From an uncultured archaeon (GTDB lineage: Archaea; Asgardarchaeota; Lokiarchaeia; Sigyniarchaeales; SOKP01): a stretch of 64,000 nt of DNA. The stretch's first letter is position 1; every line of letters starts with the position of its first letter. Of the stretch, positions 1 through 64,000 are shown piece after piece. Both the position numbers and the translations under genes were made by a program. A model generated the notes under the pieces. The model had not been told where the DNA came from. It did not search any database and saw only the letters and a program-made list of their open reading frames with translations. Location: the NCBI GenBank assembly GCA_964486045.1, contig CAZALK010000009.1, positions 64,001 through 128,000 of the forward strand, written 5' to 3'.

Positions 1-113
1 ATAACTGGATAGTTGGTGCCTATTTATGATAGACAACAATCCCCAATATTTATGTACAAAAAATCCCTAGATGTAATCATCTAATATAAAACAAGAATAA
101 CTACAAATTCACT

Positions 114-1919
114 ATGAAAGAATTTAAGGTTAATAATTACATTGTACTGAAGCTGGAACGAGGAAAGACTAATATTTACATTAAGAATCGCTTGTTTAAA
201 CAATGTAAGTCTTTGGTATTGAATATTCCTAAATATAAACTTGATACATTTGATGATTTAAATTCTATCGACGATGTCGCAGATAGATTGAATAAATCAT
301 TTAATGTTAGAAATTTTACAATTCCACCTGAATTAGAATTTTGGGGGCATTGTTCTAATCTACAAGTTTGGGTAGAAATGAATTATGACACTCGTTTGAT
401 ACATAGTAACTTAGCTTTTCCGCTGCTCAAAAAATTAGTGGAGATTGGAGATAATATGGCTTTGAGGGTTTTTAAAGAAGAGATTGTAAAGAGATTTAAA
501 AGTGAAAATTTCACGGTAATTAATTATCTATTAAAAGAAAATTATATTAATTATCTATCAGAGGAAGAGTTAGAACACATTTTTCTTGAAAATAACGAAA
601 GCTTAAGAACTTTCTATGAATTAAATTCAGGATTATCCAAACCATGGAACCATAGATATCAACTCCTTATTCATTTAATGGAATTAGGCGACGTTTTAGC
701 TCGTAAGTTTCTTAAGGAAGATATTAAAAAAAGGATTTACAATAACAACTTAAATTTTATAGAAATACTTCGTTCAAATTCTCATTTGCTCTTATTATTT
801 TCTGAGAAAGAATTAAGTGACATTTTTCTTGAAAACAATGAACTTATCAAGGATCTTAAAAATCTTGAAAGACTGGATTTAGGATATAGAGATTTAACAA
901 TTATTCCAAAATTTATTGAACAGTTTAAGCATCTTAAGGAACTTAACCTAAGTTTCAATAAAATAGATTCACTTGCAAATGTAATTGGAAGCCTTAAACA
1001 TCTTGAAACGCTCGATCTAAGGAATAATAACATTAGTTCGCTTCCATCATCAATTTTTTATTTAAAATCACTCCAAAATTTATACTTAGATAATAATTCT
1101 TTAAAATTTATACCAAATTCCATTGGGAAATTAAAATCTCTTAAGAAATTAGATTTAAGGAAAAATCTTTTGATAATATTACCAGATTCAATTATTAAAT
1201 TAAGAAAATTAGAGGGCCTTAACTTAAGTAATAATAAACTCATAGAATTACCGAAAAATATTGGGCAATTAATTAAGCTTAAGGAACTATATATCCATAG
1301 AAATCAGATAAAAGAATTACCAACCTCTATTGGAAATTTAAGATCTCTTAAATGCTTAAATATTTTTTATAACCGATTAAATATGATTCCATCTTCAACT
1401 GGACGGTTAGATGCACTCGAGACATTAAATCTGGAATGATATAATTTAGAACTTTTACCATCTTCTATCGGTAATTTGAAATCATTGATATCCTTACAAT
1501 TAGAATTTAATAAGCTTAAAAATATTCCAAAGTCAATTCTAAAAATAAAGAAATTACAACGTTTAACTATAACTCCTAAATTTTTAGATATTCATTCAAA
1601 AGAAATATTGAACATCTTATCTGAAAAGGATGTTCATATAGATACCCCACCTCATAATTTAAAGTTTGTATATGAATATGGTGGTGCTATGTTTTGGAGT
1701 GGGGGACATACCGGTGAGTTTTTACCTTTATCAACAGATATAGTAAAAAAGTTAAGACGATTATCTATTTTATGGGAAAGGCAATACTGGCCTCGTCTAA
1801 ATAAAGAAAGACGATGGAGTAAAGTGGAGAAGAATGAATTCAACAAACAAACGCAAGAAATAATAAAAGTGGTTAAGTCGGAGTTAGGGGAAGATTTTAT
1901 TATAGATTATATACAGTGA
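114..1919 (+). pseudogene. Lokiarchaeia-type leucine-rich repeat protein interrupted by one in-frame TGA (1437-1439)
   Basis: ORFs 114..1439 and 1476..1919 are in the same frame, and the LRR pattern continues across the stop (LETLNLE*YNLELLPSSIGNLKSL). N-terminal EFKVNNYIVLKLE...EFWGHCSNLQVW domain is typical of Loki LRR proteins; roughly 10 LxxLxLxxNxL repeats. Confidence 0.85.
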
Positions 1920-2440
1920 ATGTGGGACTTACTATTTATCTTAATATCAATTCACTTTAAATATGGTCTATCTACGAATCTACTTACCCAAAAATAACAT
2001 CCTAATTTTTAAATATCCTTTTTGATATATTTGTGAGGAAAAACATGATGAAAAAGTTGAAAAATCAAAGATTACTTATTTTTTTGATCCAATATGACCA
2101 AAAAAATCATAAATTTAATTAAACGTTATTTTTTAGCTTTTGGAATTGCTTTTGGGTTATTCTACTTAATGTAATATTATATTGTATCGTACAGCTCATA
2201 GCTCACACCTTATTATATTAATCTAATGATATATTATATATAATTCAGTTATTATATTTAATATTATAATGTAGCTATTTATATAGTCTTATTGTATTAA
2301 ATCTTTTTACCCAAGAGCATTATTGGTGGAAGAGACTGGTAGAAATTAATTTATCTATTTCATCAATATTAGCTTCTTGATCAAAAGCTATAGATTGTGT
2401 TCTCGTAAAGAATTGAGCAAAAACCTCTTCTTTATCGGAT

Positions 2441-2755
2441 TTATTCTTTAGTTCTATCTTCTGAGATCTCCAGCTTTATTTTCCATTCTTTTCTTTTCTT
2501 ATACCCAAATATGATCATTAAGATCGGAATAATTACAAGTGGGATACCAATTGCTAAGAAAATTGGATTAAAAAGACTAAGGGAAATTAGGGTAGGTAAT
2601 AAAAAAATAAAAAGATATAAACCAATGCAGATTAATGAAGTTCCCCCTCTTCTTTTTCTTGTTTTATCACCTCGAACACAAGCAGAACATAATCTAAAAA
2701 AGTTTTCGTTTTGATTAACAGTTATTTCTTCTCCGCAATTTTTACAAAGAGGCAT
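2441..2755 (-). CDS. Small zinc-ribbon membrane protein
   Basis: CKNC...CSAC, a basic patch, two hydrophobic segments, then KKRK. Confidence 0.7.
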   Translation of the reverse strand: MPLCKNCGEEITVNQNENFFRLCSACVRGDKTRKRRGGTSLICIGLYLFIFLLPTLISLSLFNPIFLAIGIPLVIIPILMIIFGYKKRKEWKIKLEISEDRTKE

Positions 2756-3264
2756 TTTAATCTCACACTAGATATTAGATTTGATAATGGATATTAATAA
2801 GATATTCTTTAAAAATGTTTTTCAAATTTCTTCAATTTGAATCTTCATTTCTTGAAGATCTGAATGCGTTCATCATATCCGTTAGAAAATGATTAAAAAT
2901 TTTATTTAAATTATCCTTCTGAGAATCTTTCGACAAATTAATCACCTATTATTTAATACATTGTAAAAATGAAAAATAAACTTTAAAGATCTAATAAGTT
3001 ATTTGGTATGCTCAATAAGAAATTTCTCAATCTTTCTAATTAACCCATTTCCTTTTTCAAAATTCGACCAAATAAACCTAAAATCTTCAAGGCGTTCTAT
3101 AATTGCTGTGGTTTATCTACTTCATTTACAACTTCTTTTAATTTATTTAGTTTTAAACTCCTCAAGTTTTCTTTTCATTATATTTAATAACAATTCAGCA
3201 ATCTCCTCCTTCCTACTCAACTTATGGATATCAATTCTGCGTTCAATCGTGGTTTTCATATGAG

Positions 3265-3531
3265 GCATACTCAGCTATTGGATATAGGGGGCAGCGCATA
3301 GCAATCTTTCCCGAATTAAGTATAATCATCGTCTTTACTTCAAATGAGGAGAATGAAGGTTATTACCTCGATTATATCATAGGAAATTTTATCCTTGCTT
3401 CTGTAGGTGTTGATTCAGGAATTATAGAATACTTAATAACAGGTTATCCTATAATAGTTATTTGGAGCTCGATAGCAGTCGGATTTCTCGGAAGTATTTA
3501 TTTGGTGAATAAGAAGTGGAAAAATATCTGA
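3265..3531 (+). pseudogene. 3' remnant of a beta-lactamase-family serine hydrolase with a Loki-CTERM-like anchor
   Basis: Manual translation: AYSAIGYRGQRIAIFPELSIIIVFTS ... ITGYPIIVIWSSIAVGFLGSIYLVNKKWKNI*; no N-terminal catalytic part. Confidence 0.65.
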
Positions 3532-3699
3532 GAGATATTGAACTATTAGAATTACATGAAGAAATGGTAGAATTATAATATCATCTAATTTTTTATTTTC
3601 CTCGTTTCTAAAAAGATAAGAAGAATGAGAATCAAAGTTTTAAATATTTTGGGAGATAAAATCAGTTAAACAAAAAAAAAATTAAGGTGAAAGTAAAAA

Positions 3700-4467
3700 A
3701 TGAGTTCAAAAGAATTTGAAACAGTTCTGTATGAAACAAATGAAGAAACTAGAGTTGGATATATTACTCTAAACAGGCCTGAAAAACATAATGCACTGAG
3801 TTATCAATTACTTGACGATATAGACGCCGTTTTTGACCATGCAGAGGCAGATACCAGTGCAAAAGTCATAGTGTTAAAAGGTGCAGGTAAGAGTTTTTGT
3901 TCGGGATTTGATCTTAAAGGATCTTATTATTTAACACCTCCCGAAGGTGGTTGGAAATACAAGAATTCCTATGATATACTTCGGAAAAAAATATATGCGA
4001 AATATACGCGTATCTTTAATTTTCCTAAGGTAACAATTGCTCAAATTCATGGTAATTGTACTGACGCGGGATGTTATCTTCAACTTTGCTGTGATATTTC
4101 AGTTGCAGCAGATGATGCAATATTAGGACATCCTGCTCAATTATGGGGTGGCTCACAAAGTCTACCACTTTGGCAAATGTACTTAGGTGAGAAAAAAGCA
4201 CGATATCTTTTGATAAGTGGGAGGAGAATTTCGGGAAAAGATGCTGCAGATATGGGACTAGTGAGTATAAGTGTTCCTAGAGATAAACTTGACGAAGAGG
4301 TTAATAAATTAGCTGCTGAAATTTCCAAAGTTCCATCCGATGGGGCTTTACATAATAAACTTGCGATGAATACCGCTCTTAAAATACAGGGTGCTGATGC
4401 TTTATTCGAATATTTTGGTCAGATGAATCGATTCACTAGATTTATACCAAGTAGATCACCAAGATAA
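3700..4467 (+). CDS. Enoyl-CoA hydratase/isomerase (crotonase) family protein
   Basis: ITLNRPEKHNAL, GAGKSFCSGFDL, PKVTIAQIHG; SD AGGTGA upstream. Confidence 0.93.
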   Translation: MSSKEFETVLYETNEETRVGYITLNRPEKHNALSYQLLDDIDAVFDHAEADTSAKVIVLKGAGKSFCSGFDLKGSYYLTPPEGGWKYKNSYDILRKKIYAKYTRIFNFPKVTIAQIHGNCTDAGCYLQLCCDISVAADDAILGHPAQLWGGSQSLPLWQMYLGEKKARYLLISGRRISGKDAADMGLVSISVPRDKLDEEVNKLAAEISKVPSDGALHNKLAMNTALKIQGADALFEYFGQMNRFTRFIPSRSPR

Positions 4468-4565
4468 TTAATGTAACGAGATTCACAGAATATATTTACC
4501 AAATTAGAATGATTAAATTTTTTTAATTTAATAATTATTTTTTTAGAAATGGAGGTTATTATAAA

Positions 4566-5399
4566 ATGAATTATGAAGAAATAATTTTTGAAAAATCAAA
4601 CCAAATTGCCACAATAACTTTGAATAGACCCAATAAACTTAATGCTATGACAAATAGGATGATGGTAGAGATTTGGGATGCAATTGGGAAAGTAGAAGAT
4701 GATCCAAACATACGAGTCACAATAATTACTGGTGCGGGAAGAGGATTTTGTGCGGGTCAAGATTTATCAAGAGGTGGTGATACTTTTGAAAATCTAGATC
4801 AACCTCAAGACGTAGCTGAGAAAGCTGAAAGGGAAGGTAGTACAATCAAGCGATATTTCTCATTGAGAAAACCTGTGATTGTGGCAATAAATGGCCCTGT
4901 TGTAGGAGTAGGAGTGACACTAATTTTACCATTTGATATCAGAATCGCTTCTGAGAGTGCCCGTATTGGGATTGTCTTTAATAAACGAGGTGTGATCCCA
5001 GAATTTGCTAGCCCATGGTTATTACCTAGGATTATTGGAATCAGCAGAGCTGCTGAATTAATGTATACTGGCAGGATTCTCAATGCCAAGGAAGCTTTAG
5101 ACTTTGGACTTGTTAGCCGAGTAGTACCTGACGATAAACTAATGGATACAGCAAGGGAATTAGCGGAAGAAATATTATTGTGTGCACCGGTAAGTGTTAC
5201 CCTTACAAAACGAATGCTTTATCAATTCCTTACTGAAACAGATATTGATAAGGCAGAAAGTATTAACCATCAATATCTTGGGTGGGTTTCAACAAAGGCA
5301 GATACTCGAGAAGGAGTAATGTCTTTCTTAGAAAAGAGAAAACCTGAATGGAAATTAAAGGTCCCTGGCGATTTACCTGATTTTTACCCATTAGAGTGA
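4566..5399 (+). CDS. Enoyl-CoA hydratase/isomerase (crotonase) family protein
   Basis: ITLNRPNKLNAM, GAGRGFCAGQDL, KPVIVAINGP, FLEKRKP; SD GGAGGT. Confidence 0.95.
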   Translation: MNYEEIIFEKSNQIATITLNRPNKLNAMTNRMMVEIWDAIGKVEDDPNIRVTIITGAGRGFCAGQDLSRGGDTFENLDQPQDVAEKAEREGSTIKRYFSLRKPVIVAINGPVVGVGVTLILPFDIRIASESARIGIVFNKRGVIPEFASPWLLPRIIGISRAAELMYTGRILNAKEALDFGLVSRVVPDDKLMDTARELAEEILLCAPVSVTLTKRMLYQFLTETDIDKAESINHQYLGWVSTKADTREGVMSFLEKRKPEWKLKVPGDLPDFYPLE

Positions 5400-5406
5400 T
5401 AATCCC

Positions 5407-5763
5407 GTGTGTGCAAAATTTAAAGGCATCCCTGCCCTGATTTATTCAGCATTATGGAGACGGCAGATATTCGGAAGATTAAAGAAGGATTTTCCACAAA
5501 AAATCAAATTAGTGGTATATATAACTGATCAATCTCCTGCGGTTTTAATTACTATTGAAAATGAAACCTTTCAAATGGAAAAACTAGAGGATATCAAAGA
5601 TTTTGATGAGTTAGATAATTTAGAGTGTGATGGTTATTTTGCTGCGCCACAGAATTATCTTTATGGTGGTGTTCCTGCATTAATGAAGGGAGTAGGTGAA
5701 GGAAAAGTTAAAATGAAAAATGAATCGGCAATCTTTGGGCTTCTGCGTAGAATTATTTCTTAA
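5407..5763 (+). CDS. Small protein, possible SCP2 (sterol carrier)-like fold
   Basis: Beta-strand pattern and C-terminal ALMKGVGEGKVKMK resembling the SCP2 'A.xxGKlKi' motif; operonic spacing and lipid context. Confidence 0.5.
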   Translation: MCAKFKGIPALIYSALWRRQIFGRLKKDFPQKIKLVVYITDQSPAVLITIENETFQMEKLEDIKDFDELDNLECDGYFAAPQNYLYGGVPALMKGVGEGKVKMKNESAIFGLLRRIIS

Positions 5764-5779
5764 TGAATGAGTGTTTACA

Positions 5780-6937
5780 ATGGTTAAAGTTCAGAAAATG
5801 TCTGCTCTTGAAAGAGTTCTAACCGTGTTAGAGGGAAAAATTCCAGATCGTGTTCCTAGTTTTATTTTAGGTGGAGATTGTGATTTTGTCTACAGGTTCA
5901 TGAATTCTCCTTATAAACTTTCAGAAGAGGATATGAAACAATTAGAAAAAGATAGGGTTTCATTTAGGATCCCTTTCATTCATTCTGTAATAGCTAAATT
6001 TTCCCCACCTGACATATTACACGGTGGAATTGATGCAAAAATTGATATGTGTTGGAGCACGGCTGGAGGGGGGTTGATAAAATTAGATTTCATTGATAAG
6101 GTTTTAATGAATAACGGGGGGACATTTGACACCTTTGTGAAGGATGACGGGATACCACATTCATGGTATACTGGACCTGCACTCTTAAAAAAGGAACATA
6201 TTGAAGAATATTGGGAAAAAAAAAAGGAATTAAATCCAAATCCTGCTGGATTTCGCAACTTATCAAGAATCCGAAAAACTATGTTAGAAAAATATGATAT
6301 TGTAGTTTCTCAAGGAATTACTGGTCCATTTGAAAATTGTGTATTCGGAATTGGACATGCTAATTTCACTCGGTTTGCCAGAAAAGATCCAAAATTTCTA
6401 CAACAACATATAGATTTTCAATGGGAAACAATCGAAGAACCTTCATTGAAGTTATTAATGAATCAAAAACCAGATGTTATTATGTGCGGGGATGATTATG
6501 GATTTAATAGAGGTTTACAAATAAATGTGATACAGTGGCGTAAATATATTAAACCTAAGTTAGCGAAATATGTTAAATATGTCCATGATGGTGGTGCTAA
6601 ATTTATCCTGCATAGTTGTGGCAATATTGGTCAAATTTTTCCTGATTTTGTAGAAATAGGAATAGATGGTGTTGAATCATTAAAACCAAAAAGTAATGAT
6701 TTAAAAAGGTATAGGGAGAAATATCCAGAAATTGCTCTAATTGGAACTATTGACGATTCTGAGATGCTTGTGTATGAATCTCCTAAATTTATACGAAATT
6801 CAGTTAAAGAAAGCATAAAATCCTTAGGAAAAAAAGGGGGATATATTCCAGGACCCACAAATTTTCTGTTAGATCAACCAGCCGAAAATATTGTTTCCCT
6901 ATATAAAGCAATACAGGAATATGGGAGCATATATTAA
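5780..6937 (+). CDS. Uroporphyrinogen decarboxylase / MtaA-CmuA methyltransferase family protein
   Basis: SALERVLTVLEGKIPDRVP, GDDYG, FILHSCG, LIGTID, GGYI; ATG 5780 lies 6 nt after GAGTG. Confidence 0.85.
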   Translation: MVKVQKMSALERVLTVLEGKIPDRVPSFILGGDCDFVYRFMNSPYKLSEEDMKQLEKDRVSFRIPFIHSVIAKFSPPDILHGGIDAKIDMCWSTAGGGLIKLDFIDKVLMNNGGTFDTFVKDDGIPHSWYTGPALLKKEHIEEYWEKKKELNPNPAGFRNLSRIRKTMLEKYDIVVSQGITGPFENCVFGIGHANFTRFARKDPKFLQQHIDFQWETIEEPSLKLLMNQKPDVIMCGDDYGFNRGLQINVIQWRKYIKPKLAKYVKYVHDGGAKFILHSCGNIGQIFPDFVEIGIDGVESLKPKSNDLKRYREKYPEIALIGTIDDSEMLVYESPKFIRNSVKESIKSLGKKGGYIPGPTNFLLDQPAENIVSLYKAIQEYGSIY

Positions 6938-7129
6938 ACCAAATTTCTTTTTTTTTAATTCAGATCCTTCCCTAGTTCTATTATTTAAAATTAAAAATTT
7001 TTAAAAAAAAAAACTTATTTAAAATTAAGATCAGTCTATATTATGAGTAAAAATCGTAATGATTCAGGAAAAAAAAGTTACTTACCGTCTAAATAGGATT
7101 ACATTAAGGCACGGCTTTTCTCTCGCCAT

Positions 7130-8914
7130 GTGATTAAGCGAATGGAAAGTGTAGTTGATGAGGTTTTAGCTAATACTCCAGAATCGTATAATAACGTTGC
7201 AATTTTGATTGAAAAACACGCTAAAAACTATCCAAATGATGCAGCAATTCTTTTTGAAGATAAAATGTATACACATAAAGAATATAATGAATGGTGCAAC
7301 CGGTATGCTAATTATTTTAGAGATAAGGTAGGGTTAAAGAAAGGGGATATAGCTGTTGTTTTTATGACAAATCGACCAGAGATAATGTTTGCAATATACG
7401 GCTTGTCCAAAATAGGCGTTATCTCTTCCCTAATTAATACTAAGCAAAGGTTGAATCCTCTTATTCACAGTATTAACATCGATCCCGGAAGAGTCTTCAT
7501 TATTGGAGAAGAATTAGTAGAAGCTTTTGAAGAAGTTCGACAGGAACTTAAGTTATCTAAAGAACAATCCAAACATTTGTATTTTGTTCCAGATCTCGGA
7601 GAAATTAAGAAACCTGAAGGATTTCAGGATTTATCTGATATAGTTAAAAATGAAGATATATCCAATCCCCCCACTTCAAAAACACTCCAATCTAAAGATC
7701 CTTACGCTTATATTTTCACTAGTGGAACTACTGGATTACCCAAAGCGGCAATTATCACTCATGGGCATACTTACGGTTCAAGTATTTATTGGGGTGATAC
7801 CGTTGTCGGATTTGAACATAAGGATATAATATACGTTACTACACCTCTTTTTCATTCTCACGCTATAAACGTAGCATATGCGTCTTCTTTAAGATATGGC
7901 TCAACCATAGCTATACGTCGTAAATTTTCTGCCAGTAACTTCTGGGATGATGCGATAAAATTTAAGGCTACTTGCTTTAATTATATTGGTGAAATTTGCC
8001 GATATCTAAATAACCAACCTGAAAAACCTACAGATCGAAAGCATTTTATTAAAAAAATCGTGGGAAATGGTCTTAGGAATGAAATGTGGAAGGATTTCAA
8101 AAAAAGATTTGGAATTAAGCAAATTTTTGAATTTTATGGTGCAACTGAAAGATTCGCTCCAAATTTTGCTAACCGTTTCAATTTAAACTGTACGGTTGGC
8201 TTTACATTAAACCCATATGCTATAGTGAAATATGATCTAGACATAAATGAGCCTATCAGAGATGAAAGTGGGCATATGATAAAAGTAAAGGAAGGAGAAG
8301 CAGGACTTCTTGTAGGACAGATAATTGCAGATGATATTTTTATATATACAAGTAAGAATGCGGATGAAAAGAAGATTTTTAAAAACGTATTTAAGGAGGG
8401 GGATTATTACTTTAATAGCGGAGACCTTATTAAAGAAATAGGGCATCTAAAAAAGATCTATAAATTTGCTCAATTTGTTGATAGAGTTGGAGATACTTTT
8501 AGATGGAAAGGAGAAAATGTATCTACTGAAGAAGTTGAAGCAGTAATTAATGAATTTGATCAGGTTGAGATGTGTTGTGTATATGGTGTATTAATTCCTA
8601 AAACTGAAGGTAGAGCTGGAATGGTTTCGCTAGTCACAAATTCTCATATCTCTGAGGATTTTAATTTTTCAAGATTTTATTCTATGCTTCAAGAATCCTT
8701 ACCAGAATATGCCATTCCAAAATTCATTCGTTTTACTCCAGAGTTAATTACAACAGCAACTCTCAAAATTCAAAAAGGAAATTTAAAAAAGGAGTCATTT
8801 AATATTGAAGATGTTGAAGATCCTCTTTATATTCTATTACCTAACTCTTCTGGGTACGAATTACTGACAAAAGAAATATACGGAGGGATACTAAACTCAG
8901 AATTTAATTTTTAA
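7130..8914 (+). CDS. Long-chain acyl-CoA synthetase (FATP/FadD6-like); probable original start ATG 7043 with in-frame TAG at 7094-7096
   Basis: YIFTSGTTGLPKAA, YIGEICRY, EFYGATE, DRVGDTFRWKGENVST. Confidence 0.92.
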   Translation: MIKRMESVVDEVLANTPESYNNVAILIEKHAKNYPNDAAILFEDKMYTHKEYNEWCNRYANYFRDKVGLKKGDIAVVFMTNRPEIMFAIYGLSKIGVISSLINTKQRLNPLIHSINIDPGRVFIIGEELVEAFEEVRQELKLSKEQSKHLYFVPDLGEIKKPEGFQDLSDIVKNEDISNPPTSKTLQSKDPYAYIFTSGTTGLPKAAIITHGHTYGSSIYWGDTVVGFEHKDIIYVTTPLFHSHAINVAYASSLRYGSTIAIRRKFSASNFWDDAIKFKATCFNYIGEICRYLNNQPEKPTDRKHFIKKIVGNGLRNEMWKDFKKRFGIKQIFEFYGATERFAPNFANRFNLNCTVGFTLNPYAIVKYDLDINEPIRDESGHMIKVKEGEAGLLVGQIIADDIFIYTSKNADEKKIFKNVFKEGDYYFNSGDLIKEIGHLKKIYKFAQFVDRVGDTFRWKGENVSTEEVEAVINEFDQVEMCCVYGVLIPKTEGRAGMVSLVTNSHISEDFNFSRFYSMLQESLPEYAIPKFIRFTPELITTATLKIQKGNLKKESFNIEDVEDPLYILLPNSSGYELLTKEIYGGILNSEFNF

Positions 8915-9002
8915 TAAATTGAATTTATAATGATTTTGAATTTATCTTTCTTGAAGCTATAAATTGTATTACCTAATTAATTTTAGATAAATATTATCTC
9001 AT

Positions 9003-10079
9003 TTATACTATGTAATTTGTTGCCTTTTTTAAGGCAATTTCTGCATCCACTACGCATTTTTCGATAATATCTGAAACACTTTCGATACTCTTGACTACAC
9101 CGATACTCTATCCAAGAGGAACAATTCCACTTTCTACGTCACCTTCATAAATAGCATAGTTTTTAATAAATTCCTTCCTAGTTTCTTCTTTTAATTCTTC
9201 TTCACTCATTGTAGCACGTTTTTTAACGAGAGCTTGTTCCTCAGCTATTTTCTCTTCTTTTGATTTTATTAAGCCTTTTGCTGTAGAATATTTATTTCTC
9301 CACATTCGTATTATGCTTAGATTTCCAGTTTTGACAATTGTGTCTTGAGCTTTTGCAGGAGGTATTATATTCTTGTAATTTTCATGGAATTCACTATTTA
9401 TAGAAGCAATAAATCTTGATCCCATGGATATTCCATCAGCTCCTGCTGCTAGAGCTAAAGCTAATCCTGTGCCATTTGCAAATCCTCCCGCAACCATTTT
9501 TGGTATGTCTGGATATTTTTGTTGGACTTGTTGAAGTAAGGCAATACCACCCACCCTTTCATATGCTTGGTGGCCTCCTCCTTCAAATCCATCAACTAAA
9601 AGACCATCACAACCCGCCACAACACATTTATCAGCCAACCAAAGTGCTGGAGCAACATGAAAATGTTTAATCTGTGTGGTTTTCCTCAATTTTTGAAAAT
9701 CCTTGTTTTGAGGCATTCTTCTTGCTGAACCCGCGCTGGTAAGGGCATAGAGGCATTGTTCTCTTAGCTTAACATTTTCTAATATATGTCGTGAAAGTAC
9801 AGATATTAACTTATCAATCCCAGGCTCTAGCCGTGATGTTCTAATATTAAACCCAAAAATCCCTTCAGTGTGCTCAACAACGTGATCAAGATTTTTTTTC
9901 ATTGCTGCATAATAATTAGATTCAATTCCCGTAGGTGATACATTCGTATGAGAAATCATTCCTAGTCCACCCGCTTCAGCTACAGCAATACATAAATCAT
10001 TTGTTCTGAATGGTCCCATGGCTGCTGAGGCAATGGGATGTTTTATCCCAAACATTTCAGTAATTTTCGTTTTTAACAT
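9003..10079 (-). pseudogene. Nitronate monooxygenase / FabK-like flavoenzyme with in-frame TAG at 9108-9110
   Basis: EGGGH, AGGFANG, GSRF. Read-through gives VPLG*SIGVVKSIESVSDIIEKCVVDAEIALKKATNYIV, matching the paralog tail VPLGQSIGIANQIESVPDIIETIMRDAEKHIKRASSYIK. Confidence 0.88.
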
Positions 10080-10303
10080 AACTCGAACCTTTCTTTTTTA
10101 GGTTCCTAATTTATAATTTAAATAATTATTTTTTTACAATTATTACTAAATTATTATTTTAAGGATAATAACCCTTTTCACTATAGAAAAACTTCTTTGA
10201 ATTTTAAAAAGGGAAAAAAAAATATATAAAAAGATCTAATCATTCACCAATGTTATAATCCAATCGTATAATGAATTAATCAGAAAAAAATAATGAGTAA
10301 AAT

Positions 10304-11842
10304 ATGATCGATCTCAATAAAAGAGCACTCGAAAACCCTGATAAACCTGCCTACATAATGGCAGGCAGCGGTGAGGTGATTACAAATCTGCAACTTGAGG
10401 AAAGAGCAAATCAATGTGCACATATGTTCCGGGACATGGGCCTGAAAATTGGAGACCATATAGCTATGTTTATGGAAAATAACCGGCATTTCCTGGAAAT
10501 CTGCTGTGCGGCGGCCCGAGCTGGTCTTTTTTATACACCTATTAGTTCCTTTCTCAAAACTTCAGAAATTGAATACATAATAAACAACTCACGTGCGAAA
10601 TTGTTTATTACATCAGCAGCAAAAAGTGAAATGGCAGCAAAACTTACTGACCTTATGCCCAATGTAGCAAAACGCCTGATTGTTGGAGAAGTTATATACG
10701 GTTATAGTTCTTATGATGAGATAATTGCCCAGTACCCTGTTACTCCCATTGATGACCAGATGGCAGGGAATGACATGCTTTATTCCTCAGGGACTACCGG
10801 ACGTCCGAAGGGAATAAAAACAGCCACTGAACTCCTTCCGTATGGCGAAATTACAGCTGGTGGTAAAGGACTTCTTGCCCTTTTTAGCTTTACTGAAAAA
10901 ACCATTTATCTTTCACCCGCACCGCTTTATCATGCTGCTCCACTCAGGTTTTGTATGTCAGTTCTATATGTAGGTGGGACTATCATTGTTATGGAGAGAT
11001 TTAATGCACTCAAATCACTTGAACTAATAGAAAAATACAATGTAAATAACAGTCAGTGGGTACCTACCATGTTCGTGCGAATGCTAAAACTCCCTGAAGA
11101 AGAACGCAATCGATACGATATATCGAGTCTGAAAATTGCCATTCATGCAGCGGCACCTATACCTATACCGGTTAAAGAAAAAATGATTTCGTGGTGGGGA
11201 CCCGTATTAATTGAATATTATGCTGGCACCGAGGGTAATGGGCTTACATTTATAACATCAAAAGAATGGCTGTCACATAAGGGATCAGTAGGGCGCGCAA
11301 TTCTTGGAAAGCTCCACATACTTGATGAAACGGGCAATGAGCTTCCACCGGGAGATCCGGGTGTTATATATTTCTCAGATGGTCCAGAATTCGAGTATTA
11401 TGATGACCCGGAAAAAACTGCTGCTTCACGCAGTCCCCAAGGCTGGTCTACTCTAAATGATGTGGGTTATATGGATAAGGAGGGTTTCCTATATCTTACT
11501 GATCGAACTACAAACATGATTATCTCAGGCGGAGTAAATATATACCCCCAGGAAACGGAAAATATTCTTGTTATGCACCCTAAGGTGATGGACGCCGCAG
11601 TGATAGGTGTTCCCAATGATGTATACGGAGAAGAGGTAAAAGCAATAATACAACTGAGAAATATGACCGATGCAGGTCTGGACTTGGAAAGAGAACTCAT
11701 AGCTTACTGCCATTCAAAACTATCCAAATTAAAATGTCCGGTAAGTGTCGATTTTGAGGCAGAACTTCCAAGAACTCCCACAGGTAAGTTATTGAAAAGA
11801 CTTTTGAAAGAACGCTACTGGAAAGAAGGAAAAATGATTTAA
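10304..11842 (+). CDS. Acyl-CoA synthetase (AMP-forming, FadD4-like)
   Basis: MLYSSGTTGRPKG, PLYHAAP, YYAGTEG, IISGGVNIYP, LPRTPTGK. Confidence 0.93.
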   Translation: MIDLNKRALENPDKPAYIMAGSGEVITNLQLEERANQCAHMFRDMGLKIGDHIAMFMENNRHFLEICCAAARAGLFYTPISSFLKTSEIEYIINNSRAKLFITSAAKSEMAAKLTDLMPNVAKRLIVGEVIYGYSSYDEIIAQYPVTPIDDQMAGNDMLYSSGTTGRPKGIKTATELLPYGEITAGGKGLLALFSFTEKTIYLSPAPLYHAAPLRFCMSVLYVGGTIIVMERFNALKSLELIEKYNVNNSQWVPTMFVRMLKLPEEERNRYDISSLKIAIHAAAPIPIPVKEKMISWWGPVLIEYYAGTEGNGLTFITSKEWLSHKGSVGRAILGKLHILDETGNELPPGDPGVIYFSDGPEFEYYDDPEKTAASRSPQGWSTLNDVGYMDKEGFLYLTDRTTNMIISGGVNIYPQETENILVMHPKVMDAAVIGVPNDVYGEEVKAIIQLRNMTDAGLDLERELIAYCHSKLSKLKCPVSVDFEAELPRTPTGKLLKRLLKERYWKEGKMI

Positions 11843-12008
11843 AAAAATTATTTTTTAATCATGTATGATATTTTACTTCAATTATTTTAGGTTTTTTAAA
11901 TTAATAGGTGGAAGTACCAAAAAAATTTGAGAAAAGTAGACATCTCTACCTTTAATAATTTTTCTTAATTATTTAAGCTAATATTAAAAACGTATATGTG
12001 AAGTTAAT

Positions 12009-13061
12009 ATGGTTTTAGAAACAAATGTAACAAAAATGCTAGGGATTACGCATCCCATAATCGCTGCCCCAATGGGGCCATTCTATACAACCGAGTTAAC
12101 CATTGCCGTTTCAGAAGCTGGTGGACTTGGTGTATTAAGCCATAGTGGTTTAATGAGTGACTTCCAAGCCAGAAAAATTCCTTTAGATATAATGAAGGAA
12201 AATATGCTTGAAGTTGTTGAACACACGGATAAGCCATTTGGGTTTAACATCAGGACTTCCCGAAATGACCCAAGTGCAGTAAATCTTTGCAATGAAATCC
12301 CAAAATTTATCTTAGAGAATCAAAAAATAAAAGAGCAGTGCATTTATGCCGTTACAAGTGCAGGATCTTCAAAGATGTTACCCCAATCAAAATCTTTCCA
12401 AAAGTTAAAAGAAAGTGGTTCTAATATTAAACATTTTCATGTAGCTCCAGCCTTATGGCTTGCTGATAAATGTGTTGCGACGGGAGTAGATGGATTAGTA
12501 ATTACTGGAGGTGAAGGAGGGGGACATCAGTCTTATGAAAGAGTTAGCACCTTAGTTTTGCTTCAACAAGCTATACAAAAACATCCTGATTACCCTATAG
12601 TAGCATGTGGAGGGTTTGCTACAGGTCAAAGTTTAGCAGCTGCTTTAGCTATGGGTGCAGGAGCAGTTGCAATGGGATCAAGATTCATTGCTTCTAAAGA
12701 GAGCGAATTTCATGAAGCATTTAAGAATATTATTCCTCCCGCAAAAGCTCAAGATACAGTCTTAACTACTGGTGCACTAGGCTTAATTCGTTTATGGAAA
12801 AATGATTATTCATTACATCATGAACTAGTAGCAAATAAGGAGGAAAAAATGGCTCAAGAAGCGGCAATCACCCCAGAAGCGGCACTTGAAATGGGAATAA
12901 AATATGGATTAGCTTATAAAGGAAATATAAAGGATGGAGCTGTTCCATTAGGACAAAGCATCGGAATTGCCAATCAAATAGAATCCGTCCCAGATATTAT
13001 TGAAACAATAATGAGAGATGCTGAAAAACACATCAAAAGGGCTTCTAGCTACATAAAATAA
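12009..13061 (+). CDS. Nitronate monooxygenase / enoyl reductase FabK-like flavoenzyme
   Basis: HPIIAAPMG, AVSEAGGLG, GGEGGGH, ACGGFATG, AMGSRF. Confidence 0.92.
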   Translation: MVLETNVTKMLGITHPIIAAPMGPFYTTELTIAVSEAGGLGVLSHSGLMSDFQARKIPLDIMKENMLEVVEHTDKPFGFNIRTSRNDPSAVNLCNEIPKFILENQKIKEQCIYAVTSAGSSKMLPQSKSFQKLKESGSNIKHFHVAPALWLADKCVATGVDGLVITGGEGGGHQSYERVSTLVLLQQAIQKHPDYPIVACGGFATGQSLAAALAMGAGAVAMGSRFIASKESEFHEAFKNIIPPAKAQDTVLTTGALGLIRLWKNDYSLHHELVANKEEKMAQEAAITPEAALEMGIKYGLAYKGNIKDGAVPLGQSIGIANQIESVPDIIETIMRDAEKHIKRASSYIK

Positions 13062-13142
13062 ATTCTTCAATTCTATTTTTCAATTCTAATTTTATTTTCC
13101 TTGAATAATGTATGATTAGGAGTTCAGCGTAATAGAGATTAT

Positions 13143-14960
13143 TTAAAATTTGTATTTCCGTTGATTTATCCTTTCTAAGATGTTTTTTGTTAAAATCGTA
13201 TATTTAGATTCATTGGGTAATAGGATATATACTTGATCTCTCATTGTTTCAAATTTAAAACCTTCTTTTTTTAAATCCACTTTCCTAAATTTAAACGTTG
13301 AAGTGGCTGATAAACCGGATTTAAACCTAATAAAAATGGGGATCGCATATGAGGGAAGATTACTTTTTAGATGAATAATTAGATTATTAAAATCAAAATC
13401 CTTAATTTCGACATTTGAAACAATAGAAGCCATTCCAGCACGTCCGTCAGTACCAGGAATTTTTACACCATATGCAGAAGACATAGATATTTGTTCAAAA
13501 ACATTAAGAACTTCTTCTACTTCAGTCGTAGAAACATTTTGAGCTTTCCAACGGAATGTATCCCCTAAACGATCTATAAATTGAACATGATTACAACCCT
13601 GATCTCTCATTAAGTCTCCCGAATTGAAATAATTATCCCCTTTTTTAAATACATTTCGAAAAATCTTCCTTTCTGTAGCTTCTTTATTTGTATAACCACG
13701 AAAAACTGTTTCGTCATCAATTTCCCAGAGTAGCAGACCTGTTCCGCCAAGTCCGATTATATCCATGAATCCATCTTTGTTAAATATTGGTTTTTCCTCT
13801 TCTATGTTATATTTGACAATTGCATAAGAGTTAGAGCTGAAACCAACGGTGCAATCAAAGTTAAGCAAATTCCCAAATCCTCTACTAATTTCAGATGCTC
13901 CATAAACTTCAACCACATTTTGGATATCAAAACGTTTCTTAAATTTCTTCCATATATCAGGTCTTAATCCATTTCCAATAATGGTTTTTACATTGTTCTC
14001 TTTATCATAAGGCGTAGGGACTTTGTTTAAAAGATATCGGCATACTTCGCCAACATAACAAAAGGCTGTAGCTTCAAATTTTTTTATATCATCCCAAAAT
14101 CGGGAGATCGTTAATTTTCGACTTAAAGCGACGGCTGCACCAGGACCTACAGCAACTCCCCACCCTACAAGCAATGCTGTAGTGTGGAAAAATGGTAATG
14201 GAATATAAATTATATCATCCGAGGTGAATTTTAGGGCATAAAATCCACCATAGCATGCACCAACCATACGAGAATGAGAAAATATTGATGCTTTTGGTAA
14301 ACCTGTAGTCCCCGATGTAAATATATAAGCTAATTGATCAGAACCCTTTACTTTAGATGTTGTGACAGGATTTTTTATGGAGAAATCTCTTACAGTCTTA
14401 GAAAGATCAATAAATCCCTTTGGGAGTGGAATCTTGCCTTTGTCATGTAAAAATAAGAGTACATGTTCCGATGATAGATTCAATGTAGGTTGAACACTTT
14501 TGAATGCTTCATAAGATATTTCATCTACTATGATAAATCTTTCAAGGGTTAACTTTAAACTATGAACAAGAGAACTTTTACGTTGATCTGTATTGATTAA
14601 TGAACCTATAGCCCCAATTTTCCCTAAAGCCGTAAATATAAATAAGTATTCTGGTCTGTTGGTCACCAATACTTCTATTACTTCACCTTTTTTCACTCCT
14701 TTTGAAATAAAATAATTAGCGTATCGATTTACCCATTCATTAAATTCTTTGTGAGTTAAACTGATTTCTTCAAATTTAAGAGCAGTCTTATCTGAATATA
14801 TTCGAGCATTTCTTTCAATCATTGTACCCCACGAAGTTTTATTTTCAACAAGGGTTTTTATTGAATCTTCGATAACTGAAGCGTATTTTTTGTTAAATTC
14901 TTCCAATCTCTTAACAAATTCTTTTTCATCAATTAGATCTAATTCTTTTAGCTCTTGCAT
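13143..14960 (-). CDS. Long-chain acyl-CoA synthetase (FATP/FadD6-like)
   Basis: YIFTSGTTGLPKA, YVGEVCRY, DRLGDTFRWKAQNVST; paralog of 7130..8914. Confidence 0.93.
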   Translation of the reverse strand: MQELKELDLIDEKEFVKRLEEFNKKYASVIEDSIKTLVENKTSWGTMIERNARIYSDKTALKFEEISLTHKEFNEWVNRYANYFISKGVKKGEVIEVLVTNRPEYLFIFTALGKIGAIGSLINTDQRKSSLVHSLKLTLERFIIVDEISYEAFKSVQPTLNLSSEHVLLFLHDKGKIPLPKGFIDLSKTVRDFSIKNPVTTSKVKGSDQLAYIFTSGTTGLPKASIFSHSRMVGACYGGFYALKFTSDDIIYIPLPFFHTTALLVGWGVAVGPGAAVALSRKLTISRFWDDIKKFEATAFCYVGEVCRYLLNKVPTPYDKENNVKTIIGNGLRPDIWKKFKKRFDIQNVVEVYGASEISRGFGNLLNFDCTVGFSSNSYAIVKYNIEEEKPIFNKDGFMDIIGLGGTGLLLWEIDDETVFRGYTNKEATERKIFRNVFKKGDNYFNSGDLMRDQGCNHVQFIDRLGDTFRWKAQNVSTTEVEEVLNVFEQISMSSAYGVKIPGTDGRAGMASIVSNVEIKDFDFNNLIIHLKSNLPSYAIPIFIRFKSGLSATSTFKFRKVDLKKEGFKFETMRDQVYILLPNESKYTILTKNILERINQRKYKF

Positions 14961-15127
14961 TTTTTGTAATCGCGTTTAATTAATTATTTAAGTCATTTTT
15001 CAGATCTCTATAGAACTTTTTGTTAAAAGAATAAAGATCTATTAAATTATTTAAATTTTATCTATATTGAAAAAAAATTTTATGACGCAACCTTTCCTGA
15101 AATTCATAATTAGTTTCATTAGGACTT

Positions 15128-15244
15128 CCATTAGGACAAAGTATTAGAATTGTTAATAAAATAGAAAAAATGTCTGAAATCGTAAATAAGATAATAAAAG
15201 ATGCTGAGAAAAACTTGAGCAAAGCTTATACGTATTTAAAATAA
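15128..15244 (+). pseudogene. C-terminal remnant of a fourth NMO/FabK-like paralog
   Basis: Manual translation PLGQSIRIVNKIEKMSEIVNKIIKDAEKNLSKAYTYLK* aligns with the last 38 aa of 12009..13061. Confidence 0.85.
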
Positions 15245-15368
15245 CAATATTTTTTTCTATCTTTATATATATAGAATAAATTTTAAAAGATTTAGGAATA
15301 ATCTGGTTATCCGTCGTTACTAAAGAATTTGAGGAATAAATAGAAATTAAAAAATAAAAAATAAATTT

Positions 15369-15926
15369 TTAAACCTTTTTTGGCTTGAAAACAATAGAAG
15401 GTTTTGTTCTTTCGGAGTATTTAAATCCTGATGTTTCTTGAATATTACCATATTTTGATTTTAGATCATCTAACGATCCAGAATCTAGAGCTCTCGTGTA
15501 ACATGTTTCAACACATATAGGTTTCTGATTATTCAAGTGACGTTCAAGACAAAAGTTGCATTTTCGCATTTTCGCACCTTCTTCTAACCCGAACTGTGGT
15601 GAATTATATGGGCATGCTTTTAGACATTTCACATTGCATTCTTTATTGCCTAAGCATACTTCACTATTTACAACTACAATTCCATCTTCATCTCTCTTAG
15701 AAATTGCCTTTGGTGGACACACTGGCATGCAAACGGGATCTTCGCAATGATAACATGGAGAGATTAAATAACTTACGAAGAGATCTGGTATATCACCACT
15801 CTCTTCGTATAAAATTCTCATCCAATTTTCGGGACCCGCATCGATATCATTCCAATCTTTACACGCAACACTACAAGCTTTACAGCCCGTGCATCTAGTT
15901 TGGTTAAAATAGAATCCCATTTGCAT
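15369..15926 (-). CDS. DmsB-like four-cluster Fe-S subunit
   Basis: CTGCKACSVAC, CYHCEDPVCMPVCP, CLKACPY, KCNFC...PICVETC; start overlaps the upstream stop (TAATG). Confidence 0.93.
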   Translation of the reverse strand: MQMGFYFNQTRCTGCKACSVACKDWNDIDAGPENWMRILYEESGDIPDLFVSYLISPCYHCEDPVCMPVCPPKAISKRDEDGIVVVNSEVCLGNKECNVKCLKACPYNSPQFGLEEGAKMRKCNFCLERHLNNQKPICVETCYTRALDSGSLDDLKSKYGNIQETSGFKYSERTKPSIVFKPKKV

Positions 15927-18241
15927 TATTTGGAACCTCCAATTTCTAGTTTTACTTGAACTAAGGCTGTTTTAAGAGTAACAGCACCACCTTCCGAAAA
16001 TTCATCCTTTGTAAGCGTATTTGCGCAAGCTCCTCTATCTATCCCATTCTGGTCGGGAGTATACCATGTTCCTTCTTTAATGCTTACTACTCCTGGGATG
16101 ATGCGCTTAGTTACCCACGCTTCAATTGCAACAATACCCCGGTCATTAAAAGCTAAGCAATTATCTCCATTTTTTATTCCCCTTGGTTCAGCGTCGACTG
16201 GGTTTATCCACATCCTATGAGGAAACGCTTCTTGAAGCCATTTTACCTTGTATAATTCTGAATGAACCTGGTTTCTGGGATGAGGCGTAAGTAATTGAAG
16301 AGGATATTTTTCTACTAGAGAGTCATCTCTATTTTCCCAAGTAGGAACATATTTTGCAACTGGAGGGCATAGAGGGTTGTTAAAACTCGCTATCTGATCA
16401 GAAAATAATTCTATTTTGCCCGATGGAGTTGGAAATGGGTTGTTTTCAAAATCGTCTATATTCTTCTTGAAAGCCACGTAGGGTTCTTTCAGATCAACCC
16501 TTTGAATGCCGTCTTCTCTGTATTTCTTATAATCCTTGATATTTTCTCTTAAATCTTGTGCCATCACAACAAATAATCTTAGGAATTTATCATTTATATC
16601 ATCATATCCTTCGACTAGATCTTTCACTTTACCTGGCATATTTTTGAGGAAAGCATGGAGTACATGTTCCCTTTTGAAATTCTCAATTCCTAATTTTTCT
16701 GCTAATTCTTCAGCGATCTGAATGTCAGGTTTACATTCACCTATTGGTTCAATTGCTTTATTCATATGACCATAATAGGGACCTGAAGGCCATGGTCTTG
16801 TAAGATCGGTCTTTTCAGCAAAACTAGTGACCGGTAGAACAATGTCAGCATATTGGGCAGTAGGAGTTAACCACAATTCAGGGACAACCACAAATAGGTC
16901 TTCCCTTTTCATAGCTTTAGCTGATTTATTGCAATTCCCCATTTGATTTAAAAAATTGCATCCCACAAACATGGCAAATTTTACGTCAAATGGATATCCT
17001 CCAGATTTACCTTTAAGAATAGCATCAAACAACTTATTGACATGAACTCTTGTGTCTAATCGGTCCCTTGGGTTGATATTTCCTCTTAGAGATTTTCCTT
17101 TAGGGAAAGCTTTATTAACCCCAGGAGGAATTGCTATACCTCTAAACATGTGAGCCCAAGGAATTCCGTGAAGACCACCACACGCACTTCCTCCATTTAT
17201 TCCTATATTCCCTGTCATTGCGGAAAGTGTAATTGCACCTCTTGTATATTGTCCACCCATTGCTGAACGTGCTGGACCTTGACAATCTTCTAATGCAGCT
17301 GGTTTGGTAGTTGCATATTCACGAGCTAATTGTTCTATTACTTGAGCTTTCACTCCGCAAATCTTTTCTGCCCACTCAGGAGATTTTGGTATTCCATCCT
17401 CATCTCCTAGGACATAATCCTTGTATTTATCGAATCCATGTGTAAATCTATCAAGATATGCTTGATCGTGGAGATTTTCATTGATCATTACGTATGCCAT
17501 GGCGGCCATCATGGCAGTATCGGTTCCCGGGATAATGGGGATCCATTGATCTGCTGCGATAACAGCACTATCAGAATAACGAGGGTCAATTACAATAATC
17601 TTCGTACCATTTTCTTTCGCTTTAATAAGCCAGTAAGTAGTATTGGTACCGGCAATCATCCTTGCGGGGTCCCAACCCCACATGATGATAAGTTTAGTGT
17701 TCATCCAATCTTCACGGCTGTGTCCTACGAAAATTTGACCAAAACCGTATGATGCTTGAGTGCCAAAAACTGCTCCTTGCGATGAGGGGTTTCCATATGT
17801 AGTTGAAAATCCACCTAAAGCGTTAATTAACCTAGCATAAGCTACAGTAGGATTATGCAAAGCTCCCAAATATCCTCCACCCCCAGCCATAAACACACTC
17901 TGATTCCCATATTTTTCTATAACTTCTTTTAGCTTACTAGCAATAGTTTCATAAGCTTCATCCCAAGTAATTCTCTCAAATTTACCCGAACCTTTTGGAC
18001 CTGCCCTTTTTAAAGGATATTTCAGACGTTCTGGATTATAGACATATTGCCGTATTGCTCTGCATCTAATACAAGTTCTTAGTTGTTTATCAGAACCAGC
18101 GCTATCATCTCCCTCAACTTTAATTATTTTTCCATCTTTCACATGAAGTCTTAAGGGACATCTTCCACCACAATCGAATGCTGAAGTTGTCCTTACTATC
18201 TTAAGGTCTCCTTCATTTGTACTACTTATTTGATTTTCCAT
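15926..18241 (-). CDS. DMSO-reductase-family molybdopterin oxidoreductase catalytic subunit (DmsA-like, no Tat signal)
   Basis: DCGGRCPL, RLKYPLKR, FERITWDEA, PGTDTA, TPSGKIE, PLQLLTPH, WINPVDA; start moved to ATG 18241 after SD AGGTGAT. Confidence 0.92.
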   Translation of the reverse strand: MENQISSTNEGDLKIVRTTSAFDCGGRCPLRLHVKDGKIIKVEGDDSAGSDKQLRTCIRCRAIRQYVYNPERLKYPLKRAGPKGSGKFERITWDEAYETIASKLKEVIEKYGNQSVFMAGGGGYLGALHNPTVAYARLINALGGFSTTYGNPSSQGAVFGTQASYGFGQIFVGHSREDWMNTKLIIMWGWDPARMIAGTNTTYWLIKAKENGTKIIVIDPRYSDSAVIAADQWIPIIPGTDTAMMAAMAYVMINENLHDQAYLDRFTHGFDKYKDYVLGDEDGIPKSPEWAEKICGVKAQVIEQLAREYATTKPAALEDCQGPARSAMGGQYTRGAITLSAMTGNIGINGGSACGGLHGIPWAHMFRGIAIPPGVNKAFPKGKSLRGNINPRDRLDTRVHVNKLFDAILKGKSGGYPFDVKFAMFVGCNFLNQMGNCNKSAKAMKREDLFVVVPELWLTPTAQYADIVLPVTSFAEKTDLTRPWPSGPYYGHMNKAIEPIGECKPDIQIAEELAEKLGIENFKREHVLHAFLKNMPGKVKDLVEGYDDINDKFLRLFVVMAQDLRENIKDYKKYREDGIQRVDLKEPYVAFKKNIDDFENNPFPTPSGKIELFSDQIASFNNPLCPPVAKYVPTWENRDDSLVEKYPLQLLTPHPRNQVHSELYKVKWLQEAFPHRMWINPVDAEPRGIKNGDNCLAFNDRGIVAIEAWVTKRIIPGVVSIKEGTWYTPDQNGIDRGACANTLTKDEFSEGGAVTLKTALVQVKLEIGGSK

Positions 18242-18452
18242 AAGATCACCTTCATTACTATCTATATAACTTAATAAAAAACATTTTTTATAATTTAAAT
18301 TTATAAATAAAATTAAGCTATCCAAGAGAAATTTTTCTCAACTAAAAAGTTTAATAAGTTTATCTAAAAATATTCAATATTTTGTAATACTCATAGACTA
18401 AAAAGAAAAAAAAATGATTATACTAATTTTTGTTTAACATTTATTGTGTAAG

Positions 18453-19757
18453 TTAAAGTGCTTCAACTATGGTGGCAATTCCTACGCCAAACCCACCACA
18501 CATTAATTGAACGCCATATTTCTTATTGTAATTCTTAAGGTAGTGTATCATTTCTCCAAAATAAATTACTCCACTCGCTCCAATCGGATGACCTATTGCA
18601 ATTGCACCCCCTGTCGGGTTAACTCTAGGATCATCAAATTCATAACCAAAGTCCTTCGAAAAAGCCAAGCAAGGACTTGCAAAAGCTTCATTGGGTTCAA
18701 TTACATCCATATCGTCCACTGTAAGATCTGCTCGTTGTAATGCTTTTTTCATTGCAGGGATCGGTGCTAACAACATGATAATAGGTTCTCCACCAGCTAC
18801 AGCAGTTGATAGAATTCTAGCCATTGGTTTTAATCCTAACTCATCTGCCTTCTCTCGGGACATTAAAAGTGTTGCTGAAGCTCCATCGACTATTTGTGAA
18901 GAATTTCCTGCAGTTGTCATACCACCTTTTTCAGGGGTTCTAAACACGGGTTTCAAACTGCTTATCATTCCCCATCCTTTATCGGGATCATCTAAGTATA
19001 CAGAACGTACTGTCTGATCCTTTGTAATTGTAACTTCTTCGACTATCTGCTTTCCAGTTTTCTCATCCTTTATTGGCTTCATATTTTCATCGGTATGTCT
19101 TTTATCATAAGTCACCGGAACCACACGCTTAAAGTACTCTTCTTCATTCCTCATAGCTTTAGTTGCTTTTTGATGGCTCCACATGCCAAATCGGTCTAAT
19201 TCTTCTCTTTTAAATCCATACCTATCATTGATCATCTCTGATGAAACTCCTTGAGGTACCAAACCAAGCTTTCCAAACCCTGAAGACAACATCACGGGAT
19301 AGTTGGGAACTTGTCTGATAATCTGCATGTCTGAACCCATCGCATAATGGGTCATCGACTCAACCCCAGCTGCAATGCAAATGTCTCCATCGCCTACTCG
19401 AATAGCATTAGCCGCCGTATTAACTGCTTGGAGCCCTGAATTACAATATCTATTCACTGTTGCTCCAGCTATTTCTTGAGGTAACCCAGCAAGCATTAAT
19501 GCAATCCGTGCAATGTTCCCACCTTGTTCTCCTAATTGAGATAGACATCCAACTTGACAATCTTCGATTTCTTTAGGATCAAAGTCTGCACTTTTTGCCT
19601 GGGTTCTCTCAACAACTGATTTTAACACTGTCACCAGTAAATCTTGAGCTGAAATTTCTCGGAATGCTCCTCCGAGTTTTTTCATCTGAGCCCTACCAGA
19701 TTTGCCAATAGGGGTGCGAACTGCATCAATAACTACACATTCTTTTAATTCTTTCAT
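18453..19757 (-). CDS. Acetyl-CoA C-acyltransferase (thiolase)
   Basis: DAVRTPIG, VNRYCNSG (catalytic Cys), NEAF, GGAIAIGHPIGASG, MCGGFG. Confidence 0.95.
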   Translation of the reverse strand: MKELKECVVIDAVRTPIGKSGRAQMKKLGGAFREISAQDLLVTVLKSVVERTQAKSADFDPKEIEDCQVGCLSQLGEQGGNIARIALMLAGLPQEIAGATVNRYCNSGLQAVNTAANAIRVGDGDICIAAGVESMTHYAMGSDMQIIRQVPNYPVMLSSGFGKLGLVPQGVSSEMINDRYGFKREELDRFGMWSHQKATKAMRNEEEYFKRVVPVTYDKRHTDENMKPIKDEKTGKQIVEEVTITKDQTVRSVYLDDPDKGWGMISSLKPVFRTPEKGGMTTAGNSSQIVDGASATLLMSREKADELGLKPMARILSTAVAGGEPIIMLLAPIPAMKKALQRADLTVDDMDVIEPNEAFASPCLAFSKDFGYEFDDPRVNPTGGAIAIGHPIGASGVIYFGEMIHYLKNYNKKYGVQLMCGGFGVGIATIVEAL

Positions 19758-19763
19758 ATTTTA

Positions 19764-20918
19764 TCACTCCAATATTACATTTTCTTCTTTTTTAACCTTT
19801 GTAGGTAAGTTTAGTATAATTTCTGTCGCTTCAGTCATTATATCTTGAATTAAATCATGAACAGTTGGTATCGAGTGAATCCTACCAGTGACAACTCCCG
19901 CATTCATAAGGCTTTTATTCTCATCCTCATCAAGTAATTTCTTGAATCCCTTTTCTTCTAGAATACGGATTTTGTCTGTACTTGGACATGGTTTTCCACG
20001 ATAAAGATCTGAAGCCCCATCAATAGTCGCATCTATAACTTCTAGAGATGCTGGATTTATTAAAAACCTCATTGGACCAAATATCCCTCGTCCCACAATT
20101 GTGTCAAATTCTGTGGCTTTTACTAGCTGTTCTTTCCACATCTGTTCGAAATCAGCTTCTTGAGTAGCGATAAACCGAGTTCCCATCTGAACTCCAATCG
20201 CACCTAAAGCAAGAGCTGCTGCTAGAGTTGCACCATCAGCAAACCCTCCTGCACCAACAACAGGTAAATTAACAGTTCTTACAACTTCGGGAAGAAGTAC
20301 CATAGATGAAGTATCTCTCCAAGCACAATGTGCTCCTCCTTCCCTTCCAGAAGCAATAATTATATCTACACCTGTTCTTTCAGCTCTTTTTGCACCTCTT
20401 ACATTTGGACACACTTGACACCATATTATATCAGGTAATTCTTTTTTTACTTCGAGGAATGCCTTTTTTGATCCCTTCTCTTTGGCATTTATCGCCCAAG
20501 GAAGTGGATCACCAGCAGACGTAACCATTACCCTTAGTTTTTTCTTAATTTCAGGTGTTTCATTAAAAATCTCGATAACAGCTAGCATAAATTGTTTTGA
20601 AACCATAGTAAACTCCTTAGCTATCGGTATATTGACACCGAATTTAGCATCGGGGTAATCTTCAAGTTTTTCATAAACATATCTTATCGTTTGTTTGAGA
20701 ACATTTTTAGCACTACCACCAACCCCAAAATCCAGCTTTCGATCTTCTTCAGGTATAAAGTTCACGTCTGGTCCTGCCATACCAATTGTTGAGATCAGAC
20801 CTAAACCACCTTCTTTTGCTACAGCGATACATAATTTTGTTGTTGCGTATGGTCCCATCCCTGCTTGTATAATTGGATATTTTGTTCCAATAATTTCTTG
20901 GAATTTTGTTTGTATCAT
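19764..20918 (-). CDS. Nitronate monooxygenase / FabK-like flavoenzyme
   Basis: YPIIQAGMG, EGGAH, GAGGFADG, QMGTRF; 6 nt upstream of the thiolase. Confidence 0.92.
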   Translation of the reverse strand: MIQTKFQEIIGTKYPIIQAGMGPYATTKLCIAVAKEGGLGLISTIGMAGPDVNFIPEEDRKLDFGVGGSAKNVLKQTIRYVYEKLEDYPDAKFGVNIPIAKEFTMVSKQFMLAVIEIFNETPEIKKKLRVMVTSAGDPLPWAINAKEKGSKKAFLEVKKELPDIIWCQVCPNVRGAKRAERTGVDIIIASGREGGAHCAWRDTSSMVLLPEVVRTVNLPVVGAGGFADGATLAAALALGAIGVQMGTRFIATQEADFEQMWKEQLVKATEFDTIVGRGIFGPMRFLINPASLEVIDATIDGASDLYRGKPCPSTDKIRILEEKGFKKLLDEDENKSLMNAGVVTGRIHSIPTVHDLIQDIMTEATEIILNLPTKVKKEENVILE

Positions 20919-21338
20919 TATATTTCAGTTTTTTTTGTTTTTTTTGATAATTTACAACCTAAAATGTAATTATTGTAATAAATTTTACATCCTTTCTAAA
21001 TAAAACTATCTGACTTTATAAACAACTAATTCATGATTCTCAACTTCCAATCCAGGTTAAGCAATTTCTAATGATTTAGGAATTCTACTCGTCTTTTAAA
21101 CCCGCAATTTCTTTCATCTTAATAAAAATAGTCATAATATTTATTTCAAATGAAGGTTCTTCTATGGGATCGATTAAACAGTTGAGTCATTCTAACACCC
21201 TTATTTTTATATATATTTTTTCTTAAGTTGGAATAAATCTTTATTGAAATGATTATTTTTAAAGAATAATCAAACCTTAATATAAATTTTCTTAATACCC
21301 CATTACAGTTTCAGAAAACAAATCAATTGGAATTTGGA

Positions 21339-22235
21339 TTATTTCCCTTCTTTTCGAAGTGCATTTTCTTTCATCTGAATAAAAAATTCCCTAGCTTTTA
21401 TCACTTCAGGAGGTTCTTCCAAGGGATTAATAATGCGATTAAGAAATAAAAATCCATTTGGGATCCTTTCTCTAAATGAGACTCCTAAGTGATCAGCTCC
21501 ATAAACATAACGAAATTCATGACAAATATTACGATCAAACAGAGATCTATGTAAAAATTCTGCTCCCCTAAAGAGTCCAAAAAAATCCTCTGTACCAACT
21601 TCAAGATAAATCTTTATTTCAGATCCACGTATTTTTTCAGAGTTTTCTCTAACTATATAGGCAGGATTATTATTATTCCAATAATCTTCATCGATAGGAG
21701 AACCGAATATCTTTTCCATGAAATCCTTTTGACGATAAAATTTATCTACAGATTTTACTTCCTTCCATTCAAATGCAGGTTCAATTCCTGGCTCGAATGA
21801 TACAATAGCCCCAAATTTTTCCGGATACTTAAATCCCAATCTTAGAGAACCTAAACCACCCATAGAAATCCCACCAATGAATAATCTATCCAGATTAGTT
21901 TCAACCCTGTACTCTTTTTGAAGATAAGGTAGGAATTCATGGATTATGAATGATTCCCATTTCTCGGATTCATCTTTATAATCCATGTAAAGAGATCTAT
22001 CACAGCTGGGAGTCACAATCACCATTTCTGGAACAATTTTCTTCTCCCATAAACCCCAAATCATAGGACCTATTGAGTTAAGAAATACATTACTTTTATT
22101 TCCACCGCCATGTAGAAATAACATAAGAGGATATGATTCTTCCGTATTATCATATCCTTTAGGAAACAATACATCATATTCTACAGGAGTAGGGACAAGT
22201 TCAGATTTTATCTTGAAACTTTTGACTTTAAATAT
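21339..22235 (-). CDS. Alpha/beta-hydrolase esterase (S-formylglutathione hydrolase/FrmB-like); probable ATA start at 22235
   Basis: YPLMLFLHG, GISMGG nucleophile elbow, GADH. The frame is open upstream of TTG 22169 (FKVKSFKIKSELVPTPVEYDVL) up to an ATA 6 nt after SD GGTGA. Confidence 0.85.
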   Translation of the reverse strand: MFKVKSFKIKSELVPTPVEYDVLFPKGYDNTEESYPLMLFLHGGGNKSNVFLNSIGPMIWGLWEKKIVPEMVIVTPSCDRSLYMDYKDESEKWESFIIHEFLPYLQKEYRVETNLDRLFIGGISMGGLGSLRLGFKYPEKFGAIVSFEPGIEPAFEWKEVKSVDKFYRQKDFMEKIFGSPIDEDYWNNNNPAYIVRENSEKIRGSEIKIYLEVGTEDFFGLFRGAEFLHRSLFDRNICHEFRYVYGADHLGVSFRERIPNGFLFLNRIINPLEEPPEVIKAREFFIQMKENALRKEGK

Positions 22236-22469
22236 AAGAATTCACCATTTTGAATTTTTATTTATTTATCTATATCTTTACGAGATTTTGTGCTTTTTCT
22301 TTTATTAATTTTTCCTCAAATTTGACATTGTTAGCTATTCTCTTTGCTAAGAAATTAAGGATAATATTGCCTTAGTCACAAAAGCCATAAGTGTATAGGA
22401 TTTAAATTGCTAAAAGTCCAGTTAAAGAGGGAAGAAATTCTTTTTCACATCCGTAATCGGATTTAAATA

Positions 22470-23267
22470 TTATGAAAATATCCGTAGGTTGATATAATCA
22501 TCAGAATTTTTCTTGCGAAGCTCAGTTAGTTCCTTTATATTATACTCTCCAGCAACTACTATGGGAATATAAGGGTCAGCATTCAAAGACTTTAATGAGA
22601 TGGATGTAAGATCTTCGACAGTCATCCAAGCTTCCTTCGGAAACCATTCACGTTTGAATTTACCTTTGGCTATTTGTTCATCGTGCATTTCAGTAAGTGT
22701 TAAACCAGGGAGAAGACTTTGAACCAAAATCCCTTTTTTATACATTTTTTCATGCAGTTTCTCTGAAAAGGACACCAAAGCGCTCTTTGTTGTGTAATAA
22801 GATACACCCGGTTTTCTATCTATAACTCCTGATGAAGAAATATTAATTATAATTCCACGTTTGCTCTGTATCATCAATGGCAAAGCTGCATGGCAAAAAA
22901 CAATTGGTGCGGTAAAATTTACATTGATATAATCAAAATGCTGATTTAATTCGATACCCAAAAATGACCTCCAAATTGCATATCCTGCTGAATTGACCAA
23001 ACATTCAACATCGCCTTTATTTTTTATATAAGATACGACCTTCTCAATATCGGACATTTTAGACAGATCAGCGGTTAACACTGAAGCTTCAATATTATGG
23101 TTTTCCTTTAATTCGGTTGCTAATTTTTCTAACTTATCCTTTCTTCGAGCAACTAATACAACGTTAAATCCTTGTTCGGCTAATTTTTTTGCAAATCCTT
23201 CCCCAATACCAGAACTAGCTCCAGTAATTAAGGCTGTTTTCTTATTATCCCACTCCAATTTATCCAT
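22470..23267 (-). CDS. Short-chain dehydrogenase/reductase
   Basis: ITGASSGIG, LVARR, VNSAG, NISS, YxxxK (YYTTK). Confidence 0.93.
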   Translation of the reverse strand: MDKLEWDNKKTALITGASSGIGEGFAKKLAEQGFNVVLVARRKDKLEKLATELKENHNIEASVLTADLSKMSDIEKVVSYIKNKGDVECLVNSAGYAIWRSFLGIELNQHFDYINVNFTAPIVFCHAALPLMIQSKRGIIINISSSGVIDRKPGVSYYTTKSALVSFSEKLHEKMYKKGILVQSLLPGLTLTEMHDEQIAKGKFKREWFPKEAWMTVEDLTSISLKSLNADPYIPIVVAGEYNIKELTELRKKNSDDYINLRIFS

Positions 23268-23277
23268 CCTATTTCAC

Positions 23278-24240
23278 CTATAGTTTGTAGGTTTTTTCCC
23301 TATGTTTTAAACAGAGATAAGCATAAAATGTAATCCATTTGTTTGCTAAGCTGCTTTTCCCAATTTTCCAATATTTATTATTATGAACCCCATCACATAT
23401 ATATTTTCCTTCTTGCGTTTTGTGCCGTGCGAGAACCTTCCATGCGAAATCCATTCTCGAGTCATTCCCAAATCCCATTATAGCTAAAGGTAGTAATACA
23501 TCTATTAATCCGAATCGCCAATAAAAAGGAAAAATCGTTGATCCTGCATCGGTGTTAACATAAGTTTCCGTATCTGTCGTTTTAAATAATATATTGCGAT
23601 TAAGAAAATATTCAACTATTTTTTTACTGAAGGGTTCATCCCATAATTCTGCCAATTGACCTAAAGCAAATAATACTTTTACAGAACCTCTAACACATGA
23701 TTTAACTGGTCTTCCCTTCTTACGCTTTCCTTCATGGGTGTCACATAAATATCCGTTATCATATCTAACCGAATTTACCATTAAATCAATAGTTTTTTTA
23801 AGGCGAGGATCATCCTTAAATCCAAGAAGCATAAAAGTTCTGATATTCATTCCAAACAAACACGAAAAATGCCTAAAAAAGTCACCATCGGATTGTTGTA
23901 GAGATAGATAACGATTGGCAGCTTTCTCGATTTTGGGCTCTTCTCTTGTCATACCAAGTTCAGCAAGATAACTAAGAATAAAATGTGTCGAATTTTGCCT
24001 ATAATCCACTCCTTTTCCATAAGATTTTTTGGTACTTGGACTAATAACTTCCCAATACCCGTCTGGATGCATTCCCTCTAACATATTCTTTACAGGACGG
24101 TAGGTTGTAATCTGTTTTCTAGTAGATTGAAGTTCTGGATCAGAATCGGAAAACTCTTGAAGTTCTCGCATAGTACGATAACGAATCGAAGGATTTCCCT
24201 CCTCTAACAACCATTCTATAACATTTTGTGGAATGTTCAT
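23278..24240 (-). CDS. Alpha/alpha-toroid protein (prenyltransferase/squalene-cyclase-like repeats)
   Basis: WLLEEGNPSIRY, QW-like repeats (MHPDGYW, LQQSDGDF, DNGY, QEGKY), KWIT near the C-terminus. Confidence 0.65.
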   Translation of the reverse strand: MNIPQNVIEWLLEEGNPSIRYRTMRELQEFSDSDPELQSTRKQITTYRPVKNMLEGMHPDGYWEVISPSTKKSYGKGVDYRQNSTHFILSYLAELGMTREEPKIEKAANRYLSLQQSDGDFFRHFSCLFGMNIRTFMLLGFKDDPRLKKTIDLMVNSVRYDNGYLCDTHEGKRKKGRPVKSCVRGSVKVLFALGQLAELWDEPFSKKIVEYFLNRNILFKTTDTETYVNTDAGSTIFPFYWRFGLIDVLLPLAIMGFGNDSRMDFAWKVLARHKTQEGKYICDGVHNNKYWKIGKSSLANKWITFYAYLCLKHREKTYKL

Positions 24241-24618
24241 AACTTTATAGTCTTATTTTCATCTATTTATTTTATTGTAATAGTTTTCCAACTTCAACGA
24301 GCTCCTGAATCGCTTCTATTTCATAATTTAAGGCCTGTTTGTTAGCGTTGGATCCTTTCCAACGTTACTCGATAGATGACTTTGTAGCATTATCAATATG
24401 ATGGCCGAATAAATCATATAATTCTTGCCATTGCTTGAAAGCATCCTTATACAAATTGTGTATTTTTAGATTAAAAATCTAATAAAATTTATGAATATTT
24501 TTATTGAGATGATATCAATCGAAATATAGAAACTCCTGCGACTCTTCCTATTTAGGTACTAAAAACTCTCCTATAATATTCTTTAGAACTTATGTCCATC
24601 CTGTTAAAATCATTTTTT

Positions 24619-25818
24619 TTAAAATTTTGAATCTATTAATTTCCGATCTTTATCGATGTAATAAACCCAGGCATTTCGAGACATTAAGCAATAATCATCA
24701 GCGCCGAGTTTCTTTAATAGTTCAATCCGCAATTTTCTCGCTTCAATATTTTCTGGATCTGCTTGAATTAAAACATCTAAGATTTCCAATGCTAACTGGG
24801 CTTTATTTTGAGATAATAGTTCTTTTGCCCTTTTTATAATCTTCTCAGGGTCACCTATAAGGTTATTAAGTTCCCGCATGACTTCTTTTTCTGGTCTTGG
24901 TAAGAGGTGGGCAATATTACCATCAAAATAGCCATGATACCAGCGATATACATTAAAAACAAAAAATTCTGTTCTAGAATACAACGGTCTTAAATAAGGT
25001 GATTTTGCAAGGTGGTCTGGAAGTTTAACCTTATGAATCATTTCTGTAATATGGGTTCCTTTATTTATATGTTCAACGACTTGATCGTGAAGTGAATATA
25101 TTGATTCTATGTTTAAGTCCAATATTTTTAGGGCTTTATCTCCCGTATAATAAAAACCAGCGCCATTGCAAAATACATGTTCGGGATTAAGAGCTCTTAC
25201 ATCTTCTAAAATTTTTGCCCAATCTAATGCAAAACGAGTTGGTTTCCATGGATTACCTACATTCGGCAAGCCTGCAATAATAAGATCTCCTATAAACGCA
25301 GCCTTAATTTCAGGAATATATACCCACACCGCATCATCTGTTTCTGCTCGAACAGCATGAAGTTCAAAGGTTTTATCCCCAAGTTTTACTATCATATCTC
25401 CTAAAAATGTTTTCGTGGGATATACAAATTCTGGAGTTCTGACAACTTCTGGAACATTGAATTGTACCGCTGTTATATGCGATCTATGAGGAGCAAGCAT
25501 TTTGTATTTATCTAATCGATCAGGTAAATATTTGCTTGCAATTATTTCCGGATTATCTTTTAAGTAAGCTGCTGCACCACCTACATGATCAGTATGCCCG
25601 TGAGTGTAAATAATGTATTTAATTGTACCATTTATTTGTTTAAAAACTTCCCTTCCTACATTAACTCTTGCTATAGTATCTATTAGAACAACCCCATCTG
25701 TAGTTTCTACCCAAGCACAACCTGCTATTGGTAACCTGGCAGTATAAACATCTTTTATAGGATTAGTAAAACTCGCATTTGGAGCACCTAAAATTCGAGT
25801 ACCTTTAATTTCATTCAT
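24619..25818 (-). CDS. Alkyl-sulfatase (SdsA/BDS1)-like metallo-beta-lactamase-fold protein with dimerisation domain
   Basis: YTHGHTDH, AETDD, IGD, YRWYHGYFDGNIAHLLP. Confidence 0.88.
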   Translation of the reverse strand: MNEIKGTRILGAPNASFTNPIKDVYTARLPIAGCAWVETTDGVVLIDTIARVNVGREVFKQINGTIKYIIYTHGHTDHVGGAAAYLKDNPEIIASKYLPDRLDKYKMLAPHRSHITAVQFNVPEVVRTPEFVYPTKTFLGDMIVKLGDKTFELHAVRAETDDAVWVYIPEIKAAFIGDLIIAGLPNVGNPWKPTRFALDWAKILEDVRALNPEHVFCNGAGFYYTGDKALKILDLNIESIYSLHDQVVEHINKGTHITEMIHKVKLPDHLAKSPYLRPLYSRTEFFVFNVYRWYHGYFDGNIAHLLPRPEKEVMRELNNLIGDPEKIIKRAKELLSQNKAQLALEILDVLIQADPENIEARKLRIELLKKLGADDYCLMSRNAWVYYIDKDRKLIDSKF

Positions 25819-25875
25819 TTTTGATTTTCACTTTTAATTTAATAAAATAAAATTTTTTGTAGTTAAAATTAATTC

Positions 25876-26925
25876 CTACTTGTTAGGATTTTTGTAGATT
25901 TCTTCCCAAACTGATTCAACGGGTAAAGGTTGATAAGGTTTTATTTCAAATTGTTTCTTACTTAGCTCATAAATTCCTCTGTTAAATGGAATGTTAATGT
26001 CGAATGAGTTCGCTAATTTCACAAAATATCCGGTTAACGATTCAAGTTCAGATTGATTTTTCTGTCGATGAATCATATCCTGAGCCATGCTATTAAACCA
26101 TGAATATTTAAAATATTTTTTGAAATTAATGATTGCTGTCGCTTTATCGATGTTTTTACGTAATTCTGTTCTTTCCCAAGAGGGCAATCCCTTTAATTCA
26201 AATTCTTGATACCCTGCAGCTTTTACAACGTTCACACCCTCAAGGTATACATTCATATAAATGGTCCAAAGCTTGAAGATCGCATCATCATCTTTAAGGT
26301 CTGAACTTATTAGCGTAAAAGTAGCATTTGAAAGGTTAACTATTAATTTTGAATGAGTAGCATCTTGAAATTGTTGTGTTGTTATTGTTGGGATTCCAAG
26401 GTTTAAAATTTTTGCAGCTCTCTCTGTAATTTTTGGATTTTCATTTTCAGGAGTTCCAAGTGTAAGGTGTCCTTTACCTCTGGTCCCAAATCTTCCTGGT
26501 TCTTCCCGCCAACCAGATTGGACAACGACAGCATAAACAGTTTTCGTAAAATATTTTGGTAAAATTCTTTGATTCTCAAATCCATTCTGTAATCCAACTA
26601 CAATCGGTGCATCTCCAAATTTTATGGAAATATCCTTAGCAACCTCATCTAAATCATAATTTTTAACGGCGATTACTACGACATCTACATTAGCGAGTTC
26701 ATTTAAATCTTCAATTACTTTAACTGGTATTGTTACTAAATTATCGCTTACTACATTATTAAGAATTAAACCATCCTTTTTAAGCGTTTTGGCATTTTCT
26801 CCACGTGCTAATAAGTAAACATCATCACTTTCTTGTGTTAACCATCCTCCAAGAGTAGCACCTATTCCACCAATCCCATAGATTACCACAGTTAAATCAT
26901 TAATGTTTTTCTCCACTAAATTCAA
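25876..26925 (-). CDS. Ketopantoate reductase (PanE/ApbA) family oxidoreductase
   Basis: YGIGGIG, ARGE, AVKNYD, LQNG, KLIVN, SMAQD, SELESLTG; true start may be ATT 26904. Confidence 0.85.
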   Translation of the reverse strand: MNLVEKNINDLTVVIYGIGGIGATLGGWLTQESDDVYLLARGENAKTLKKDGLILNNVVSDNLVTIPVKVIEDLNELANVDVVVIAVKNYDLDEVAKDISIKFGDAPIVVGLQNGFENQRILPKYFTKTVYAVVVQSGWREEPGRFGTRGKGHLTLGTPENENPKITERAAKILNLGIPTITTQQFQDATHSKLIVNLSNATFTLISSDLKDDDAIFKLWTIYMNVYLEGVNVVKAAGYQEFELKGLPSWERTELRKNIDKATAIINFKKYFKYSWFNSMAQDMIHRQKNQSELESLTGYFVKLANSFDINIPFNRGIYELSKKQFEIKPYQPLPVESVWEEIYKNPNK

Positions 26926-27230
26926 CTCATTTTAGAAATATAATCTCTATCCCATTTTTGATTAAACTTAACTCAAAAACTATAATAATATTTCTTAATT
27001 AAAACATAAAAAAATTTTCGATTTAAAAAATGTGATTAAAAGGAATTGTACAAGAAGGATATTTTAATCTCCATTACGTTATTTTTTTGATTATTAACAA
27101 AAAATTAGTTTAAGTTCCAAATAGGGAGTAAAATATTTACATTGCAAAAAATTCCTTTATCTAAATTTTATTTTTTCTTTTTTCTCATGGATTAACATAA
27201 TTAAAAAAATAAAAGAATAAGTGTGTTAAA

Positions 27231-28388
27231 GTGAAAAATATTGTTGTAATTGGCGTAGGATTGATGGGTACTGGCATTGCTCAAGTTTCACTAATGGCAG
27301 GAAACAATGTAACTCTCGTTGACTTGTCCCAGGAAATTAATGATAAAGCCTATGAAAATATTAAAGGTGGATTAAATAAGCTTGAATCAAAGGGAGTATT
27401 AAATGCCGCAGAAAATATCGCACGGATGAAGACAAATCTAGATATAGTTTCAGCTGTTAAAGATGCTGATATAATAATCGAAGCTGTTATTGAAGATATG
27501 GACGAAAAGAAAACTGTTTTCAAAACATGTGATGAAAATGCACCTTCTCACGCTGTTTTTGCATCAAATACATCTACAATGTCCATTACAGAAATAGCGA
27601 CTGCGACTAATAGAGATGATAAATGCATAGGTATGCATTTTTTCAATCCAGCACCTTTAATGAGGTTAATAGAGGTTATTGCTGGTGAAAAATCTTCAGA
27701 AGAATCCATGGAAATTGGTGTAAAGTTAAGTGAAAGTTTGCCGTGTCTGAGAGGTGAAAGATATATTGCAAAAGTCTTAAAAGACCGTCCAGGGTTTATT
27801 GTAAATAGGCTTAATGCTCCGGGGGGAATCTATATGAATTATCTTCTCGATACGTGTCTAGAAAAAGGAATTCCTTTTGAATCTTTAGATGCTGATTTTG
27901 GAAGCGGTGGACCGATGTCTCCATTAGTTTTGTCTGATTATACTGGAATTGATACTGGGTTTCATGTGCGAAATTATTATGCTGAAACTTTACATGAAGA
28001 CTTTAGACCGGGGAAAGTAGTCACCAAAATGTTTAATGAAGGAAAATTGGGTAGAAAAACAGGACAAGGATTCTATGATTGGTCTAATGGAAGACCAAAG
28101 CCAGATTTCTCTAAAATCGAAAAAGCGGGATTAGTAAATCCCGGGATTGGACTTGCTATCCGTTTAAATGAAGGATGTAGAATCTTAGAAGAAGGAATAG
28201 CTTCAGGTTGGAAAGTAATAGATGATGCTAATATGGCTGGTATGAACTTTCCAGGACCTTTTGAATATGGAATAAAGAATTGGCAAAATCTCGTTAAAGT
28301 GCTCGAAGATTTCGCTAAAAAAATTGGTAGTGAATATCTTAAACCGTGTGAGCTCTTTAAAAGTGGAAAATTTGTTGATATGAAATGA
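27231..28388 (+). CDS. 3-hydroxyacyl-CoA dehydrogenase family protein with duplicated C-terminal domain
   Basis: IGVGLMGTGIA, IIEAVIE, ASNTS, GMHFFNP, PGFIVNR, LGRKTGQGFY. Confidence 0.95.
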   Translation: MKNIVVIGVGLMGTGIAQVSLMAGNNVTLVDLSQEINDKAYENIKGGLNKLESKGVLNAAENIARMKTNLDIVSAVKDADIIIEAVIEDMDEKKTVFKTCDENAPSHAVFASNTSTMSITEIATATNRDDKCIGMHFFNPAPLMRLIEVIAGEKSSEESMEIGVKLSESLPCLRGERYIAKVLKDRPGFIVNRLNAPGGIYMNYLLDTCLEKGIPFESLDADFGSGGPMSPLVLSDYTGIDTGFHVRNYYAETLHEDFRPGKVVTKMFNEGKLGRKTGQGFYDWSNGRPKPDFSKIEKAGLVNPGIGLAIRLNEGCRILEEGIASGWKVIDDANMAGMNFPGPFEYGIKNWQNLVKVLEDFAKKIGSEYLKPCELFKSGKFVDMK

Positions 28389-28532
28389 TTTAAATTTTTT
28401 TTTTCATTTTTAATTGTATTTTTTCTTAAAATCAAGGAAATAAATTCTATTGACACAGAATTTGTAAATTCATAGAAATAAAAAATAACACATTATAGGA
28501 AGTAAAAAAACTAATAATTCATTATAATAATT

Positions 28533-29729
28533 ATGTCAGGTATTCAAGTTTTAAGAGGACAGAGAGTTAAATTTCAAAATCCTCTAAAAGATGTTCATAC
28601 AGCAGTTTTACCAATTGCAGGATGTGCATGGATCGACACAGAAGATGGAGTTGTAGTAATTGATACCTTGATAAATCCTGCTGCAGCCAAAAAGACTAGA
28701 GAACAAATTAAGGGAAAGATAAAATATATAATATACACTCATGGGCATTTGGACCACCTTTTGGGCACCAGTGAATTTATGGATGACGGAACTGAAGTTA
28801 TTGCAAACAAATATTTGCCAGATCGTTTAGATCGATATAAACTACTTGCTCCCTACCGATCACATATCTCAGCGGTTCAATTCAATATTCCTGAAGTCGT
28901 TTTTCCTATGAAATTTGTGTACCCCACAAAAACCTTCTTAGGAGATATAAACATAAAATTGGGAGGTAAAACCTTTGAACTTCATACCGCGAGAGCAGAA
29001 ACAGATGATGTTTGTTGGATATATGTGCCAGAACTGAAAGCAGCGTTCATAGGAGATCTTATTATTGGGAGAAGTTTTCCAAACATAGGTAACCCTTGGA
29101 AACCAACTCGATTTGCTTTAGATTGGGCAAAAACATTAGAGAAAGTTAGAGCATTAAATCCTGAATATGTTTTTTGCAATGGAGCAGGTGTAATGTTTAA
29201 AGGGGAAGAGGTACGGGAAGCTTTAGATGCAAATATTGAAGTTATTCAGAATTTACATCAACAAGTAGTAGACTATATTAATGAAGGAGTGCACATTACA
29301 GAAATGATTCATAAAGTAAAAATCCCAGATCATCTTAAGGATAGCCCTTATTTAAATCCTTCATATTCTCGACCAGAGTTTTTCACATTTAATGTTTATC
29401 GTTGGTTACACGGATATATGGATAATAATCCTGCCCATCTATTACCTCGCCCAAAAACAGAAGTTATGGGGGAACTTTACAAGCTTATAGGAAGTTCTGA
29501 TAAAATATTAAAAAGAGCAAAAACACTCCTGGATCAAGATCAAGCGCAGTTAGCATTAGAAGTATTGGATGTGTTAATTCAAGCAGATCCAGAAAATATT
29601 GAAGCAAGAAAGGTGAGAATTAAACTCCTTGAAAAGATTGGGAAAGCCGACTACTGTCTTATGTCTCGAAATGCGTGGATTTACTTTATGAATAAGGATA
29701 ATGCCTTTCTTAAAGCAAAAAAAAAGTAG
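28533..29729 (+). CDS. Alkyl-sulfatase-like MBL-fold protein (close paralog of 24619..25818)
   Basis: YTHGHLDH, AETDD, GNPWKPTRFALDWAK shared with the paralog. Confidence 0.88.
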   Translation: MSGIQVLRGQRVKFQNPLKDVHTAVLPIAGCAWIDTEDGVVVIDTLINPAAAKKTREQIKGKIKYIIYTHGHLDHLLGTSEFMDDGTEVIANKYLPDRLDRYKLLAPYRSHISAVQFNIPEVVFPMKFVYPTKTFLGDINIKLGGKTFELHTARAETDDVCWIYVPELKAAFIGDLIIGRSFPNIGNPWKPTRFALDWAKTLEKVRALNPEYVFCNGAGVMFKGEEVREALDANIEVIQNLHQQVVDYINEGVHITEMIHKVKIPDHLKDSPYLNPSYSRPEFFTFNVYRWLHGYMDNNPAHLLPRPKTEVMGELYKLIGSSDKILKRAKTLLDQDQAQLALEVLDVLIQADPENIEARKVRIKLLEKIGKADYCLMSRNAWIYFMNKDNAFLKAKKK

Positions 29730-29736
29730 AATAAAA

Positions 29737-31041
29737 TTATTCCACTGTTTTCAGATCTACATTATAGCTTTCTGGTATATAGATTAAAACAAGTGGAATT
29801 ATTGGGAACATAAAGCACGTTAGAATGAGAGCTATCAACTGGATTCCTAATAGTGGAAATAATGGGGCTATTGTAAAACCTAAAACTACTCCAGCTATGT
29901 TCATTAGTAAAACCAAGAGACCATTCCCAATCCCTCTTACTTCTGTAGGTATAACTTCAATTGAAACTATCATTAACAACGCCCATAATCCAGCTCTAGT
30001 CGACATTCCAAGAATTTTTAATATTACCATTATAATAAATCTCGATTGGTTAGATGGAATATGAGCACCCCAAGTAAATTGTAATATTACTGATATAGGG
30101 TATACAAAACTATAGATGATTAATAAAATTCTTCTACCGGAGCGATCTGCTATTTTTCCTGTTAGAATATAAAAAAATATGAGCCCAAATAACCCTAGCA
30201 TTGAAATAATACTAAATTCTTCAGATGTCATTTGTGAGTAGTTCATCATATACGGTTCTAATAAATTTCCTGATCCGACTGCAATACTAAACAAAACTGA
30301 TATAACAATTAATACAACATAACTCTTCTTTCTCCCTTTCCCAAAAATTATATTAATACTTTTCTTAAAAGAAAAATTACTTTGAGGCTTCTCATTTAAT
30401 TCTCCATCTCCTAAAATTTTCTTTAATAGATAGGCCGAAGTTTCTTTTATTGTAAAAATTATCAATAAAGTAGTGATTAATCCTAAAATTACTGAGAAAT
30501 ATAAAACGCCTTTCCAGTGTAAAATGGTAAAGATTTTATCATTAGTGATGAAAATTGAACGATTTATATAAAAAATTATAGGACCAATAATTCCTATTAG
30601 TAGAATAATCGTCGACTATCTCGCATTTTTTCCTTTTGGAGATTCCTCGTTTACATAGATCATCCATACATTAACATTTGCTGCCAATATCAAAAAAAAA
30701 GTAGTAATTGTAAAAATAAGAAGAGAACTAGTTAAAATTTGAATTAATGGCATTACAGTTAAAATAATACTAATAAAAATCAAAATAGGCTTTCTTCCTA
30801 CCTTATCTGCAAATCTTTGGATAAAAATAGAAAGAAAAGTCCCCAATCCTGCAATAGCTCCAATATAAGAAAAATATGTCAATCCGGTTTCGAAATCTAA
30901 ATTCGGAAAAAAATACCAAACAAGAGCAGTAGTTTTTGGTCCATCTAGTGTGTATGAGCGAAAAGCTGTGAATAAAGATAAAATCCCTAAAAGATAATAT
31001 AAATATTTCTTAGTCCGTAAAGCTTCAGTTTGTTTATTCAC
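29737..31041 (-). pseudogene. MFS transporter interrupted by one in-frame TAG (30616-30618)
   Basis: Two same-frame ORFs joined by continuous TM sequence (EESPKGKNAR*STIILLIGIIGP...); MFS motif A in both halves (ADKVGRK, ADRSGRR). Confidence 0.85.
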
Positions 31042-31161
31042 AGTAATTTTTTTTATTGGGTTTTTAGACTGTTAAAATAATAAAAAAGAGTAAATTAATA
31101 AGGAAACTGCCAAAAATTTAGAAAAAAAACGTATTTCTCCTAATTTAAGGTCATATACATG

Positions 31162-32454
31162 TTATATTTCCTGAAGAGGTGCTTTTTTTTGTTCCTTTCT
31201 GAGGTTCTTAAAGATATCGTTGACAATTTTTTCAAATGTTTGGCGTCTTTCAGAGGTTTTTATGTAGGGATCAGTAATTTTTCCAGCTTTTTCCAGTTCA
31301 TCTGCTTCTTCCTTTGATACTATAATATTATCCCCATTTTCTTTGGTTATAACACAACCTGAATTTGTAAGTATACGATAGTTTTCATCGGTTTCATCAT
31401 GATTACCTGAGCAAATTAATTGGCAGTTACCACAGGTCAAGATAAAATTTTCTGTAAATGTATTTGATGCTATTTCACCGGATGTTATATATTCTCGAGC
31501 AACTTTATCATTTATCAATTTGGATTCCCCGTAAGTACCTTCTTCACCAGCTAGACGTAATTTTTCTACTGGATGTGTGAATAAATGAACAAAAGTGCGA
31601 TCCGCATCTTCAAATGTTTCGGGATATGGAGTCCTACCAGGAGACCATGTAGACCATTCTCCTGTTTTATCCAAACCAGAGAGTCCTCCACAAACAGCAT
31701 AACAACGTGATACATTATTTCGTTTTGAAAATGAAAAAGTGTATCCACCCATTGTATATGAGTCCTCCTCCTTCTTATCAAACATTCTATAGGCACAAAC
31801 ATTTACGCAGAGCTTGCATTTATCGCAGGGTGATTCTTCAGGAGGGATCGGATCTGTGGGTTCTAATTTTGCTGACGTAACGAGTGCTCCTAATAAAACA
31901 CCGGCTCCGTGTCCTTTAACTAATATATTCCCGGACCAACCTATTGAGCCGACTCCTGATCTGGCTGCTACTAGTCTCAGGGCGAGAAGAGGTGGTAATT
32001 TTGTACGCCAATTAATTACGTCTTCGCGATATTTGAAGTTATTAATAACAGGAACTGATTCAAATCCCTTTCCCTTTAAGAAATCGGCAGCGACCTTAGC
32101 AAATTTATAACCTTTTAAGTAAGCATCTCCATTATCGATAACATGATCAAATCGTCCTCTGGGTAGTTCTTTTGCTAAATAAGATTTTATTTTAGGCTTG
32201 TCTAAAGGAATCGCAAAACATATAGCAGTTTCTGCTTCTGGAAGGATGTAAGTCATATCTGTGGTGGATGGTCCTCCTTCAAGTGTTTCTTTAGTTGCAA
32301 ATCCTACGCTCACAGCACCTTGTTCTAATAAAATCTTTTCAATTTCATCATTTAGAGTAATAATATCATCACTACCAAAAATTCGATATTTCCTAATTTC
32401 TATACTATTAGTATTAATTAGCTTTAGTTTTAAAAATATTTTTCCATTATACAA
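31162..32454 (-). CDS. Epoxyqueuosine reductase / reductive-dehalogenase-like Fe-S (cobalamin-dependent family) protein
   Basis: GAVSVGFA, AARSGVGSIGWSG, CDKCKLCVNVC, TCGNCQLIC; the first ~31 codons look non-coding, so the real start is probably ATT 32361/32364. Confidence 0.8.
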   Translation of the reverse strand: MYNGKIFLKLKLINTNSIEIRKYRIFGSDDIITLNDEIEKILLEQGAVSVGFATKETLEGGPSTTDMTYILPEAETAICFAIPLDKPKIKSYLAKELPRGRFDHVIDNGDAYLKGYKFAKVAADFLKGKGFESVPVINNFKYREDVINWRTKLPPLLALRLVAARSGVGSIGWSGNILVKGHGAGVLLGALVTSAKLEPTDPIPPEESPCDKCKLCVNVCAYRMFDKKEEDSYTMGGYTFSFSKRNNVSRCYAVCGGLSGLDKTGEWSTWSPGRTPYPETFEDADRTFVHLFTHPVEKLRLAGEEGTYGESKLINDKVAREYITSGEIASNTFTENFILTCGNCQLICSGNHDETDENYRILTNSGCVITKENGDNIIVSKEEADELEKAGKITDPYIKTSERRQTFEKIVNDIFKNLRKEQKKAPLQEI

Positions 32455-32572
32455 TTAAATTAACTGAATTCTCTTTATCAAGATATAAAATCACAAAGTT
32501 AAGATATTATTGAATTTTTCCAAAAGTATACACACATAAGTGATTTCAAAGAAAAATGCAATTTATTAAGAG

Positions 32573-33622
32573 GTGGTAATCATTAGACCGTTAAACAAAT
32601 TCAAAACATTCAAATATGATGCAGCACCGTTTTTCTTCTTTATTGATGTGTTTCCCGCTGATTATTCAAACAGAAACAAACCAAATTTAATTAACTTGAT
32701 TAACGCAATAAAGACAAATCCAATTATACCATTGCCAATGAGAATTGATAGGGTATTCAATGGTGAAAGATCGATTCTCATCCGACCGAAAGAACCAATA
32801 TCATTTTCGGTTAAAGAAGATTTAACAGCAATCATTAATCCAGCCCCGTTTCTTCGGATGGGATTTGAAAAATTATTATATTTTACTGAAGTTCGTTCTC
32901 GGGAGAAATTTCTATTATCACTTTCTTCTGAAATGGCTTTAAAATGGTGGAAATACACGAGATTTCTTTATGGAAATCTTCCCAGCTTGGAAGAAGATTT
33001 CTCAGCTTTCTTGAGAGCATACTTGCATACTATTGTTCGAGCTAAGATTCTTGAAGAAGATCCTATTAAAGCCGCAAAAAATTATTGTCAGTTAATAGCT
33101 GATGTATGTGAAAAACGAATAGAACAAAATGTTATTCTGGCCGAAGTAAAAGAAAAGCAAGAAAATTTAAAAATGTATAAAATCAAAGAAGTCACCTATT
33201 ATAAAAAATTCAAGAAACAACACCAGACTCAATACCATCCTGAGCTTATTGATATCGAAATTTATGATTTAACTCAAAAAGGATTTTTAAATTTCGAAGG
33301 AGATCGCATAAAAAATATGAAAGAAATGGACACAAAGGTAATAAAATATATCCCTCTTTTAATTTACGATGATTTACTTGAATGTATGCTTCATAATTTA
33401 AAAAGACTTGAAAATGGTGATAACGATATATTAGATCCTTCTCTATTATTTGAAAAGAATATAATCATTACTTATCAATCCAAGGATTTTGAAAAAATAA
33501 ATAAGGATAAATTCACGTGGTGGAGTAGTTTTGAGAATATTGATTTAGATTTAATTGTAAGAACTATTCTAAAAATTGAGGAAGATTTCGCTTCTTCTTT
33601 TGAACTTGAAGTGCTTCGATAA
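32573..33622 (+). CDS. Hypothetical protein upstream of carAB
   Basis: 349-codon ORF with normal composition; the GTG lies inside SD GAGGTG, so ATT 32582 is a candidate start. Confidence 0.8.
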   Translation: MVIIRPLNKFKTFKYDAAPFFFFIDVFPADYSNRNKPNLINLINAIKTNPIIPLPMRIDRVFNGERSILIRPKEPISFSVKEDLTAIINPAPFLRMGFEKLLYFTEVRSREKFLLSLSSEMALKWWKYTRFLYGNLPSLEEDFSAFLRAYLHTIVRAKILEEDPIKAAKNYCQLIADVCEKRIEQNVILAEVKEKQENLKMYKIKEVTYYKKFKKQHQTQYHPELIDIEIYDLTQKGFLNFEGDRIKNMKEMDTKVIKYIPLLIYDDLLECMLHNLKRLENGDNDILDPSLLFEKNIIITYQSKDFEKINKDKFTWWSSFENIDLDLIVRTILKIEEDFASSFELEVLR

Positions 33623-33725
33623 AACTTTTTATCTTTTAAAGTAATATGCGACCGGTTAATAATTAATTTTAAGTAAAAACATTCGTTATATTTGCTTTAA
33701 ACAGTTAAGAGAAATTATTTAGATT

Positions 33726-34865
33726 TTGCCTATGATTATTAAGGGAGAAAAACCCGCAATTTTAATGCTCCAAGATGGGCGTTATTTTCAGGGAATCGGT
33801 TTCGGATCGACAAAAATAGTTACTGGGGAACTTGTGTTTAACACTATGACTGGAGCAGGATATAATGAAACCCTTACAGATCCATCCTATCAAGGCCAGA
33901 TTGTCGTAATGACTCATCCCCTAGTTGGAAACTATGGGGTGCCTGGGTGGGAAAAGGACATATACGGGATCATCAAATATTTTGAATCCGAATCAATAAA
34001 AGTTTCTGGTTTTATAGTAAATGAGTGTTGTAAAAAACCAAGTCATTATGAATCCGTGAAGACTTTAGATGAATTTCTTCGTGAGGAAGATATACCTGGA
34101 ATTGAATGGATAGATACTCGAGCGGTAACTAAAATCTTGAGGGAAGAGGGTGTTCAAGTTGGTCTATTAGCAGTTCTTGAATCAGGAGTAAAACCAAATA
34201 TAAAGGAATTGAGAGATATAGTTAAAAATGCAGAAGATCCTAACCTGAGACATTTAGTAAGTGAAGTATCGACAAAAAAAGTTCAAACATTTTCTCCACC
34301 AAATCCAATAGGAAAAGTCGTAGTATTAGATTGTGGTGTTAAACTTAATATCTTAAGAAATTTCTTAGCAAGGGGGCTTAAAATTATTTTATTGCCCTAT
34401 AATTACGATTATGAGAAAATTATGAGTTATAGTCCCAATGGTGTCTTTATTTCTAATGGTCCAGGAGATCCTGATATGTGTATAAATGCCATTGAAGTTT
34501 GTAAGCAATTAATTCAGAATAATATTCCAACATTTGGGATTTGTTTAGGTAATCAAATTCTAGGAATTGCAGCTGGTGGATATAAATATAAATTGAAATA
34601 TGGACATAGAGGGGGAAATAAAACTGTAATAGATATTAACACTAATCAATGTTATATAACATCACAGAATCATGGATTTTGCATAAGAGACTTTGAAAAG
34701 AATGGTTTTAAAGAATTCCTAAAAAATATAGACGATGAAACTAATGAAGGTTTAATTCATGAAAATAAACCAATTATAGCTGTCCAATTTCATCCAGAAG
34801 CATGTCCAGGACCCTTAGATTCCCTATATTTATTTGATAAGTTTATAGAGCTAATGGAGTTATAA
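33726..34865 (+). CDS. carA: Carbamoyl-phosphate synthase small subunit
   Basis: GELVFNT, TDPSYQGQ, SNGPGDP, GICLGNQ, GHRG, TSQNHG, QFHPE. Confidence 0.98.
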   Translation: MPMIIKGEKPAILMLQDGRYFQGIGFGSTKIVTGELVFNTMTGAGYNETLTDPSYQGQIVVMTHPLVGNYGVPGWEKDIYGIIKYFESESIKVSGFIVNECCKKPSHYESVKTLDEFLREEDIPGIEWIDTRAVTKILREEGVQVGLLAVLESGVKPNIKELRDIVKNAEDPNLRHLVSEVSTKKVQTFSPPNPIGKVVVLDCGVKLNILRNFLARGLKIILLPYNYDYEKIMSYSPNGVFISNGPGDPDMCINAIEVCKQLIQNNIPTFGICLGNQILGIAAGGYKYKLKYGHRGGNKTVIDINTNQCYITSQNHGFCIRDFEKNGFKEFLKNIDDETNEGLIHENKPIIAVQFHPEACPGPLDSLYLFDKFIELMEL

Positions 34866-34869
34866 TAAA

Positions 34870-37800
34870 ATGCCTTTAGATAAATCTATTAAAAAGGCTT
34901 TAATCTTAGGTTCTGGAGGAATAAAGATAGGTCAAGCTGGAGAATTTGACTATACCGGAACTCAAGTTCTTAAAGCCTTAAAAGAAGAAGGAATTGAAAC
35001 AATCTTAATTAATCCCAATATTGCCTCGGTGCAAACTGACCCAAACATTTCAGATATCGTGTATTTATTACCTATCAATGTTAAATATGTTGAGGAAATA
35101 ATAAAAAAAGAAGAACCAGATGGAATTTTATTAGCATTTGGTGGACAAACTGCTTTAAATGTTGGAGTTGAACTAAATGAGACGGGGATACTTGAAAAAT
35201 ATAATATTAGAGTACTAGGAACCCCAATAGATGCAATTGAAACAACTGAAGATAGAGAATTGTTTATCAAAGCTATGGTAGAATCAAATGTTAAAGTATG
35301 CAAAAGTCAAGCTGTTAATTCTTATACTCAAGCGCTAAAAGCCGTAGAGGATATCGGATTTCCATGCATGATAAGAGTAGCTTATACTTTGGGTGGAAGA
35401 GGATCCGGAATTGTTAATAACATTAAAGAATTCGAGAGAATTGCTAAAAAGGGTTTAGCTCAATCGCGTATCAACCAAATACTTATTGAAGAGAGCATTT
35501 GGGGCTGGAAAGAAATCGAATATGAAGTAGTAAGGGATTCTGAAGATAATTGTTTTATCAATTGTAATATGGAAAATTTCGATCCTGTAGGTATTCATAC
35601 AGGAGAATCCCTTGTCGTAAGTCCAAGTCAAACACTGACAAATGAGGAATATCAAATGCTCCGTTCTGCTTCAATTAGAGTAATACGGAACCTTGGAATT
35701 ATAGGAGAATGTAATATTCAATACGGTCTAGATCCGTTTTCAAAAGAGTTTCGCGCAATAGAAGTAAATGCACGACTCTCTAGATCATCAGCACTTGCTT
35801 CTAAAGCAACAGGGTATCCTTTAGCATATATTGCCGCAAAGCTAGCAATAGGATATACTTTACCAGAATTGAAAAATAAAATTACTGGCATTACAACAGC
35901 TTGTTTTGAACCGGCATTAGATTATCTGGTACTTAAAATTCCAAGATGGGATCTGACTAAATTCCAAAAAGTGGATCGAAGATTAGGATCTCAGATGAAA
36001 TCTGTTGGTGAAATAATGGCGATTGGGAGGACATTCGAGGAAGTTCTTCAAAAAGGATTACGAATGCTTGATATAGGCATGAAAGGATTTGTGGCTAATA
36101 ATCTAGATCCTATTGAGGATTTAAATGAATTAAAATATGCCTTAAGAAATCCGACAGACTTAAGAGTTTTTAGGATTGGTGAAGCATTAAAAAAAGGTAT
36201 CGGTATTGATGAAATTTATCGGCTTTCGAGAGTTGATAAATGGTTTTTGTATAAAATGAAAAATATAATTGAAATTGAGCATCAACTTGAAGAGCTTAAT
36301 TTATTAGAAACTTCAGATTTTGAAAAAAAGCATTGGATAGAAAAAGCTAAGCGATATGGCTTTTCTGACGGGCAAATTGGAAAGATTATAGGTGTTGACA
36401 CAATTTTCATAAGACAACTGAGAAGAAAGTTGGATATCCATCCCTTTGTTAAAAGAATCGATACTCTTGCGGCTGAATGGCCAGCGATTACAAACTATTT
36501 GTATCTTACTTACAGTGCTTCAGAGCATGATATTGATTTTGAAGAAGAACATAAAGCTAACCTCAAAAAAGTAATTGTTTTAGGATCGGGGACATATCGC
36601 ATCGGGGCTTCAGTTGAGTTTGATTGGGGTTCAGTTAATTGTTTATGGGGAATTAAGAAAATGGATATAGACCAGGCAATAATGATAAACTACAACCCAG
36701 AAACTGTTTCAACCGATTATGACGTAAGTGACAAACTCTATTTCGAGGAAATCTCTGGGGAAAGAGTCCTTGATATATGTGAGCTTGAAAAAGCAAATGG
36801 TATTGTGGTATCTGCAGGAGGTCAGATAGCAAACAACCTAGCGACAAAAATTACTAAATATTCTGAATTTTTTAGAAAAACTAACTTAAAAATACTCGGT
36901 ACTCATGGTTCCAGAATAGATATGGCAGAAGATAGAAGCAAGTTTAGCGCTTTACTAGATCAACTCGAAATAAAGCAACCAGAATGGAATGCATTGACAA
37001 ATAAAGAAGAATCTTTAAAATTTGCTAAAAAAGTAGGTTACCCTGTCTTGGTTAGACCTTCTTATGTTTTAAGTGGAGCAGCTATGAGAGTATCTTATGA
37101 TGAAAAGACACTAATGGATACTTTAGACCTTGCAGCTTCAGTTTCAAGTGAGTATCCTGTCGTTATAACTAAATTTTTTACTGATGCTAGAGAAATCGAA
37201 TGCGACGGTATATCCGATGGTGAAAATGTGTTAATCGGGGCTATTGTTGAGCATATTGAAAATGCAGGAATTCATAGCGGTGACGCTACAATGGTAATTC
37301 CTCCCCAGACAGTTAAAAAAGAAATTTTAACGAAAATAGAACAGTATACAAGGCAAATTGCCTTAGCTCTTAAAATTCAAGGACCTTTTAACGTCCAATA
37401 TCTATTAAAAAATGGAGAAGTATATGTAATTGAATGTAATTTACGTTCAAGTCGCAGTATGCCTTATGTTTCAAAAACCAGAGGTTTGAACCTTATGAGA
37501 TTAGCTGCCGAAGTGATAATGGGTAAAAAAATTCCCGAAAGACTAATGAATCTGGATTATGGAGATTATGTGTCAATCAAGGCACCAATGTTTTCATTTG
37601 TTAGGTTAGATAAAGCAGATCCTGTGTTGGGTGTCGAGATGGCATCTACGGGGGAAATTGGAATAATAGGAGATAATTTTCAAGACGCTTTAATAAAAGC
37701 TTTAGAAGCTACAGAAATGGAAATTCCGGTAGAAGGAGGGAATGTATTAATATCTGTAGGAGGAGATGAATTAAAGAAACAAGTTATTCCTCTCGCTAAA

Positions 37801-38181
37801 AAGTTAAAAATCTTAGGATTTACAATTTTTGCAACCGAAACCACAGCGTTAACCTTAAAAAACAATGGAGTTGAAGCAGTAAGATTATATAAAGTCCATG
37901 AGTTCGGAAAAGAGCCTAATATAATGGCGTGTTTACAAGAAGGTCACATAGATATGGTAATTAACATTCCTATGCCGACTACCCAAGGAGAAAAATTTAA
38001 AACTATAATGGAAGATGAATATGAAATTAGAAGGATGGCTGTAGATTATAATATACCCGTGATTATAAACTTACAGCTCGCAAAGGCTGTTGTAGATGCT
38101 ATTGAAACTGTAAGGGAAAAAAAAATTGAAATAAAGTCTCTTAACGAGTATCATAGTACTTTAAAAGAAATTTATTGGTAG
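34870..38181 (+). CDS. carB: Carbamoyl-phosphate synthase large subunit
   Basis: GSGGIKIGQAGEFDY, two ATP-grasp halves, NPETVSTDYD, C-terminal MGS domain. Confidence 0.99.
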   Translation: MPLDKSIKKALILGSGGIKIGQAGEFDYTGTQVLKALKEEGIETILINPNIASVQTDPNISDIVYLLPINVKYVEEIIKKEEPDGILLAFGGQTALNVGVELNETGILEKYNIRVLGTPIDAIETTEDRELFIKAMVESNVKVCKSQAVNSYTQALKAVEDIGFPCMIRVAYTLGGRGSGIVNNIKEFERIAKKGLAQSRINQILIEESIWGWKEIEYEVVRDSEDNCFINCNMENFDPVGIHTGESLVVSPSQTLTNEEYQMLRSASIRVIRNLGIIGECNIQYGLDPFSKEFRAIEVNARLSRSSALASKATGYPLAYIAAKLAIGYTLPELKNKITGITTACFEPALDYLVLKIPRWDLTKFQKVDRRLGSQMKSVGEIMAIGRTFEEVLQKGLRMLDIGMKGFVANNLDPIEDLNELKYALRNPTDLRVFRIGEALKKGIGIDEIYRLSRVDKWFLYKMKNIIEIEHQLEELNLLETSDFEKKHWIEKAKRYGFSDGQIGKIIGVDTIFIRQLRRKLDIHPFVKRIDTLAAEWPAITNYLYLTYSASEHDIDFEEEHKANLKKVIVLGSGTYRIGASVEFDWGSVNCLWGIKKMDIDQAIMINYNPETVSTDYDVSDKLYFEEISGERVLDICELEKANGIVVSAGGQIANNLATKITKYSEFFRKTNLKILGTHGSRIDMAEDRSKFSALLDQLEIKQPEWNALTNKEESLKFAKKVGYPVLVRPSYVLSGAAMRVSYDEKTLMDTLDLAASVSSEYPVVITKFFTDAREIECDGISDGENVLIGAIVEHIENAGIHSGDATMVIPPQTVKKEILTKIEQYTRQIALALKIQGPFNVQYLLKNGEVYVIECNLRSSRSMPYVSKTRGLNLMRLAAEVIMGKKIPERLMNLDYGDYVSIKAPMFSFVRLDKADPVLGVEMASTGEIGIIGDNFQDALIKALEATEMEIPVEGGNVLISVGGDELKKQVIPLAKKLKILGFTIFATETTALTLKNNGVEAVRLYKVHEFGKEPNIMACLQEGHIDMVINIPMPTTQGEKFKTIMEDEYEIRRMAVDYNIPVIINLQLAKAVVDAIETVREKKIEIKSLNEYHSTLKEIYW

Positions 38182-38205
38182 ACCAAATTGTTGTTAGAGT
38201 TCTAT

Positions 38206-38715
38206 TTATTCCCTACCTTTTATTAATGCGATTATAATTACTAGTGCACCAAATATCAATGTGGTTACTGTACCTGTAATAAGAACTATGACAATCCCAT
38301 CAATTAATGTTGCTGTAAAACTAATATAATTTAAGTTAAAAGAATCAACAGAAATTAAAACTATCCACAAAATCATAGAACACATCGAAGTAAGAATCCA
38401 TCCTCCAAAAGATTTACCTATACTACCTCCCATGAGTCCTGCTACAATTGCTGCAATAATAAAAGATATAAATCCTCCAAAGTAAAATATTTTAAAAGCA
38501 AGACTTGCAGCAATACCACTACTTATAAGATCCCATGGAAAATAACGAGAAGGGTAAACAAATAGGTAAATACTAAAAGTTGGATGACTTGTAATATCAT
38601 CAATCAAAAAATTTAAAATATTTCCGATCGCATATGTTACAATGATTAATAAGAAATTTAATACCAAGAAAATAAGTAAACTAAATATAAAAGATCGTGA
38701 TAAACTCTTTTCCAT
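38206..38715 (-). CDS. Hypothetical integral membrane protein
   Basis: About 4 hydrophobic segments. Confidence 0.75.
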   Translation of the reverse strand: MEKSLSRSFIFSLLIFLVLNFLLIIVTYAIGNILNFLIDDITSHPTFSIYLFVYPSRYFPWDLISSGIAASLAFKIFYFGGFISFIIAAIVAGLMGGSIGKSFGGWILTSMCSMILWIVLISVDSFNLNYISFTATLIDGIVIVLITGTVTTLIFGALVIIIALIKGRE

Positions 38716-38945
38716 TTGATAAAACCTTTTCTATATTTTTTAAAATTATAACTTATGTTTCTTAATAGAGTTGTTAATATATTTAAATGTATTATTTTTA
38801 TGGTATTTACAAAATTTTAAATTAACATTGAAGACTTAACTCGCTAGTAATTCTCTCATTAATAAAAATCTTGAAAAATCTTGAATAATATATCACAAAT
38901 TATTAAATATTCAATATCTAAAGATTTAATTTAGGTGTTACATAG

Positions 38946-39227
38946 ATTTACTACCGTGGTTATATCTTAGTTCGATTAAAAATCATCGGAACTCAATGGA
39001 AAGTCACAGAAAAACTAAAGGGTTTAAAATCGAGTAGTCAACAGGAAGATTGGGAAGTAACCTATGCTACACCGATATATGGTGGATGGGATTTAATCGC
39101 CGAATGTAAATTTACCAAACTTGAAGATTTAGATAATATAGTGTCCTATTGTAGGACAGATAAGGAATTATCTCAATGGATAGATGCAACAACTACTTTT
39201 ATCAGCACCAAAAAGAATTATCCATAA
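38946..39227 (+). CDS. Stand-alone Lrp/AsnC ligand-binding (RAM)-like protein, ATT start, absent from the ORF track
   Basis: 93-codon frame YYRGYILVRLK...VTYATPIYGGWDLIAECKFTKLEDLDNIV...IDATTTFIS fits the RAM pattern; SD AGGTG 8 nt upstream; in-frame TAG directly before the ATT. Confidence 0.8.
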   Translation: MYYRGYILVRLKIIGTQWKVTEKLKGLKSSSQQEDWEVTYATPIYGGWDLIAECKFTKLEDLDNIVSYCRTDKELSQWIDATTTFISTKKNYP

Positions 39228-39398
39228 TATCGAAAAAAGAAGGTAGTATGATATATATCCTCAATTCAGACTCAGTTCGAAAAATCTCATCAAAGTAACA
39301 GTATGTTTATGCAACTAAAACTCTATTAAATATTTATTATTTCAATAGTAAACAAATAAGATCTTTATTTTTTATACACTTTAGGATAAGAATTTTCT

Positions 39399-41246
39399 AT
39401 GCGAGAATTAAAACTTGAGGAAATACAAACTCGTGTTGAGTATTCACCAGGAAAGGATCCTTTCGAAAAATCTCGTCAAAAAGGAACTAGGAGCTGGATT
39501 TTGAAACATATGTTTCACGGTTCTAATAAAATATTATTGATTATTGTTTTTTTTACAACAATCATAAGCGCTAACATTAATTCGATATCTTACATCGTTT
39601 TGGGGAATGCCCTTGTAGCCCTTCTTTCCCCATTGGGGAACTACACAACGCTAATATCTTATGTAATTTTGATATTAATATTAAACCTTAGTACGCCTAT
39701 CCTGAGAGTAGTCAGTTTTATGTTAAGGGAAATTGTAGCCAGTAGAATGGAGAGAGATGCCAGAAGAGAATTCTATACTAATCTTTTAGGTAAAAGCCAA
39801 TCATTTCATGAGCAACAACAAATCGGGGATTTAATGGCTAGAGTCACAAACGATGTTCGTATGTTAAATTTTTTAGTGAGTCCCGCAATTTCTTATATTT
39901 TTGAATCATTCACGACATTATTTATCCCAATTATTTATATTATTCTTTACTATCCGAGTCAATTAATATTTGCGCCCTTATTATTTGCGATTCTCTTTTT
40001 ATTTTCATTGAAGTCCTATGTTCGTAATTTGGGACCAATTACTCTAAGATTACGGAGTTTCTTTGGGATGATGAATGCCACATTGGCCGAAACACTTAAT
40101 GGAATTGAAGTTGTAAAAGCTTCCGTTCAAGAGCATTTTGAATTAAATAAGTATTTTTCAAAAGCAAGGAGTTATCGCGATGCTTATATAGATCAGGGAA
40201 AAGTTCAAGCGAAATATTTTCCCCTCTTACTTATTGCTTTAACAATAACAATTGGATTAACTCATGGTATTATATTAACGTTTATCCCATTAGTATTTTT
40301 TAGTATTGGACAATTAATTGGATATCTTGGATTAATATCACAATTACGTTTTCCGACAATGGTTTCAATGCGTGTTTTTGCCATTATTCGGGCAGCAATT
40401 TCGAGCTCACATAGGCTACTAGAATTAATGAATAGAGAAACTGAAATTGATGAAAATCTAGGAGGAACAAAGAAAATAATAGATGGAAAGATTACATTTG
40501 AAAATGTTTCATTTACTTATCCAGGAAGTGAAAAAACCGTATTAAAAAATATTTCTTTTGAAGTACAGCCAGGACAAACAATAGCAATTGTTGGGACAAC
40601 GGGTTCAGGAAAAACCACCCTCACAAAATTGATGTCTCGTTTATACGATGTGAATCAGGGCAGAATTCTTATCGATAATATTCCCATCAGAGATTACGCT
40701 TTGCATTCTTTAAGACGTCAAATTTCATATATTGAACAAGATATCTTCTTGTTTTCTGATTCTCTATTTAATAATATATCCTTTGGAAGAACCTCATCAT
40801 TAGAAGAAATTATATTTTGCGCGAAAGAAGCTCAAGCAGATGGTTTTATTCTCCAATTACCAGACCAATATGATTCAGAGGTCGGAGAAAGAGGAGTTCA
40901 GCTTAGTGGGGGAGAAAGACAACGAATTGCAATTGCTCGGGCTTTCCTCTCGGACCCAAGAATCTTGATTTTAGATGATTCAACCTCAGCAATCGATTCA
41001 AACACAGAAGATAAAATCCAAAAAGCATTTCAAAATATATTAAGAAGACGAACCACCCTTTTAATCACTCATAGACTTTCTCAGATTAGGTGGGCAGATT
41101 TGATTATAGTGTTAAAAAGCGGTGAAATAGCCAATATGGGAACTCACGAAGATTTATTAAGAACATCAGAAGAATACCGTAAAATCTTTATTAAGAAGTT
41201 TGATGTAGATATTGAACAACTTCTTAAACAAAAGGAGGTATTATAA
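39399..41246 (+). CDS. ABC exporter TMD+NBD half-transporter (degenerate Walker B)
   Basis: GTTGSGKT, LSGGERQ, ILILDDST. Confidence 0.95.
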   Translation: MRELKLEEIQTRVEYSPGKDPFEKSRQKGTRSWILKHMFHGSNKILLIIVFFTTIISANINSISYIVLGNALVALLSPLGNYTTLISYVILILILNLSTPILRVVSFMLREIVASRMERDARREFYTNLLGKSQSFHEQQQIGDLMARVTNDVRMLNFLVSPAISYIFESFTTLFIPIIYIILYYPSQLIFAPLLFAILFLFSLKSYVRNLGPITLRLRSFFGMMNATLAETLNGIEVVKASVQEHFELNKYFSKARSYRDAYIDQGKVQAKYFPLLLIALTITIGLTHGIILTFIPLVFFSIGQLIGYLGLISQLRFPTMVSMRVFAIIRAAISSSHRLLELMNRETEIDENLGGTKKIIDGKITFENVSFTYPGSEKTVLKNISFEVQPGQTIAIVGTTGSGKTTLTKLMSRLYDVNQGRILIDNIPIRDYALHSLRRQISYIEQDIFLFSDSLFNNISFGRTSSLEEIIFCAKEAQADGFILQLPDQYDSEVGERGVQLSGGERQRIAIARAFLSDPRILILDDSTSAIDSNTEDKIQKAFQNILRRRTTLLITHRLSQIRWADLIIVLKSGEIANMGTHEDLLRTSEEYRKIFIKKFDVDIEQLLKQKEVL

Positions 41247-43049
41247 ATGTGGTTTGGTTTGGAAGCCGAAGAATACGATAGAGATTATGGGGATTTAGTC
41301 CTTTTAAAACGTATAGTAAGCTACTTTGGCAAATATAAACGTCCAATGATAATTGTCATAATTTTTTTAACAATCTCCTCGACATTCAGAGCATTGATCC
41401 CTGTACTCACTACTATTGCAATAAATAATATTGGTAACACCCAAGGTATCTTTTTTATTTTTTTAATAATATTATTTATTTTTGGTTTGAACTTATCAGG
41501 ATGGGTTTTTAACTATTTTCGTCAACTCAATATGTCTCGAGTCGTTGGGGACGTAATGCTAGATTTAAGAAGGGATGCCGGAGAAGCTGTGTTAGAGCAC
41601 GACCTCTCGTTTTTCGATAAACACCCTATTGGAAAAATTGTTAGTCGAATAAATACAGATTCCCGAGATTTATCTCAAACGGTAGAATTGACCCTTGACG
41701 TGATCTCATCCCTCTTTATGATTATTTTCATTCTTATATTTATGAGTTTCATGAATCTAACACTCCTTCTAATAACAATGATCTCAGTTCCTCTCTTCTT
41801 TGCGTTAGCATTATCTTTTCGCAAAGTTGCAAGATCAAGAACTTTATTAGGACAAAGAGCTTTAGCTTCTGTTAACGCCTACGTGAAGGAAAGCTTTTCG
41901 GGAATTCAAATTGCAAAAACTTTTCGCCAAGAAGATAAGCTGTATGAAAATTTTAATGAAGTAAACAATATATCTTATAAGGTTAATCTCCGTAGAAGTT
42001 ATGTATTTAATATTATGTTTCCTGTTTTAAGTTTAATTCAAGGAACAGTTTTAACTTTAATCGTATTCTATGGAGGGGGAAGAGTTTTAGATGGAAGTAT
42101 TAGCGCTGGTGATTTGAATCTATTTCTCCAAGGATTAAGTTATCTATTTATGCCATTACTGACCATTGCTACCTTTTGGCCAGCATTTCAAACTGGTTTG
42201 GCATCATCTGAAAGGATTTTTGCCTTAATTGATACTCTACCCCTCGTTGTACAAAATGATAATATTAAACCACCTCGTCTTAAAGGTGGGATCGAATTCA
42301 AAAATGTAACCTTTAGCTATGAAGTTTCCAAGGAAGTCTTTGAGAATTTTAACCTAAAAATTAATCCTGGAGAATCTGTGGCAATAGTTGGACATACTGG
42401 TGCTGGAAAATCTAGCTTAGCAAAATTACTCGCGAGGTTTTATGAATTTCAGGAGGGAAAAATCTTAATCGATGGTGTAGATATCAGAGATTATGATTTA
42501 AAAGAATATCGGAAACAGATTGGCATAATCCCGCAAACTCCCTTTCTTTGGGCAGATACGATTGAAAACAATATAAAGTATTGTAACAAAACGGCTACAA
42601 AAGAGGATGTATATAACGTTTTAAATATTTCTAGTGGCGCCGATTGGATTGATGATACATCAAATGGACTTGAAACTAATGTTGGGGAAAGAGGAAGGCG
42701 TCTTTCTATGGGACAGCGCCAATTAGTTGTTTTTGCTCGTGTACTGTTAGAAAATCCCGCAATTCTTATTCTTGATGAAGCAACAGCTTCTGTAGATCCC
42801 TTCACTGAAACTAGAATTCAAGAGGCTCTACAAAAAACAATTGAAGGGCGTACTTCAATCATTATAGCTCATAGGCTATGGACAGTACGTCACGTTCAGA
42901 AAATAATTGTTCTCGATCATGGAAAAATTGTAGAAGTAGGCAACCATGACGAATTAATGGCTAAAGGTGGGATTTACTCTGAACTTTACAATACTTATTT
43001 CAGACATCAATCTTTAGAATACATAGAAAGACTTAAGGAATTGGCATGA
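41247..43049 (+). CDS. ABC exporter TMD+NBD half-transporter (heterodimer partner)
   Basis: GHTGAGKS, LSMGQRQ, ILILDEAT, IAHRL; abuts the upstream gene. Confidence 0.95.
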   Translation: MWFGLEAEEYDRDYGDLVLLKRIVSYFGKYKRPMIIVIIFLTISSTFRALIPVLTTIAINNIGNTQGIFFIFLIILFIFGLNLSGWVFNYFRQLNMSRVVGDVMLDLRRDAGEAVLEHDLSFFDKHPIGKIVSRINTDSRDLSQTVELTLDVISSLFMIIFILIFMSFMNLTLLLITMISVPLFFALALSFRKVARSRTLLGQRALASVNAYVKESFSGIQIAKTFRQEDKLYENFNEVNNISYKVNLRRSYVFNIMFPVLSLIQGTVLTLIVFYGGGRVLDGSISAGDLNLFLQGLSYLFMPLLTIATFWPAFQTGLASSERIFALIDTLPLVVQNDNIKPPRLKGGIEFKNVTFSYEVSKEVFENFNLKINPGESVAIVGHTGAGKSSLAKLLARFYEFQEGKILIDGVDIRDYDLKEYRKQIGIIPQTPFLWADTIENNIKYCNKTATKEDVYNVLNISSGADWIDDTSNGLETNVGERGRRLSMGQRQLVVFARVLLENPAILILDEATASVDPFTETRIQEALQKTIEGRTSIIIAHRLWTVRHVQKIIVLDHGKIVEVGNHDELMAKGGIYSELYNTYFRHQSLEYIERLKELA

Positions 43050-43071
43050 GCGCCTTTTCCATTTAACCCCT

Positions 43072-43521
43072 ATGCCAGATGAAGAAAAAATCCTTGAAAA
43101 TTATGTAGAACCAGATATAACAGTTGAATACATCTTCATAGAAAAAGCGGATACCCAGATTAAACCGATTAATGATGATCAAGGATATCAGATGGGCTTT
43201 TTTAGTCTTTTTGTCTCTGGTGAGTTAAAAAATAACAATTTAAGTGATTTCAAGAAATTATTGTTGGATGAATTGAATTATAGCGTTAAAACCTATGACT
43301 ATTTTAAATCCAATAAAATATCTCTGGGAGATTACAAATTTGCCCTTGTAGATAATAATAAAATTGTTTCTGAATTTACTGTGTTGGATGAGAATTTTTT
43401 TCAAGCATTATTAGCATCACAAAGAAATCTAATGATTGTAGGTGAGAATTTTATTATAGAGAATTTTCTGCGTGATTCTCTATTTTACGAATGGTTTGAA
43501 GAATACACGAATAGATATTAA
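43072..43521 (+). CDS. Hypothetical acidic protein
   Basis: 149-aa ORF co-oriented with the ABC pair; no motif recognised. Confidence 0.65.
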   Translation: MPDEEKILENYVEPDITVEYIFIEKADTQIKPINDDQGYQMGFFSLFVSGELKNNNLSDFKKLLLDELNYSVKTYDYFKSNKISLGDYKFALVDNNKIVSEFTVLDENFFQALLASQRNLMIVGENFIIENFLRDSLFYEWFEEYTNRY

Positions 43522-43540
43522 TAAGATAATTTATTTTTTT

Positions 43541-45190
43541 TTAGAACTTAATTCTTTTTAATACTGGATATCTCCTACCAATTCCGAAGGCGCTTTCACT
43601 AACCTTAATTGTTTGAACTAATTGTCTCCGTTTGTATTCGGAATTTAGATAAAGATTTCTAACTCTATTAATTGTATTCACATCAAAACCTTGGTCCTTT
43701 AAATTCTGAAATTCAGAACCAATTCCATTTTCAATAATTTCTTCCAATATCACATCTAACACATCATATGGTGGAAGGGAATCACTATCTTTCTGATTTT
43801 CACGTAATTCAGCAGTGGGAGGTCTTTCTATTATTCCTTTAGGGATTATCTCTTTATCTCGATTTATCCAATCACATATATCATAAATTTGAACTTTTAA
43901 AAGATCCCCAGGAACATTCTTACCACCACAAGTATCACCATATAAAGTACAGTAACCCACTCCAATCTCAGATTTATTCCCGGTAGACACCAAAAGCCAA
44001 TTGAATTTGTTAGAGTAATACATTAATATATCTGCTCTAATTCTTGCTTGAAGGTTCTCATCTGCTATATCAAAACGTTGTTTTCCCATGTTTTTTTCTA
44101 TATTTTCTTCATAGATAGCAAATAAATCGCTAATAGGATGAATAACATATTTAAGATTTAAATTATCGCATAATTTTCGGGCAAGATCTATACTTTCTTT
44201 TGATGTGAATCTTGTAGGCATCATTATAGCAGTAACTCTTTTTGAACCGAGAGCTTTTGCACAGATATAGGCAGTAATAGCAGAATCAACTCCACCACTT
44301 AGGCCTAATACCACACCGACGAAGACACCACTTTTGTGATAATAATCAAAAAGGTTTAATTTCAAAGCATTTACGACATCTTCTCTCCAATCTGCTTTAG
44401 GATGCGATTCTTCAGTCGTTTGAGCTTCATTGACTAGTAACTCGAAAAAACGAATATCCTCTTCAAATGCTTTCGCTTTAAAAACAATCTGACCATATCT
44501 ATTTGTAATAAAACTTTGACCATCATAAACTATTTCGTCAAGCCCACCAACCATATTAACATATGCTATAGGTAGTGATAGTTCTTTGGATTTTCCTCTA
44601 ATTAGATCACTTCTTAATTTAAATTTGTTAATATGATAAGGTGAGGCATTAATAACAATCAAAATCTCAGCTCCATTTGCTTTTAAGTTCCTTGATACTT
44701 TCACATTATAATGTTCATCCCATATATCCTCACAAATTAATATTCCTACTTTGTATCCTTTAATTTCTACTGGTTCATATTGATTGTCAAATGAAAAATA
44801 TCTTCTCTCATCAAATACATCATAGTTTGGAAGTAATCGTTTATTTACGCTTTTAATAATTTTATTATTTTCAATAACAATAGCAGAATTATAGAACCGA
44901 TGTATTTTTCCTTCTATTTTTTTTGGTTCTGTAAATGTGCCCAAAATAATTGTTGATTCTGTCTCAATTTCCTTAATTTTTTTAATAGCTTCAAGATTTT
45001 TCTTTCTGATTAGGGGATCATGAATATGATCCATAATTGGATAACCCACAAGCGCCATTTCAGGAAATATGATGATCTCACTTTCTTGACTGTTTCTAAT
45101 TATCCCTATTATTTTATTAGCATTATACTCAATATCTCCTACAATTGGATTAATTTGAGCAATTTTGAGCTTTAAGCTTCCATTTAGCAT
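43541..45190 (-). CDS. nadE: Glutamine-dependent NAD+ synthetase
   Basis: Nitrilase domain (FPE, KRLLPNYDVFDE, ICED) plus synthetase domain (GLSGGVDS, ENLQARIR, TGNKSE, PTAEL). Confidence 0.97.
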   Translation of the reverse strand: MLNGSLKLKIAQINPIVGDIEYNANKIIGIIRNSQESEIIIFPEMALVGYPIMDHIHDPLIRKKNLEAIKKIKEIETESTIILGTFTEPKKIEGKIHRFYNSAIVIENNKIIKSVNKRLLPNYDVFDERRYFSFDNQYEPVEIKGYKVGILICEDIWDEHYNVKVSRNLKANGAEILIVINASPYHINKFKLRSDLIRGKSKELSLPIAYVNMVGGLDEIVYDGQSFITNRYGQIVFKAKAFEEDIRFFELLVNEAQTTEESHPKADWREDVVNALKLNLFDYYHKSGVFVGVVLGLSGGVDSAITAYICAKALGSKRVTAIMMPTRFTSKESIDLARKLCDNLNLKYVIHPISDLFAIYEENIEKNMGKQRFDIADENLQARIRADILMYYSNKFNWLLVSTGNKSEIGVGYCTLYGDTCGGKNVPGDLLKVQIYDICDWINRDKEIIPKGIIERPPTAELRENQKDSDSLPPYDVLDVILEEIIENGIGSEFQNLKDQGFDVNTINRVRNLYLNSEYKRRQLVQTIKVSESAFGIGRRYPVLKRIKF

Positions 45191-45276
45191 TTTGAGTTCT
45201 ATATTAAATTAAATTTGATATTAATATTCTTTTCCTCTAAGAATTATAAAAAAAACCAAAAAAAATCTTAATTGTA

Positions 45277-46626
45277 TTATAATCTTATGTAGCGATTTCT
45301 TTCCCAGTCGCTTACAACAAGTCGATATGCATCAAATTCTTCTAATTTAGCATAATAATAATTCTTAAACGCAACTTCGCCAAATGTATCTTTCATTAAT
45401 TCAGATTTTTTGAATTCCGTGATTGCTTCACTTAGGCTTCCAGGTAAAGAAATAATCCCTTCTTTTTCCATTTCTTTTGATGATAAATGGTAAACATTTC
45501 TGTCTGTTGCCTCAGGAATTTCAATATCATCCGAGAGAAGTCCTTCTAACCCCGTTCTAATTAATACAGCAAATTGTAGATATGGATTGCCCGAAGGATC
45601 TGGACATCTTATCTCATTTCTAGCTGAATCAGGTTTTCCATGAAAGTCTGGTACTCTAATTAGGGGAGATCGATTTCTAAATCCCCAAGCTAGATAGACT
45701 GGAGCTTCATATCCCGGAACTAAACGCTTGTAAGAGTTAGGCCAACTACTTAATACAGCACACATAGCCCTAGCATGTTTTAATTGACCGGCCATCCATT
45801 TTTTCATTAATATAGAAATATTGTCTGCATCATTTTCATCATAGAAGATATTATTACCGCCTCTCCAAAGGGATTGGTGTACATGCATCCCAGATCCATT
45901 GATTCCATGAAAAGGCTTTGGCATAAATGTAGCAGTCATCTTATTTTGAGCTGCAACAGTTTTTACAATTGTTTTTATAGTAATTGTATTGTCTGCTGTA
46001 TCAACAGCTTTATCATATCGAAAGTCTATTTCATGCTGTCCATACGCTACCTCGTGGTGGACGCATTCGACATCAATTCCCATGGCATCGCAATATTCAG
46101 CAATAGTATATCTCATCAATTCGTTTATATCATATGGATCATAGTCGAAATATCCTCTCATATCTGAAGGTTTAAATTCTTGCGTAGTATCAGGAGTTAG
46201 TATAAAAAATTCCATTTCTGGAGCACATTGAAAAGTATAACCATGTTCTTCTGCTTTTCTTACAGCTCGTTGCAAAATATATCTTGGATCTCCTTCATAA
46301 CGTTTTCCATCTGGTGTATAAATGTCACAAATCACTCTTGCAACTTTTCTTTCTTTTCTCCATGGTAAAAGAAAAAATGTACTCGGGTCAGGTATAGCAA
46401 CTTTATCGGATTCCTCTATGGCTCCATAACCTGTAATGGAACTTCCGTCAAAGCTTTCGCCAATATCAAATATGTCTTCAATCCGTTTTGAGTTTATTTC
46501 AAAACTTTTGATTATCCCATGGATATCTGTAAATTGGAGATAGATAAATTTAATATCTTGTTCTTTTATCTTTTCAATTACAGCATCACATACCTGCTTC
46601 CTTTTTGGATCATCTTTTTCAATCAT
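45277..46626 (-). CDS. glnA: Glutamine synthetase type I (alpha)
   Basis: LQFTDIHG, FDGSSI, HHEVAYGQHEIDF, FMPKP...GSGMHVHQS, NSYKRLVPGYEAP, NRSPLIRVP. Confidence 0.98.
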   Translation of the reverse strand: MIEKDDPKRKQVCDAVIEKIKEQDIKFIYLQFTDIHGIIKSFEINSKRIEDIFDIGESFDGSSITGYGAIEESDKVAIPDPSTFFLLPWRKERKVARVICDIYTPDGKRYEGDPRYILQRAVRKAEEHGYTFQCAPEMEFFILTPDTTQEFKPSDMRGYFDYDPYDINELMRYTIAEYCDAMGIDVECVHHEVAYGQHEIDFRYDKAVDTADNTITIKTIVKTVAAQNKMTATFMPKPFHGINGSGMHVHQSLWRGGNNIFYDENDADNISILMKKWMAGQLKHARAMCAVLSSWPNSYKRLVPGYEAPVYLAWGFRNRSPLIRVPDFHGKPDSARNEIRCPDPSGNPYLQFAVLIRTGLEGLLSDDIEIPEATDRNVYHLSSKEMEKEGIISLPGSLSEAITEFKKSELMKDTFGEVAFKNYYYAKLEEFDAYRLVVSDWERNRYIRL

Positions 46627-46659
46627 AATTTTTAATCATTCTGTTTGTTTTTATCTATT

Positions 46660-47034
46660 TTATTCATAAAATAAAGAAGAATTGCTCTTATTTTTTATAT
46701 TAGGAGTGAAAAATTTTTTTGATGGAAAGACTATTGGGATGCTCTCCTTTTTTGGTTTAAATCTTCTAACAGCTTCACTATTCCAATCATAGAGATTTCT
46801 TTCATTTATTGCTAAGCTTTCTGGTTCAGGAGTTAAATCTTTAATTGATTCACTAGTTCTGCTTTTTCTAAATGCAGTAGTATCAATTCCTAAGAAGACT
46901 GAACAATTCCATTTGTGATTGGTTTTATCTCCAATATCTGCCACACCACTATAAACCGAATAATCCTCACAATCTTGACAGATTTTTCTGTCATAGTGGT
47001 ATTTTTTTCCGCATACGGGACATTTTATTTCCAT
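46660..47034 (-). CDS. Uncharacterised zinc-ribbon protein (KWxC/LxYE family, copy A) directly upstream of glnA
   Basis: CPVCG...KICQDC...HKWNC...LFYE*; 33-nt gap to glnA; paralog at 55832..56332. Confidence 0.85.
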   Translation of the reverse strand: MEIKCPVCGKKYHYDRKICQDCEDYSVYSGVADIGDKTNHKWNCSVFLGIDTTAFRKSRTSESIKDLTPEPESLAINERNLYDWNSEAVRRFKPKKESIPIVFPSKKFFTPNIKNKSNSSLFYE

Positions 47035-47381
47035 AATTTCTTTTTCACAGTTATTAAGTTTTTGTTATAGTATTTTTATTAAAAGGAAAATTACTTGATT
47101 TCCCTAAGCAAATCATTTTTCACTTTTTAATAGGTTAATACTCATTTTATTTTCTTAAATACTATATGTGATCGTATATTTAAAAATATTAGTATTAACT
47201 TATTCAATTGTTAACATTTATGGGAATAAAGATTTATAAATGATCATTAATCTATAATAAGAGTGATCGATTGATTCAATTCATAATTTTTGTCGTGAAA
47301 AATAATGATCATTCAGTTATTTTTCAGTCAAAGTTATGGACGAATGCATACTTTAATAATAAAGATTAGGCTATTAATAAT
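47035..47381. promoter_or_regulatory. Divergent promoter region between the Zn-ribbon/glnA/nadE unit and the Lrp regulator
   Basis: TATA-like boxes near 47180 and 47235; AATGATCATT palindrome at 47239-47248 and 47304-47313; GTGATCG at 47168 and 47263. Confidence 0.55.
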
Positions 47382-47879
47382 ATGACCTCAAATATGGATC
47401 TTTCTGATTTAGATATCAACATCCTCACTAAGCTGAGTGAAGATGGTCGATTCTCACTTCGTCAACTCGCAAAAGATTTGAATGTAGGTTCACCAGTAAC
47501 GATCAAGAATCATGTTGAGAGTTTGGAAAAAAAAGGGATTATTAAGAATTATGGTGCCCAAATTGATTATGAAAAATTGGGTTATACCATTATTGCACTT
47601 ATTGAAATTACGGTTTCAAAAGGTAAAATGATTGTTGTCGAAGAAAAGTTGGCCCAAAATCCAAATGTTTTTGCAGTGTATGACATCACAGGGACGTATG
47701 ATGCTCTTATTCTTGCTAGGTTTAAAACAAGAGCAGAACTTAGCGATATGATAAAGAAAGAGATTCATGCTTCCCCTAATGTTGAGCATACAAATACACA
47801 TATAATATTAAATATTATTAAAGAAGGGTGTTCTTTTACTGAATTGCTAGAAAAGGAAAAGGAAAAGGAAAACGAGTAA
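47382..47879 (+). CDS. Lrp/AsnC family transcriptional regulator
   Basis: LSDLDINILTKLSEDGRFSLRQLAK HTH, LEKKGII, IDYEKLGY, VYDITGTYD. Confidence 0.95.
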   Translation: MTSNMDLSDLDINILTKLSEDGRFSLRQLAKDLNVGSPVTIKNHVESLEKKGIIKNYGAQIDYEKLGYTIIALIEITVSKGKMIVVEEKLAQNPNVFAVYDITGTYDALILARFKTRAELSDMIKKEIHASPNVEHTNTHIILNIIKEGCSFTELLEKEKEKENE

Positions 47880-47986
47880 ATACCCGTTTCACCTTTCATT
47901 GAAAACCTAGGAATTATAAAATAACCTTTTTTAAGTAATATGTCTATTCTTTATTCATAGAATATTTATGATCAAAACAAGAAAAA

Positions 47987-48322
47987 ATGGCGCTAAAAAT
48001 GAAACTAATAACACGAGAAGAACTAAAAAATAAAATAGACGCAAAAGAAGACTTCAAACTAGTTTTTACTCTTGGAGAATGGCCTTATAAAGCAATACAT
48101 ATACCTAGTTCGCTCAATATTAGCTCTCCTGAAAAAATTATAGAGCAACTCGAAAAAAATGATGAGATTATTGTTTATTGCTCATCTGAAGAATGTTATG
48201 CTAGCATTATGGCATATCATGCTCTGATGAACAATGGTTTCACCAATGTTAGGCGTTTTGCAGGTGGTTTGGAAGAATGGCAAAAAGCAGGTTATGAATT
48301 AGACGGAGAAATGGTGGCTTAA
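47987..48322 (+). CDS. Single-domain rhodanese-like protein
   Basis: HIPSSLNI, IIVYCSSEEC, GFTNVRRFAGGLEEW. Confidence 0.9.
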   Translation: MALKMKLITREELKNKIDAKEDFKLVFTLGEWPYKAIHIPSSLNISSPEKIIEQLEKNDEIIVYCSSEECYASIMAYHALMNNGFTNVRRFAGGLEEWQKAGYELDGEMVA

Positions 48323-48526
48323 GAGTATATAACCTCATATTTCTTCCAGTGGTAGGATCAATGACTTTTTGAATTATTTCTTCTTCTTTGAGCATCTTGT
48401 ATTTTTCTCCTCTCAAATTATGTCTTAACTATAAAAATATTTAATAATCGAATCAATTTTCAATAGAAAAATTTTTGTTAAATCCAACTAAATATATCAA
48501 AATAAAAAAAATCTTGTGCTAAAAAT

Positions 48527-49855
48527 ATGGGAAAAGTTCTAGAACTTGCTGAAGATTTGTGGACAGGGAAGAAAGATACTTTTACTTATCATCCTTTCGG
48601 TATGCCACGAGGACTTGAGTTGATTGATGGTCGTGATACTAATCGGACTTGGTTTTACCGTGGCTTTTCAAATACGATTATTAGGGAAACAGATGAAGGA
48701 TTAATTATTGTAGATCCTGGTGCATTATTTGATATTAGAGAAAGATTCAGAGCCGTCAGAAAGGTATCCCAACAAAGATTAAATACTGCTATCTTCACGC
48801 ATGGTCATGTTGATCATGTTGGAATAAGGGATTATTTAAAAGAATCTAAGAAGAAAAATTGGCCACCACCTCAAGTAATTGGCCATAAATCAATGATCGA
48901 TCGTTTTAATCGATATAAATTAACTGAATCCTGGAATGGATACATAAATCTTAGACAATTCAGAGGAAATCAAGGTGAACCATTTTTTCCAACTGGTTTT
49001 TATTATCCTGATAAAACTTATGACGGAGAGTTAGCTTTAAAAATAGGAGGAGTCAATATCCAACTGAAGCATGCTAGGGGTGAAACAAACGATCATACTT
49101 GGGTTTTCTTTCCCGATAGTGGTGTATTATGTACTGGAGATTTATTTATTTGGGCGATACCAAACACCGGAAATCCACAAAAAGTCCAACGTTATGCTAA
49201 TGAATGGGCCATTGCCCTGCGAGAGATGAAAAGTAAAAATCCAAAGATATTGTGTCCGGGACATGGGGTTCCAATTATTGGGAAAGAAAGAGTAACAGAT
49301 GCATTGAACGACACTGCGTCGCTTCTGGAGTCACTTCATGAGCAGACGATTGATTTAATGAATAAAGGTGTTTCCCTTGATACTGTTATCCATAATGTTA
49401 AGGCTCCAGATGATCTACTCAAAAAACCTTATTTAAAACCGGTATATGACGAACCAGAATTCATCGTGAGGAATATTTGGAGATTGTATGGTGGCTGGTA
49501 TGATGGAACACCTTCACATCTTAAACCAGCTCCCGAACTTGCCCAAGCAAATGAAATAGCAAATCTATCTGGTGGAGCTAATAAGCTGGCGGAGAGAGCA
49601 AAAGAACTTCTAGAACAAGGAGAATTAAAATTGGCATGTCACCTTGCAGAATGGGCTTTTTTAAGTTCTCCTGATGATAGTTTTGTTCGCAAAATCGCTT
49701 CAGATGTTTTTACTACTCGTGCTAAAGCAGAAACATCCACGATGGCAATCGGGATATATTTATCTGCCGCTAGAGATATGAGAGGGGAGACTGAAAACGA
49801 ATCACTTGGTAATACCATCAAGTTTTCCCAAGATGAAAGAAGGGAAAAAAAATAA
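48527..49855 (+). CDS. Alkyl-sulfatase (SdsA/BDS1)-like MBL-fold hydrolase
   Basis: FTHGHVDH, GETNDH, TGD, CPGHG, IWRLYGGWYDG. Confidence 0.9.
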   Translation: MGKVLELAEDLWTGKKDTFTYHPFGMPRGLELIDGRDTNRTWFYRGFSNTIIRETDEGLIIVDPGALFDIRERFRAVRKVSQQRLNTAIFTHGHVDHVGIRDYLKESKKKNWPPPQVIGHKSMIDRFNRYKLTESWNGYINLRQFRGNQGEPFFPTGFYYPDKTYDGELALKIGGVNIQLKHARGETNDHTWVFFPDSGVLCTGDLFIWAIPNTGNPQKVQRYANEWAIALREMKSKNPKILCPGHGVPIIGKERVTDALNDTASLLESLHEQTIDLMNKGVSLDTVIHNVKAPDDLLKKPYLKPVYDEPEFIVRNIWRLYGGWYDGTPSHLKPAPELAQANEIANLSGGANKLAERAKELLEQGELKLACHLAEWAFLSSPDDSFVRKIASDVFTTRAKAETSTMAIGIYLSAARDMRGETENESLGNTIKFSQDERREKK

Positions 49856-50152
49856 AAAAATAAGTAAAAACTCGTTATTGTATAGCAATAATGAATTGTA
49901 ATGATAATTCCAATTAAGAGAATTGAAATAATTCCAACTTGTATTAGGAATCTTACTTTACCGAAATTTTCTGGGATTAGATATATTAACCGATAAATCG
50001 CAAAAGTTTTTATCCATACACAAGGTTAAGGAAGTCAAAACGGAGATAGTGTTAGACCTAATAAACCAAGATCACTCAACTTTTATTCCTGAATAATAAA
50101 AACCTTCTTTAAAAAGTAATAATCTGATAAAACACTTAAAAAATTGGAGCTA

Positions 50153-50377
50153 TCAAAGGAGTTCTCTTATATTTTTCTTTAAATCCTCGTTTTCTTTACC
50201 AAAAACGCGTAAATATGTCTCTTTCTCTTGATCTACATCAAATTTTGAAGTTATTCCACGATTTTTTAATTCCTCAAATAAATCCCATAAAGAAGCGCCA
50301 GAAATATTCGCTGCGCGTTCTAAGGTATCACCTTTTTGGTATAAATCAATAGCAACCTCTACTTTTTGTGAAAGCAT
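50153..50377 (-). CDS. UPF0175-like antitoxin/HTH protein, possibly N-terminally truncated
   Basis: AIDLYQKGDTLERAANISGASLWDLFEELKNRGI. Confidence 0.65.
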   Translation of the reverse strand: MLSQKVEVAIDLYQKGDTLERAANISGASLWDLFEELKNRGITSKFDVDQEKETYLRVFGKENEDLKKNIRELL

Positions 50378-51074
50378 ACAAAATCATTTTTGATTTTTGA
50401 AACCTTAAAATTCAGAAATTCATTCCTTTAATTATTTAATATTCATCTAGTTCAGTTTAAAATGTTTTCCTTTTTCTAGAAATAAAATTAAAATCACTAA
50501 AGCGTGAAAGGGTATTCATAAATTTTGACTTGGCTGGTCGTTGATGATGTGACTCCTTGGAATTTGGATAATTGCAAGAGATTTTTCCTTTAAATAAACT
50601 AAAAACCAAACTATTAAATGGTTTAGAAGTAAAAATACTATTGTAGATAAGATAAAAAACCTATCCATGACTCCTACCAAGCACCCTGGATTTTTGTCTT
50701 TTGGCAGTGTAAGCACTTACACTCTAATTTAATCTTTACCTATATTGTCTTTAACCTTGGTTTTAGGTCTCGCTGGTAGGAGTCGCTCTTAGATATTGTT
50801 ATCCTCAAGATTCTAATTCAAGAGAAAAAGTTTACTATACAAATTGATGAAACTGAGGAACTAATGATAATTACAATTGTTACCATGAAATTCTGATCCT
50901 TTGAATAATTTCCCACAGAACCAGAAATATAATCCCGGGTAATTAAAATAAGTCTCGTTTTCTATACATTGTTTATGTTTTTAATTATATTTTTATGTAA
51001 AATTTACCTAATTTAATTTATTACCAGCGATATAAGGTATTAGATTAATCATTTATAAGTTAGAGCAAAATAAA

Positions 51075-52940
51075 ATGTCAGAGTCAATATCCGGACAAAT
51101 TGAATAAGGTTATATTCTACTCAATGAAGGAAAAATCGACCAAGCTTTCCAAATAGTACTCGAAACAGAAAACCAAGAGAGCTTAACACCTGGTGAAATG
51201 TTACAAAATCAATTACTTAAAGGAACACTTTTACTTTTTCTGGGGAAGTTGGAAGAAGCTATTAAAATAGGAGAGAAAGCCTTCCAGGAGAGTGAGGCTC
51301 TAAACAACCCATGCCAATCAATTGAAGCTATTCTCCTGAAATTTGGAGCCTTATATAACCTTGGTAGATTCGATGAAGCATTGGGAGATATTAATTATAG
51401 TAAAAAATTACTCAAAAGTAATTATAGGTGGACTTCATCTGAATTAGAAAAATGTAAAGCTATGGTTGCTTTCATGAAGGGCTCTATTCATCATCAAAGG
51501 CACGAACTAGATCTTGCATTAAAAAATCTCATGAAAAGTTTAGCTTTATTAGAAAATTCTAAGTTATATTCCTTTATGATTCCGCAGCTGTTAGTTTTCA
51601 TTGGTGACACTTATCATTGGAAAGGGGAAGTGGAAGAAGCTCGCCAATCTCACGAAAGAGCCTTGACACTTTTAAAAGGTACTAGTCCACTCATTAAAAT
51701 AATGATCGCAACTTCTCATTATGGTCTTGGTGTAATGCATCATCAACAGGGTAAACCAGATTTAGCATTAGAAAAATATAAAAAAAGTCTAAATATTTTC
51801 GAAAAGCATTGGATACCTTTTTACGTTGGTGCAGTTTACGATCGCATTATTATAGTTTACCTTGATCAGAACGATTGTGAACAAGCAAGAAATTACTTAA
51901 CTCGATTTCAGCAGTTCAATGAACAAATTAGTAATTTGAATAATAAAATCGTCTATGACACTAATTTCTATGAATTATCACGAGCAAGAATATTAAAGTC
52001 AAGTACTCGAACCCGAGATCGGGCAAAAGCTGAAAAAATTTTAAAAGGTCTAATTAAAAGAGAAATGAATATAAACTCTCCAATAAAATTCTTCTTGCGG
52101 GGGCAAGTTCAATTAGCCTTAGTAGTACTCTGTGAATTATATTTTACAGAGTTACATCTCACAAACGATTTGAGAATTCTTGATGATATTGAACCTCTAA
52201 TTGAAAAATTGACTAAAGAAGCAGAACGATCAAGTTCTAGTTTTCTATTAGCTAATGTTTACTTATTACAAGGTAAAATTGCTTTGCTTCGAATGAATAT
52301 GGGGGAGGCTCGGCGCTATTTAACACAAGCTCAGCATATTGCAGAACCTAAAGGTCTTCAGTTGCTAGCCAAAGCTATATCACGAAATCATGATAAGCTT
52401 TTGGACCAGTTGGATGAATGGGAGAACCTTAAAAAGAAAAAAGCTTCAATATCAGAACGCATGGATTTAGCCCTAGTTGATGAAACAATTGATCAGATAC
52501 AAGGAAGGCGCAATATTGAAGATTTAGAGATCAAGGATGAAGACTCGGTTCTACTAATGATATTAACTGAGGGAGGTTCGTTATTGTTTTCTTATCCTTT
52601 CGCTAAAGAATGGAAAATGGATGAAGATCTCCTTGGAAGTTTCCTGTCTGCATTCACTTCATTTAGTGAGGAATTTTTTTCGCAGGAACTGGACAGAGCT
52701 AAGTTTGGCAAATTCACCGTTCTCATAAAATCTCTCTTCAATTTTACCGTTTGCTACTTATTTAAGGGTCAGTCTTATCTGGCAATAAAAAAACTCGCAA
52801 AGTTCGTTAAGATCATCAGCGAGAATGATTCCGTCATCGAGACCTTCCGGAAATTTCAAAACACTAACCAGTTATTGGAAATCAGCGATTACCCGTTTCT
52901 CAAATCGTTCATCACTGAACTTTTTGTAAAAAATGAGTGA
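51075..52940 (+). pseudogene. TPR protein with C-terminal longin/roadblock-like domain; in-frame TAA at 51105-51107
   Basis: ATG 51075 is in frame with 51198 (MSESISGQIE*GYILLNEGKIDQAF); TPR-like helices; tail LLMILTEGGSLLFSY...LLGSFLSAFTSFSEEFF. Confidence 0.8.
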
Positions 52941-53291
52941 AAAATCAACTTGAATCAATTTGCTCATAGAAAGTAAATCTATTTATGTAATACCAACACT
53001 ATGATAATTCAGATCCTAAATCTTAAATATAAAAGTTGCTGAATATGAGTTAAAAAAGACATAAAGAATCATGAACAGAGATAAAACGCAGGAAAAAGAA
53101 AGAGAACATGCTGAGAATGAGATAAATTTTTATGATATCATGTTAGAAGCTATCAAATTCGGACTGTTGAATTATATTGAATATTATTAAAGAAAAAATT
53201 CCCTGTCAAATTAATAAATACAGAATAGATAGAGAATCTTAAAAATAGCTTTTCTGATAATTTATGTGCCTAAAATTTTAATTCCTTATTT

Positions 53292-53648
53292 TTGACGTTT
53301 TTTATTTATAATAATTTACCAAATCCTACTCATTTGTACCATTTTAAAATTAATTTTGTTCGAATATATGCAGATCATAACTTCATTCCAGAAGGTAAAA
53401 ATGGTCTAGAATTAACTATCAGACCCAGATTTCAAGAAAAGAAGGAACCTTTGAAAGTTATGGTGGATGGGAGATGTCCTTATTGTAATGGTAATAAATA
53501 TAGGAAAATAAATAAAGGTTTAATAGAAATCACAAACCAAGAAACATCAGAAAAATCCTATATCTTCGAGTATTATGAAAATTTGCTATATTGTCAAAAT
53601 CCCGAATGTCGTGAAAAATTTTTGTTAAAAAAGACTTCTGAAAGTTAA
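53292..53648 (+). CDS. Small zinc-ribbon protein (start uncertain, possibly ATG 53460)
   Basis: CPYC ... CQNPEC. Confidence 0.5.
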   Translation: MTFFIYNNLPNPTHLYHFKINFVRIYADHNFIPEGKNGLELTIRPRFQEKKEPLKVMVDGRCPYCNGNKYRKINKGLIEITNQETSEKSYIFEYYENLLYCQNPECREKFLLKKTSES

Positions 53649-53657
53649 AAATGTAGA

Positions 53658-54296
53658 TTGTTGACAGAAGCTCAAAATAATGCCGAGGATCATGGCTTAA
53701 GATTATTATCTCAAAAGATCTCAATAGAACATGATAACTTACTGGGAAAATCAGAAGTTTGGCAAACTCTTAAGAACAATAAGGCCCCAATTTCAGATCG
53801 TATTAAATTGGCTTCCATTGATGGCGTTATTGGCCGATTACAAGGGAGTCGTGCGGTAGATCCTCCTGATATAATTGATGAGCAACCTACACTAATTTTA
53901 ATCATAGCTGAGGGGGGATCACTTTTGTTTTCTCATAAGTTTGTAGAAGAATTTTCATATGAAGAAGATGTAATCAGTGGTTTTTTAACCGCTTTTAGCA
54001 CCTTTAGTGGAGAAATTTTTTCCAAGGGACTCGATAGAGCCAAATTTGGCGAAGATACTATACTAATGGAATCAGTTGGCCAATTTTCTGTTTGCTATCT
54101 ATTTAAAGGGCAAACATATCCAGCAATGCAAAAACTAAGTCAGTTTAAAGGAAAAATTGAAAACTCAACCCCTATATTGCAAACGCTTGAGAAGTTTTAT
54201 AACACAAGCCAAGTTCTTGAATTAAAGGATGATCCTTTACTTAAGTCGTTAATAGATGAGATATTTATTAGGAAAAGCGTTAAATTAAATGTTTAA
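53658..54296 (+). pseudogene. 3' fragment of a second TPR/longin-like paralog
   Basis: Begins mid-helix (LTEAQNNAEDHGLRLL vs LTQAQHIAEPKGLQLL) and aligns with the last ~210 aa of the upstream protein. Confidence 0.8.
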
Positions 54297-54529
54297 ATAA
54301 CTCAAAGAATTCTCTTTTTCTCAATCTTCATTTTATTTAATTTCAAAACTCTTAGGAATTGTCCCTATGCCTATTGAAAAGATTTTCAATTTAAGATTTT
54401 AAGATTTATGAAAAGAATTTATCCCATACTTCTTGTAGGCTGAACTCGATAAATAACCTTTTCACTATTTTTAATTTAATAGGGTAAATATATTTAATAA
54501 ATATGAACAATACCTATTGAGTGAAAAAC

Positions 54530-54835
54530 ATGAAAGTTTTAAGTAAAGAAGAGATATTCAAGCTTCTTAAGCAACATAAAGAAGAATTAAAAAAGTATTT
54601 TGTAAGAAAGATTGGAATTTTTGGCTCCGTTTTGAGAGGAGATAATACTAATGAGAGTGATATCGATTTTATAGTTGAGTTTGAGGTTGGAAAAAAAAAT
54701 TATGATAATTTTATCGAATTGGCCTTTTTATTAGAACGTCTTTTGCAGAGAAAAGTAGAATTACTCACGACTGAAGCTCTCAGTCCTTATATGAAGCCTA
54801 AGATTCTAAAGGAGGCTTATTTTGAATCAATCTAA
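54530..54835 (+). CDS. mntA: Minimal nucleotidyltransferase (MNT) antitoxin
   Basis: IGIFGSVLRGDNTNESDIDFIVEF (GSx10DxD), LERLLQRKVEL. Confidence 0.9.
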   Translation: MKVLSKEEIFKLLKQHKEELKKYFVRKIGIFGSVLRGDNTNESDIDFIVEFEVGKKNYDNFIELAFLLERLLQRKVELLTTEALSPYMKPKILKEAYFESI

Positions 54836-55016
54836 AGATTATATGGACAAAATCAATCACATAATTGATGAGATTACTTATTTATTAACCAATTTAAAAG
54901 GATTAACGCATGATAAGTTCATTAAAGATGAAACGCTAAAGAGAGCATTTGTTAGAAGTTTGGAGATTATTGGAGAAGCCGTAAAAACCATTCCTAAACA
55001 TGTACGTGAACAGTAA
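54822..55016 (+). pseudogene. hepT: Truncated HEPN (DUF86/HepT) toxin
   Basis: DETLKRAFVRSLEIIGEAVK; ends at 64 aa, before the catalytic Rx4-6H motif. Confidence 0.85.
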
Positions 55017-55029
55017 ATAATATATTTAA

Positions 55030-55320
55030 CTATAAATAATACTTTTTAACTTCAGTTATTACTAGATCAATTAAGTCTTTAGTATTAACCGATAAATTCA
55101 TAGAGATTTTTCATAACTCTATGGCGTATTAATTATCGTCATTTTGATAATTTGTGAGTATAGCACCCAAACTGAAAGATAGTAGAAAATCAGGTTTCAG
55201 CTTTAAACATCTTTTAGAAATATCGAGTGTTGAAGATAAAAACATTGGATAATTTTGTCTATATTTGCCTACTTGATTATAAAAATGTTAGAAGTATAAA
55301 ATTTGTTCAATTAAAACCAT
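55030..55320 (-). pseudogene. Possible degraded small gene with three in-frame stops
   Basis: ATG 55320 to TAG 55030 in one frame with protein-like composition (MVLIEQILYF*HFYNQ...NDDN*YAIEL*KISMNL...KKYYL*); no family recognised. Confidence 0.35.
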
Positions 55321-55494
55321 TAATATTAAATACTAGATCTGTAGAAAAAAAAAAGTTTTCACAAATGTGAGATTTATTTAGTTATTTGTTTATTTTTTTT
55401 TGTTTTTTGTCGCTTATGTTTAGCAGATCGCTGATTTTATTAAACAAATATCAATAACTTTATTAGGTACAATGTGTATTTATAATATAAAAAG

Positions 55495-55516
55495 ATATGG
55501 GATCCATTTCCCATAT
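55495..55516. promoter_or_regulatory. Candidate operator: perfect 8-6-8 inverted repeat
   Basis: ATATGGGA-tccatt-TCCCATAT, just downstream of TATA-like TTTATAATAT (~55479). Confidence 0.6.
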
Positions 55517-55591
55517 TATAAAAAAATGAGATAATTAAGCGTAAGAGGAAAAGTAAGGCTATAAAAAATTTTTAAATAGGAGGTTTTAAAA

Positions 55592-55807
55592 ATAACAGTT
55601 CAAGAGTATTTTCGAACATGGGAAGAAATTTGCTTAGAAAAACTAAAAGAAATAGGAAGATCATCAGCCTCAGAATGGGCAAGGGCAATGGGATATGGAG
55701 AAAATCGTAATGGAGTAACAACCGTCATTAAAAGAATTAGAAAAACGATGCCAGAGAAATTGGTAATTTATTATAAACAAAGGCCTAGATTATACGAGGC
55801 TCAATAA
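55592..55807 (+). CDS. Small winged-helix-like DNA-binding protein, ATA start, absent from the ORF track
   Basis: 71 aa: TWEEICLEKLKEIGRSSASEWARAMGYGENRNGVTTVIKRIRK...RPRLYEAQ; SD AGGAGGT 7 nt upstream; in-frame TAG at 55577. Confidence 0.75.
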   Translation: MTVQEYFRTWEEICLEKLKEIGRSSASEWARAMGYGENRNGVTTVIKRIRKTMPEKLVIYYKQRPRLYEAQ

Positions 55808-55831
55808 ATAAGAAAAAGGATGTGAACAAAA

Positions 55832-56332
55832 ATATCATTAAAATGTCATCTTTGCGGAAAAGAGATTTATCATGACAGCAAGATATGTCAAATATGTGAA
55901 GAAACAGCTACCAAAAGTGCATTATCCCACAGTGGAAGAGAAGTCAAGAAGTGGAGATGTGATAACTTTTTAGAATTAAAAAGTTTACCATTTGGATGTA
56001 ATCTAGGTTCAGGAATCGAAATTGGCCCGAAAATGATTAATTGCCCTGAGTGCGGAGAGGAATACTCATATGGAAGAAAAATTAGCCATATTTGCCAGGA
56101 CAATTCAATTGAGTTTGGTAAAATATTCGAATTTGAACACCAAGGCCATAAGTGGAATTGTGATACGGCAATGGCATGCATGGAATTATTAACATCCAAT
56201 CTAGATTCAGTTGAATCATTTGTAGAAAAAATCCCGCGTATTGAAAAACTCGAGACAAACGATCATAAATGGAATGATTTAAAATTGAACATTGAGATAG
56301 ATGTGAAGAAGAACCATCTAATTTATGAATAA
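55832..56332 (+). CDS. Uncharacterised tandem zinc-ribbon protein (KWxC/LxYE family, copy B), ATA start
   Basis: The frame of ORF 56033..56332 is open back to ATA 55832: MSLKCHLCGKEIYHDSKICQICEE...KKWRCD, then MINCPECGEEYSYGRKISHICQD...HKWNCD...LIYE*; SD-like GGATGTGA 6 nt upstream. Confidence 0.82.
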   Translation: MSLKCHLCGKEIYHDSKICQICEETATKSALSHSGREVKKWRCDNFLELKSLPFGCNLGSGIEIGPKMINCPECGEEYSYGRKISHICQDNSIEFGKIFEFEHQGHKWNCDTAMACMELLTSNLDSVESFVEKIPRIEKLETNDHKWNDLKLNIEIDVKKNHLIYE

Positions 56333-56523
56333 TAATTTACAAATTTTTTAATTATTAATTCAATAATAAAAGGATTTAAGTAAAAAAGAGAGAAGTATTA
56401 CATAGATAACTCAAAGTAAATGTGAGTATATTGTAGTAGAGAAGAAAATTTAGTCAAGCAATTAAGATTAAGTTATTTCCTTAGCTTTTTTACGTAAGAT
56501 TTTCAAAAATTTTATAGAATTGA

Positions 56524-57891
56524 TTGATAAAATTAAAGAGGTTTAAAAAAATTCAGCAAGAGATTGTATTATTCCCGGGATGTGTAATTACTTATCGGCT
56601 CCCTTTTATTGAAGTTTCAATAAGAAAGGCTTTCGATTATTTAGGGATCGCATTCACAGAAAATTCAAAGTTTTCCTGTTGTCCTGAACCTAATGGAATC
56701 AAAAACTCGAATAAGTTATTATTTTCCATAGCTGCTGCACGGAATCTTGCTCTTGCTGAGAAGGAGAATAAATCTATTTTAACACCCTGTAATGGGTGTT
56801 TTACAACTTTCAAAAAAATAAAAGGTGAAATTGAGGAGGATCACCACTTCAGGAGGAAAGTTAATGATTATTTAGATAAAATTGATCTTAAAGTTCAGGG
56901 AGATTTAGAAGTTTATCATATGGTCGAATTCTTTTCTAAATTCAGAAGAGAAGCAATTAAGGATAATTTAAATTATACCTTGACTGGTTTAAGAGTTGCT
57001 GTGTTTTATGGTTGTCACTTCCTCAGACCAAGTAATATGGTGCAGATAGATGACCCGCTAGAGCCAACCATATTTGATAATTTAATTGAGGATTTAGGTG
57101 CTCAAAGTATTGATTATGATCTCAAGATGGAGTGTTGTGGGGGAAGCCTTGGGAGAGCAGGGAATCCAGCCCTATCATTAGAGATAATAAATGCGAAATT
57201 AGCCAGCATGAAGGAGAATAAAGTTGATTGCATAGTCGTGTGCTGTCCTCAATGTTTTATTCAGTTTGATCATTTACAACATGACTTAAAAAAAGATGAT
57301 CATAATTACGATATTCCCGTTTTATATTATTCAGAAATTGTTTGTATCGCATTAGGGATTGACATTCGAGAAATTATGAAAAAAAACCACAGAACACAAG
57401 TTGAATCCCTTTTTAACAAATTAGAAATCATCCAAGAGAAAAATAGTGAGATAAGAAAACATTTCGATCTTAATTTCTTACTCAAGTGTTATTCATGTAA
57501 AGCATGTGATGATGACTGTATTATTTCAACTAAGACTGAATTCAAACCGAGTGAAATTGTTGGTAGACTTCTTGAGGGAAAAGTTGAGGATGTAATATCA
57601 GATCCTTCAATTTGGTTGTGCCTTGATTGCTATTTATGTTATGAGCTGTGTCCTATGAGGGTTGGGGTGATTGAAATTTTTTCAATATTACGAAACCTTG
57701 CGACAGAACGAGGTCATACTACCAAGGGATATAAGGGTGAATTTGAATCCTTTTATCAAAAAGGAACTGTGGGTATGTTTTCAAAGTCAGCCCGTAAAAG
57801 AGTGGGCTTAGAATCTACAAAACCAAACGTTGGAGATTTGAAAGAATTATTTAATATTATTGAAAGAGAAAATGTAAAACCAGATTCTTAA
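56524..57891 (+). CDS. Heterodisulfide-reductase-like HdrB-HdrC fusion
   Basis: Two CCG domains (LFPGC, SCCP, PCNGC, YGCH, ECCG, CPQC), then CYSCKACDDDC and CLDCYLCYELCP; likely start ATT 56551. Confidence 0.92.
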   Translation: MIKLKRFKKIQQEIVLFPGCVITYRLPFIEVSIRKAFDYLGIAFTENSKFSCCPEPNGIKNSNKLLFSIAAARNLALAEKENKSILTPCNGCFTTFKKIKGEIEEDHHFRRKVNDYLDKIDLKVQGDLEVYHMVEFFSKFRREAIKDNLNYTLTGLRVAVFYGCHFLRPSNMVQIDDPLEPTIFDNLIEDLGAQSIDYDLKMECCGGSLGRAGNPALSLEIINAKLASMKENKVDCIVVCCPQCFIQFDHLQHDLKKDDHNYDIPVLYYSEIVCIALGIDIREIMKKNHRTQVESLFNKLEIIQEKNSEIRKHFDLNFLLKCYSCKACDDDCIISTKTEFKPSEIVGRLLEGKVEDVISDPSIWLCLDCYLCYELCPMRVGVIEIFSILRNLATERGHTTKGYKGEFESFYQKGTVGMFSKSARKRVGLESTKPNVGDLKELFNIIERENVKPDS

Positions 57892-57909
57892 AAAATAAAA
57901 AGGAGAAAA

Positions 57910-59103
57910 GTGATGAGATGGGAAAATTATACATCCTTACCGGAACAATTTAGGAATCAGAGGGTGTTTGATGGATGTGGAATCTCCGGTTTCATTAATA
58001 TTGATGGCAGCAGAGTTTCAGGGGATAAAGTAATTGATATGTTATGTATTTTAAAAGACAGAGAAAATGGCCTTGGTGCTGGTTTTGCAGGATATGGAAT
58101 TTATCCTGAGTTTAAAGATTATTATGCTTTTCATTTTCTTTTTGACAACGATAATGCTAAATTAAAATCATTAAAATATCTTGAAAAAAATGGCAGAATA
58201 ATAAAATCTGAGGTAATACCTACAAATCTACCATCTGGTATTGATAATCCTCCTATTATCTGGAGAGTATTTTTTGATCCTGAGAATTGCAAAAACCAAG
58301 ATTGCGATGAGAAAATCGTTCAATTAGTTATGGAAATCAATTCAAATATAGAAAATGCCTTTGTAATGTCATCTGGAAAAGATCTGGGTGTGTTTAAAGG
58401 GAATGGCTGGTCATATGAAATAGCTGATTTTTATAAAATTTCAGATTATGACGGATATATGTGGTTAGGACATTCAAGGTTCCCAACAAATACACCTGGA
58501 TGGTGGGGTGGTGCACATCCATTTAATCTGTTAAATTGTTCGGTGGTTCATAATGGGGAGATAACGTCTTATGGAACGAATAAAAGGTATTTAGATTCAT
58601 TTGGATATAAATGTACTCTTTTTACCGATACAGAAGTTATCGCATACTTATTTGATCTCTTATGTCGTAAACATAATATTCCGGTATATCTCGCTGCTAT
58701 TGCTTTAGCACCTCCATTATATAAAGATATTGAAAAATTAGATAAAAAATCTCAAATAATATTTAAAAACATAAGAGCGACTTATAAGAGCGCCATGTTG
58801 AACGGTCCGTTTTCTATTGTTGTTGGCTATTCAAATCCCGTCCCTACAATGATAGGATTGTCGGATAGAAAAAAGTTACGACCCTTAGTGGCGGGAATTT
58901 CTGAAGATAGAAACACAGTTTACATGAGTAGCGAGGAAGCCTCTTTCAAAAGATTGATGCTTAAAGATAGTGATTTTAATTTACAAGATATTTGGCACCC
59001 AAAAAGTGGGACTGCTGTTATAGCCAAAGTTGGGAAAGGATTAATAAGTGATGGACTCGAAATTCCGTTAAAAAAAGAAAAATTTTCTACAGTAGAGGTG
59101 TGA
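57910..59103 (+). CDS. gltB1: Glutamate synthase domain 1 (class II glutamine amidotransferase, GltB1)
   Basis: DGCGISG, RENGLGAG, GHSRFPTNT, HPF, VHNGEI, TDTE, DRKKLRP. Confidence 0.92.
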   Translation: MMRWENYTSLPEQFRNQRVFDGCGISGFINIDGSRVSGDKVIDMLCILKDRENGLGAGFAGYGIYPEFKDYYAFHFLFDNDNAKLKSLKYLEKNGRIIKSEVIPTNLPSGIDNPPIIWRVFFDPENCKNQDCDEKIVQLVMEINSNIENAFVMSSGKDLGVFKGNGWSYEIADFYKISDYDGYMWLGHSRFPTNTPGWWGGAHPFNLLNCSVVHNGEITSYGTNKRYLDSFGYKCTLFTDTEVIAYLFDLLCRKHNIPVYLAAIALAPPLYKDIEKLDKKSQIIFKNIRATYKSAMLNGPFSIVVGYSNPVPTMIGLSDRKKLRPLVAGISEDRNTVYMSSEEASFKRLMLKDSDFNLQDIWHPKSGTAVIAKVGKGLISDGLEIPLKKEKFSTVEV

Positions 59104-59115
59104 AAACTGGCATTA

Positions 59116-60627
59116 GTGCATGAAATTCTTCCATATTATCGAGTAAATGTTGATCGAGAATATTGCAAGAAATGCAAAAGATGTATAACTCACTGTTCAT
59201 TCGGAGCGTTGTCTTTTAATGGAGAAAGAATTGTTGCGACTGATAATAAGTGTGTAGCATGCCAAAGATGTGTGGTAATGTGCCCAGGTAAGGCAATACG
59301 CATTGTTAAAAATGATGCCTATTTACCTCAACATGGTAATTACACAAGAAAGATTCGAAATATGATATGGGCTCAATCTGGAAGCGGAGGTGTTTTACTT
59401 TCTGCAACTGGAAACGATAGACCAATTAGATCTATTTTTGACGATTTACTTCTTGATGCCTGCCAAGTAACAAATCCCAGTATCGATCCCTTAAGAGAAA
59501 CAATTGAGACTAAAATAGTTTTTGGGCGAAAACCAAAACAACTTGAATTCATTGGTGAATCAGATGATATAAATGAGATATCATTAAAGACCAAACTTTT
59601 TCCAAATTTTGATATAGATATGCCAATTATGGTTGGTCATATGTCTTTAGGGTCAATTAGCTACAATGCATGTCAAGCAATATATCAAGCAGCAAGTGAA
59701 TTAAATATTGTTGCAGGTTCAGGAGAAGGTGGTCTACATCAAGATTTTTATGAATATGCCCCAAATATCATTACAGAAGTTGCATCGGGAAGGTTTGGGG
59801 TAGATATTAATTATTTACACAACGCTGCGGGCTTAGAAATTAAGATAGGCCAAGGAGCTAAACCTGGTCACGGTGGTCATTTACCTGGTGAGAAAGTGAG
59901 TAGTTTAATTTCGCAAACACGAATGATTCCTCAAGGAAGTGATGCGTTATCTCCCTATCCTCATCATGATATTTATTCAATAGAGGATTTAGCCCAATTA
60001 ATAGCAGCATTAAAAGAAGCAACAAGATATAATGTTCCTGTGGGAGTAAAAATTGCTGCAGTTCATAACTCCGCTCCCATAGCTGTAGGAATTGTTAGAG
60101 GTGGTGCTGATTTTCTAACAATTGATGGTTTTAGAGGTGGAACAGGAGCTGCTCCAAGAATTATTCGAGATCATGCAGGAATTCCTATAGAATTAGCAAT
60201 TGCTGCCGTGGATGAAAGATTAAGACAAGAAGGATTACGAGAAGAGATAACATTAATTGCTGGAGGTTCAATTCGATATTCTGCCGACCTAATCAAAGCT
60301 ATTGCGTTAGGAGCTGATGTAGCAATGTGTTGTATGCCAGTATTAATAGCAATGGGATGTCGAGTTTGTCAACAATGTTTTAAAGGTACTTGCTCATGGG
60401 GAATCGCAACTCAACAAGAATATTTAGTGAAGAGATTAGATATTGATGTTGCGAAAAAAAGAATTATAAATTTATTTCATTCTTGGAATGAAGAATTAAA
60501 AGAAGTATTAGGAGCGATGGGTATTGATTCTGTAGAGTCGCTCCGTTCAAATAGGGATCGGTTAAGATATATCGGTCCTAATCCGCGTATTGCGGATATA
60601 TTGGGAGTAAAACATGCTGGGGAATAA
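59116..60627 (+). CDS. gltB2: Glutamate synthase FMN-binding domain 2 with N-terminal 2x[4Fe-4S] ferredoxin (GltB2)
   Basis: CKKCKRCITHC, CVACQRCVVMCP, MSLGSIS, SGEGG, EIKIGQGAKPGHGGHLPGEKV, HHDIYSIEDL, CRVCQQCFKGTC; start may be CTG 59107. Confidence 0.96.
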   Translation: MHEILPYYRVNVDREYCKKCKRCITHCSFGALSFNGERIVATDNKCVACQRCVVMCPGKAIRIVKNDAYLPQHGNYTRKIRNMIWAQSGSGGVLLSATGNDRPIRSIFDDLLLDACQVTNPSIDPLRETIETKIVFGRKPKQLEFIGESDDINEISLKTKLFPNFDIDMPIMVGHMSLGSISYNACQAIYQAASELNIVAGSGEGGLHQDFYEYAPNIITEVASGRFGVDINYLHNAAGLEIKIGQGAKPGHGGHLPGEKVSSLISQTRMIPQGSDALSPYPHHDIYSIEDLAQLIAALKEATRYNVPVGVKIAAVHNSAPIAVGIVRGGADFLTIDGFRGGTGAAPRIIRDHAGIPIELAIAAVDERLRQEGLREEITLIAGGSIRYSADLIKAIALGADVAMCCMPVLIAMGCRVCQQCFKGTCSWGIATQQEYLVKRLDIDVAKKRIINLFHSWNEELKEVLGAMGIDSVESLRSNRDRLRYIGPNPRIADILGVKHAGE

Positions 60628-61465
60628 AAAAATGGTAGTAAATGGAATTGAAGAAAGGAAGTTTGATATAGGAATTAACGAAACAGTTGAGATAAACGCT
60701 GCTCCAAATGGAGAACCATTGGAATATAAAGAATTAAATGAACAAATTCATCAAGCAGTTAATGCGCATAATAAAAAAATCATTTTACATAATGTATGCG
60801 GTCAAAGATTCATAGGAGCTGCCTTACAAGGAGACATTGAAATTGAAATTGATGGGATCCCTGGAAATGATCTGGGTATTTTCATGGATGGTCCAAAAAT
60901 TTTTGTTGATGGAAATTGTGAAGATCAATCTGGGAATACTATGAACGATGGAACAATGATAATTAACGGAGATGGTGGCGACGTCATAGGATTATCTTCG
61001 AGAGGAGGAAAAATTTATATTAAAGGAGACGTCGGATATCGTGTAGGGATTCATATGAAAGAGTATGAGGATAAACATCCTGTGATAATTATTGGTGGCA
61101 CAGCTAAAGACTTTTTGGGTGAATATATGGCCGGTGGAATCATTATTGTACTTGGTTTAACATTCTTGAAAGATGGAATTATACTTGAAAATGGTCGGAC
61201 AGTATGTGGTAATGAATTGGGAACTGGAATTCATAGAGGAAGTATTTTTTTGAGAACAAATGAGAACTTAGAAGAGAAGCTTGGCGTTGGGGCAAAAATT
61301 TCAGATTATGGAGATAATGAACAGGCTGAAATTATGCCTTACTTAATTGACTACTGTAAAACATTCAACATTCCATTAGATCTAGTTATTAATAAATCGT
61401 TTAAAGTAATCAAACCAATATCAAAAAGACCTTTTGGAGGTACCTATTGTAGTCAATTAATTTAA
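60614..61465 (+). CDS. gltB3: Glutamate synthase domain 3 (GXGXG beta-helix, GltB3)
   Basis: GQRFIG, GIPGNDLG, GDVGYRVGIHM, FLGEYMAGG; start may be ATG 60632. Confidence 0.93.
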   Translation: MLGNKKMVVNGIEERKFDIGINETVEINAAPNGEPLEYKELNEQIHQAVNAHNKKIILHNVCGQRFIGAALQGDIEIEIDGIPGNDLGIFMDGPKIFVDGNCEDQSGNTMNDGTMIINGDGGDVIGLSSRGGKIYIKGDVGYRVGIHMKEYEDKHPVIIIGGTAKDFLGEYMAGGIIIVLGLTFLKDGIILENGRTVCGNELGTGIHRGSIFLRTNENLEEKLGVGAKISDYGDNEQAEIMPYLIDYCKTFNIPLDLVINKSFKVIKPISKRPFGGTYCSQLI

Positions 61466-61546
61466 TCCTAATTTTTCTAAAAATCAAAAAGGAGACTTAT
61501 TCTGGAAATTAATAGCTCTTCTTCCGATTTTTTTTGATTTTGAAAA

Positions 61547-62182
61547 CTATTTTTCTGCAAACACAAATAGATGAGATGAATCTCCCCACTTCGGAGATTC
61601 TTTTACAGATTTAGACCAGATTATTTTAAATCCAATATTTTTGAGCATGATTAAGTTAGTTTTTTTATCGAAACCACTCCAATACATCTTCACTCCTCTA
61701 TCAAAGAAATCTTTTGCATAAGATTCAGGATCATCACTTATATGAAATACCAAAATAACAACACCCTTAATTTTTAACATCCGATAGAAATTACTCAATA
61801 AATCAAAATGTTCATCTCGGGGCACATGAATTATCGAATAATAAGACAATATACCATCAAAATTTTCATCAGGATAGTTGATTTTAGTCATATCTTTACA
61901 AATAAACTCAGCTTTAGGTGCATTTTTTCTTGCTAATTTGATTTGCTTTTCAGAAATATCTACGCCTGTAACTTTAAATTTATCACTTAAATAGTGAGAA
62001 TAAACACCATTCCCACAACCAGCATCTAAAACTAGACCACCTGGGGGTATTCTTGAGCTAAAGTTTGCTAAGTAGTGTAATTCTTCATTTCCCTCTTTTT
62101 CTAAACCAGATATTTCCTGCAGCCTTTCAGCTACCTTATTGTATCCTGTACGAACAATTTCTTTTTTTTCCATATGAACCAC
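61547..62182 (-). CDS. Class I SAM-dependent methyltransferase
   Basis: VLDAGCGNG, VTGVDIS, FDGI, YSIIHVP. Confidence 0.92.
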   Translation of the reverse strand: MVHMEKKEIVRTGYNKVAERLQEISGLEKEGNEELHYLANFSSRIPPGGLVLDAGCGNGVYSHYLSDKFKVTGVDISEKQIKLARKNAPKAEFICKDMTKINYPDENFDGILSYYSIIHVPRDEHFDLLSNFYRMLKIKGVVILVFHISDDPESYAKDFFDRGVKMYWSGFDKKTNLIMLKNIGFKIIWSKSVKESPKWGDSSHLFVFAEK

Positions 62183-62262
62183 TTAATATACCACTCTCAA
62201 TTAATTTAGAGCCATTGACTGAAATCAATGAATTATAACAGAATAAAATACGAAAGAATTAT

Positions 62263-64000
62263 TTAATCCATAAGACTTTCTAATTGATTTACAAAATCTT
62301 CATATTGTTTTATCCCGAGTTTCCAAAAGTCAGGTTTTGTAATATCTAACCCAACAATTCTTCCTAACTCTTCTGGAGATAAACTTCCACCTGAAGAAAG
62401 CAATTTTTTAAATTTAGGAACGAAGCTTTTCCCTTCTTTCTTATATGTTTGATATAAGGCATACACAAATAACTGAGCATAAACATATGGATAATTATAA
62501 AACCTATGATTAGGCATGTAATAATGTTGTTTCATTGTCCATTCCCAATCCATTTCTTCAAACCATTCAACAGAATCACCGTAAATTTTGTCTCTCCCAG
62601 CACACCAATATTTTGACACCGTTTTTCCATCCAGGTGTACACCATTCTCGATAGCATCATAAAGGCTTTGTTCAAACCATACACGAGCACTCACTTGAAA
62701 AGCCGCTTGACCAGCTTCATCTAAAACATGTGCTATAATCACCATCTTTTCTTCTTTTGTTTCGGCCTTTTCAAGTAGTAAATCCGTCATAAGCAATTCT
62801 CCAAATGTAGAGGCTGTTTCCGCCACGGTAGATCCGTAATGAGAATTAATATATGTCTGATTTCGTGAGACTAAGTATTCATGTATAGCATGGCCAAGTT
62901 CATGAGTCAGTGTATATACTTGTCGTAAAGCACCACCAAAGGATAATAATATAAACGCAGTTTTCCCTCTATACCATCCAGAACAATATGCACCGTTTCT
63001 TTTGCCCTTTCTTGGGCTACCATCAATATGATTCTTTTCAAACATATCTTTAGCATACTCTAAGAACGATTCATCAAAACGACTGAAAGATTCAAATACA
63101 AGGTCTTTTACCTCTTCCCACTCATATTTTTTGTGGGGGGCATTTAGAAGTGGAGCAACAACATCTGCACAAGTTAATTTAGGCAAACTAAGAAGTTTAG
63201 CTTTAATTTTTAGATATTTTTGGTAGACTCCCACGTTCTTTTCAATAGCTTGTATTAAACTATCTATGATTTCTTGAGTGGTATCATTTCCTATAAGACT
63301 GGCGTGCATAGGGCTATTATATTCTCTACGTTTAGAAATTTTAACCCAATCAGCACAAACATTTCGTAGAGCAGAAGTAAAAATTTCTTCATCTTTTCCT
63401 AATAATCCATATATAGATTTATTTGCTGAAATTCTTGTGTTTCTATCTGGATGAGTAAATAAATTGTTTGCTTCCCCATAAGGGAGAATTTTTTCCTCTC
63501 CCTCAACATTTACTTTTATTTCTCTTGTATTTAGCCAGGCACCCTGTAATTGGCTCCATGCTCTCACGCCATGTTGATCTTTTTCAAGAATTATTTGTTC
63601 TTCAATTTCTGATAGTTTATGAGGAAAAGCTCTGTAAATCTTTTTTAAATGATGTTTATAATTTGATATTGTTGGATCAGAAATTATATCCTTGTTTTCA
63701 TAGATATATTTCCCTATTTCTAAATCCAAAAATGTCAGCTTCTTGGATATTTGAGTTTGAAATTCTCTATATTTATTATTGAGGGCTTGAGTTTCCGGAA
63801 GTGTCATATTAGCATTAAAAGAGTTTGTTGCAAATACTCCTAAACCACCAGTTCTGGCTGAAAAATCTTCTATTTTTTTAAATAGTTTATTCAAATCATC
63901 TGCATTAAAATTTTTAATATCTATTTTGCCTTTATATTCCGTTACAAATTGGTCTGCCTCTTTACTTACAGATTGCATCAAGTCTTGTATCTTTGGGTCG
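62263..64000 (-). CDS. pepF: M3B oligoendopeptidase F (5' end outside the window)
   Basis: RKGKRNGAYC, TLTHELGHAIH, AETASTFGE, FYNYPY; frame open to the window edge. Confidence 0.93.
   Translation of the reverse strand, partial: DPKIQDLMQSVSKEADQFVTEYKGKIDIKNFNADDLNKLFKKIEDFSARTGGLGVFATNSFNANMTLPETQALNNKYREFQTQISKKLTFLDLEIGKYIYENKDIISDPTISNYKHHLKKIYRAFPHKLSEIEEQIILEKDQHGVRAWSQLQGAWLNTREIKVNVEGEEKILPYGEANNLFTHPDRNTRISANKSIYGLLGKDEEIFTSALRNVCADWVKISKRREYNSPMHASLIGNDTTQEIIDSLIQAIEKNVGVYQKYLKIKAKLLSLPKLTCADVVAPLLNAPHKKYEWEEVKDLVFESFSRFDESFLEYAKDMFEKNHIDGSPRKGKRNGAYCSGWYRGKTAFILLSFGGALRQVYTLTHELGHAIHEYLVSRNQTYINSHYGSTVAETASTFGELLMTDLLLEKAETKEEKMVIIAHVLDEAGQAAFQVSARVWFEQSLYDAIENGVHLDGKTVSKYWCAGRDKIYGDSVEWFEEMDWEWTMKQHYYMPNHRFYNYPYVYAQLFVYALYQTYKKEGKSFVPKFKKLLSSGGSLSPEELGRIVGLDITKPDFWKLGIKQYEDFVNQLESLMD

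Follow-up and report, generated by a model that had tools for sequence, protein, structure and literature searches.

Which codons open the genes of an uncultured archaeon of the Lokiarchaeia? The question is raised by a stretch of 64,000 nucleotides from its genome (the window), in which an earlier note had flagged eight sites where ATA, ATT or CTG stands at Shine-Dalgarno (SD) spacing. The note read these sites as non-canonical starts, took them as a sign of relaxed start-codon selection in the lineage, perhaps serving to tune expression, and suggested that small genes would be hidden from standard callers. We compared the eight sites with the rest of the genome (G000) and with its relatives. 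Based on these comparisons, we put at about 0.82 the probability that AUU, AUA and AUC, and rarely CUG or ACG, are real translation starts in this Lokiarchaeia genus. ATT, ATA or ATC (collectively ATH) just behind a ribosome-binding site is very probably the start of a few percent of intact genes, genus-wide.

Candidate start codons in the window

The motif, spacer and codon of all eight flagged sites are present, at the following coordinates:

21339..22246, minus strand: 298-aa esterase-family gene; candidate ATA 22235, SD GGTGA 22242-22246, 6-nt spacer
25876..26916, minus strand: ketopantoate-reductase-family gene; canonical GTG start 26916, flagged ATT 26904
32570..33622, plus strand: 346-aa gene, family unknown; candidate ATT 32582, GAGGTG 32570-32575, 6 nt, or in-motif GTG 32573
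38933..39227, plus strand: 93-aa small protein gene; candidate ATT 38946, SD AGGTG 38933-38937, 8-nt spacer
55578..55807, plus strand: 71-aa small protein gene; candidate ATA 55592, SD AGGAGGT 55578-55584, 7-nt spacer
55818..56332, plus strand: 166-aa zinc-ribbon protein gene; candidate ATA 55832, SD-like GGATGTGA 55818-55825, 6-nt spacer
56538..57891, plus strand: 446-aa CCG/4Fe-4S (heterodisulfide-reductase-like) gene; candidate ATT 56551, GAGGT 56538-56542, 8-nt spacer
59095..60627, plus strand: 506-aa Fer4 and glutamate-synthase-domain gene; candidate CTG 59107, GAGGTG 59095-59100, 6 nt, or GTG 59116

Four of these sites (22235, 38946, 55592 and 55832) had been singled out as strong on account of an in-frame stop just upstream and a first canonical start that would cut the domain. 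We find the stop 0-4 codons ahead of the candidate codon; on the downstream side, the first ATG, GTG or TTG is a TTG 22 codons in at 22235, a GTG 65 codons in at 38946, and an ATG 32 codons in at 55592 and 67 codons in at 55832. The best case of the eight is the ATT at 38946, which, judged from sequence, is a secure predicted start. TAG stands directly before it, and in 12 of 12 congeners ATT or ATC is found behind AGGTG at equal spacing, with a stop directly upstream in 5; moreover, two paralogues in the same genome have ATG at the homologous codon (MYYRGY). Public calls for this family are either too short, at 82-87 aa, or too long, at 99-101 aa, for what would be a 93-aa protein, and we found no full-length public call for this genome, in agreement with the suggestion that small genes escape the callers. 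The predicted ATA start at 55592 is well supported: ATA is kept behind GGAGGT in the orthologues of G002 and G004 (87-88% identity) and behind GGAGG in G018, and distant orthologues (58-60% identity) have ATG one codon later.

At three further sites the non-canonical start is probable. For the esterase-family gene, the TGA within the SD of ATA 22235 is the in-frame stop, and residues 16-229 of the protein align with positions 6-207 of the Pfam Esterase model (PF00756), so that translation from the TTG would remove part of the domain. No close orthologue of this gene was found in 40 relatives, only distant paralogues of at most 26% identity. Upstream of ATA 55832 an in-frame TGA lies 2 codons away, and the same position is an ATG behind GTGA in G019, G004 and G002 (49-58% identity); its probable function as a start is argued from genome-wide use of such codons. 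In the gene of ATT 56551, the alternative start in G000 is a TTG at 56524, 9 codons upstream and without an SD, and the next downstream canonical codon is 123 codons in. The G002 orthologue (73% identity) likewise has ATT behind GAGGT, and going upstream from this ATT no canonical codon is met before the TAA.

ATH codons share the spacing of ATG and exchange with it among orthologues

The 16S rRNA 3' end of this genome reads ...GGATCACCTCCTAA, and GGAGGTGATC is therefore the true SD complement. Genome-wide, G is enriched at -14 to -8 of confident ATG starts, and an SD of at least 4 bases precedes 26% of them, versus 3-7% in controls. Raw triplet counts behind every SD-like k-mer gave hardly any ATG peak, because most matches fall inside genes, and this counting was replaced by a scan demanding ORF context. 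The scan considered codons that open ORFs of 80 codons or more and follow an SD of at least 5 bases, provided that a stop stood no more than 10 codons upstream and that there was no canonical start in the vicinity. For d=7-8 behind the SD core, the scan counted 48 ATG, 17 TTG and 4 GTG among canonical codons and 18 ATT, 18 ATA and 7 ATC among ATH codons, whereas the AT-rich control triplets gave AAA 4, AAT 5, TTT 3, TTA 4 and TAT 1. Taken separately, d=7 and d=8 held 23 and 25 ATG, 11 and 7 ATT, 13 and 5 ATA, and 3 and 4 ATC. The ATH peak thus coincides with the ATG peak, and the controls are flat or depleted (Fisher's test of ATH vs controls by d7-8 vs other spacings: odds ratio 6.9, p=2e-8).

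The share of ATH among SD-led starts grows with SD strength. With d15-23 in G000 as the background, the excess at d6-8 was ATG 221, TTG 62, GTG 17 and ATH 61 for SDs of at least 4 bases, and ATG 72, TTG 21, GTG 5 and ATH 48 for SDs of at least 5 bases, which corresponds to ATH shares of ~16% and ~32%. The codon profile replicates in the congener G006, with shares of 25% and 41%. In a sister-family genome of the same GC content as G000 (G032, 31% GC), the shares are 3% and 12%; this low value at equal GC indicates that the ATH signal is not a product of the method. CTG, which the earlier note had included in the relaxed set, was rejected as a common start: its genome-wide excess is small, although two exact CTG-for-ATG swaps exist among orthologues. 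The codons in second position behind candidate ATH starts are only partly like those behind ATG, a weak signal on which we place no weight.

Among orthologues, ATH codons at the start position are either retained together with the SD or exchanged for ATG or TTG. Where a strict candidate in G000 has ATT, the G006 counterpart has ATT in five cases, ATG in one and TTG in one; a G000 ATA is matched by ATC and a G000 ATC by ATG. Conversely, G006 has TTG, GTG, CTG or ATC in 6 of 14 cases in which the strict candidate in G000 is ATG. A test independent of the SD used tblastn on 710 G000-G006 orthologue pairs, after removal of shadow ORFs overlapping longer genes. In 75/710 pairs, the aligned protein reaches 8 or more codons beyond the first canonical codon on the upstream side; the G006 ORF runs on upstream in 12 of these 75 "start-less" pairs, and of the 63 extensions left after their exclusion, 16 are interrupted by stops in the partner. 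Approximately 28-30 pairs (4%) are strong: the partner is free of stops, identity is 60% or higher and the extension, with few exceptions, spans 12 codons or more. Several cases are exact exchanges of ATH for ATG. This estimate is noisy, as tblastn over-extends by 1-7 codons in 246/710 pairs, and the N-terminal zone of these pairs is only modestly enriched in ATH codons (ATC 2.7x, ATA 2.3x, ATT 1.6x, but also TTT 2.5x), again a weak signal.

ATH codons also stand at the head of essential genes. The sole SUI1/aIF1 gene contains no ATG, and its first TTG is codon 56 of 108; ATT is found behind a near-invariant leader in 22/22 congeners. In the sister family, the aIF1 start is ATA, TTG or GTG and never ATG (29 genomes read). 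The sole eL21 gene has ATA behind AAGGTG, with ATC in G006, and an actin paralogue has ATT behind GAGGTGG, its first ATG being codon 53. All three genes have an in-frame stop shortly upstream, without a canonical codon between stop and ATH. Together with the genome-wide peak and the retention and exchange of codons among orthologues, aIF1 and eL21 support relaxed start-codon selection, as the earlier note had proposed for this lineage.

Other readings of the flagged codons

The flagged ATH triplets could instead be N-terminal isoleucine codons of genes whose real start is a nearby canonical codon, in which case the apparent SD would be partly coding. This holds true at 26904, where we rejected ATT (GGAG + 6) as a start: a GTG or ATG is conserved 4 codons upstream, namely the in-frame GTG 26916, which is kept in G018 and G002 and replaced by ATG at the homologous codon in G004. 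The "GGAG" is part of codons 1-2 of this gene (GTG GAG), and in the protein translated from this GTG, Pfam ApbA spans residues 10-156. The same could apply at 32582, where the motif contains a GTG that is in frame in 7/9 genomes, but in G005 a TAG separates GTG and ATT. Moreover, in six congeners (G)GTGAT is followed, after exactly 6 nt, by ATA, ATT or ATC, and the GAGGTG of G000 and the GGTGAT of the others match different parts of the anti-SD. The constant spacing, the TAG in G005 and the shifted anti-SD match favor an SD role of the motif and an ATH start, and the evidence leans toward ATT at 32582, against which stand an ATG 2 codons upstream in G015 and a TTT at the position in G003. At 56551 the upstream TTG leaves room for a canonical start, although G002 has no such codon. 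At 59107 the competing GTG 59116 is three codons after the CTG and 15 nt from the SD, a spacing at which ATG starts are almost never found; the CTG position is ATG in the G002 orthologue (89% identity), and CTG is possibly the start. For 38946, 55592, 55832, 22235, aIF1, eL21 and actin, a nearby canonical start is impossible, since the frame is closed by a stop 0-5 codons upstream and the interval holds no canonical codon. As an account of the pattern as a whole, this reading appears unlikely. The claim that all eight sites are non-canonical starts holds securely for 38946 and 55592 and probably for 56551, 22235 and 55832, fails for 26904 and is ambiguous for 32582 and 59107.

We also considered whether the canonical starts were lost by mutation of ATG to ATA, ATT or CTG, leaving decaying or silent pseudogenes comparable to those other genes of the window that carry premature stops. 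The presence of ATG in congeners at the 55832 and 59107 codons, which the earlier note would have counted against its own proposal, fits such losses, and the upstream-running G006 genes among the start-less pairs suggest that some genes are split or broken. However, intact orthologues exchange ATG and ATH freely, and ATG in a relative is therefore not diagnostic. ATH and SD are conserved across species differing by 20-45% in protein sequence, the ORFs are open for 71-506 codons, and random loss would give no spacing-specific peak. Since single-copy aIF1 and eL21, as well as actin, are among the genes without a canonical start, gene decay cannot explain the pattern. We consider start loss very unlikely as a general explanation; taken gene by gene, a recent loss at 55832 or 59107 is conceivable. 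A third reading, which we regard as the most improbable, is chance: ATT and ATA are common in a genome of 31% GC, and some will land 5-9 nt behind SD-like motifs at ORF 5' ends. For 4-base SDs the ATH background is indeed above zero (~76 per three spacings vs 137 observed), and single cases with short motifs (GGAG, GTGA) could be coincidence. Nevertheless, the equally common triplets AAA, AAT, TTT, TAT and TTA have no peak, G032 is nearly without excess, and SD and codon are conserved jointly, which refutes chance as an explanation at the level of the genome.

A possible role for aIF1 and comparison with known systems

The reading of ATH codons as genuine starts led us to consider how they could be recognized. 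Base pairing between the mRNA motif GGAGGUGA and the 16S rRNA 3' end would position the 30S subunit and so set the P site 6-8 nt behind the last G of GGUG. A single initiator tRNA (CAU) could then read AUH by its first two positions, with the third mismatched and the weak codon offset by a strong SD, and the first residue of the proteins made from ATH codons would be methionine. Inspection of aIF1 and the initiator tRNA, which the earlier note had recommended, revealed an unusual start on the aIF1 gene and an ordinary-looking aIF1 protein. This protein aligns without gaps to M. jannaschii aIF1 over residues 5-103 of 106, and we rejected an altered aIF1 protein, as its sequence explains no lowered stringency. 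A pattern search located a single initiator tRNA with anticodon CAT, whose anticodon arm is identical in G032; ARAGORN reported 12-31 tRNAs for the genome, some of them implausible because of introns, and the initiator was located by pattern instead. No initiator-like tRNA, the hallmarks being A1:U72 and three G:C pairs in the anticodon stem, with a non-CAT anticodon was found by a GGG-YT-NAT-RA-CCC-type arm search, whose reach tRNA introns restrict. A variant code or a dedicated AUH initiator tRNA was rejected, since the arm pattern yields only the CAT initiator.

The predicted start of the aIF1 gene is, in 22/22 congeners, the codon that aIF1 itself discriminates against, as known from S. 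solfataricus, where aIF1 rejects an AUU model mRNA (PMC4705826). By analogy, this suggests an infC-like feedback: the factor that rejects AUU in Sulfolobus would itself depend on AUU initiation in all congeners seen, and its level would settle where AUU initiation is still permitted, much as for infC/IF3 in bacteria or eIF1 in eukaryotes. The comparison of aIF1 start codons with ATH usage covers two lineages only, this genus (two genomes) and the sister family (one genome).

In E. coli, infC, which encodes IF3, has an SD-led AUU start with translational autocontrol (Butler et al. 1987, reviewed in PMC4705826). Our system resembles infC in the weak AUU at normal SD spacing, the normal initiator tRNA and the AUU start of a fidelity-factor gene, here aIF1. 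It differs in that the factor is of the aIF1/eIF1 type, with a fold unrelated to that of IF3, and that autocontrol would be a prediction here; moreover, bacterial AUU starts are confined to a handful of genes, whereas ATH makes up ~16-32% of SD-led starts in this genome, on the order of a hundred genes. Eukaryotic eIF1 is autoregulated through a poor start context (PMC4705826). The likeness to eukaryotes lies in a homologous fidelity factor made from a weak start and in near-cognate codons used for real proteins, but eukaryotes rely on scanning and Kozak context with CUG/GUG/ACG-type starts, whereas here the SD provides placement, AUH variants dominate and CUG is rare. Mitochondria use AUA, AUU and AUC as initiators beside AUG (e.g. 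NCBI tables 2 and 5), as this genus appears to do, but they have no SDs and depend on modification of the wobble base of tRNA-Met, unlike the SD-led starts described here. NCBI table 11 permits ATT, ATC, ATA and CTG starts and is silent on their frequency.

Reviews of archaeal translation list AUG, GUG and UUG as starts and do not list AUU, AUA or AUC; according to them, SDs are not widespread in Lokiarchaea (PMC4705826, PMC7531240). Our genus has aIF1, the CAU initiator tRNA and SD/anti-SD pairing in common with the reviewed archaea, and unlike them its SD-led minority of genes is heavy in ATH. In the literature searched we found no systematic report of Asgard ATH starts and one anecdotal ATT start, that of AtubA in a Kariarchaeaceae MAG, for which a "rare ATT start codon" was proposed (PMC13394414). 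There, as here, an ATT behind a plausible ribosome-binding site serves an Asgard protein, in AtubA restoring a missing N-terminal beta-strand; that proposal concerns one gene of another Asgard lineage in a methods section, whereas the present pattern is quantified genome- and genus-wide.

Gene finders restricted to ATG, GTG and TTG truncate, shift or miss ATH-started genes, and such mis-calls affect the Asgard proteins, actin and aIF1 included, on which structure predictions, phylogenies and expression constructs are based. If the reading is true, Asgard proteomes in eukaryogenesis studies might even carry systematically mis-called N-termini, a consequence that we put forward tentatively. The lineage also offers a natural system for studying how an eIF1-type factor sets initiation fidelity, with a sister family of equal GC content but few ATH starts as a built-in contrast.

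Probable near-cognate start codons behind Shine-Dalgarno motifs

Near-cognate AUU and AUA starts are well known as rarities, from infC, from mitochondria and from the table 11 list of start codons. In the literature searched, we found no systematic report of starts of this type in archaea or Asgards; the sole Asgard mention was an anecdotal “rare ATT start codon” in a tubulin (PMC13394414), a single case, whereas the ATH (ATT, ATA, or ATC) starts described here were counted genome-wide. The window (C9:64001-128000) lies within an assembly of 5.18 Mb, 31% GC, and 45 contigs (G000). An earlier note had claimed ATA, ATT, and CTG starts at correct Shine-Dalgarno (SD) spacing at eight sites in the window, and at all eight the motif, spacer length, and codon are present in the sequence exactly as it stated. 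Given the 3′ end of the 16S rRNA (...GGATCACCTCCTAA), GGTGA, AGGTG, GAGGTG, and GGAGGT are genuine anti-SD complements. Among 2024 confident ATG starts, the frequency of G at positions −14 to −8 is 0.17-0.27 against a background of ~0.10, and SDs of at least 4 and at least 5 bases precede 26% and 8% of starts, respectively, compared with 0.6-7% at control positions. Thus, SD-led initiation in G000 is real, but confined to a minority of genes, in line with the description of Lokiarchaea as lacking prevalent SDs (PMC7531240).

Simply counting triplets downstream of every SD-like k-mer was uninformative, since the majority of matches are intragenic. We therefore scanned for codons in ORF context: a codon was counted if an SD match of at least 5 bases preceded it, with d counted in nucleotides from the final G of GGAGGTG; if it opened an ORF 80 or more codons long with an in-frame stop no more than 10 codons upstream and no canonical start (ATG, GTG, or TTG) between; and if the next 15 codons also lacked a canonical start. 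At d = 5-9, the scan of G000 returned 86 ATG, 29 ATT, 27 TTG, 22 ATA, 10 ATC, and 8 GTG, compared with control counts of 8 AAA, 7 AAT, 9 TTT, 10 TTA, and 3 TAT. The spacing profile is sharp, with counts at d = 7 and 8 of 23 and 25 for ATG, 11 and 7 for ATT, and 13 and 5 for ATA, whereas the AAA control gave 1 and 3 at these distances but 10, 7, and 12 at d = 4, 10, and 13. The TGA within GGTGA provides a free upstream stop for codons at d = 1, 4, 7, and so on; the control triplets share this bonus and still show no peak. ATH codons are strongly enriched over the five AT-rich control triplets at d = 7-8 relative to flanking spacings (odds ratio 6.9, P = 2e-8, Fisher's test).

Measured as the excess at d = 6-8 over d = 15-23, SDs of at least 4 bases lead 221 ATG, 62 TTG, 17 GTG, and 61 ATH starts in G000, and those of at least 5 bases lead 72, 21, 5, and 48. 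ATH codons thus make up ~16% of SD-led starts and ~32% of those behind strong SDs, a rise that is as expected if a weak codon requires a strong SD. The genome-wide excess of CTG is small. Orthologue pairs between G000 and its congener G006 show GTA/GTG, TTA/TTG, and TTT/TTG at the start position (ORF indices 857, 929, and 2574), and third-position variants of GTG and TTG might be tolerated as starts too; across the genome, TTA and GTA show an excess of approximately zero. The ATH signal was replicated in 1.3 Mb of G006, with shares of 25% (SD of at least 4 bases) and 41% (at least 5 bases). In 1.2 Mb of G032, a single-contig genome from the sister family that is also 31% GC, ATG starts are plentiful and the ATH shares are 3% and 12%. 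The low usage at equal GC content argues that ATH starts are not a method artefact of AT-rich genomes, and that they are much stronger in the genus of G000.

Conservation and exchange of start codons among orthologues

Orthologues separate the eight window sites. At 38946, ATT or ATC occurs in 12/12 congeners examined with AGGTG at the same distance, while the upstream DNA around the motif is not conserved and a stop lies immediately 5′ of the start codon in 5 of the 12; two paralogues in G000 open with ATG-TAT-TAT-CGA at the homologous position. We consider this ATT a conserved non-AUG start on comparative grounds. The ATA at 55592 is kept with its GGAGGT in congeners G002 and G004 (87-88% identity) and stands behind GGAGG in G018, and more distant orthologues start at an ATG one codon later, which indicates that the N-terminus is correctly placed. 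These two claims of the earlier note held up, and three others are probable. For 56551, G002 keeps ATT and GAGGT with no canonical codon from the upstream stop to the ATT, and the alternative TTG at 56524 in G000 is neither conserved nor preceded by an SD; the gene probably starts at the ATT. At 55832, three congeners (49-58% identity) carry ATG at exactly the same codon behind the same GTGA motif; the ATA is probably functional, with recent start loss the less probable reading. No close orthologue of 22235 was found in 40 relatives. Positions 6-207 of the Pfam Esterase domain align with residues 16-229, and initiation at the first TTG (residue 23) would truncate this domain; the ATA is the probable start.

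The remaining sites fared less well. For 32582, an ATH codon (ATA, ATT, or ATC) follows (G)GTGAT(C) at a distance of 6 nt in six congeners, and the GTG of this motif, a competing start, is in frame in most genomes. In G005, however, a TAG separates the GTG from the ATT, and the G000 motif, GAGGTG, pairs with another stretch of the anti-SD; both observations point to the motif as an SD. Against the ATT, the start in G015 is an ATG two codons further upstream, and the position is TTT in G003. Overall, the comparison leans toward ATT. The start at 59107 could be either the CTG, which is ATG in G002 (89% identity), or a GTG three codons further in, though its distance from the SD is 15 nt. The ATT at 26904 was rejected: its “GGAG” forms codons 1 and 2 of the gene, whose canonical GTG at 26916 is conserved in G018 and G002 and is ATG in G004.

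Start codons also exchange between orthologues genome-wide. Where strict SD candidates have an orthologue in G006, ATT in G000 corresponds there to ATT (five cases), ATG (one), or TTG (one), ATA to ATC, and ATC to ATG, while ATG corresponds to ATG (seven), TTG (three), and GTG, CTG, and ATC (one each). In an SD-independent test, 4237 non-shadow G000 ORFs were translated from the upstream stop and aligned to G006 by tblastn. In 75 of 710 pairs with at least 55% identity, the alignment extends upstream of the first ATG, GTG, or TTG by 8 codons or more. A canonical codon is absent there from both genomes in 34 of the 75; G006 has one in 29, often as an exact swap (ATA/ATG, ATT/ATG, ATC/ATG, or CTG/ATG); and in 12 the G006 gene extends further upstream, suggestive of gene splitting or recoding. 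Requiring no partner stop in the extension and extension identity of at least 60%, with a span of at least 12 codons in nearly all, leaves ~28-30 cases, or 4% of the 710 pairs, in agreement with the SD arithmetic (an ATH share of 16% within the SD-led 26% of genes). By this reckoning, ATH-started genes in G000 would number on the order of 100-150, a rough estimate, given that many tblastn alignments run a few codons too far and that part of the extensions is noise. Two ORFs outside the window, on contigs C7 (minus strand, ORF index 2675) and C13 (minus strand, ORF index 3922), have an in-frame TGA kept in both genomes and followed at once by conserved residues. ARAGORN calls a tRNA-SeC (tca) in G000, and these TGAs may encode selenocysteine instead of marking gene starts.

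Intact genes and annotation consequences

That ATH-started genes are in general pseudogenes is ruled out by genes with no usable canonical start. The single SUI1 gene of G000, encoding aIF1, has no ATG in its ORF, and its first TTG is codon 56 of 108. Its start region reads TAA GAG AGT ATT AAA GAC GAC GAC ATA TGT, and the protein, from its fifth residue on (residues 5-103 of its 106), aligns without gaps to M. jannaschii aIF1; it is thus intact, with a normal length. The sole eL21 gene opens with ATA behind AAGGTG (ATC in G006), its first TTG being codon 89 of 105, and an actin paralogue starts with ATT behind GAGGTGG, its first ATG being codon 53, inside the actin fold.

The earlier note's further point, that non-canonical starts would hide small genes, is borne out by the public calls for the 38946 family, which are inconsistent and distort its length. 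In a search of 5.8 billion public proteins, this family occurred in Asgard MAGs only; direct orthologues are called as 82-84 aa (from an inner TTG), 87 aa, or 99-101 aa (from a GTG inside the SD), ATG-started paralogues are called at 93-94 aa and open with MYYRGY, and no full-length entry for the G000 copy was found. Two further features of the window are as follows.

14761-14979, plus strand: candidate small gene of 71-72 aa, starting at CTG 14761 (GTGA, d = 7) or ATT 14764
53292-55016, plus strand: run of same-strand short ORFs (118, 212, 104, and 64 aa) just upstream of the flagged ATA genes

A stop precedes the candidate start by 2-3 codons, and no canonical codon follows until 42-43 codons in. 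The ORF run could represent a disrupted gene and might be among the “premature stops” of the earlier note.

aIF1, the initiator tRNA, and start stringency

G000 has one initiator tRNA (C1, ~583,600-583,760, plus strand, outside the window), with A1:U72, three G:C anticodon-stem pairs, anticodon CAT, and an intron of ~49 nt after position 37. ARAGORN misses or mis-calls many G000 tRNAs because of introns (12-31 found). A pattern search of G000 for an initiator-like tRNA with another anticodon found none, and the anticodon arm of the CAT initiator is identical in G032. In the simplest reading, the ordinary initiator tRNA would pair with AUH despite a third-position mismatch, with the SD duplex stabilizing this pairing and the fidelity system tolerating the mismatch. 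Archaea have been described as using AUG, GUG, and UUG, and S. solfataricus aIF1 discriminates against AUU (PMC4705826).

The aIF1 gene itself begins with ATT behind the near-invariant leader AAGGTTGTGATAA in 22/22 congeners read, with a stop one codon 5′ of the ATT in 2 of them. In the sister family, it begins with ATA in three genomes, TTG in three, GTG in one, and ATG in none. The 5′ leader AAGGTTGTGATAAGAGAGT before the ATT (C1:612768-612800, minus strand, outside the window) is almost invariant in the 22 congeners, while DNA further upstream diverges, and holds a five-codon out-of-frame mini-ORF (GTG ATA AGA GAG TAT TAA) with a stop codon that shares one base with the ATT; the leader may be more than a plain SD and have a regulatory role. 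The genus of G000 combines aIF1 at ATT with many ATH starts, whereas the sister family has aIF1 at TTG (in G025) and few ATH starts (in G032), a suggestive association across two lineages. Bacterial IF3 autoregulates through its AUU start, and eIF1 through its poor start context (PMC4705826). An aIF1 fixed on AUU in this genus would fit a similar loop, one in which feedback on aIF1 would keep stringency at a level that admits AUH starts.

Follow-up and report, generated by a model that had tools for sequence, protein, structure and literature searches.

Brz is a small CPxCG zinc-finger protein of Halobacterium salinarum whose gene lies directly upstream of bop and in the same orientation; it controls bop transcription, sharing this regulation with Bat and with the small basic protein Brb (PMC2253796, PMC3184054). 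Archaeal Lrp regulators that are linked to glnA or respond to glutamine are also known (PMC8229911, PMC3584215).

The locus analysed here lies in a 64,000-nt stretch of DNA from an uncultured archaeon (GCA_964486045.1, CAZALK010000009.1:64001-128000), which we call the window, and encodes two members, ZR1 and ZR2, of a family of small zinc-binding proteins. This family, ZR, is previously undescribed and belongs to one group of uncultured Asgard (Loki-type) archaea. Since its genes stand in front of those for glutamine synthetase (GS), glutamate synthase (GOGAT) and other ammonia or glutamate enzymes, next to DNA-binding regulators, ZR probably belongs to a nitrogen-control circuit peculiar to this lineage. 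The features of the window are the following.

43541..45190, minus strand: glutamine-dependent NAD+ synthetase, immediately downstream of glnA (Pfam CN_hydrolase and NAD_synthase)
45277..46626, minus strand: glnA, glutamine synthetase, 449 aa (Pfam Gln-synt_N and Gln-synt_C, E 1e-120)
46660..47034, minus strand: ZR1, an ORF for a 124-aa small zinc-finger protein with an N-terminal CPxCG knuckle, KWNC, YDWN and an LFYE end
47035..47381, no strand: control region between the divergent Lrp and ZR1 genes, with conserved blocks including the GATC-containing CGATCAC and TGATCATT
47382..47879, plus strand: Lrp/AsnC-family regulator, divergent from ZR1-glnA (Pfam AsnC_trans_reg and HTH_24)
55495..55516, no strand: palindrome ATATGGGA-N6-TCCCATAT upstream of the HTH-like gene, a candidate operator with the core GGGA-N6-TCCC at 55499-55512
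55592..55807, plus strand: 70-aa basic HTH-like protein preceding ZR2; no canonical start, a GGAGG Shine-Dalgarno motif being followed by ATA
55832..56332, plus strand: ZR2, two tandem zinc-finger domains in one frame, HKWN and an LIYE end
56524..57891, plus strand: HdrB-HdrC-like fusion, two CCG domains followed by a 4Fe-4S dicluster (Pfam CCG and Fer4_8)
57910-59103, plus strand: GltB1 (Pfam GATase_2)
59116-60627, plus strand: GltB2 (Pfam Glu_synthase and Fer4)
60614-61465, plus strand: GltB3 (Pfam GXGXG)

The sequence-only reading of this locus had proposed that one zinc-ribbon family heads both the GS and the GOGAT gene units, with one copy of the domain in a 124-aa gene 33 nt upstream of glnA and two tandem copies in ZR2, and this was borne out. 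In the source genome (5.18 Mb) the domain was found in 3 copies in 2 genes, with the full domain nowhere else, and both genes adjoin single-copy targets: glnA is the only GS (a single tblastn match) and the split archaeal GOGAT (57910..61465, plus strand) is the sole copy. With a domain confined to these two genes and targets that each occur once, the pairing is far beyond chance, and other genomes show it as well. The order hdrBC-gltB1-B2-B3 downstream of ZR2 is likewise confirmed by the Pfam domains, with the NCBIfam matches of the fusion (HdrB-like and HdrC-like) both below their cutoffs.

The domain follows the motif CxxCG-x7-KI(C/S)xxC-x18-KWxC, so that the pattern read initially holds overall, with a first spacing of seven residues instead of six. 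In 26 domain copies C5, C8, G9, C22, W42 and C44 are invariant and the third cysteine, C19, varies; C44 is a fifth invariant cysteine, beyond four possible metal ligands. The cysteine pairs are CPVCG and, 10 residues on, CQDC in ZR1, and CHLCG and CQIC in the first repeat of ZR2; in the second repeat CPECG is followed by a conserved H-x-C replacing CxxC, with an invariant histidine where the third cysteine would be expected. A rubredoxin, which has two CxxCG knuckles about 30 residues apart and binds Fe, was rejected, since the second knuckle of ZR comes only 10 residues after the first, the distal WNC supplies a single cysteine, and no match to Pfam rubredoxin was obtained.

No known family was matched above threshold by ZR1 or ZR2 in Pfam, NCBIfam or PDB, so the domain did not turn out to belong to a known unrelated family. 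Pfam DZR (21.8 bits, cutoff 27.3) and DZR_2 (18.1 bits, cutoff 27) gave sub-threshold hits in which only the knuckle is aligned. By hhalign the ZR1 and ZR2 families are homologs (probability 99.2%, E 2e-19); distinct paralogs share only 25-40% identity. ZR proteins have about 75-170 aa, and domain-only relatives have 57-90 aa. The AF2 model is confident for residues 1-30 only, where a zinc knuckle and one helix form the sole confident element, and the fold thus gives no functional clue; the complex predictions were likewise uninformative. Over the greater part of the protein the confidence is low, as would agree with disorder.

The later WN motif and the LxYE end that had been noted for the two proteins were both verified and recur in ZR1 and ZR2 homologs, and the C-terminal tail is kept across the whole family in tail-bearing members. 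It consists of a hydrophobic residue, Y/F and E at the extreme C-terminus, the Glu being invariant in the aligned tail-bearing members. Most end in [LIVMF]-Y-E (LIYE, LFYE, LVYE), which matches the HbYX pattern; other ends are KFE, RFE, IFE and SYE, a sizeable minority having Phe for Tyr or, in place of the hydrophobic residue, Lys/Arg. In character the tail is hydrophobic and basic rather than acidic (median pI 8.3 over the last 30 residues), and it is missing from domain-only forms and Lrp fusions. The middle region is kept within the GS-linked subfamily and divergent between subfamilies. The tail does not change with the enzyme encoded next to it, not even before MBL-fold and PfkB-like genes, and this fits the earlier suggestion that it docks on a shared partner, a docking that is still putative.

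ZR1 was found directly upstream of glnA at 19 non-redundant loci. Its stop is separated from the glnA start (46626) by 33 nt, and by 26-97 nt at 17 other loci; 16 orthologs (50-71% identity) keep C5, C8, C19, C22, KWNC, Y82, W84, L121 and E124 invariant. The order glnA-NAD+ synthetase is also present in L010. At least 4 gains, losses or moves of ZR1 fall among close relatives on the GS tree and are not accompanied by notable GS divergence, which indicates that ZR1 is accessory and not a GS subunit.

ZR2 reaches the 166 aa originally given only from an ATA start at 55832; from the first canonical ATG (56033) it has 99 aa and contains the second repeat only. The in-frame codons immediately 5' of the ATA are ATG TGA, and a second assembly (run X2) likewise reads ATA. 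The relatives begin with MSLKC from ATG or GTG, and 22 homologs (52-78% identity) have M at the position equivalent to the ATA.

In a genome survey of the phylum, 43 of 301 genomes were positive, all within one family. The census comprised 81 non-redundant ZR genes. Enrichment near nitrogen genes had been set beforehand as one of three tests of the reading, all of which it survived: 46 of the 81 lie directly upstream (5-350 nt, co-oriented) of a glutamate, glutamine or ammonia enzyme gene, and a further 15 or so are Lrp fusions. The enzymes are GS, GOGAT, a 549-aa glutamate-synthase-domain protein, GDH and, for one copy, carbamate kinase, which is of the amino-acid-kinase family; a ZR paralog also heads a GS paralog. 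Some copies precede MBL-fold, PfkB-like or M24 peptidase genes with no evident nitrogen link. The Cys-based redox carrier proposed as an option for these proteins found little support, with a CCG-domain protein in the units of only 9 of the 81 copies.

Every ZR2-type (GOGAT-type) gene, at 27 loci, has a basic HTH-like gene 24-120 nt upstream, and ZR1-type genes have no adjacent partner of this kind. Alignment of the HTH-like proteins (A7; 21 sequences) gave 70% mean identity and a median pI of 9.65, with a weak match to Pfam HTH_18 in 12 of the 21; the ATA start is kept in L044. The two families occur together in genus g1 (14 of 15) and genus g4 (16 of 16), and are rare or not found in the other sampled genera of the family. 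Each of the 21 HTH-like genes has the core GGGA-N6-TCCC 35-112 nt upstream; the background rate is 0.016 per 220 nt. It was also found upstream of both ZR genes that precede a metallo-beta-lactamase-fold gene and of 6 of the 19 ZR1 (glnA-type) genes, being absent from the remaining 13, the ZR1 of the window included.

The divergent Lrp and glnA genes form a pair that is phylum-wide and present even in the absence of any ZR gene, and this arrangement is older than the ZR gene. The top NCBIfam match of the Lrp in the window is a haloarchaeal Lrp, below its cutoff. In a DNA alignment of the Lrp|ZR1 region from eight genomes the columns are on average 65% identical and 48 of them are invariant, although the ZR1 proteins of these genomes are only 30-70% identical. 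Most ZR loci have an Lrp gene no more than a few kb away, and in about 15 fusions/genomes the ZR domain forms the N-terminus of a complete Lrp/AsnC regulator. One ZR-Lrp fusion adjoins GDH; its locus also includes a REC-Lrp fusion, next to a histidine kinase and GDH, in which a receiver domain stands at that N-terminal position.

We suggest, with a probability of roughly 40%, that ZR proteins are accessory subunits (co-regulators or sensors) of HTH regulators in a transcriptional circuit of nitrogen assimilation. The N-terminal zinc domain (CPxCG knuckle, helix and WNC) would contact an HTH regulator, either the 70-aa basic HTH-like protein (ZR2-type) or Lrp, and the largely disordered C-terminal part, with YxWN and the hydrophobic-(Y/F)-E-COOH end, would contact a partner common to all paralogs; this partner is as putative as the nature of the signal. 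Together they would modulate the promoters of the GS, GOGAT, glutamate-synthase-like, GDH and carbamate-kinase units, many of which share the GGGA-N6-TCCC candidate operator. The ZR-Lrp fusions, the parallel with REC-Lrp, the HTH-like gene, the palindrome, the conserved Lrp|ZR1 DNA and the accessory character of ZR1 suggest this reading, as do the Lrp genes near most loci, the older Lrp|glnA pair and the precedents of Brz and of the archaeal Lrp regulators. The sequence-only reading had inferred a lineage-specific regulator or adaptor and emphasised post-translational control of GS; the restriction to one lineage and the link to nitrogen genes stand, and the Lrp fusions, the obligatory HTH-like partner gene and the shared palindromic operator favour control at the transcription level, with HTH regulators. 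Against it are the 13 of 19 ZR1 genes without palindrome and the lack of an adjacent HTH-like gene at ZR1. The co-regulator role offers no explanation for the invariant C-terminal Glu.

It is possible, though we hold it doubtful, that each paralog instead binds the enzyme encoded just downstream and alters its activity or oligomeric state, resembling IF7/IF17, sP26 or the tails of GlnR/TnrA, which enter the active site of GS; in a GlnR-like form the enzyme would in turn control the regulator. The tight spacing (5-97 nt) and the different enzyme next to each paralog fit such a role equally well. It is also supported by the 46 co-oriented upstream copies and by the middle region that is kept in the GS-linked subfamily and differs between subfamilies. 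The glnR-glnA operon is a close analogue, its conserved tail docking in the GS active site (PMC9249791), and the terminal Glu could be meaningful where glutamate or glutamine is a substrate or product of most neighbouring enzymes. However, a tail that is the same before unrelated enzymes (MBL-fold, PfkB-like) is hardly enzyme-specific, domain-only forms and Lrp fusions do without it, and close GS relatives differ by at least 4 losses or moves of ZR1. Docking of the C-terminus in the alpha-ring pockets of the 20S proteasome, by which ZR would be enzyme-specific degradation adaptors or deliberately short-lived regulators, seems unlikely. Such HbYX docking is well documented for archaea (PMC12352868, PMC11475706), the [LIVMF]-Y-E ends are compatible with HbYX syntax, the source genome encodes AAA ATPases with the ends LYS, LYR, IYS and FYK, and the apparent disorder of the models is what would be expected of a 20S substrate or adaptor. 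Yet the last residue is nearly free in HbYX and always Glu in the aligned ZR tails, the KFE and RFE ends depart from the pattern, no proteasome gene was found in the contexts examined, and the known activators are ring oligomers.

That ZR is a generic small zinc-finger family, placed here by shared ancestry of one gene cluster and with no nitrogen-specific role, is improbable. Since only a few related genera carry the family, many loci are not independent, and some copies precede the MBL-fold, PfkB-like and M24 peptidase genes; but paralogs that share no more than 25-40% identity stand before different enzymes of one pathway and a ZR-Lrp fusion adjoins GDH, a pattern that needs repeated recruitment and not one inherited cluster. 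The least probable role is that of a carrier: LysW-like, with the C-terminal Glu as a handle or as the substrate itself (N-acyl-glutamate), or Cys-based and Fe-binding, carrying electrons or thiols for the HdrBC-like partner of GOGAT. The zinc knuckle with its terminal Glu recalls LysW, C44 comes in addition to the four possible ligands, nine units contain CCG-domain proteins and one copy precedes carbamate kinase. Nevertheless, GS requires no electron carrier, most copies do not adjoin Hdr-like genes, the tail is not acidic, and glnA and GOGAT are single housekeeping copies.

[quoted passage not shown] In structural comparison LysW (PDB 3wwl) is a non-significant neighbour of ZR at rank 34. 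A LysW/ArgW carrier was rejected in spite of the terminal Glu, since the tail differs in charge and neither an ATP-grasp (LysX/RimK-type) ligase nor other LysW-pathway genes occur in the 81 contexts. PbaB is an archaeal proteasome activator with an HbYX C-terminus. Most ZR tails share the hydrophobic-Tyr-X extreme C-terminus with the archaeal activators PAN and Cdc48 (PMC12352868, PMC11475706), but X is always Glu, Tyr is sometimes Phe, and the proteins are small, form no AAA rings and have no genomic link to proteasome genes. As small proteins dedicated to GS control, sP26 of Methanosarcina mazei (bioRxiv 10.1101/2020.05.06.080432) and IF7/IF17 of cyanobacteria (PMC7760959) are comparable by description, although they have no zinc finger, YE tail or GOGAT role and their genes are not at the head of glnA.

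The Gram-positive GlnR/TnrA-GS system has a regulator immediately upstream of glnA in the same unit (PMC9249791), a flexible segment bearing a short, conserved tail at the C-terminus and a short-type GS (about 450 aa) without the GSI-beta insertion, as is the GS here. GlnR is, however, a MerR-type winged-helix protein with an ...SRF tail, whereas in ZR1 a zinc finger is combined with a ...YE tail that recurs in paralogs before other enzymes, and ZR1-GS binding is only putative. Neither MerR nor any other HTH family was detected in ZR1 or ZR2 with Pfam and NCBIfam, and membership in GlnR/TnrA was rejected for lack of the MerR-type winged-helix domain. The likeness to Brz/Brb/Bat of Halobacterium salinarum comprises a small archaeal CPxCG protein directly upstream of its target in the same orientation (PMC2253796, PMC3184054), a paired gene for a small basic protein and a regulation shared with a larger transcription factor; the ZR domain falls within the published definition of CPxCG-related motifs (a CPxCG-like pattern and a second Cys/His pair, 7-40 residues apart; PMC2253796). 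ZR shows no detectable sequence relation to Brz beyond the knuckle, and ZR1 (124 aa) and ZR2 (166 aa; 99 from ATG) differ from the working cut-off of that class (<100 aa; PMC2253796). ZR proteins are longer (about 75-170 aa), with the extra WNC, YxWN and the invariant (Y/F)E C-terminus, and form a multi-paralog, nitrogen-enzyme-linked family whose domain is also fused to Lrp. As in the Brz class, ZR may control transcription of the adjacent gene, to judge from the operator and the HTH-like and Lrp partner genes.

Two genes of a small zinc-finger family, called ZR here, each head one unit in the window (contig C9:64001-128000 of a genome of 5.18 Mb in 45 contigs), whose relatives are uncultured Promethearchaeota/Promethearchaeia (Loki-type Asgard) MAGs of sediment origin:

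45277-46626: glnA (GS), with Pfam GS N- and C-domains
46660-47034, minus strand: ZR1, 124 aa, stop 33 nt ahead of glnA
47382-47879, plus strand: Lrp, an Lrp/AsnC regulator
55592-55807, plus strand: gene of a 70-aa protein, labelled HTH-like
55832-56332: ZR2, one open frame holding two tandem copies of the ZR1 domain
56524-57891: HdrB/HdrC-like fusion, first of four genes after ZR2
57910-59103: GltB1
59116-60627: GltB2
60614-61465: GltB3, last of the four

GS and the split GOGAT (GltB1/B2/B3) are present in one copy each, and searching every six-frame ORF of the genome with an HMM of the domain locates the complete ZR domain in ZR1 and ZR2 alone. The two ZR-domain genes of the genome thus stand at the head of its sole GS and its sole GOGAT. 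The sequence-only reading had described the units and the domain copies exactly, except for a motif spacing (x6, actually x7) and the start of ZR2. The 166 aa it attributed to ZR2 are open in frame, but they require an ATA start, and the first ATG (56033) gives 99 aa. The arrangement is found again in other genomes, and in a MAG labelled Hodarchaeota the two units lie back to back, in the order GOGAT, HdrBC-like, ZR2, Lrp, then ZR1 and glnA. No Rfam match was found in 44000-62000; a scan for sigma-70 promoters and terminators, a model not applicable to archaea, stayed at background level, and a generic inverted-repeat scan of the intergenic regions of the window returned AT-rich matches only.

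The ATA of ZR2 stands where relatives carry ATG or GTG and recurs in an independent contig of a sequencing run with a second assembly (X2). A Shine-Dalgarno-like AGGATGTGA precedes it (55815-55834) and includes an in-frame ATG TGA. A 99-aa single-repeat product from the ATG at 56033 is possible, and single-repeat forms head HdrBC-GOGAT at three other loci (L047, L065, L094). The HTH-like gene has no ATG, GTG or TTG start in the window (55577-55594) or in the related genome G243 (locus L044, 6759-6780), both reading TAG GAG GTT nnn AAA ATA ACA, with a perfect GGAGG 9 nt ahead of the ATA. Its counterparts in other genomes have an ATG start and a longer N-terminus. The gene likely has a conserved non-AUG (ATA) start in these two genomes.

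About 8 kb (47880-55480) separate Lrp from the HTH-like gene, and the same interval is below 1 kb in other genomes, for which reason it looks like an insertion. It holds toxin-antitoxin-like and other genes: for a rhodanese, an alkylsulfatase-like MBL protein, a UPF0175 antitoxin-like protein, a nucleotidyltransferase/HepT pair with a HepT of just 64 aa, and a 580-aa TPR protein together with a 212-aa ORF that repeats its C-terminal domain. A 118-aa ORF at 53292-53648 encodes a different zinc ribbon (CPYCNG ... CQNPEC), unrelated to ZR and with no Pfam match.

The ZR1 and ZR2 families are homologous across their first 57 residues (hhalign 99.2%, E 2e-19). Over 26 domain copies C5, C8, G9, C22, W42 and C44 are invariant; repeat-2-type domains have the third Cys replaced and an invariant His as the following residue. 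Across the family (59 sequences with 25-70% identity) three modules are kept, namely the N-terminal domain, the motif Y-x-W-N(C), and a basic stretch with a C-terminal tail. This tail, [LIVMF]-[LIVMF]-(Y/F)-E, has an invariant Glu in the tail-bearing members of the set and is absent from short domain-only forms and from Lrp fusions. Among 1.84 billion representative proteins, searched exhaustively by HMM, there were 115 matches: about 80 true small family members, one cluster that is a 197-aa Lrp fusion, and larger multi-stretch proteins in which just parts of the profile are matched. ZR genes were found in 43 of 301 genomes of the phylum, all belonging to three genera of one family, where 42 of the 68 genomes sampled carry them (the genome of the window not counted). 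Database searches found them in no cultured strain.

No Pfam or NCBIfam model reaches its cutoff for ZR1 or ZR2, the ESM Atlas gave no usable match, and a PDB profile search with ZR1 returned the bL32 knuckle alone (E 0.02). The AF2 model of ZR1 was unusable with 16 orthologs (pLDDT 39) and reached a pLDDT of 66.6 with 59 family members, being confident for residues 1-30 only, a zinc knuckle plus a helix beginning at C19/C22; from the low AF2 confidence, the residues beyond are probably disordered. Foldseek against the PDB found nothing significant (best E 2.6), only generic zinc knuckles (ClpX ZBD, nuclear-receptor DBDs, YacG, LysW). Conservation suggests C44 in place of C19 as the fourth Zn ligand, but AF2 puts C19 and C22 at the helix start, and we dropped this assignment. 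Elsewhere in the genome, a 159-aa predicted membrane protein (C3:66845-67321) ends in RRDRNSIIYE, resembling the ZR tail; this may be chance, a loose version of the tail being matched by 8 of 5472 ORFs.

With 6 kb of flanking DNA retrieved around each match, we sorted the 81 non-redundant ZR genes by context.

What lies downstream of the ZR gene (number of ZR genes, of 81)
GS, directly: 19
549-aa protein with the Pfam Glu_synthase domain only: 17
HdrBC-like and GOGAT: 6
GltB1: 1
GDH: 2
Carbamate kinase (TIGR00746): 1
None, the ZR domain being fused to the N-terminus of a whole Lrp/AsnC regulator: about 15
PfkB-like gene, in units also with an HdrD-like protein: 3
MBL-fold gene: 2
M24 peptidase: 2
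Unknown, or contig end: the rest

At one more locus, a GS paralog with 33% identity to GS follows a ZR gene. At L138 (3001-4987) and L065 (3431-6396), ZR1-like genes head or adjoin a divergent GS paralog of about 500 aa (33-34% identity to glnA) flanked by Lrp genes. The Glu_synthase-domain protein is conserved at 548-554 aa (L064 15795-17444, L095 1885-3543, L043 4282-5934 and 14 other loci), has only a partial Pfam Glu_synthase (FMN) domain and no NCBIfam name, and is the commonest gene directly after the HTH-like and ZR pair, at a gap of 5-36 nt; searching the genome of the window with its GltB2 protein did not find it. Neighbouring-gene enrichment, tail conservation and likeness to a known family were all examined for the proposed nitrogen-control family, and the association with nitrogen assimilation withstood all three and is robust.

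In the fusions, the ZR domain is joined to an HTH regulator. At L056 the gene order is FeoB, ZR-Lrp, response regulator, histidine kinase, REC-Lrp (282 aa) and GDH, the five after FeoB forming a regulatory cluster at 5989-10761, and the ZR domain sits where the neighbouring regulator has its receiver domain. A second Lrp-like gene lies about 2.4 kb from the fusion, at the same spacing, in about 12 genomes.

The HTH-like gene stands ahead of every ZR2-type gene. Its product (21 sequences, 70% mean identity) is basic, with a median pI of 9.65 versus 5.9 for the acidic ZR2-type proteins. A profile search found no PDB match, and the AraC-type HTH_18 model is matched weakly, by 12 of the 21 members, so that the label itself is weakly supported. 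The gene co-occurs with ZR: it was found in 14 of the 15 genus-g1 genomes and in all 16 of genus g4, and in only 4 of 39 genomes sampled from the other genera of the family. The palindrome GGGA-N6-TCCC, a candidate operator, was found 35-112 nt upstream of 21/21 HTH-like genes (background 0.016 per 220 nt), the copy in the window being ATATGGGATCCATTTCCCATAT at 55495-55516. Its core (N5 or N6) also lies upstream of 6 of 19 ZR1 genes, both ZR-MBL units and one other ZR1-like gene. No copy was found ahead of the ZR-Lrp fusions, and the ZR1 promoter of the window lacks it. Genome-wide, 53 sites of the GGGA-N5/6-TCCC core were observed against about 18 expected. The best further intergenic copies (ATGGGA-N6-TCCCAT type; C31:10785, C10:102064 and C19:18048) precede genes for a TFB (TFIIB) paralog, a class I/II aminotransferase and an InhA-like peptidase. 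Since the downstream genes are too mixed, we rejected a regulon call from these copies.

The divergent intergenic region between Lrp and ZR1 (47035-47381) is conserved over eight genomes (65% column identity, 48 invariant columns). At 47140-47320 it contains repeated GATC-containing blocks, TGATCGTAT, GTGATCGATTGAT and AATGATCATT (twice), invariant in the eight genomes, which are candidate Lrp sites. The Lrp of the window is closest to the haloarchaeal glnA-linked Lrp model, with a score below the cutoff of that model. The divergent Lrp-glnA pair occurs in many families of the phylum without any ZR gene, which indicates that ZR1 was inserted into an older Lrp-glnA unit. Besides, ZR1 is patchy among closely related GS sequences, the well-supported branches of the GS tree forcing at least 4 changes, and several g1 genomes have no ZR1 ahead of GS, the order there being GS | Lrp, HTH-like, ZR, Glu-synthase-like. 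ZR1 is therefore accessory rather than a GS subunit.

The weight of the new evidence ties the ZR domain to HTH transcription regulators: the Lrp fusion (a Rosetta-stone link), the obligatory HTH-like partner, the operator candidate they share, conservation of the control region, and ZR1 being accessory. This favours a role in which ZR proteins would be accessory or sensor subunits of HTH regulators, to which we assign a probability of about 0.4. Direct binding to the enzymes, of the IF7, sP26 or GlnR-tail type (PMC9249791), is a serious rival, if on the unlikely side; it would also fit a GlnR-like hybrid, with the enzyme signalling to the regulator. A complex prediction of two GS chains with residues 31-124 of ZR1 scored 0.00, a "no answer" that counts neither for nor against binding. 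The tail is unchanged whatever the downstream gene, which speaks for one partner shared by all and against a partner particular to each enzyme.

A distinctly unlikely reading makes ZR proteins enzyme-specific adaptors, whose hydrophobic-(Y/F)-Glu end would dock on one hub common to all paralogs while the variable middle selects the downstream enzyme. The tail might then be an HbYX-like plug of the 20S proteasome, for ubiquitin-independent, nitrogen-dependent turnover of GS, GOGAT and GDH in an Asgard archaeon, or its peptide-linked terminal Glu might mimic N-acyl-glutamate and enter glutamate sites of enzymes or of Lrp. Proteasome docking of the HbYX type, taken by itself, is rather improbable: the tail matches the HbYX syntax, and the genome encodes AAA ATPases with the ends LYS, LYR, IYS and FYK, but against it speak the invariance of the Glu, the variants with Phe and the absence of linkage to proteasome genes. 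A LysW-like carrier or redox role has little in its favour and is very improbable.

A literature search found no published study on nitrogen regulation in Asgard archaea. The locus offers a compact, testable circuit, consisting of Lrp, the new HTH-like protein of 70 aa together with its clear palindromic candidate operator, and the new ZR family, with a different enzyme of ammonia/glutamate metabolism behind each paralog; the components are all small and soluble-looking, and could be produced recombinantly. Docking of the tail on the enzymes or the proteasome, if it occurs, would represent a new mode of GS/GOGAT control. ZR proteins form a genuine small-protein family that is conserved, specific to one lineage and linked both to nitrogen-assimilation genes and to HTH regulators. 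The family is new and varies kinds already known, namely small CPxCG zinc-finger regulators and Lrp-controlled glnA. As regulator subunits, the closest published analogue is Brz/Brb/Bat (PMC2253796, PMC3184054), and if ZR proteins are co-regulators, regulation by small CPxCG zinc-finger proteins of the Brz type would extend to central metabolism and to a new phylum.

Follow-up and report, generated by a model that had tools for sequence, protein, structure and literature searches.

An HdrB–HdrC fusion linked to split glutamate synthase genes: a candidate thiol-fed electron-input subunit

In the methanogen thiol:fumarate reductase (TfrAB), the CCG-domain subunit has been proposed to drive a biosynthetic reduction by oxidising thiols. 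Glutamate synthases that depend on NAD(P)H (GltB–GltD), ferredoxin or F420 share glutaminase, FMN/[3Fe-4S] synthase and GXGXG domains, and the electron donor of the split archaeal-type enzymes is largely unproven; an F420-dependent form, GltB1-3 with the FrhB-like protein MTH193, has been proposed and 'remains to be proven' (PMC3087415), and FrhB10 is found in ANME archaea (PMC9012536). What HdrB homologues act on in hosts lacking CoM and CoB is likewise an open question. In the sulfur-oxidising sHdr–LbpA system, Hdr-like non-cubane proteins are genetically tied to a lipoylated carrier, to lipoate-assembly genes and sometimes to dihydrolipoyl dehydrogenase (E3); the lipoate-binding protein is essential to that catabolic system, which includes HdrA and sulfur carriers and in which lipoamide (E0' −0.29 V) is proposed to be reduced (PMC6067878).

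The window analysed here, 64,000 nucleotides of a Promethearchaeota (Loki) genome, carries a four-gene run on the + strand headed by a gene for a 455-residue HdrB–HdrC fusion (56524..57891; two Pfam CCG domains and Fer4). It is followed by gltB1 (57910..59103), encoding a class II glutamine amidotransferase (GATase_2/6), gltB2 (59116..60627), encoding a ferredoxin domain, an FMN synthase domain and a [3Fe-4S] motif (Glu_synthase E 4e-128), and gltB3 (60614..61465), encoding a GXGXG beta-helix subunit (PF01493 E 4e-31). The first-pass annotation had described a tightly packed run with the fusion 18 nt upstream of gltB1 and with no gene for GltD, an FrhB-like protein or HdrA, and each point is confirmed; gltB2 and gltB3 overlap by 14 nt, and, going by homologues of 506 aa, the start codon of gltB2 is probably a CTG near 59107. 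Shortly past the end of the window, 9.3 kb from gltB3, there is nevertheless a GltD-like gene (G000 C9:134801-136228) in a nuoE/F/G-like cluster. About 10 kb upstream of the run, on the − strand, is glnA for glutamine synthetase (45277..46626, or C9:109277-110626 on the genome contig; phmmer E 2e-122 to type I GlnA), which gives the run a GS/GOGAT context.

Together the three gltB genes cover the GATase II, ferredoxin plus FMN/[3Fe-4S], and GXGXG domains of a split archaeal-type glutamate synthase. GltB1 has its nucleophile, Cys23, behind a short propeptide, and the Cys motif is present in 146 of 152 homologues. GltB2, single-copy in this genome, has an N-terminal 2x[4Fe-4S] ferredoxin domain ahead of the FMN synthase domain and a CxxCxxCxxxxC motif for the [3Fe-4S] cluster; it aligns to GltB of 7mfm, 1llw and 1ea0, and its cysteines and active-site loops are invariant among 74 sequences. 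Across the fusion loci we found glnA in 40 of 136, and amt, P-II and ANTAR regulators also occur. Judged by gene content, the operon setting is that of ammonia assimilation, and by its score the GlnA neighbouring the fusion unit belongs to type I and not to type III.

The fusion resembles HdrB and HdrC of HdrABC (PDB 5ODC, 7BKB, 8RVU/8RVY) in fold (rmsd 1.5-1.7 A over about 285 aa), in its ten non-cubane ligands and in the 2x[4Fe-4S] of HdrC. Its HdrB domain (aa 14-300; 56563..57423) has two non-cubane [4Fe-4S] sites, the first with ligands C20/C52/C53/C89/C92 and the second with C164/H165/C204/C205/C241/C244, and its HdrC domain (aa 316-443; 57469..57852; TIGR03290 match) has C322/325/328/332 and C366/369/372/376. 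All 18 Fe-S cysteines are present in the window protein. Among 89 dereplicated fusions the ten HdrB-domain cysteines and all eight HdrC-domain cysteines are 98-100% conserved, and H165 is conserved in 91%. The best PDB matches are HdrB (E 5e-57) and HdrC (E 2e-17), and the AlphaFold model (pLDDT 93.5, pTM 0.87) superposes on HdrB 8rvy_b with Z 38.7 and rmsd 1.5 A over 282 aa, and on HdrC 5odh_I with Z 11.4.

Unlike HdrABC, the fusion is one chain, B then C, is linked to gltB and has neither HdrA nor HdrE in its run. It scores 244 bits against the HdrB equivalog TIGR03288, below the 345 cut-off, whereas the canonical HdrB at an ANME locus scores 471 bits and passes. The glycine-rich CCPAPGV and CCGAGGG loops of methanogen HdrB, which may set HdrB substrate choice, are replaced by CCPEPNG and CCGGSLG in the window protein and occur in none of the 89 fusions, those of ANME included; the loops following CCP and CCG also differ among fusion lineages. 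In a tree, the HdrB domains of 87 of the 89 fusions group with five shorter HdrB proteins in a single clade (support 0.98). The order noted in the first reading, CCG domains first and ferredoxin last, is borne out by Pfam and by the TfrB profile (NF004898), whose C-terminal half (258-477) aligns to fusion residues 8-266 (57 bits against a cut-off of 385), so that the domains run in the opposite order to those of TfrB. In HdrD the Fe-S domain comes first and the CCG domains after, and here too the fusion is the reverse. It further differs from TfrAB in its link to an FMN synthase, not an FAD fumarate reductase, and in occurring in many hosts that are not methanogens.

A synteny survey, which the first-pass annotation had proposed, found the linkage kept across archaea and bacteria in both search directions. 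With gltB2 as the query, the full fusion lies directly upstream of gltB1 in 45 of 49 informative loci outside the Methanomassiliicoccales; with the fusion alone as the query, gltB lies within 6 kb in 71 of 80 loci, and the remaining nine end within 219 nt. Wherever the contig reached far enough to look, no fusion was found without gltB, and the two stay tied across gene-order shuffles. Of 101 genomes from the order, 25 have a close GltB2 and 22 of these carry the fusion, which was found in none of the remaining 76. Its hosts include Asgard archaea, Thermoplasmata, ANME-2 and several bacterial phyla; it was found in 16 of 400 Bacillota genomes drawn evenly, in every case adjoining gltB genes, and in at least 2 of 251 Halobacteriota genomes in a draw with few candidates scored per genome. 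This linkage is far beyond chance. At the 136 fusion loci we found no FrhB (one FrhB query) and no FeS/NirB-like module. Related GltB1-3 sets without a fusion do exist, at 21 Methanomassiliicoccales-type loci and at L051, L066 and L069, and no fusion was found in five searched genomes that have them. Since such sister clades exist, the fusion is, on comparative sequence grounds, one of several interchangeable input modules and not a universal need of GltB1-3.

The genes around the fusion in Bacillota point to a thiol carrier. E3 is present in 14 of 16 fusion-bearing operons, a stand-alone lipoyl domain stands directly before the fusion in 11, gcvH follows gltB1 in one further operon, and lipB and lipA are found in five. 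The lpdA, lipB and lipA products pass the NCBIfam cut-offs, and the carrier is an E2-type domain of 76 aa with its lipoyl lysine kept. The complete operon type, as at L195 and L221, unites gltB1-3, lpdA, lipB, lipA, carrier and fusion. Lipoyl genes are absent nearby in two Bacillota operons and at L118/L119, and the lipoyl operons all fall in one subclade and so may reflect one event. Some ANME-2 loci also carry lipoate genes, in the order fusion-gltB1-3-hdrCBA-lplA and as lplA/lipS1/lipS2 4.5 kb upstream, a lipoate route that differs from that of Bacillota; it may be the adjacent HdrABC, however, that these genes serve. Neither the window operon nor any Asgard locus retrieved was found to hold a lipoyl or E3 gene. 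Clustering is thus seen in the Bacillota homologues and in part in ANME-2, and here the genes lie in trans: the window genome has an E3 above cut-off (C21:7165), GcvH (C14:89463), a stand-alone GcvH-like gene (C15:105020) and lipS1-lplA-lipS2 (C15:27166-30012), LipS1 and LipS2 above cut-off. We asked whether the stand-alone GcvH-like gene could mark the fusion and rejected this, since with matches in 92 of the order's 101 genomes it does not track it. In G041, a fusion genome of unstated completeness, no GcvH was detected and the E3 match is weak, and a Methanoperedens genome has three GcvH-like genes and no E3 found.

We propose that the fusion acts as a dedicated fourth subunit of the split glutamate synthase, replacing GltD or FrhB as the point of electron entry; in contrast to those partners it is a CCG thiol/disulfide module with no flavin or nucleotide site. 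A dithiol would be oxidised at the two non-cubane clusters of the HdrB domain, and the two HdrC clusters would hand single electrons on to the ferredoxin domain of GltB2, then to the [3Fe-4S] cluster and FMN. There 2-oxoglutarate and ammonia, freed from glutamine by GltB1, would yield glutamate. The dithiol would most probably be dihydrolipoamide, borne by a small carrier protein and regenerated by E3 with NADH, so that the whole flow would run from NADH through E3, lipoyl carrier, HdrB, HdrC and GltB2 ferredoxin to FMN. At the lipoamide E0' of −0.29 V the reaction comes to about −43 kJ/mol, as calculated from textbook values. In the window genome carrier and E3 would be supplied in trans, the carrier being deduced there because neither the operon nor the retrieved Asgard loci encode one. 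Lipoamide would thus be oxidised for nitrogen assimilation, unlike in sHdr, where it is proposed to be reduced; no hdrA is present at the window locus, and sHdrA and TusA/DsrE are not among the recurring neighbours, as judged from the neighbour lists. That the fusion is a functional partner of GltB is very probable, and thiol chemistry is likely; a lipoyl donor is probable in Bacillota and has about an even chance in the window genome. The complex, flow direction and thiol identity are inferred, and the account as a whole is our best explanation by somewhat better than even odds. The initial suggestion of a thiol-fed HdrBC unit in place of GltD thus stands in the main, a thiol/disulfide couple being most likely given synteny over two domains of life, the conserved ligands and the thiol-carrier genes embedded in many bacterial operons. 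Its candidate thiol, the adjacent Cys-rich zinc-ribbon proteins, fell away: these occur at only 10 of 140 fusion loci and at four loci without a fusion.

The same subunit and thiol chemistry might instead be served in this archaeon by CoM-SH, with or without CoB-SH, or by a glutaredoxin/FTR-type dithiol, much as in thiol:fumarate reductase. We think this rather unlikely, although the window genome has a ComD that passes its cut-off and lies next to a ComE-like gene, as well as a Grx and FTR pair, ANME-2 hosts make CoM and CoB and often have operons that continue into hdrCBA, the donor may vary with the lineage-specific CCP/CCG loops, and the CoM-S-S-CoB couple (E0' −138 to −281 mV; PMC12054007) would suffice. 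ComA was not found in the window genome, Grx/FTR genes lie near one of 86 loci (L109-L194) and on that locus's duplicate contig, and the missing CoM/CoB-type loops and sub-threshold TIGR03288 score, beside a canonical ANME HdrB that passes, argue against CoM/CoB. It is improbable that the fusion is a mere relay or dock from GltB to HdrA, Nfn/GltD or ferredoxin encoded elsewhere, with no thiol oxidised: about eleven HdrA-like ORFs and the distant GltD-like gene are available in the window genome and hdrCBA adjoins 12 of 136 fusion loci, but HdrC alone would do for a relay, yet all ten HdrB ligands are retained, and, where mapped, adjacent hdrA comes with its own hdrB and hdrC. A relay also leaves E3, the lipoyl carrier and lipA/lipB inside operons unexplained. 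Nearby GltD/Nfn genes were rejected as partners; GltD matches occur at four of 136 loci, all in close relatives, downstream of guaA and split off by pepF and guaA.

Loki archaea ferment amino acids, and the flow could run in reverse or through a redox valve, from glutamate, or from ferredoxin at GltB2, to lipoamide and NAD+. One locus with hdrB-hdrC-gltB2 and no gltB1 or gltB3 would fit, as would the sHdr model, in which an Hdr-like complex reduces lipoamide and E3 reoxidises it (PMC6067878). We regard this as very improbable, since passing electrons from glutamate to lipoamide is steeply uphill, the GltB1 glutaminase Cys is retained and the operons carry the ammonia-assimilation genes listed above. 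Mere co-regulation of adjacent genes, or an N-methylglutamate-synthase-like GltB1-3 with the fusion acting separately, seems scarcely credible: related GltB1-3 do occur alone, but the fusion's constant attachment to gltB argues against mere neighbourhood, and a type I GlnA against the second form.

We found no description in the literature covered, which excludes subscription journals, of a glutamate synthase with an HdrB–HdrC partner, and Hdr surveys do not mention a fusion-gltB unit (PMC9012536, PMC12054007). The chances are evenly balanced that it represents an undescribed class of lipoyl-protein-dependent glutamate synthase across Asgard archaea, ANME-2 and anaerobic bacteria, with a lipoylated protein as the true substrate of a non-methanogen HdrB. 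If so, the family would offer one concrete answer both to what feeds split archaeal-type glutamate synthases and to what HdrB homologues act on where CoM/CoB are lacking, would suggest that lipoyl carriers replace CoM/CoB for many orphan HdrB proteins, and would give lipoic acid a new role in biosynthesis, that of electron shuttle alone. The proposal is directly testable in the cultured Carboxydothermus hydrogenoformans, in which the fusion (ABB15823.1 / Q3AE66) adjoins E3, glnA and gltB1-3; fusions are also present in C. pertinax, C. ferrireducens, Methanoperedens and other ANME-2.

The HdrB–HdrC fusion (window positions 56524–57891, + strand, 455 aa) is separated by an 18-nt gap from gltB1 (57910–59103; class II glutaminase with Cys23), which is followed on the same strand by gltB2 (59116–60627; ferredoxin, FMN and [3Fe-4S]) and gltB3 (60614–61465; GXGXG), so the tight packing described in the first-pass annotation holds. 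A domain search placed the HdrB part, two CCG domains (aa 14–300), N-terminally and the ferredoxin-type HdrC part, a 2x[4Fe-4S] domain (aa 316–443), C-terminally, and the identity of both parts was borne out by matches to solved HdrABC complexes (HdrB, E 5e-57; HdrC, E 2e-17). AlphaFold modelled the fusion with high confidence (pLDDT 93.5, pTM 0.87), and the model superposes on HdrB with 1.5 Å over 282 residues and on HdrC with Z 11.4. Each of gltB1, gltB2 and gltB3 is single-copy in the genome; the window spans contig C9:64001–128000, and its closest relatives are Promethearchaeota.

The linkage of the fusion to gltB is real. A survey of hdrBC–gltB synteny, as proposed earlier, found the association kept in archaea and bacteria from both the GltB2 side and the fusion side. 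Outside Methanomassiliicoccales, the GltB2-side search found a whole fusion directly before gltB1 in 45 of 49 informative loci, with a fusion remnant in one and no fusion in three. From the fusion side, with a query that contained no gltB information, gltB lay within 6 kb in 71 of 80 metagenome loci, and in the other nine the sequence ends no more than 219 nt from the fusion. Among 101 genomes of the order, which are related and hence not independent of one another, the fusion occurs in 22, all of them among the 25 with a closely related GltB2, and in none of the other 76. Hosts named in the source records are Promethearchaeota, Helarchaeota, Thermoplasmata, Ca. Methanoperedens and other ANME-2 among archaea, and Bacillota, Nitrospirota, Actinomycetota, Acidulodesulfobacterium and Zixiibacteriota among bacteria. 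Gene order differs among loci: the fusion can head the gene run, close it or sit between gltB3 and gltB1, and its gltB association persists.

The ten non-cubane and eight ferredoxin cysteines are each 98–100% conserved among 89 dereplicated fusions, and in a FastTree phylogeny the HdrB domains of 87 of these 89 fusions group with five shorter HdrB proteins in a single clade (support 0.98). One of the five belongs to an unfused hdrB–hdrC pair directly before a lone gltB2 (locus L220:7001–9856), with no gltB1 or gltB3 within 13 kb; another follows a prismane (hybrid-cluster) gene rather than accompanying gltB (L219:4825–7867). The HdrB of CoB–CoM reductase has the ten non-cubane cysteines in common with the fusion, but its glycine-rich loops (CCPAPGV, CCGAGGG) occur in none of the 89 fusions, those of ANME included, and the window fusion scores 244 bits against the HdrB cut-off of 345 (TIGR03288 equivalog model), whereas a canonical HdrB adjoining an ANME operon reaches 471. 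The fusion is predicted to work like HdrB yet lies outside the CoB–CoM reductase family.

Glutamate synthases are known to take electrons from NAD(P)H via GltD or from ferredoxin, and thiol:fumarate reductase is one of the two nearest analogies to a fusion-fed GltB. The sHdr–LbpA system (PMC6067878) is the other; an F420 route to glutamate synthase is unproven (PMC3087415; PMC9012536). Searches of the open literature turned up no account of a glutamate synthase linked to Hdr or lipoyl proteins. The anatomy, conservation and gene associations of the fusion–gltB unit are directly observed, and we regard the fusion as a real, widespread and undescribed electron-input variant of glutamate synthase, for which we infer the complex, direction and donor.

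Two more distant Asgard genomes without the fusion carry, inside their gltB operons between gltB2 and gltB3, a 155-aa Fe-S protein and a 424-aa NirB-like NADH oxidoreductase (L024:5899–7637 and L025), and a third type of locus pairs large GltB-like genes with EtfBA. Given these modules, the electron-input module of GltB looks interchangeable, the fusion being one among several. At the EtfBA-type Loki loci (L026, L027 and L028, from genomes G015, G021 and G030), genes for a ~820-aa GltB2-like protein, an 811-aa GltB1-like protein, EtfB and EtfA stand next to glnA and possibly specify an ETF-coupled glutamate synthase; across the order, 9 of 101 genomes yield GltB2 matches this strong, and just one of the nine carries the fusion as well. 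Neither FrhB nor the FeS/NirB-like pair was found at any of 136 fusion loci, and GltD is nearby in only four, all close relatives. Close GltB1–3 relatives, placed in a tree, stand without the fusion at 21 Methanomassiliicoccales-type loci, and the fusion was not found in five searched genomes of this kind; these relatives show that GltB1–3 can be fed otherwise. A GltB2-like paralogue of the FMN type, 530–550 aa long and bearing a Cys cluster at its N terminus, adjoins the operon in at least 14 loci, with or without the fusion (among them L017, L018, L047, L049, L054, L079, L088 and L251:4744–6324).

Homologous operons point to a lipoyl carrier as thiol. One distant homologue has the order glnA–gltB3–lpdA–lipoyl domain–fusion–gltB1–gltB2, lpdA encoding dihydrolipoyl dehydrogenase (E3), and other loci read glnA–gltB1–B2–B3–lpdA–lipB–lipA–lipoyl domain–fusion. 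Among 400 genomes drawn evenly from Bacillota to avoid hand-picked examples, 16 (centre genome included) have the fusion, in every case beside gltB genes; 14 of these operons include E3 and five lipB and lipA. In 11 of them the gene just ahead of the fusion encodes a stand-alone lipoyl domain of 76 aa, and one more operon has gcvH (glycine-cleavage lipoyl carrier) after gltB1. The operon proteins retain both the lipoyl lysine and the disulfide motif of E3. Since the lipoyl operons are confined to one subclade, their linkage may reflect a single event. The cultured Carboxydothermus hydrogenoformans is one of the 16, with its fusion (ABB15823.1) beside E3 and with its gcvH elsewhere. A separate lineage with another lipoate route, ANME-2, has the order fusion–gltB1-3–hdrCBA–lplA, and also shows lplA/lipS1/lipS2 4.5 kb upstream; these genes could instead serve the neighbouring HdrABC. 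At a single ANME-2d-like locus, a Methanosarcina-type dihydrolipoyl dehydrogenase scoring above cut-off lies 670 nt past gltB3 on the opposite strand (L150:13307–14728). A Methanoperedens genome (G273; L210/L214/L216) has three GcvH-like genes and no E3 match, and a Thermoplasmata genome (G043; L217/L218) has clusters lplA–gcvH–hdrC–hdrB and lplA–gcvH–lipS2; judging from such loci, other HdrB types are likewise associated with lipoyl carriers.

None of the Asgard loci examined has lipoyl genes in its operon. The present genome encodes E3, a glycine-cleavage operon, lipS1–lplA–lipS2 and a second, stand-alone GcvH-like protein outside any gcv operon (contig C15:105020–105412; L201:521–913), which has counterparts of 57–95% identity in 88 of 90 family genomes and is thus available, yet not specific to the fusion. 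We propose that NADH would reduce E3 and E3 the lipoyl carrier, whose two thiolates would bind the two non-cubane clusters and depart as a disulfide; from HdrC, electrons would then move on to the ferredoxin domain of GltB2, next to [3Fe-4S] and finally to FMN, the cofactor that would reduce the imine made from 2-oxoglutarate and glutamine-derived ammonia. Textbook values put the effective acceptor potential near −0.065 V. Calculated against it from a lipoamide potential of −0.29 V (PMC6067878), the electron step yields about −43 kJ/mol.

That a lipoyl-fed HdrBC glutamate synthase operates in this genome we judge somewhat probable, its complex, direction and donor being predicted. The donor here could, with appreciably lower probability, be another thiol: ComDE is present (ComD passes its cut-off and has a ComE-like gene next to it; contig C10:182922–183970) and ComA was not found in the genome, which leaves CoM as a rival. 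It is rather unlikely that the fusion relays electrons from HdrA or ferredoxin; about eleven HdrA-like ORFs lie elsewhere in the genome, and the four-gene run contains, as first reported, no hdrA, gltD or frhB. Reverse electron flow seems less likely still, and mere co-regulation of fusion and gltB, set beside the linkage across both domains, is very improbable. The earlier proposal of a thiol-coupled, HdrBC-fed enzyme is supported by the linkage, the conserved ligands and the thiol-carrier genes of homologous operons. Its suggestion that adjacent Cys-rich proteins supply the thiol is not: just 10 of 140 fusion loci have these zinc-ribbon neighbours, some loci that lack the fusion have them as well, and we rejected them as a general partner.

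The lipS2–lplA–lipS1 genes run straight into genes resembling cofE and cofD (F420 synthesis; L202:2792–8013, C15). A GltD-like gene lies 9.3 kb beyond the four-gene run, in a bifurcating-type cluster of nuoE-, nuoF-, nuoG/fdhA- and gltD-like genes adjoining nitrogen genes and followed by glutamate dehydrogenase, just past the window end (contig C9:129802–137671; L206). The upstream zinc-ribbon frame (window 55810–56332, +) has two CxxC pairs ahead of the ATG at 56033, and its 5' half has no ATG, GTG or TTG start; relatives have a single 170-aa ORF. Ahead of it lie a small ORF of 70–80 aa (near 55590–55806) and, at 54521–55016 (+), what resembles a nucleotidyltransferase and HEPN-type toxin–antitoxin pair, with the second gene apparently cut at 64 aa.
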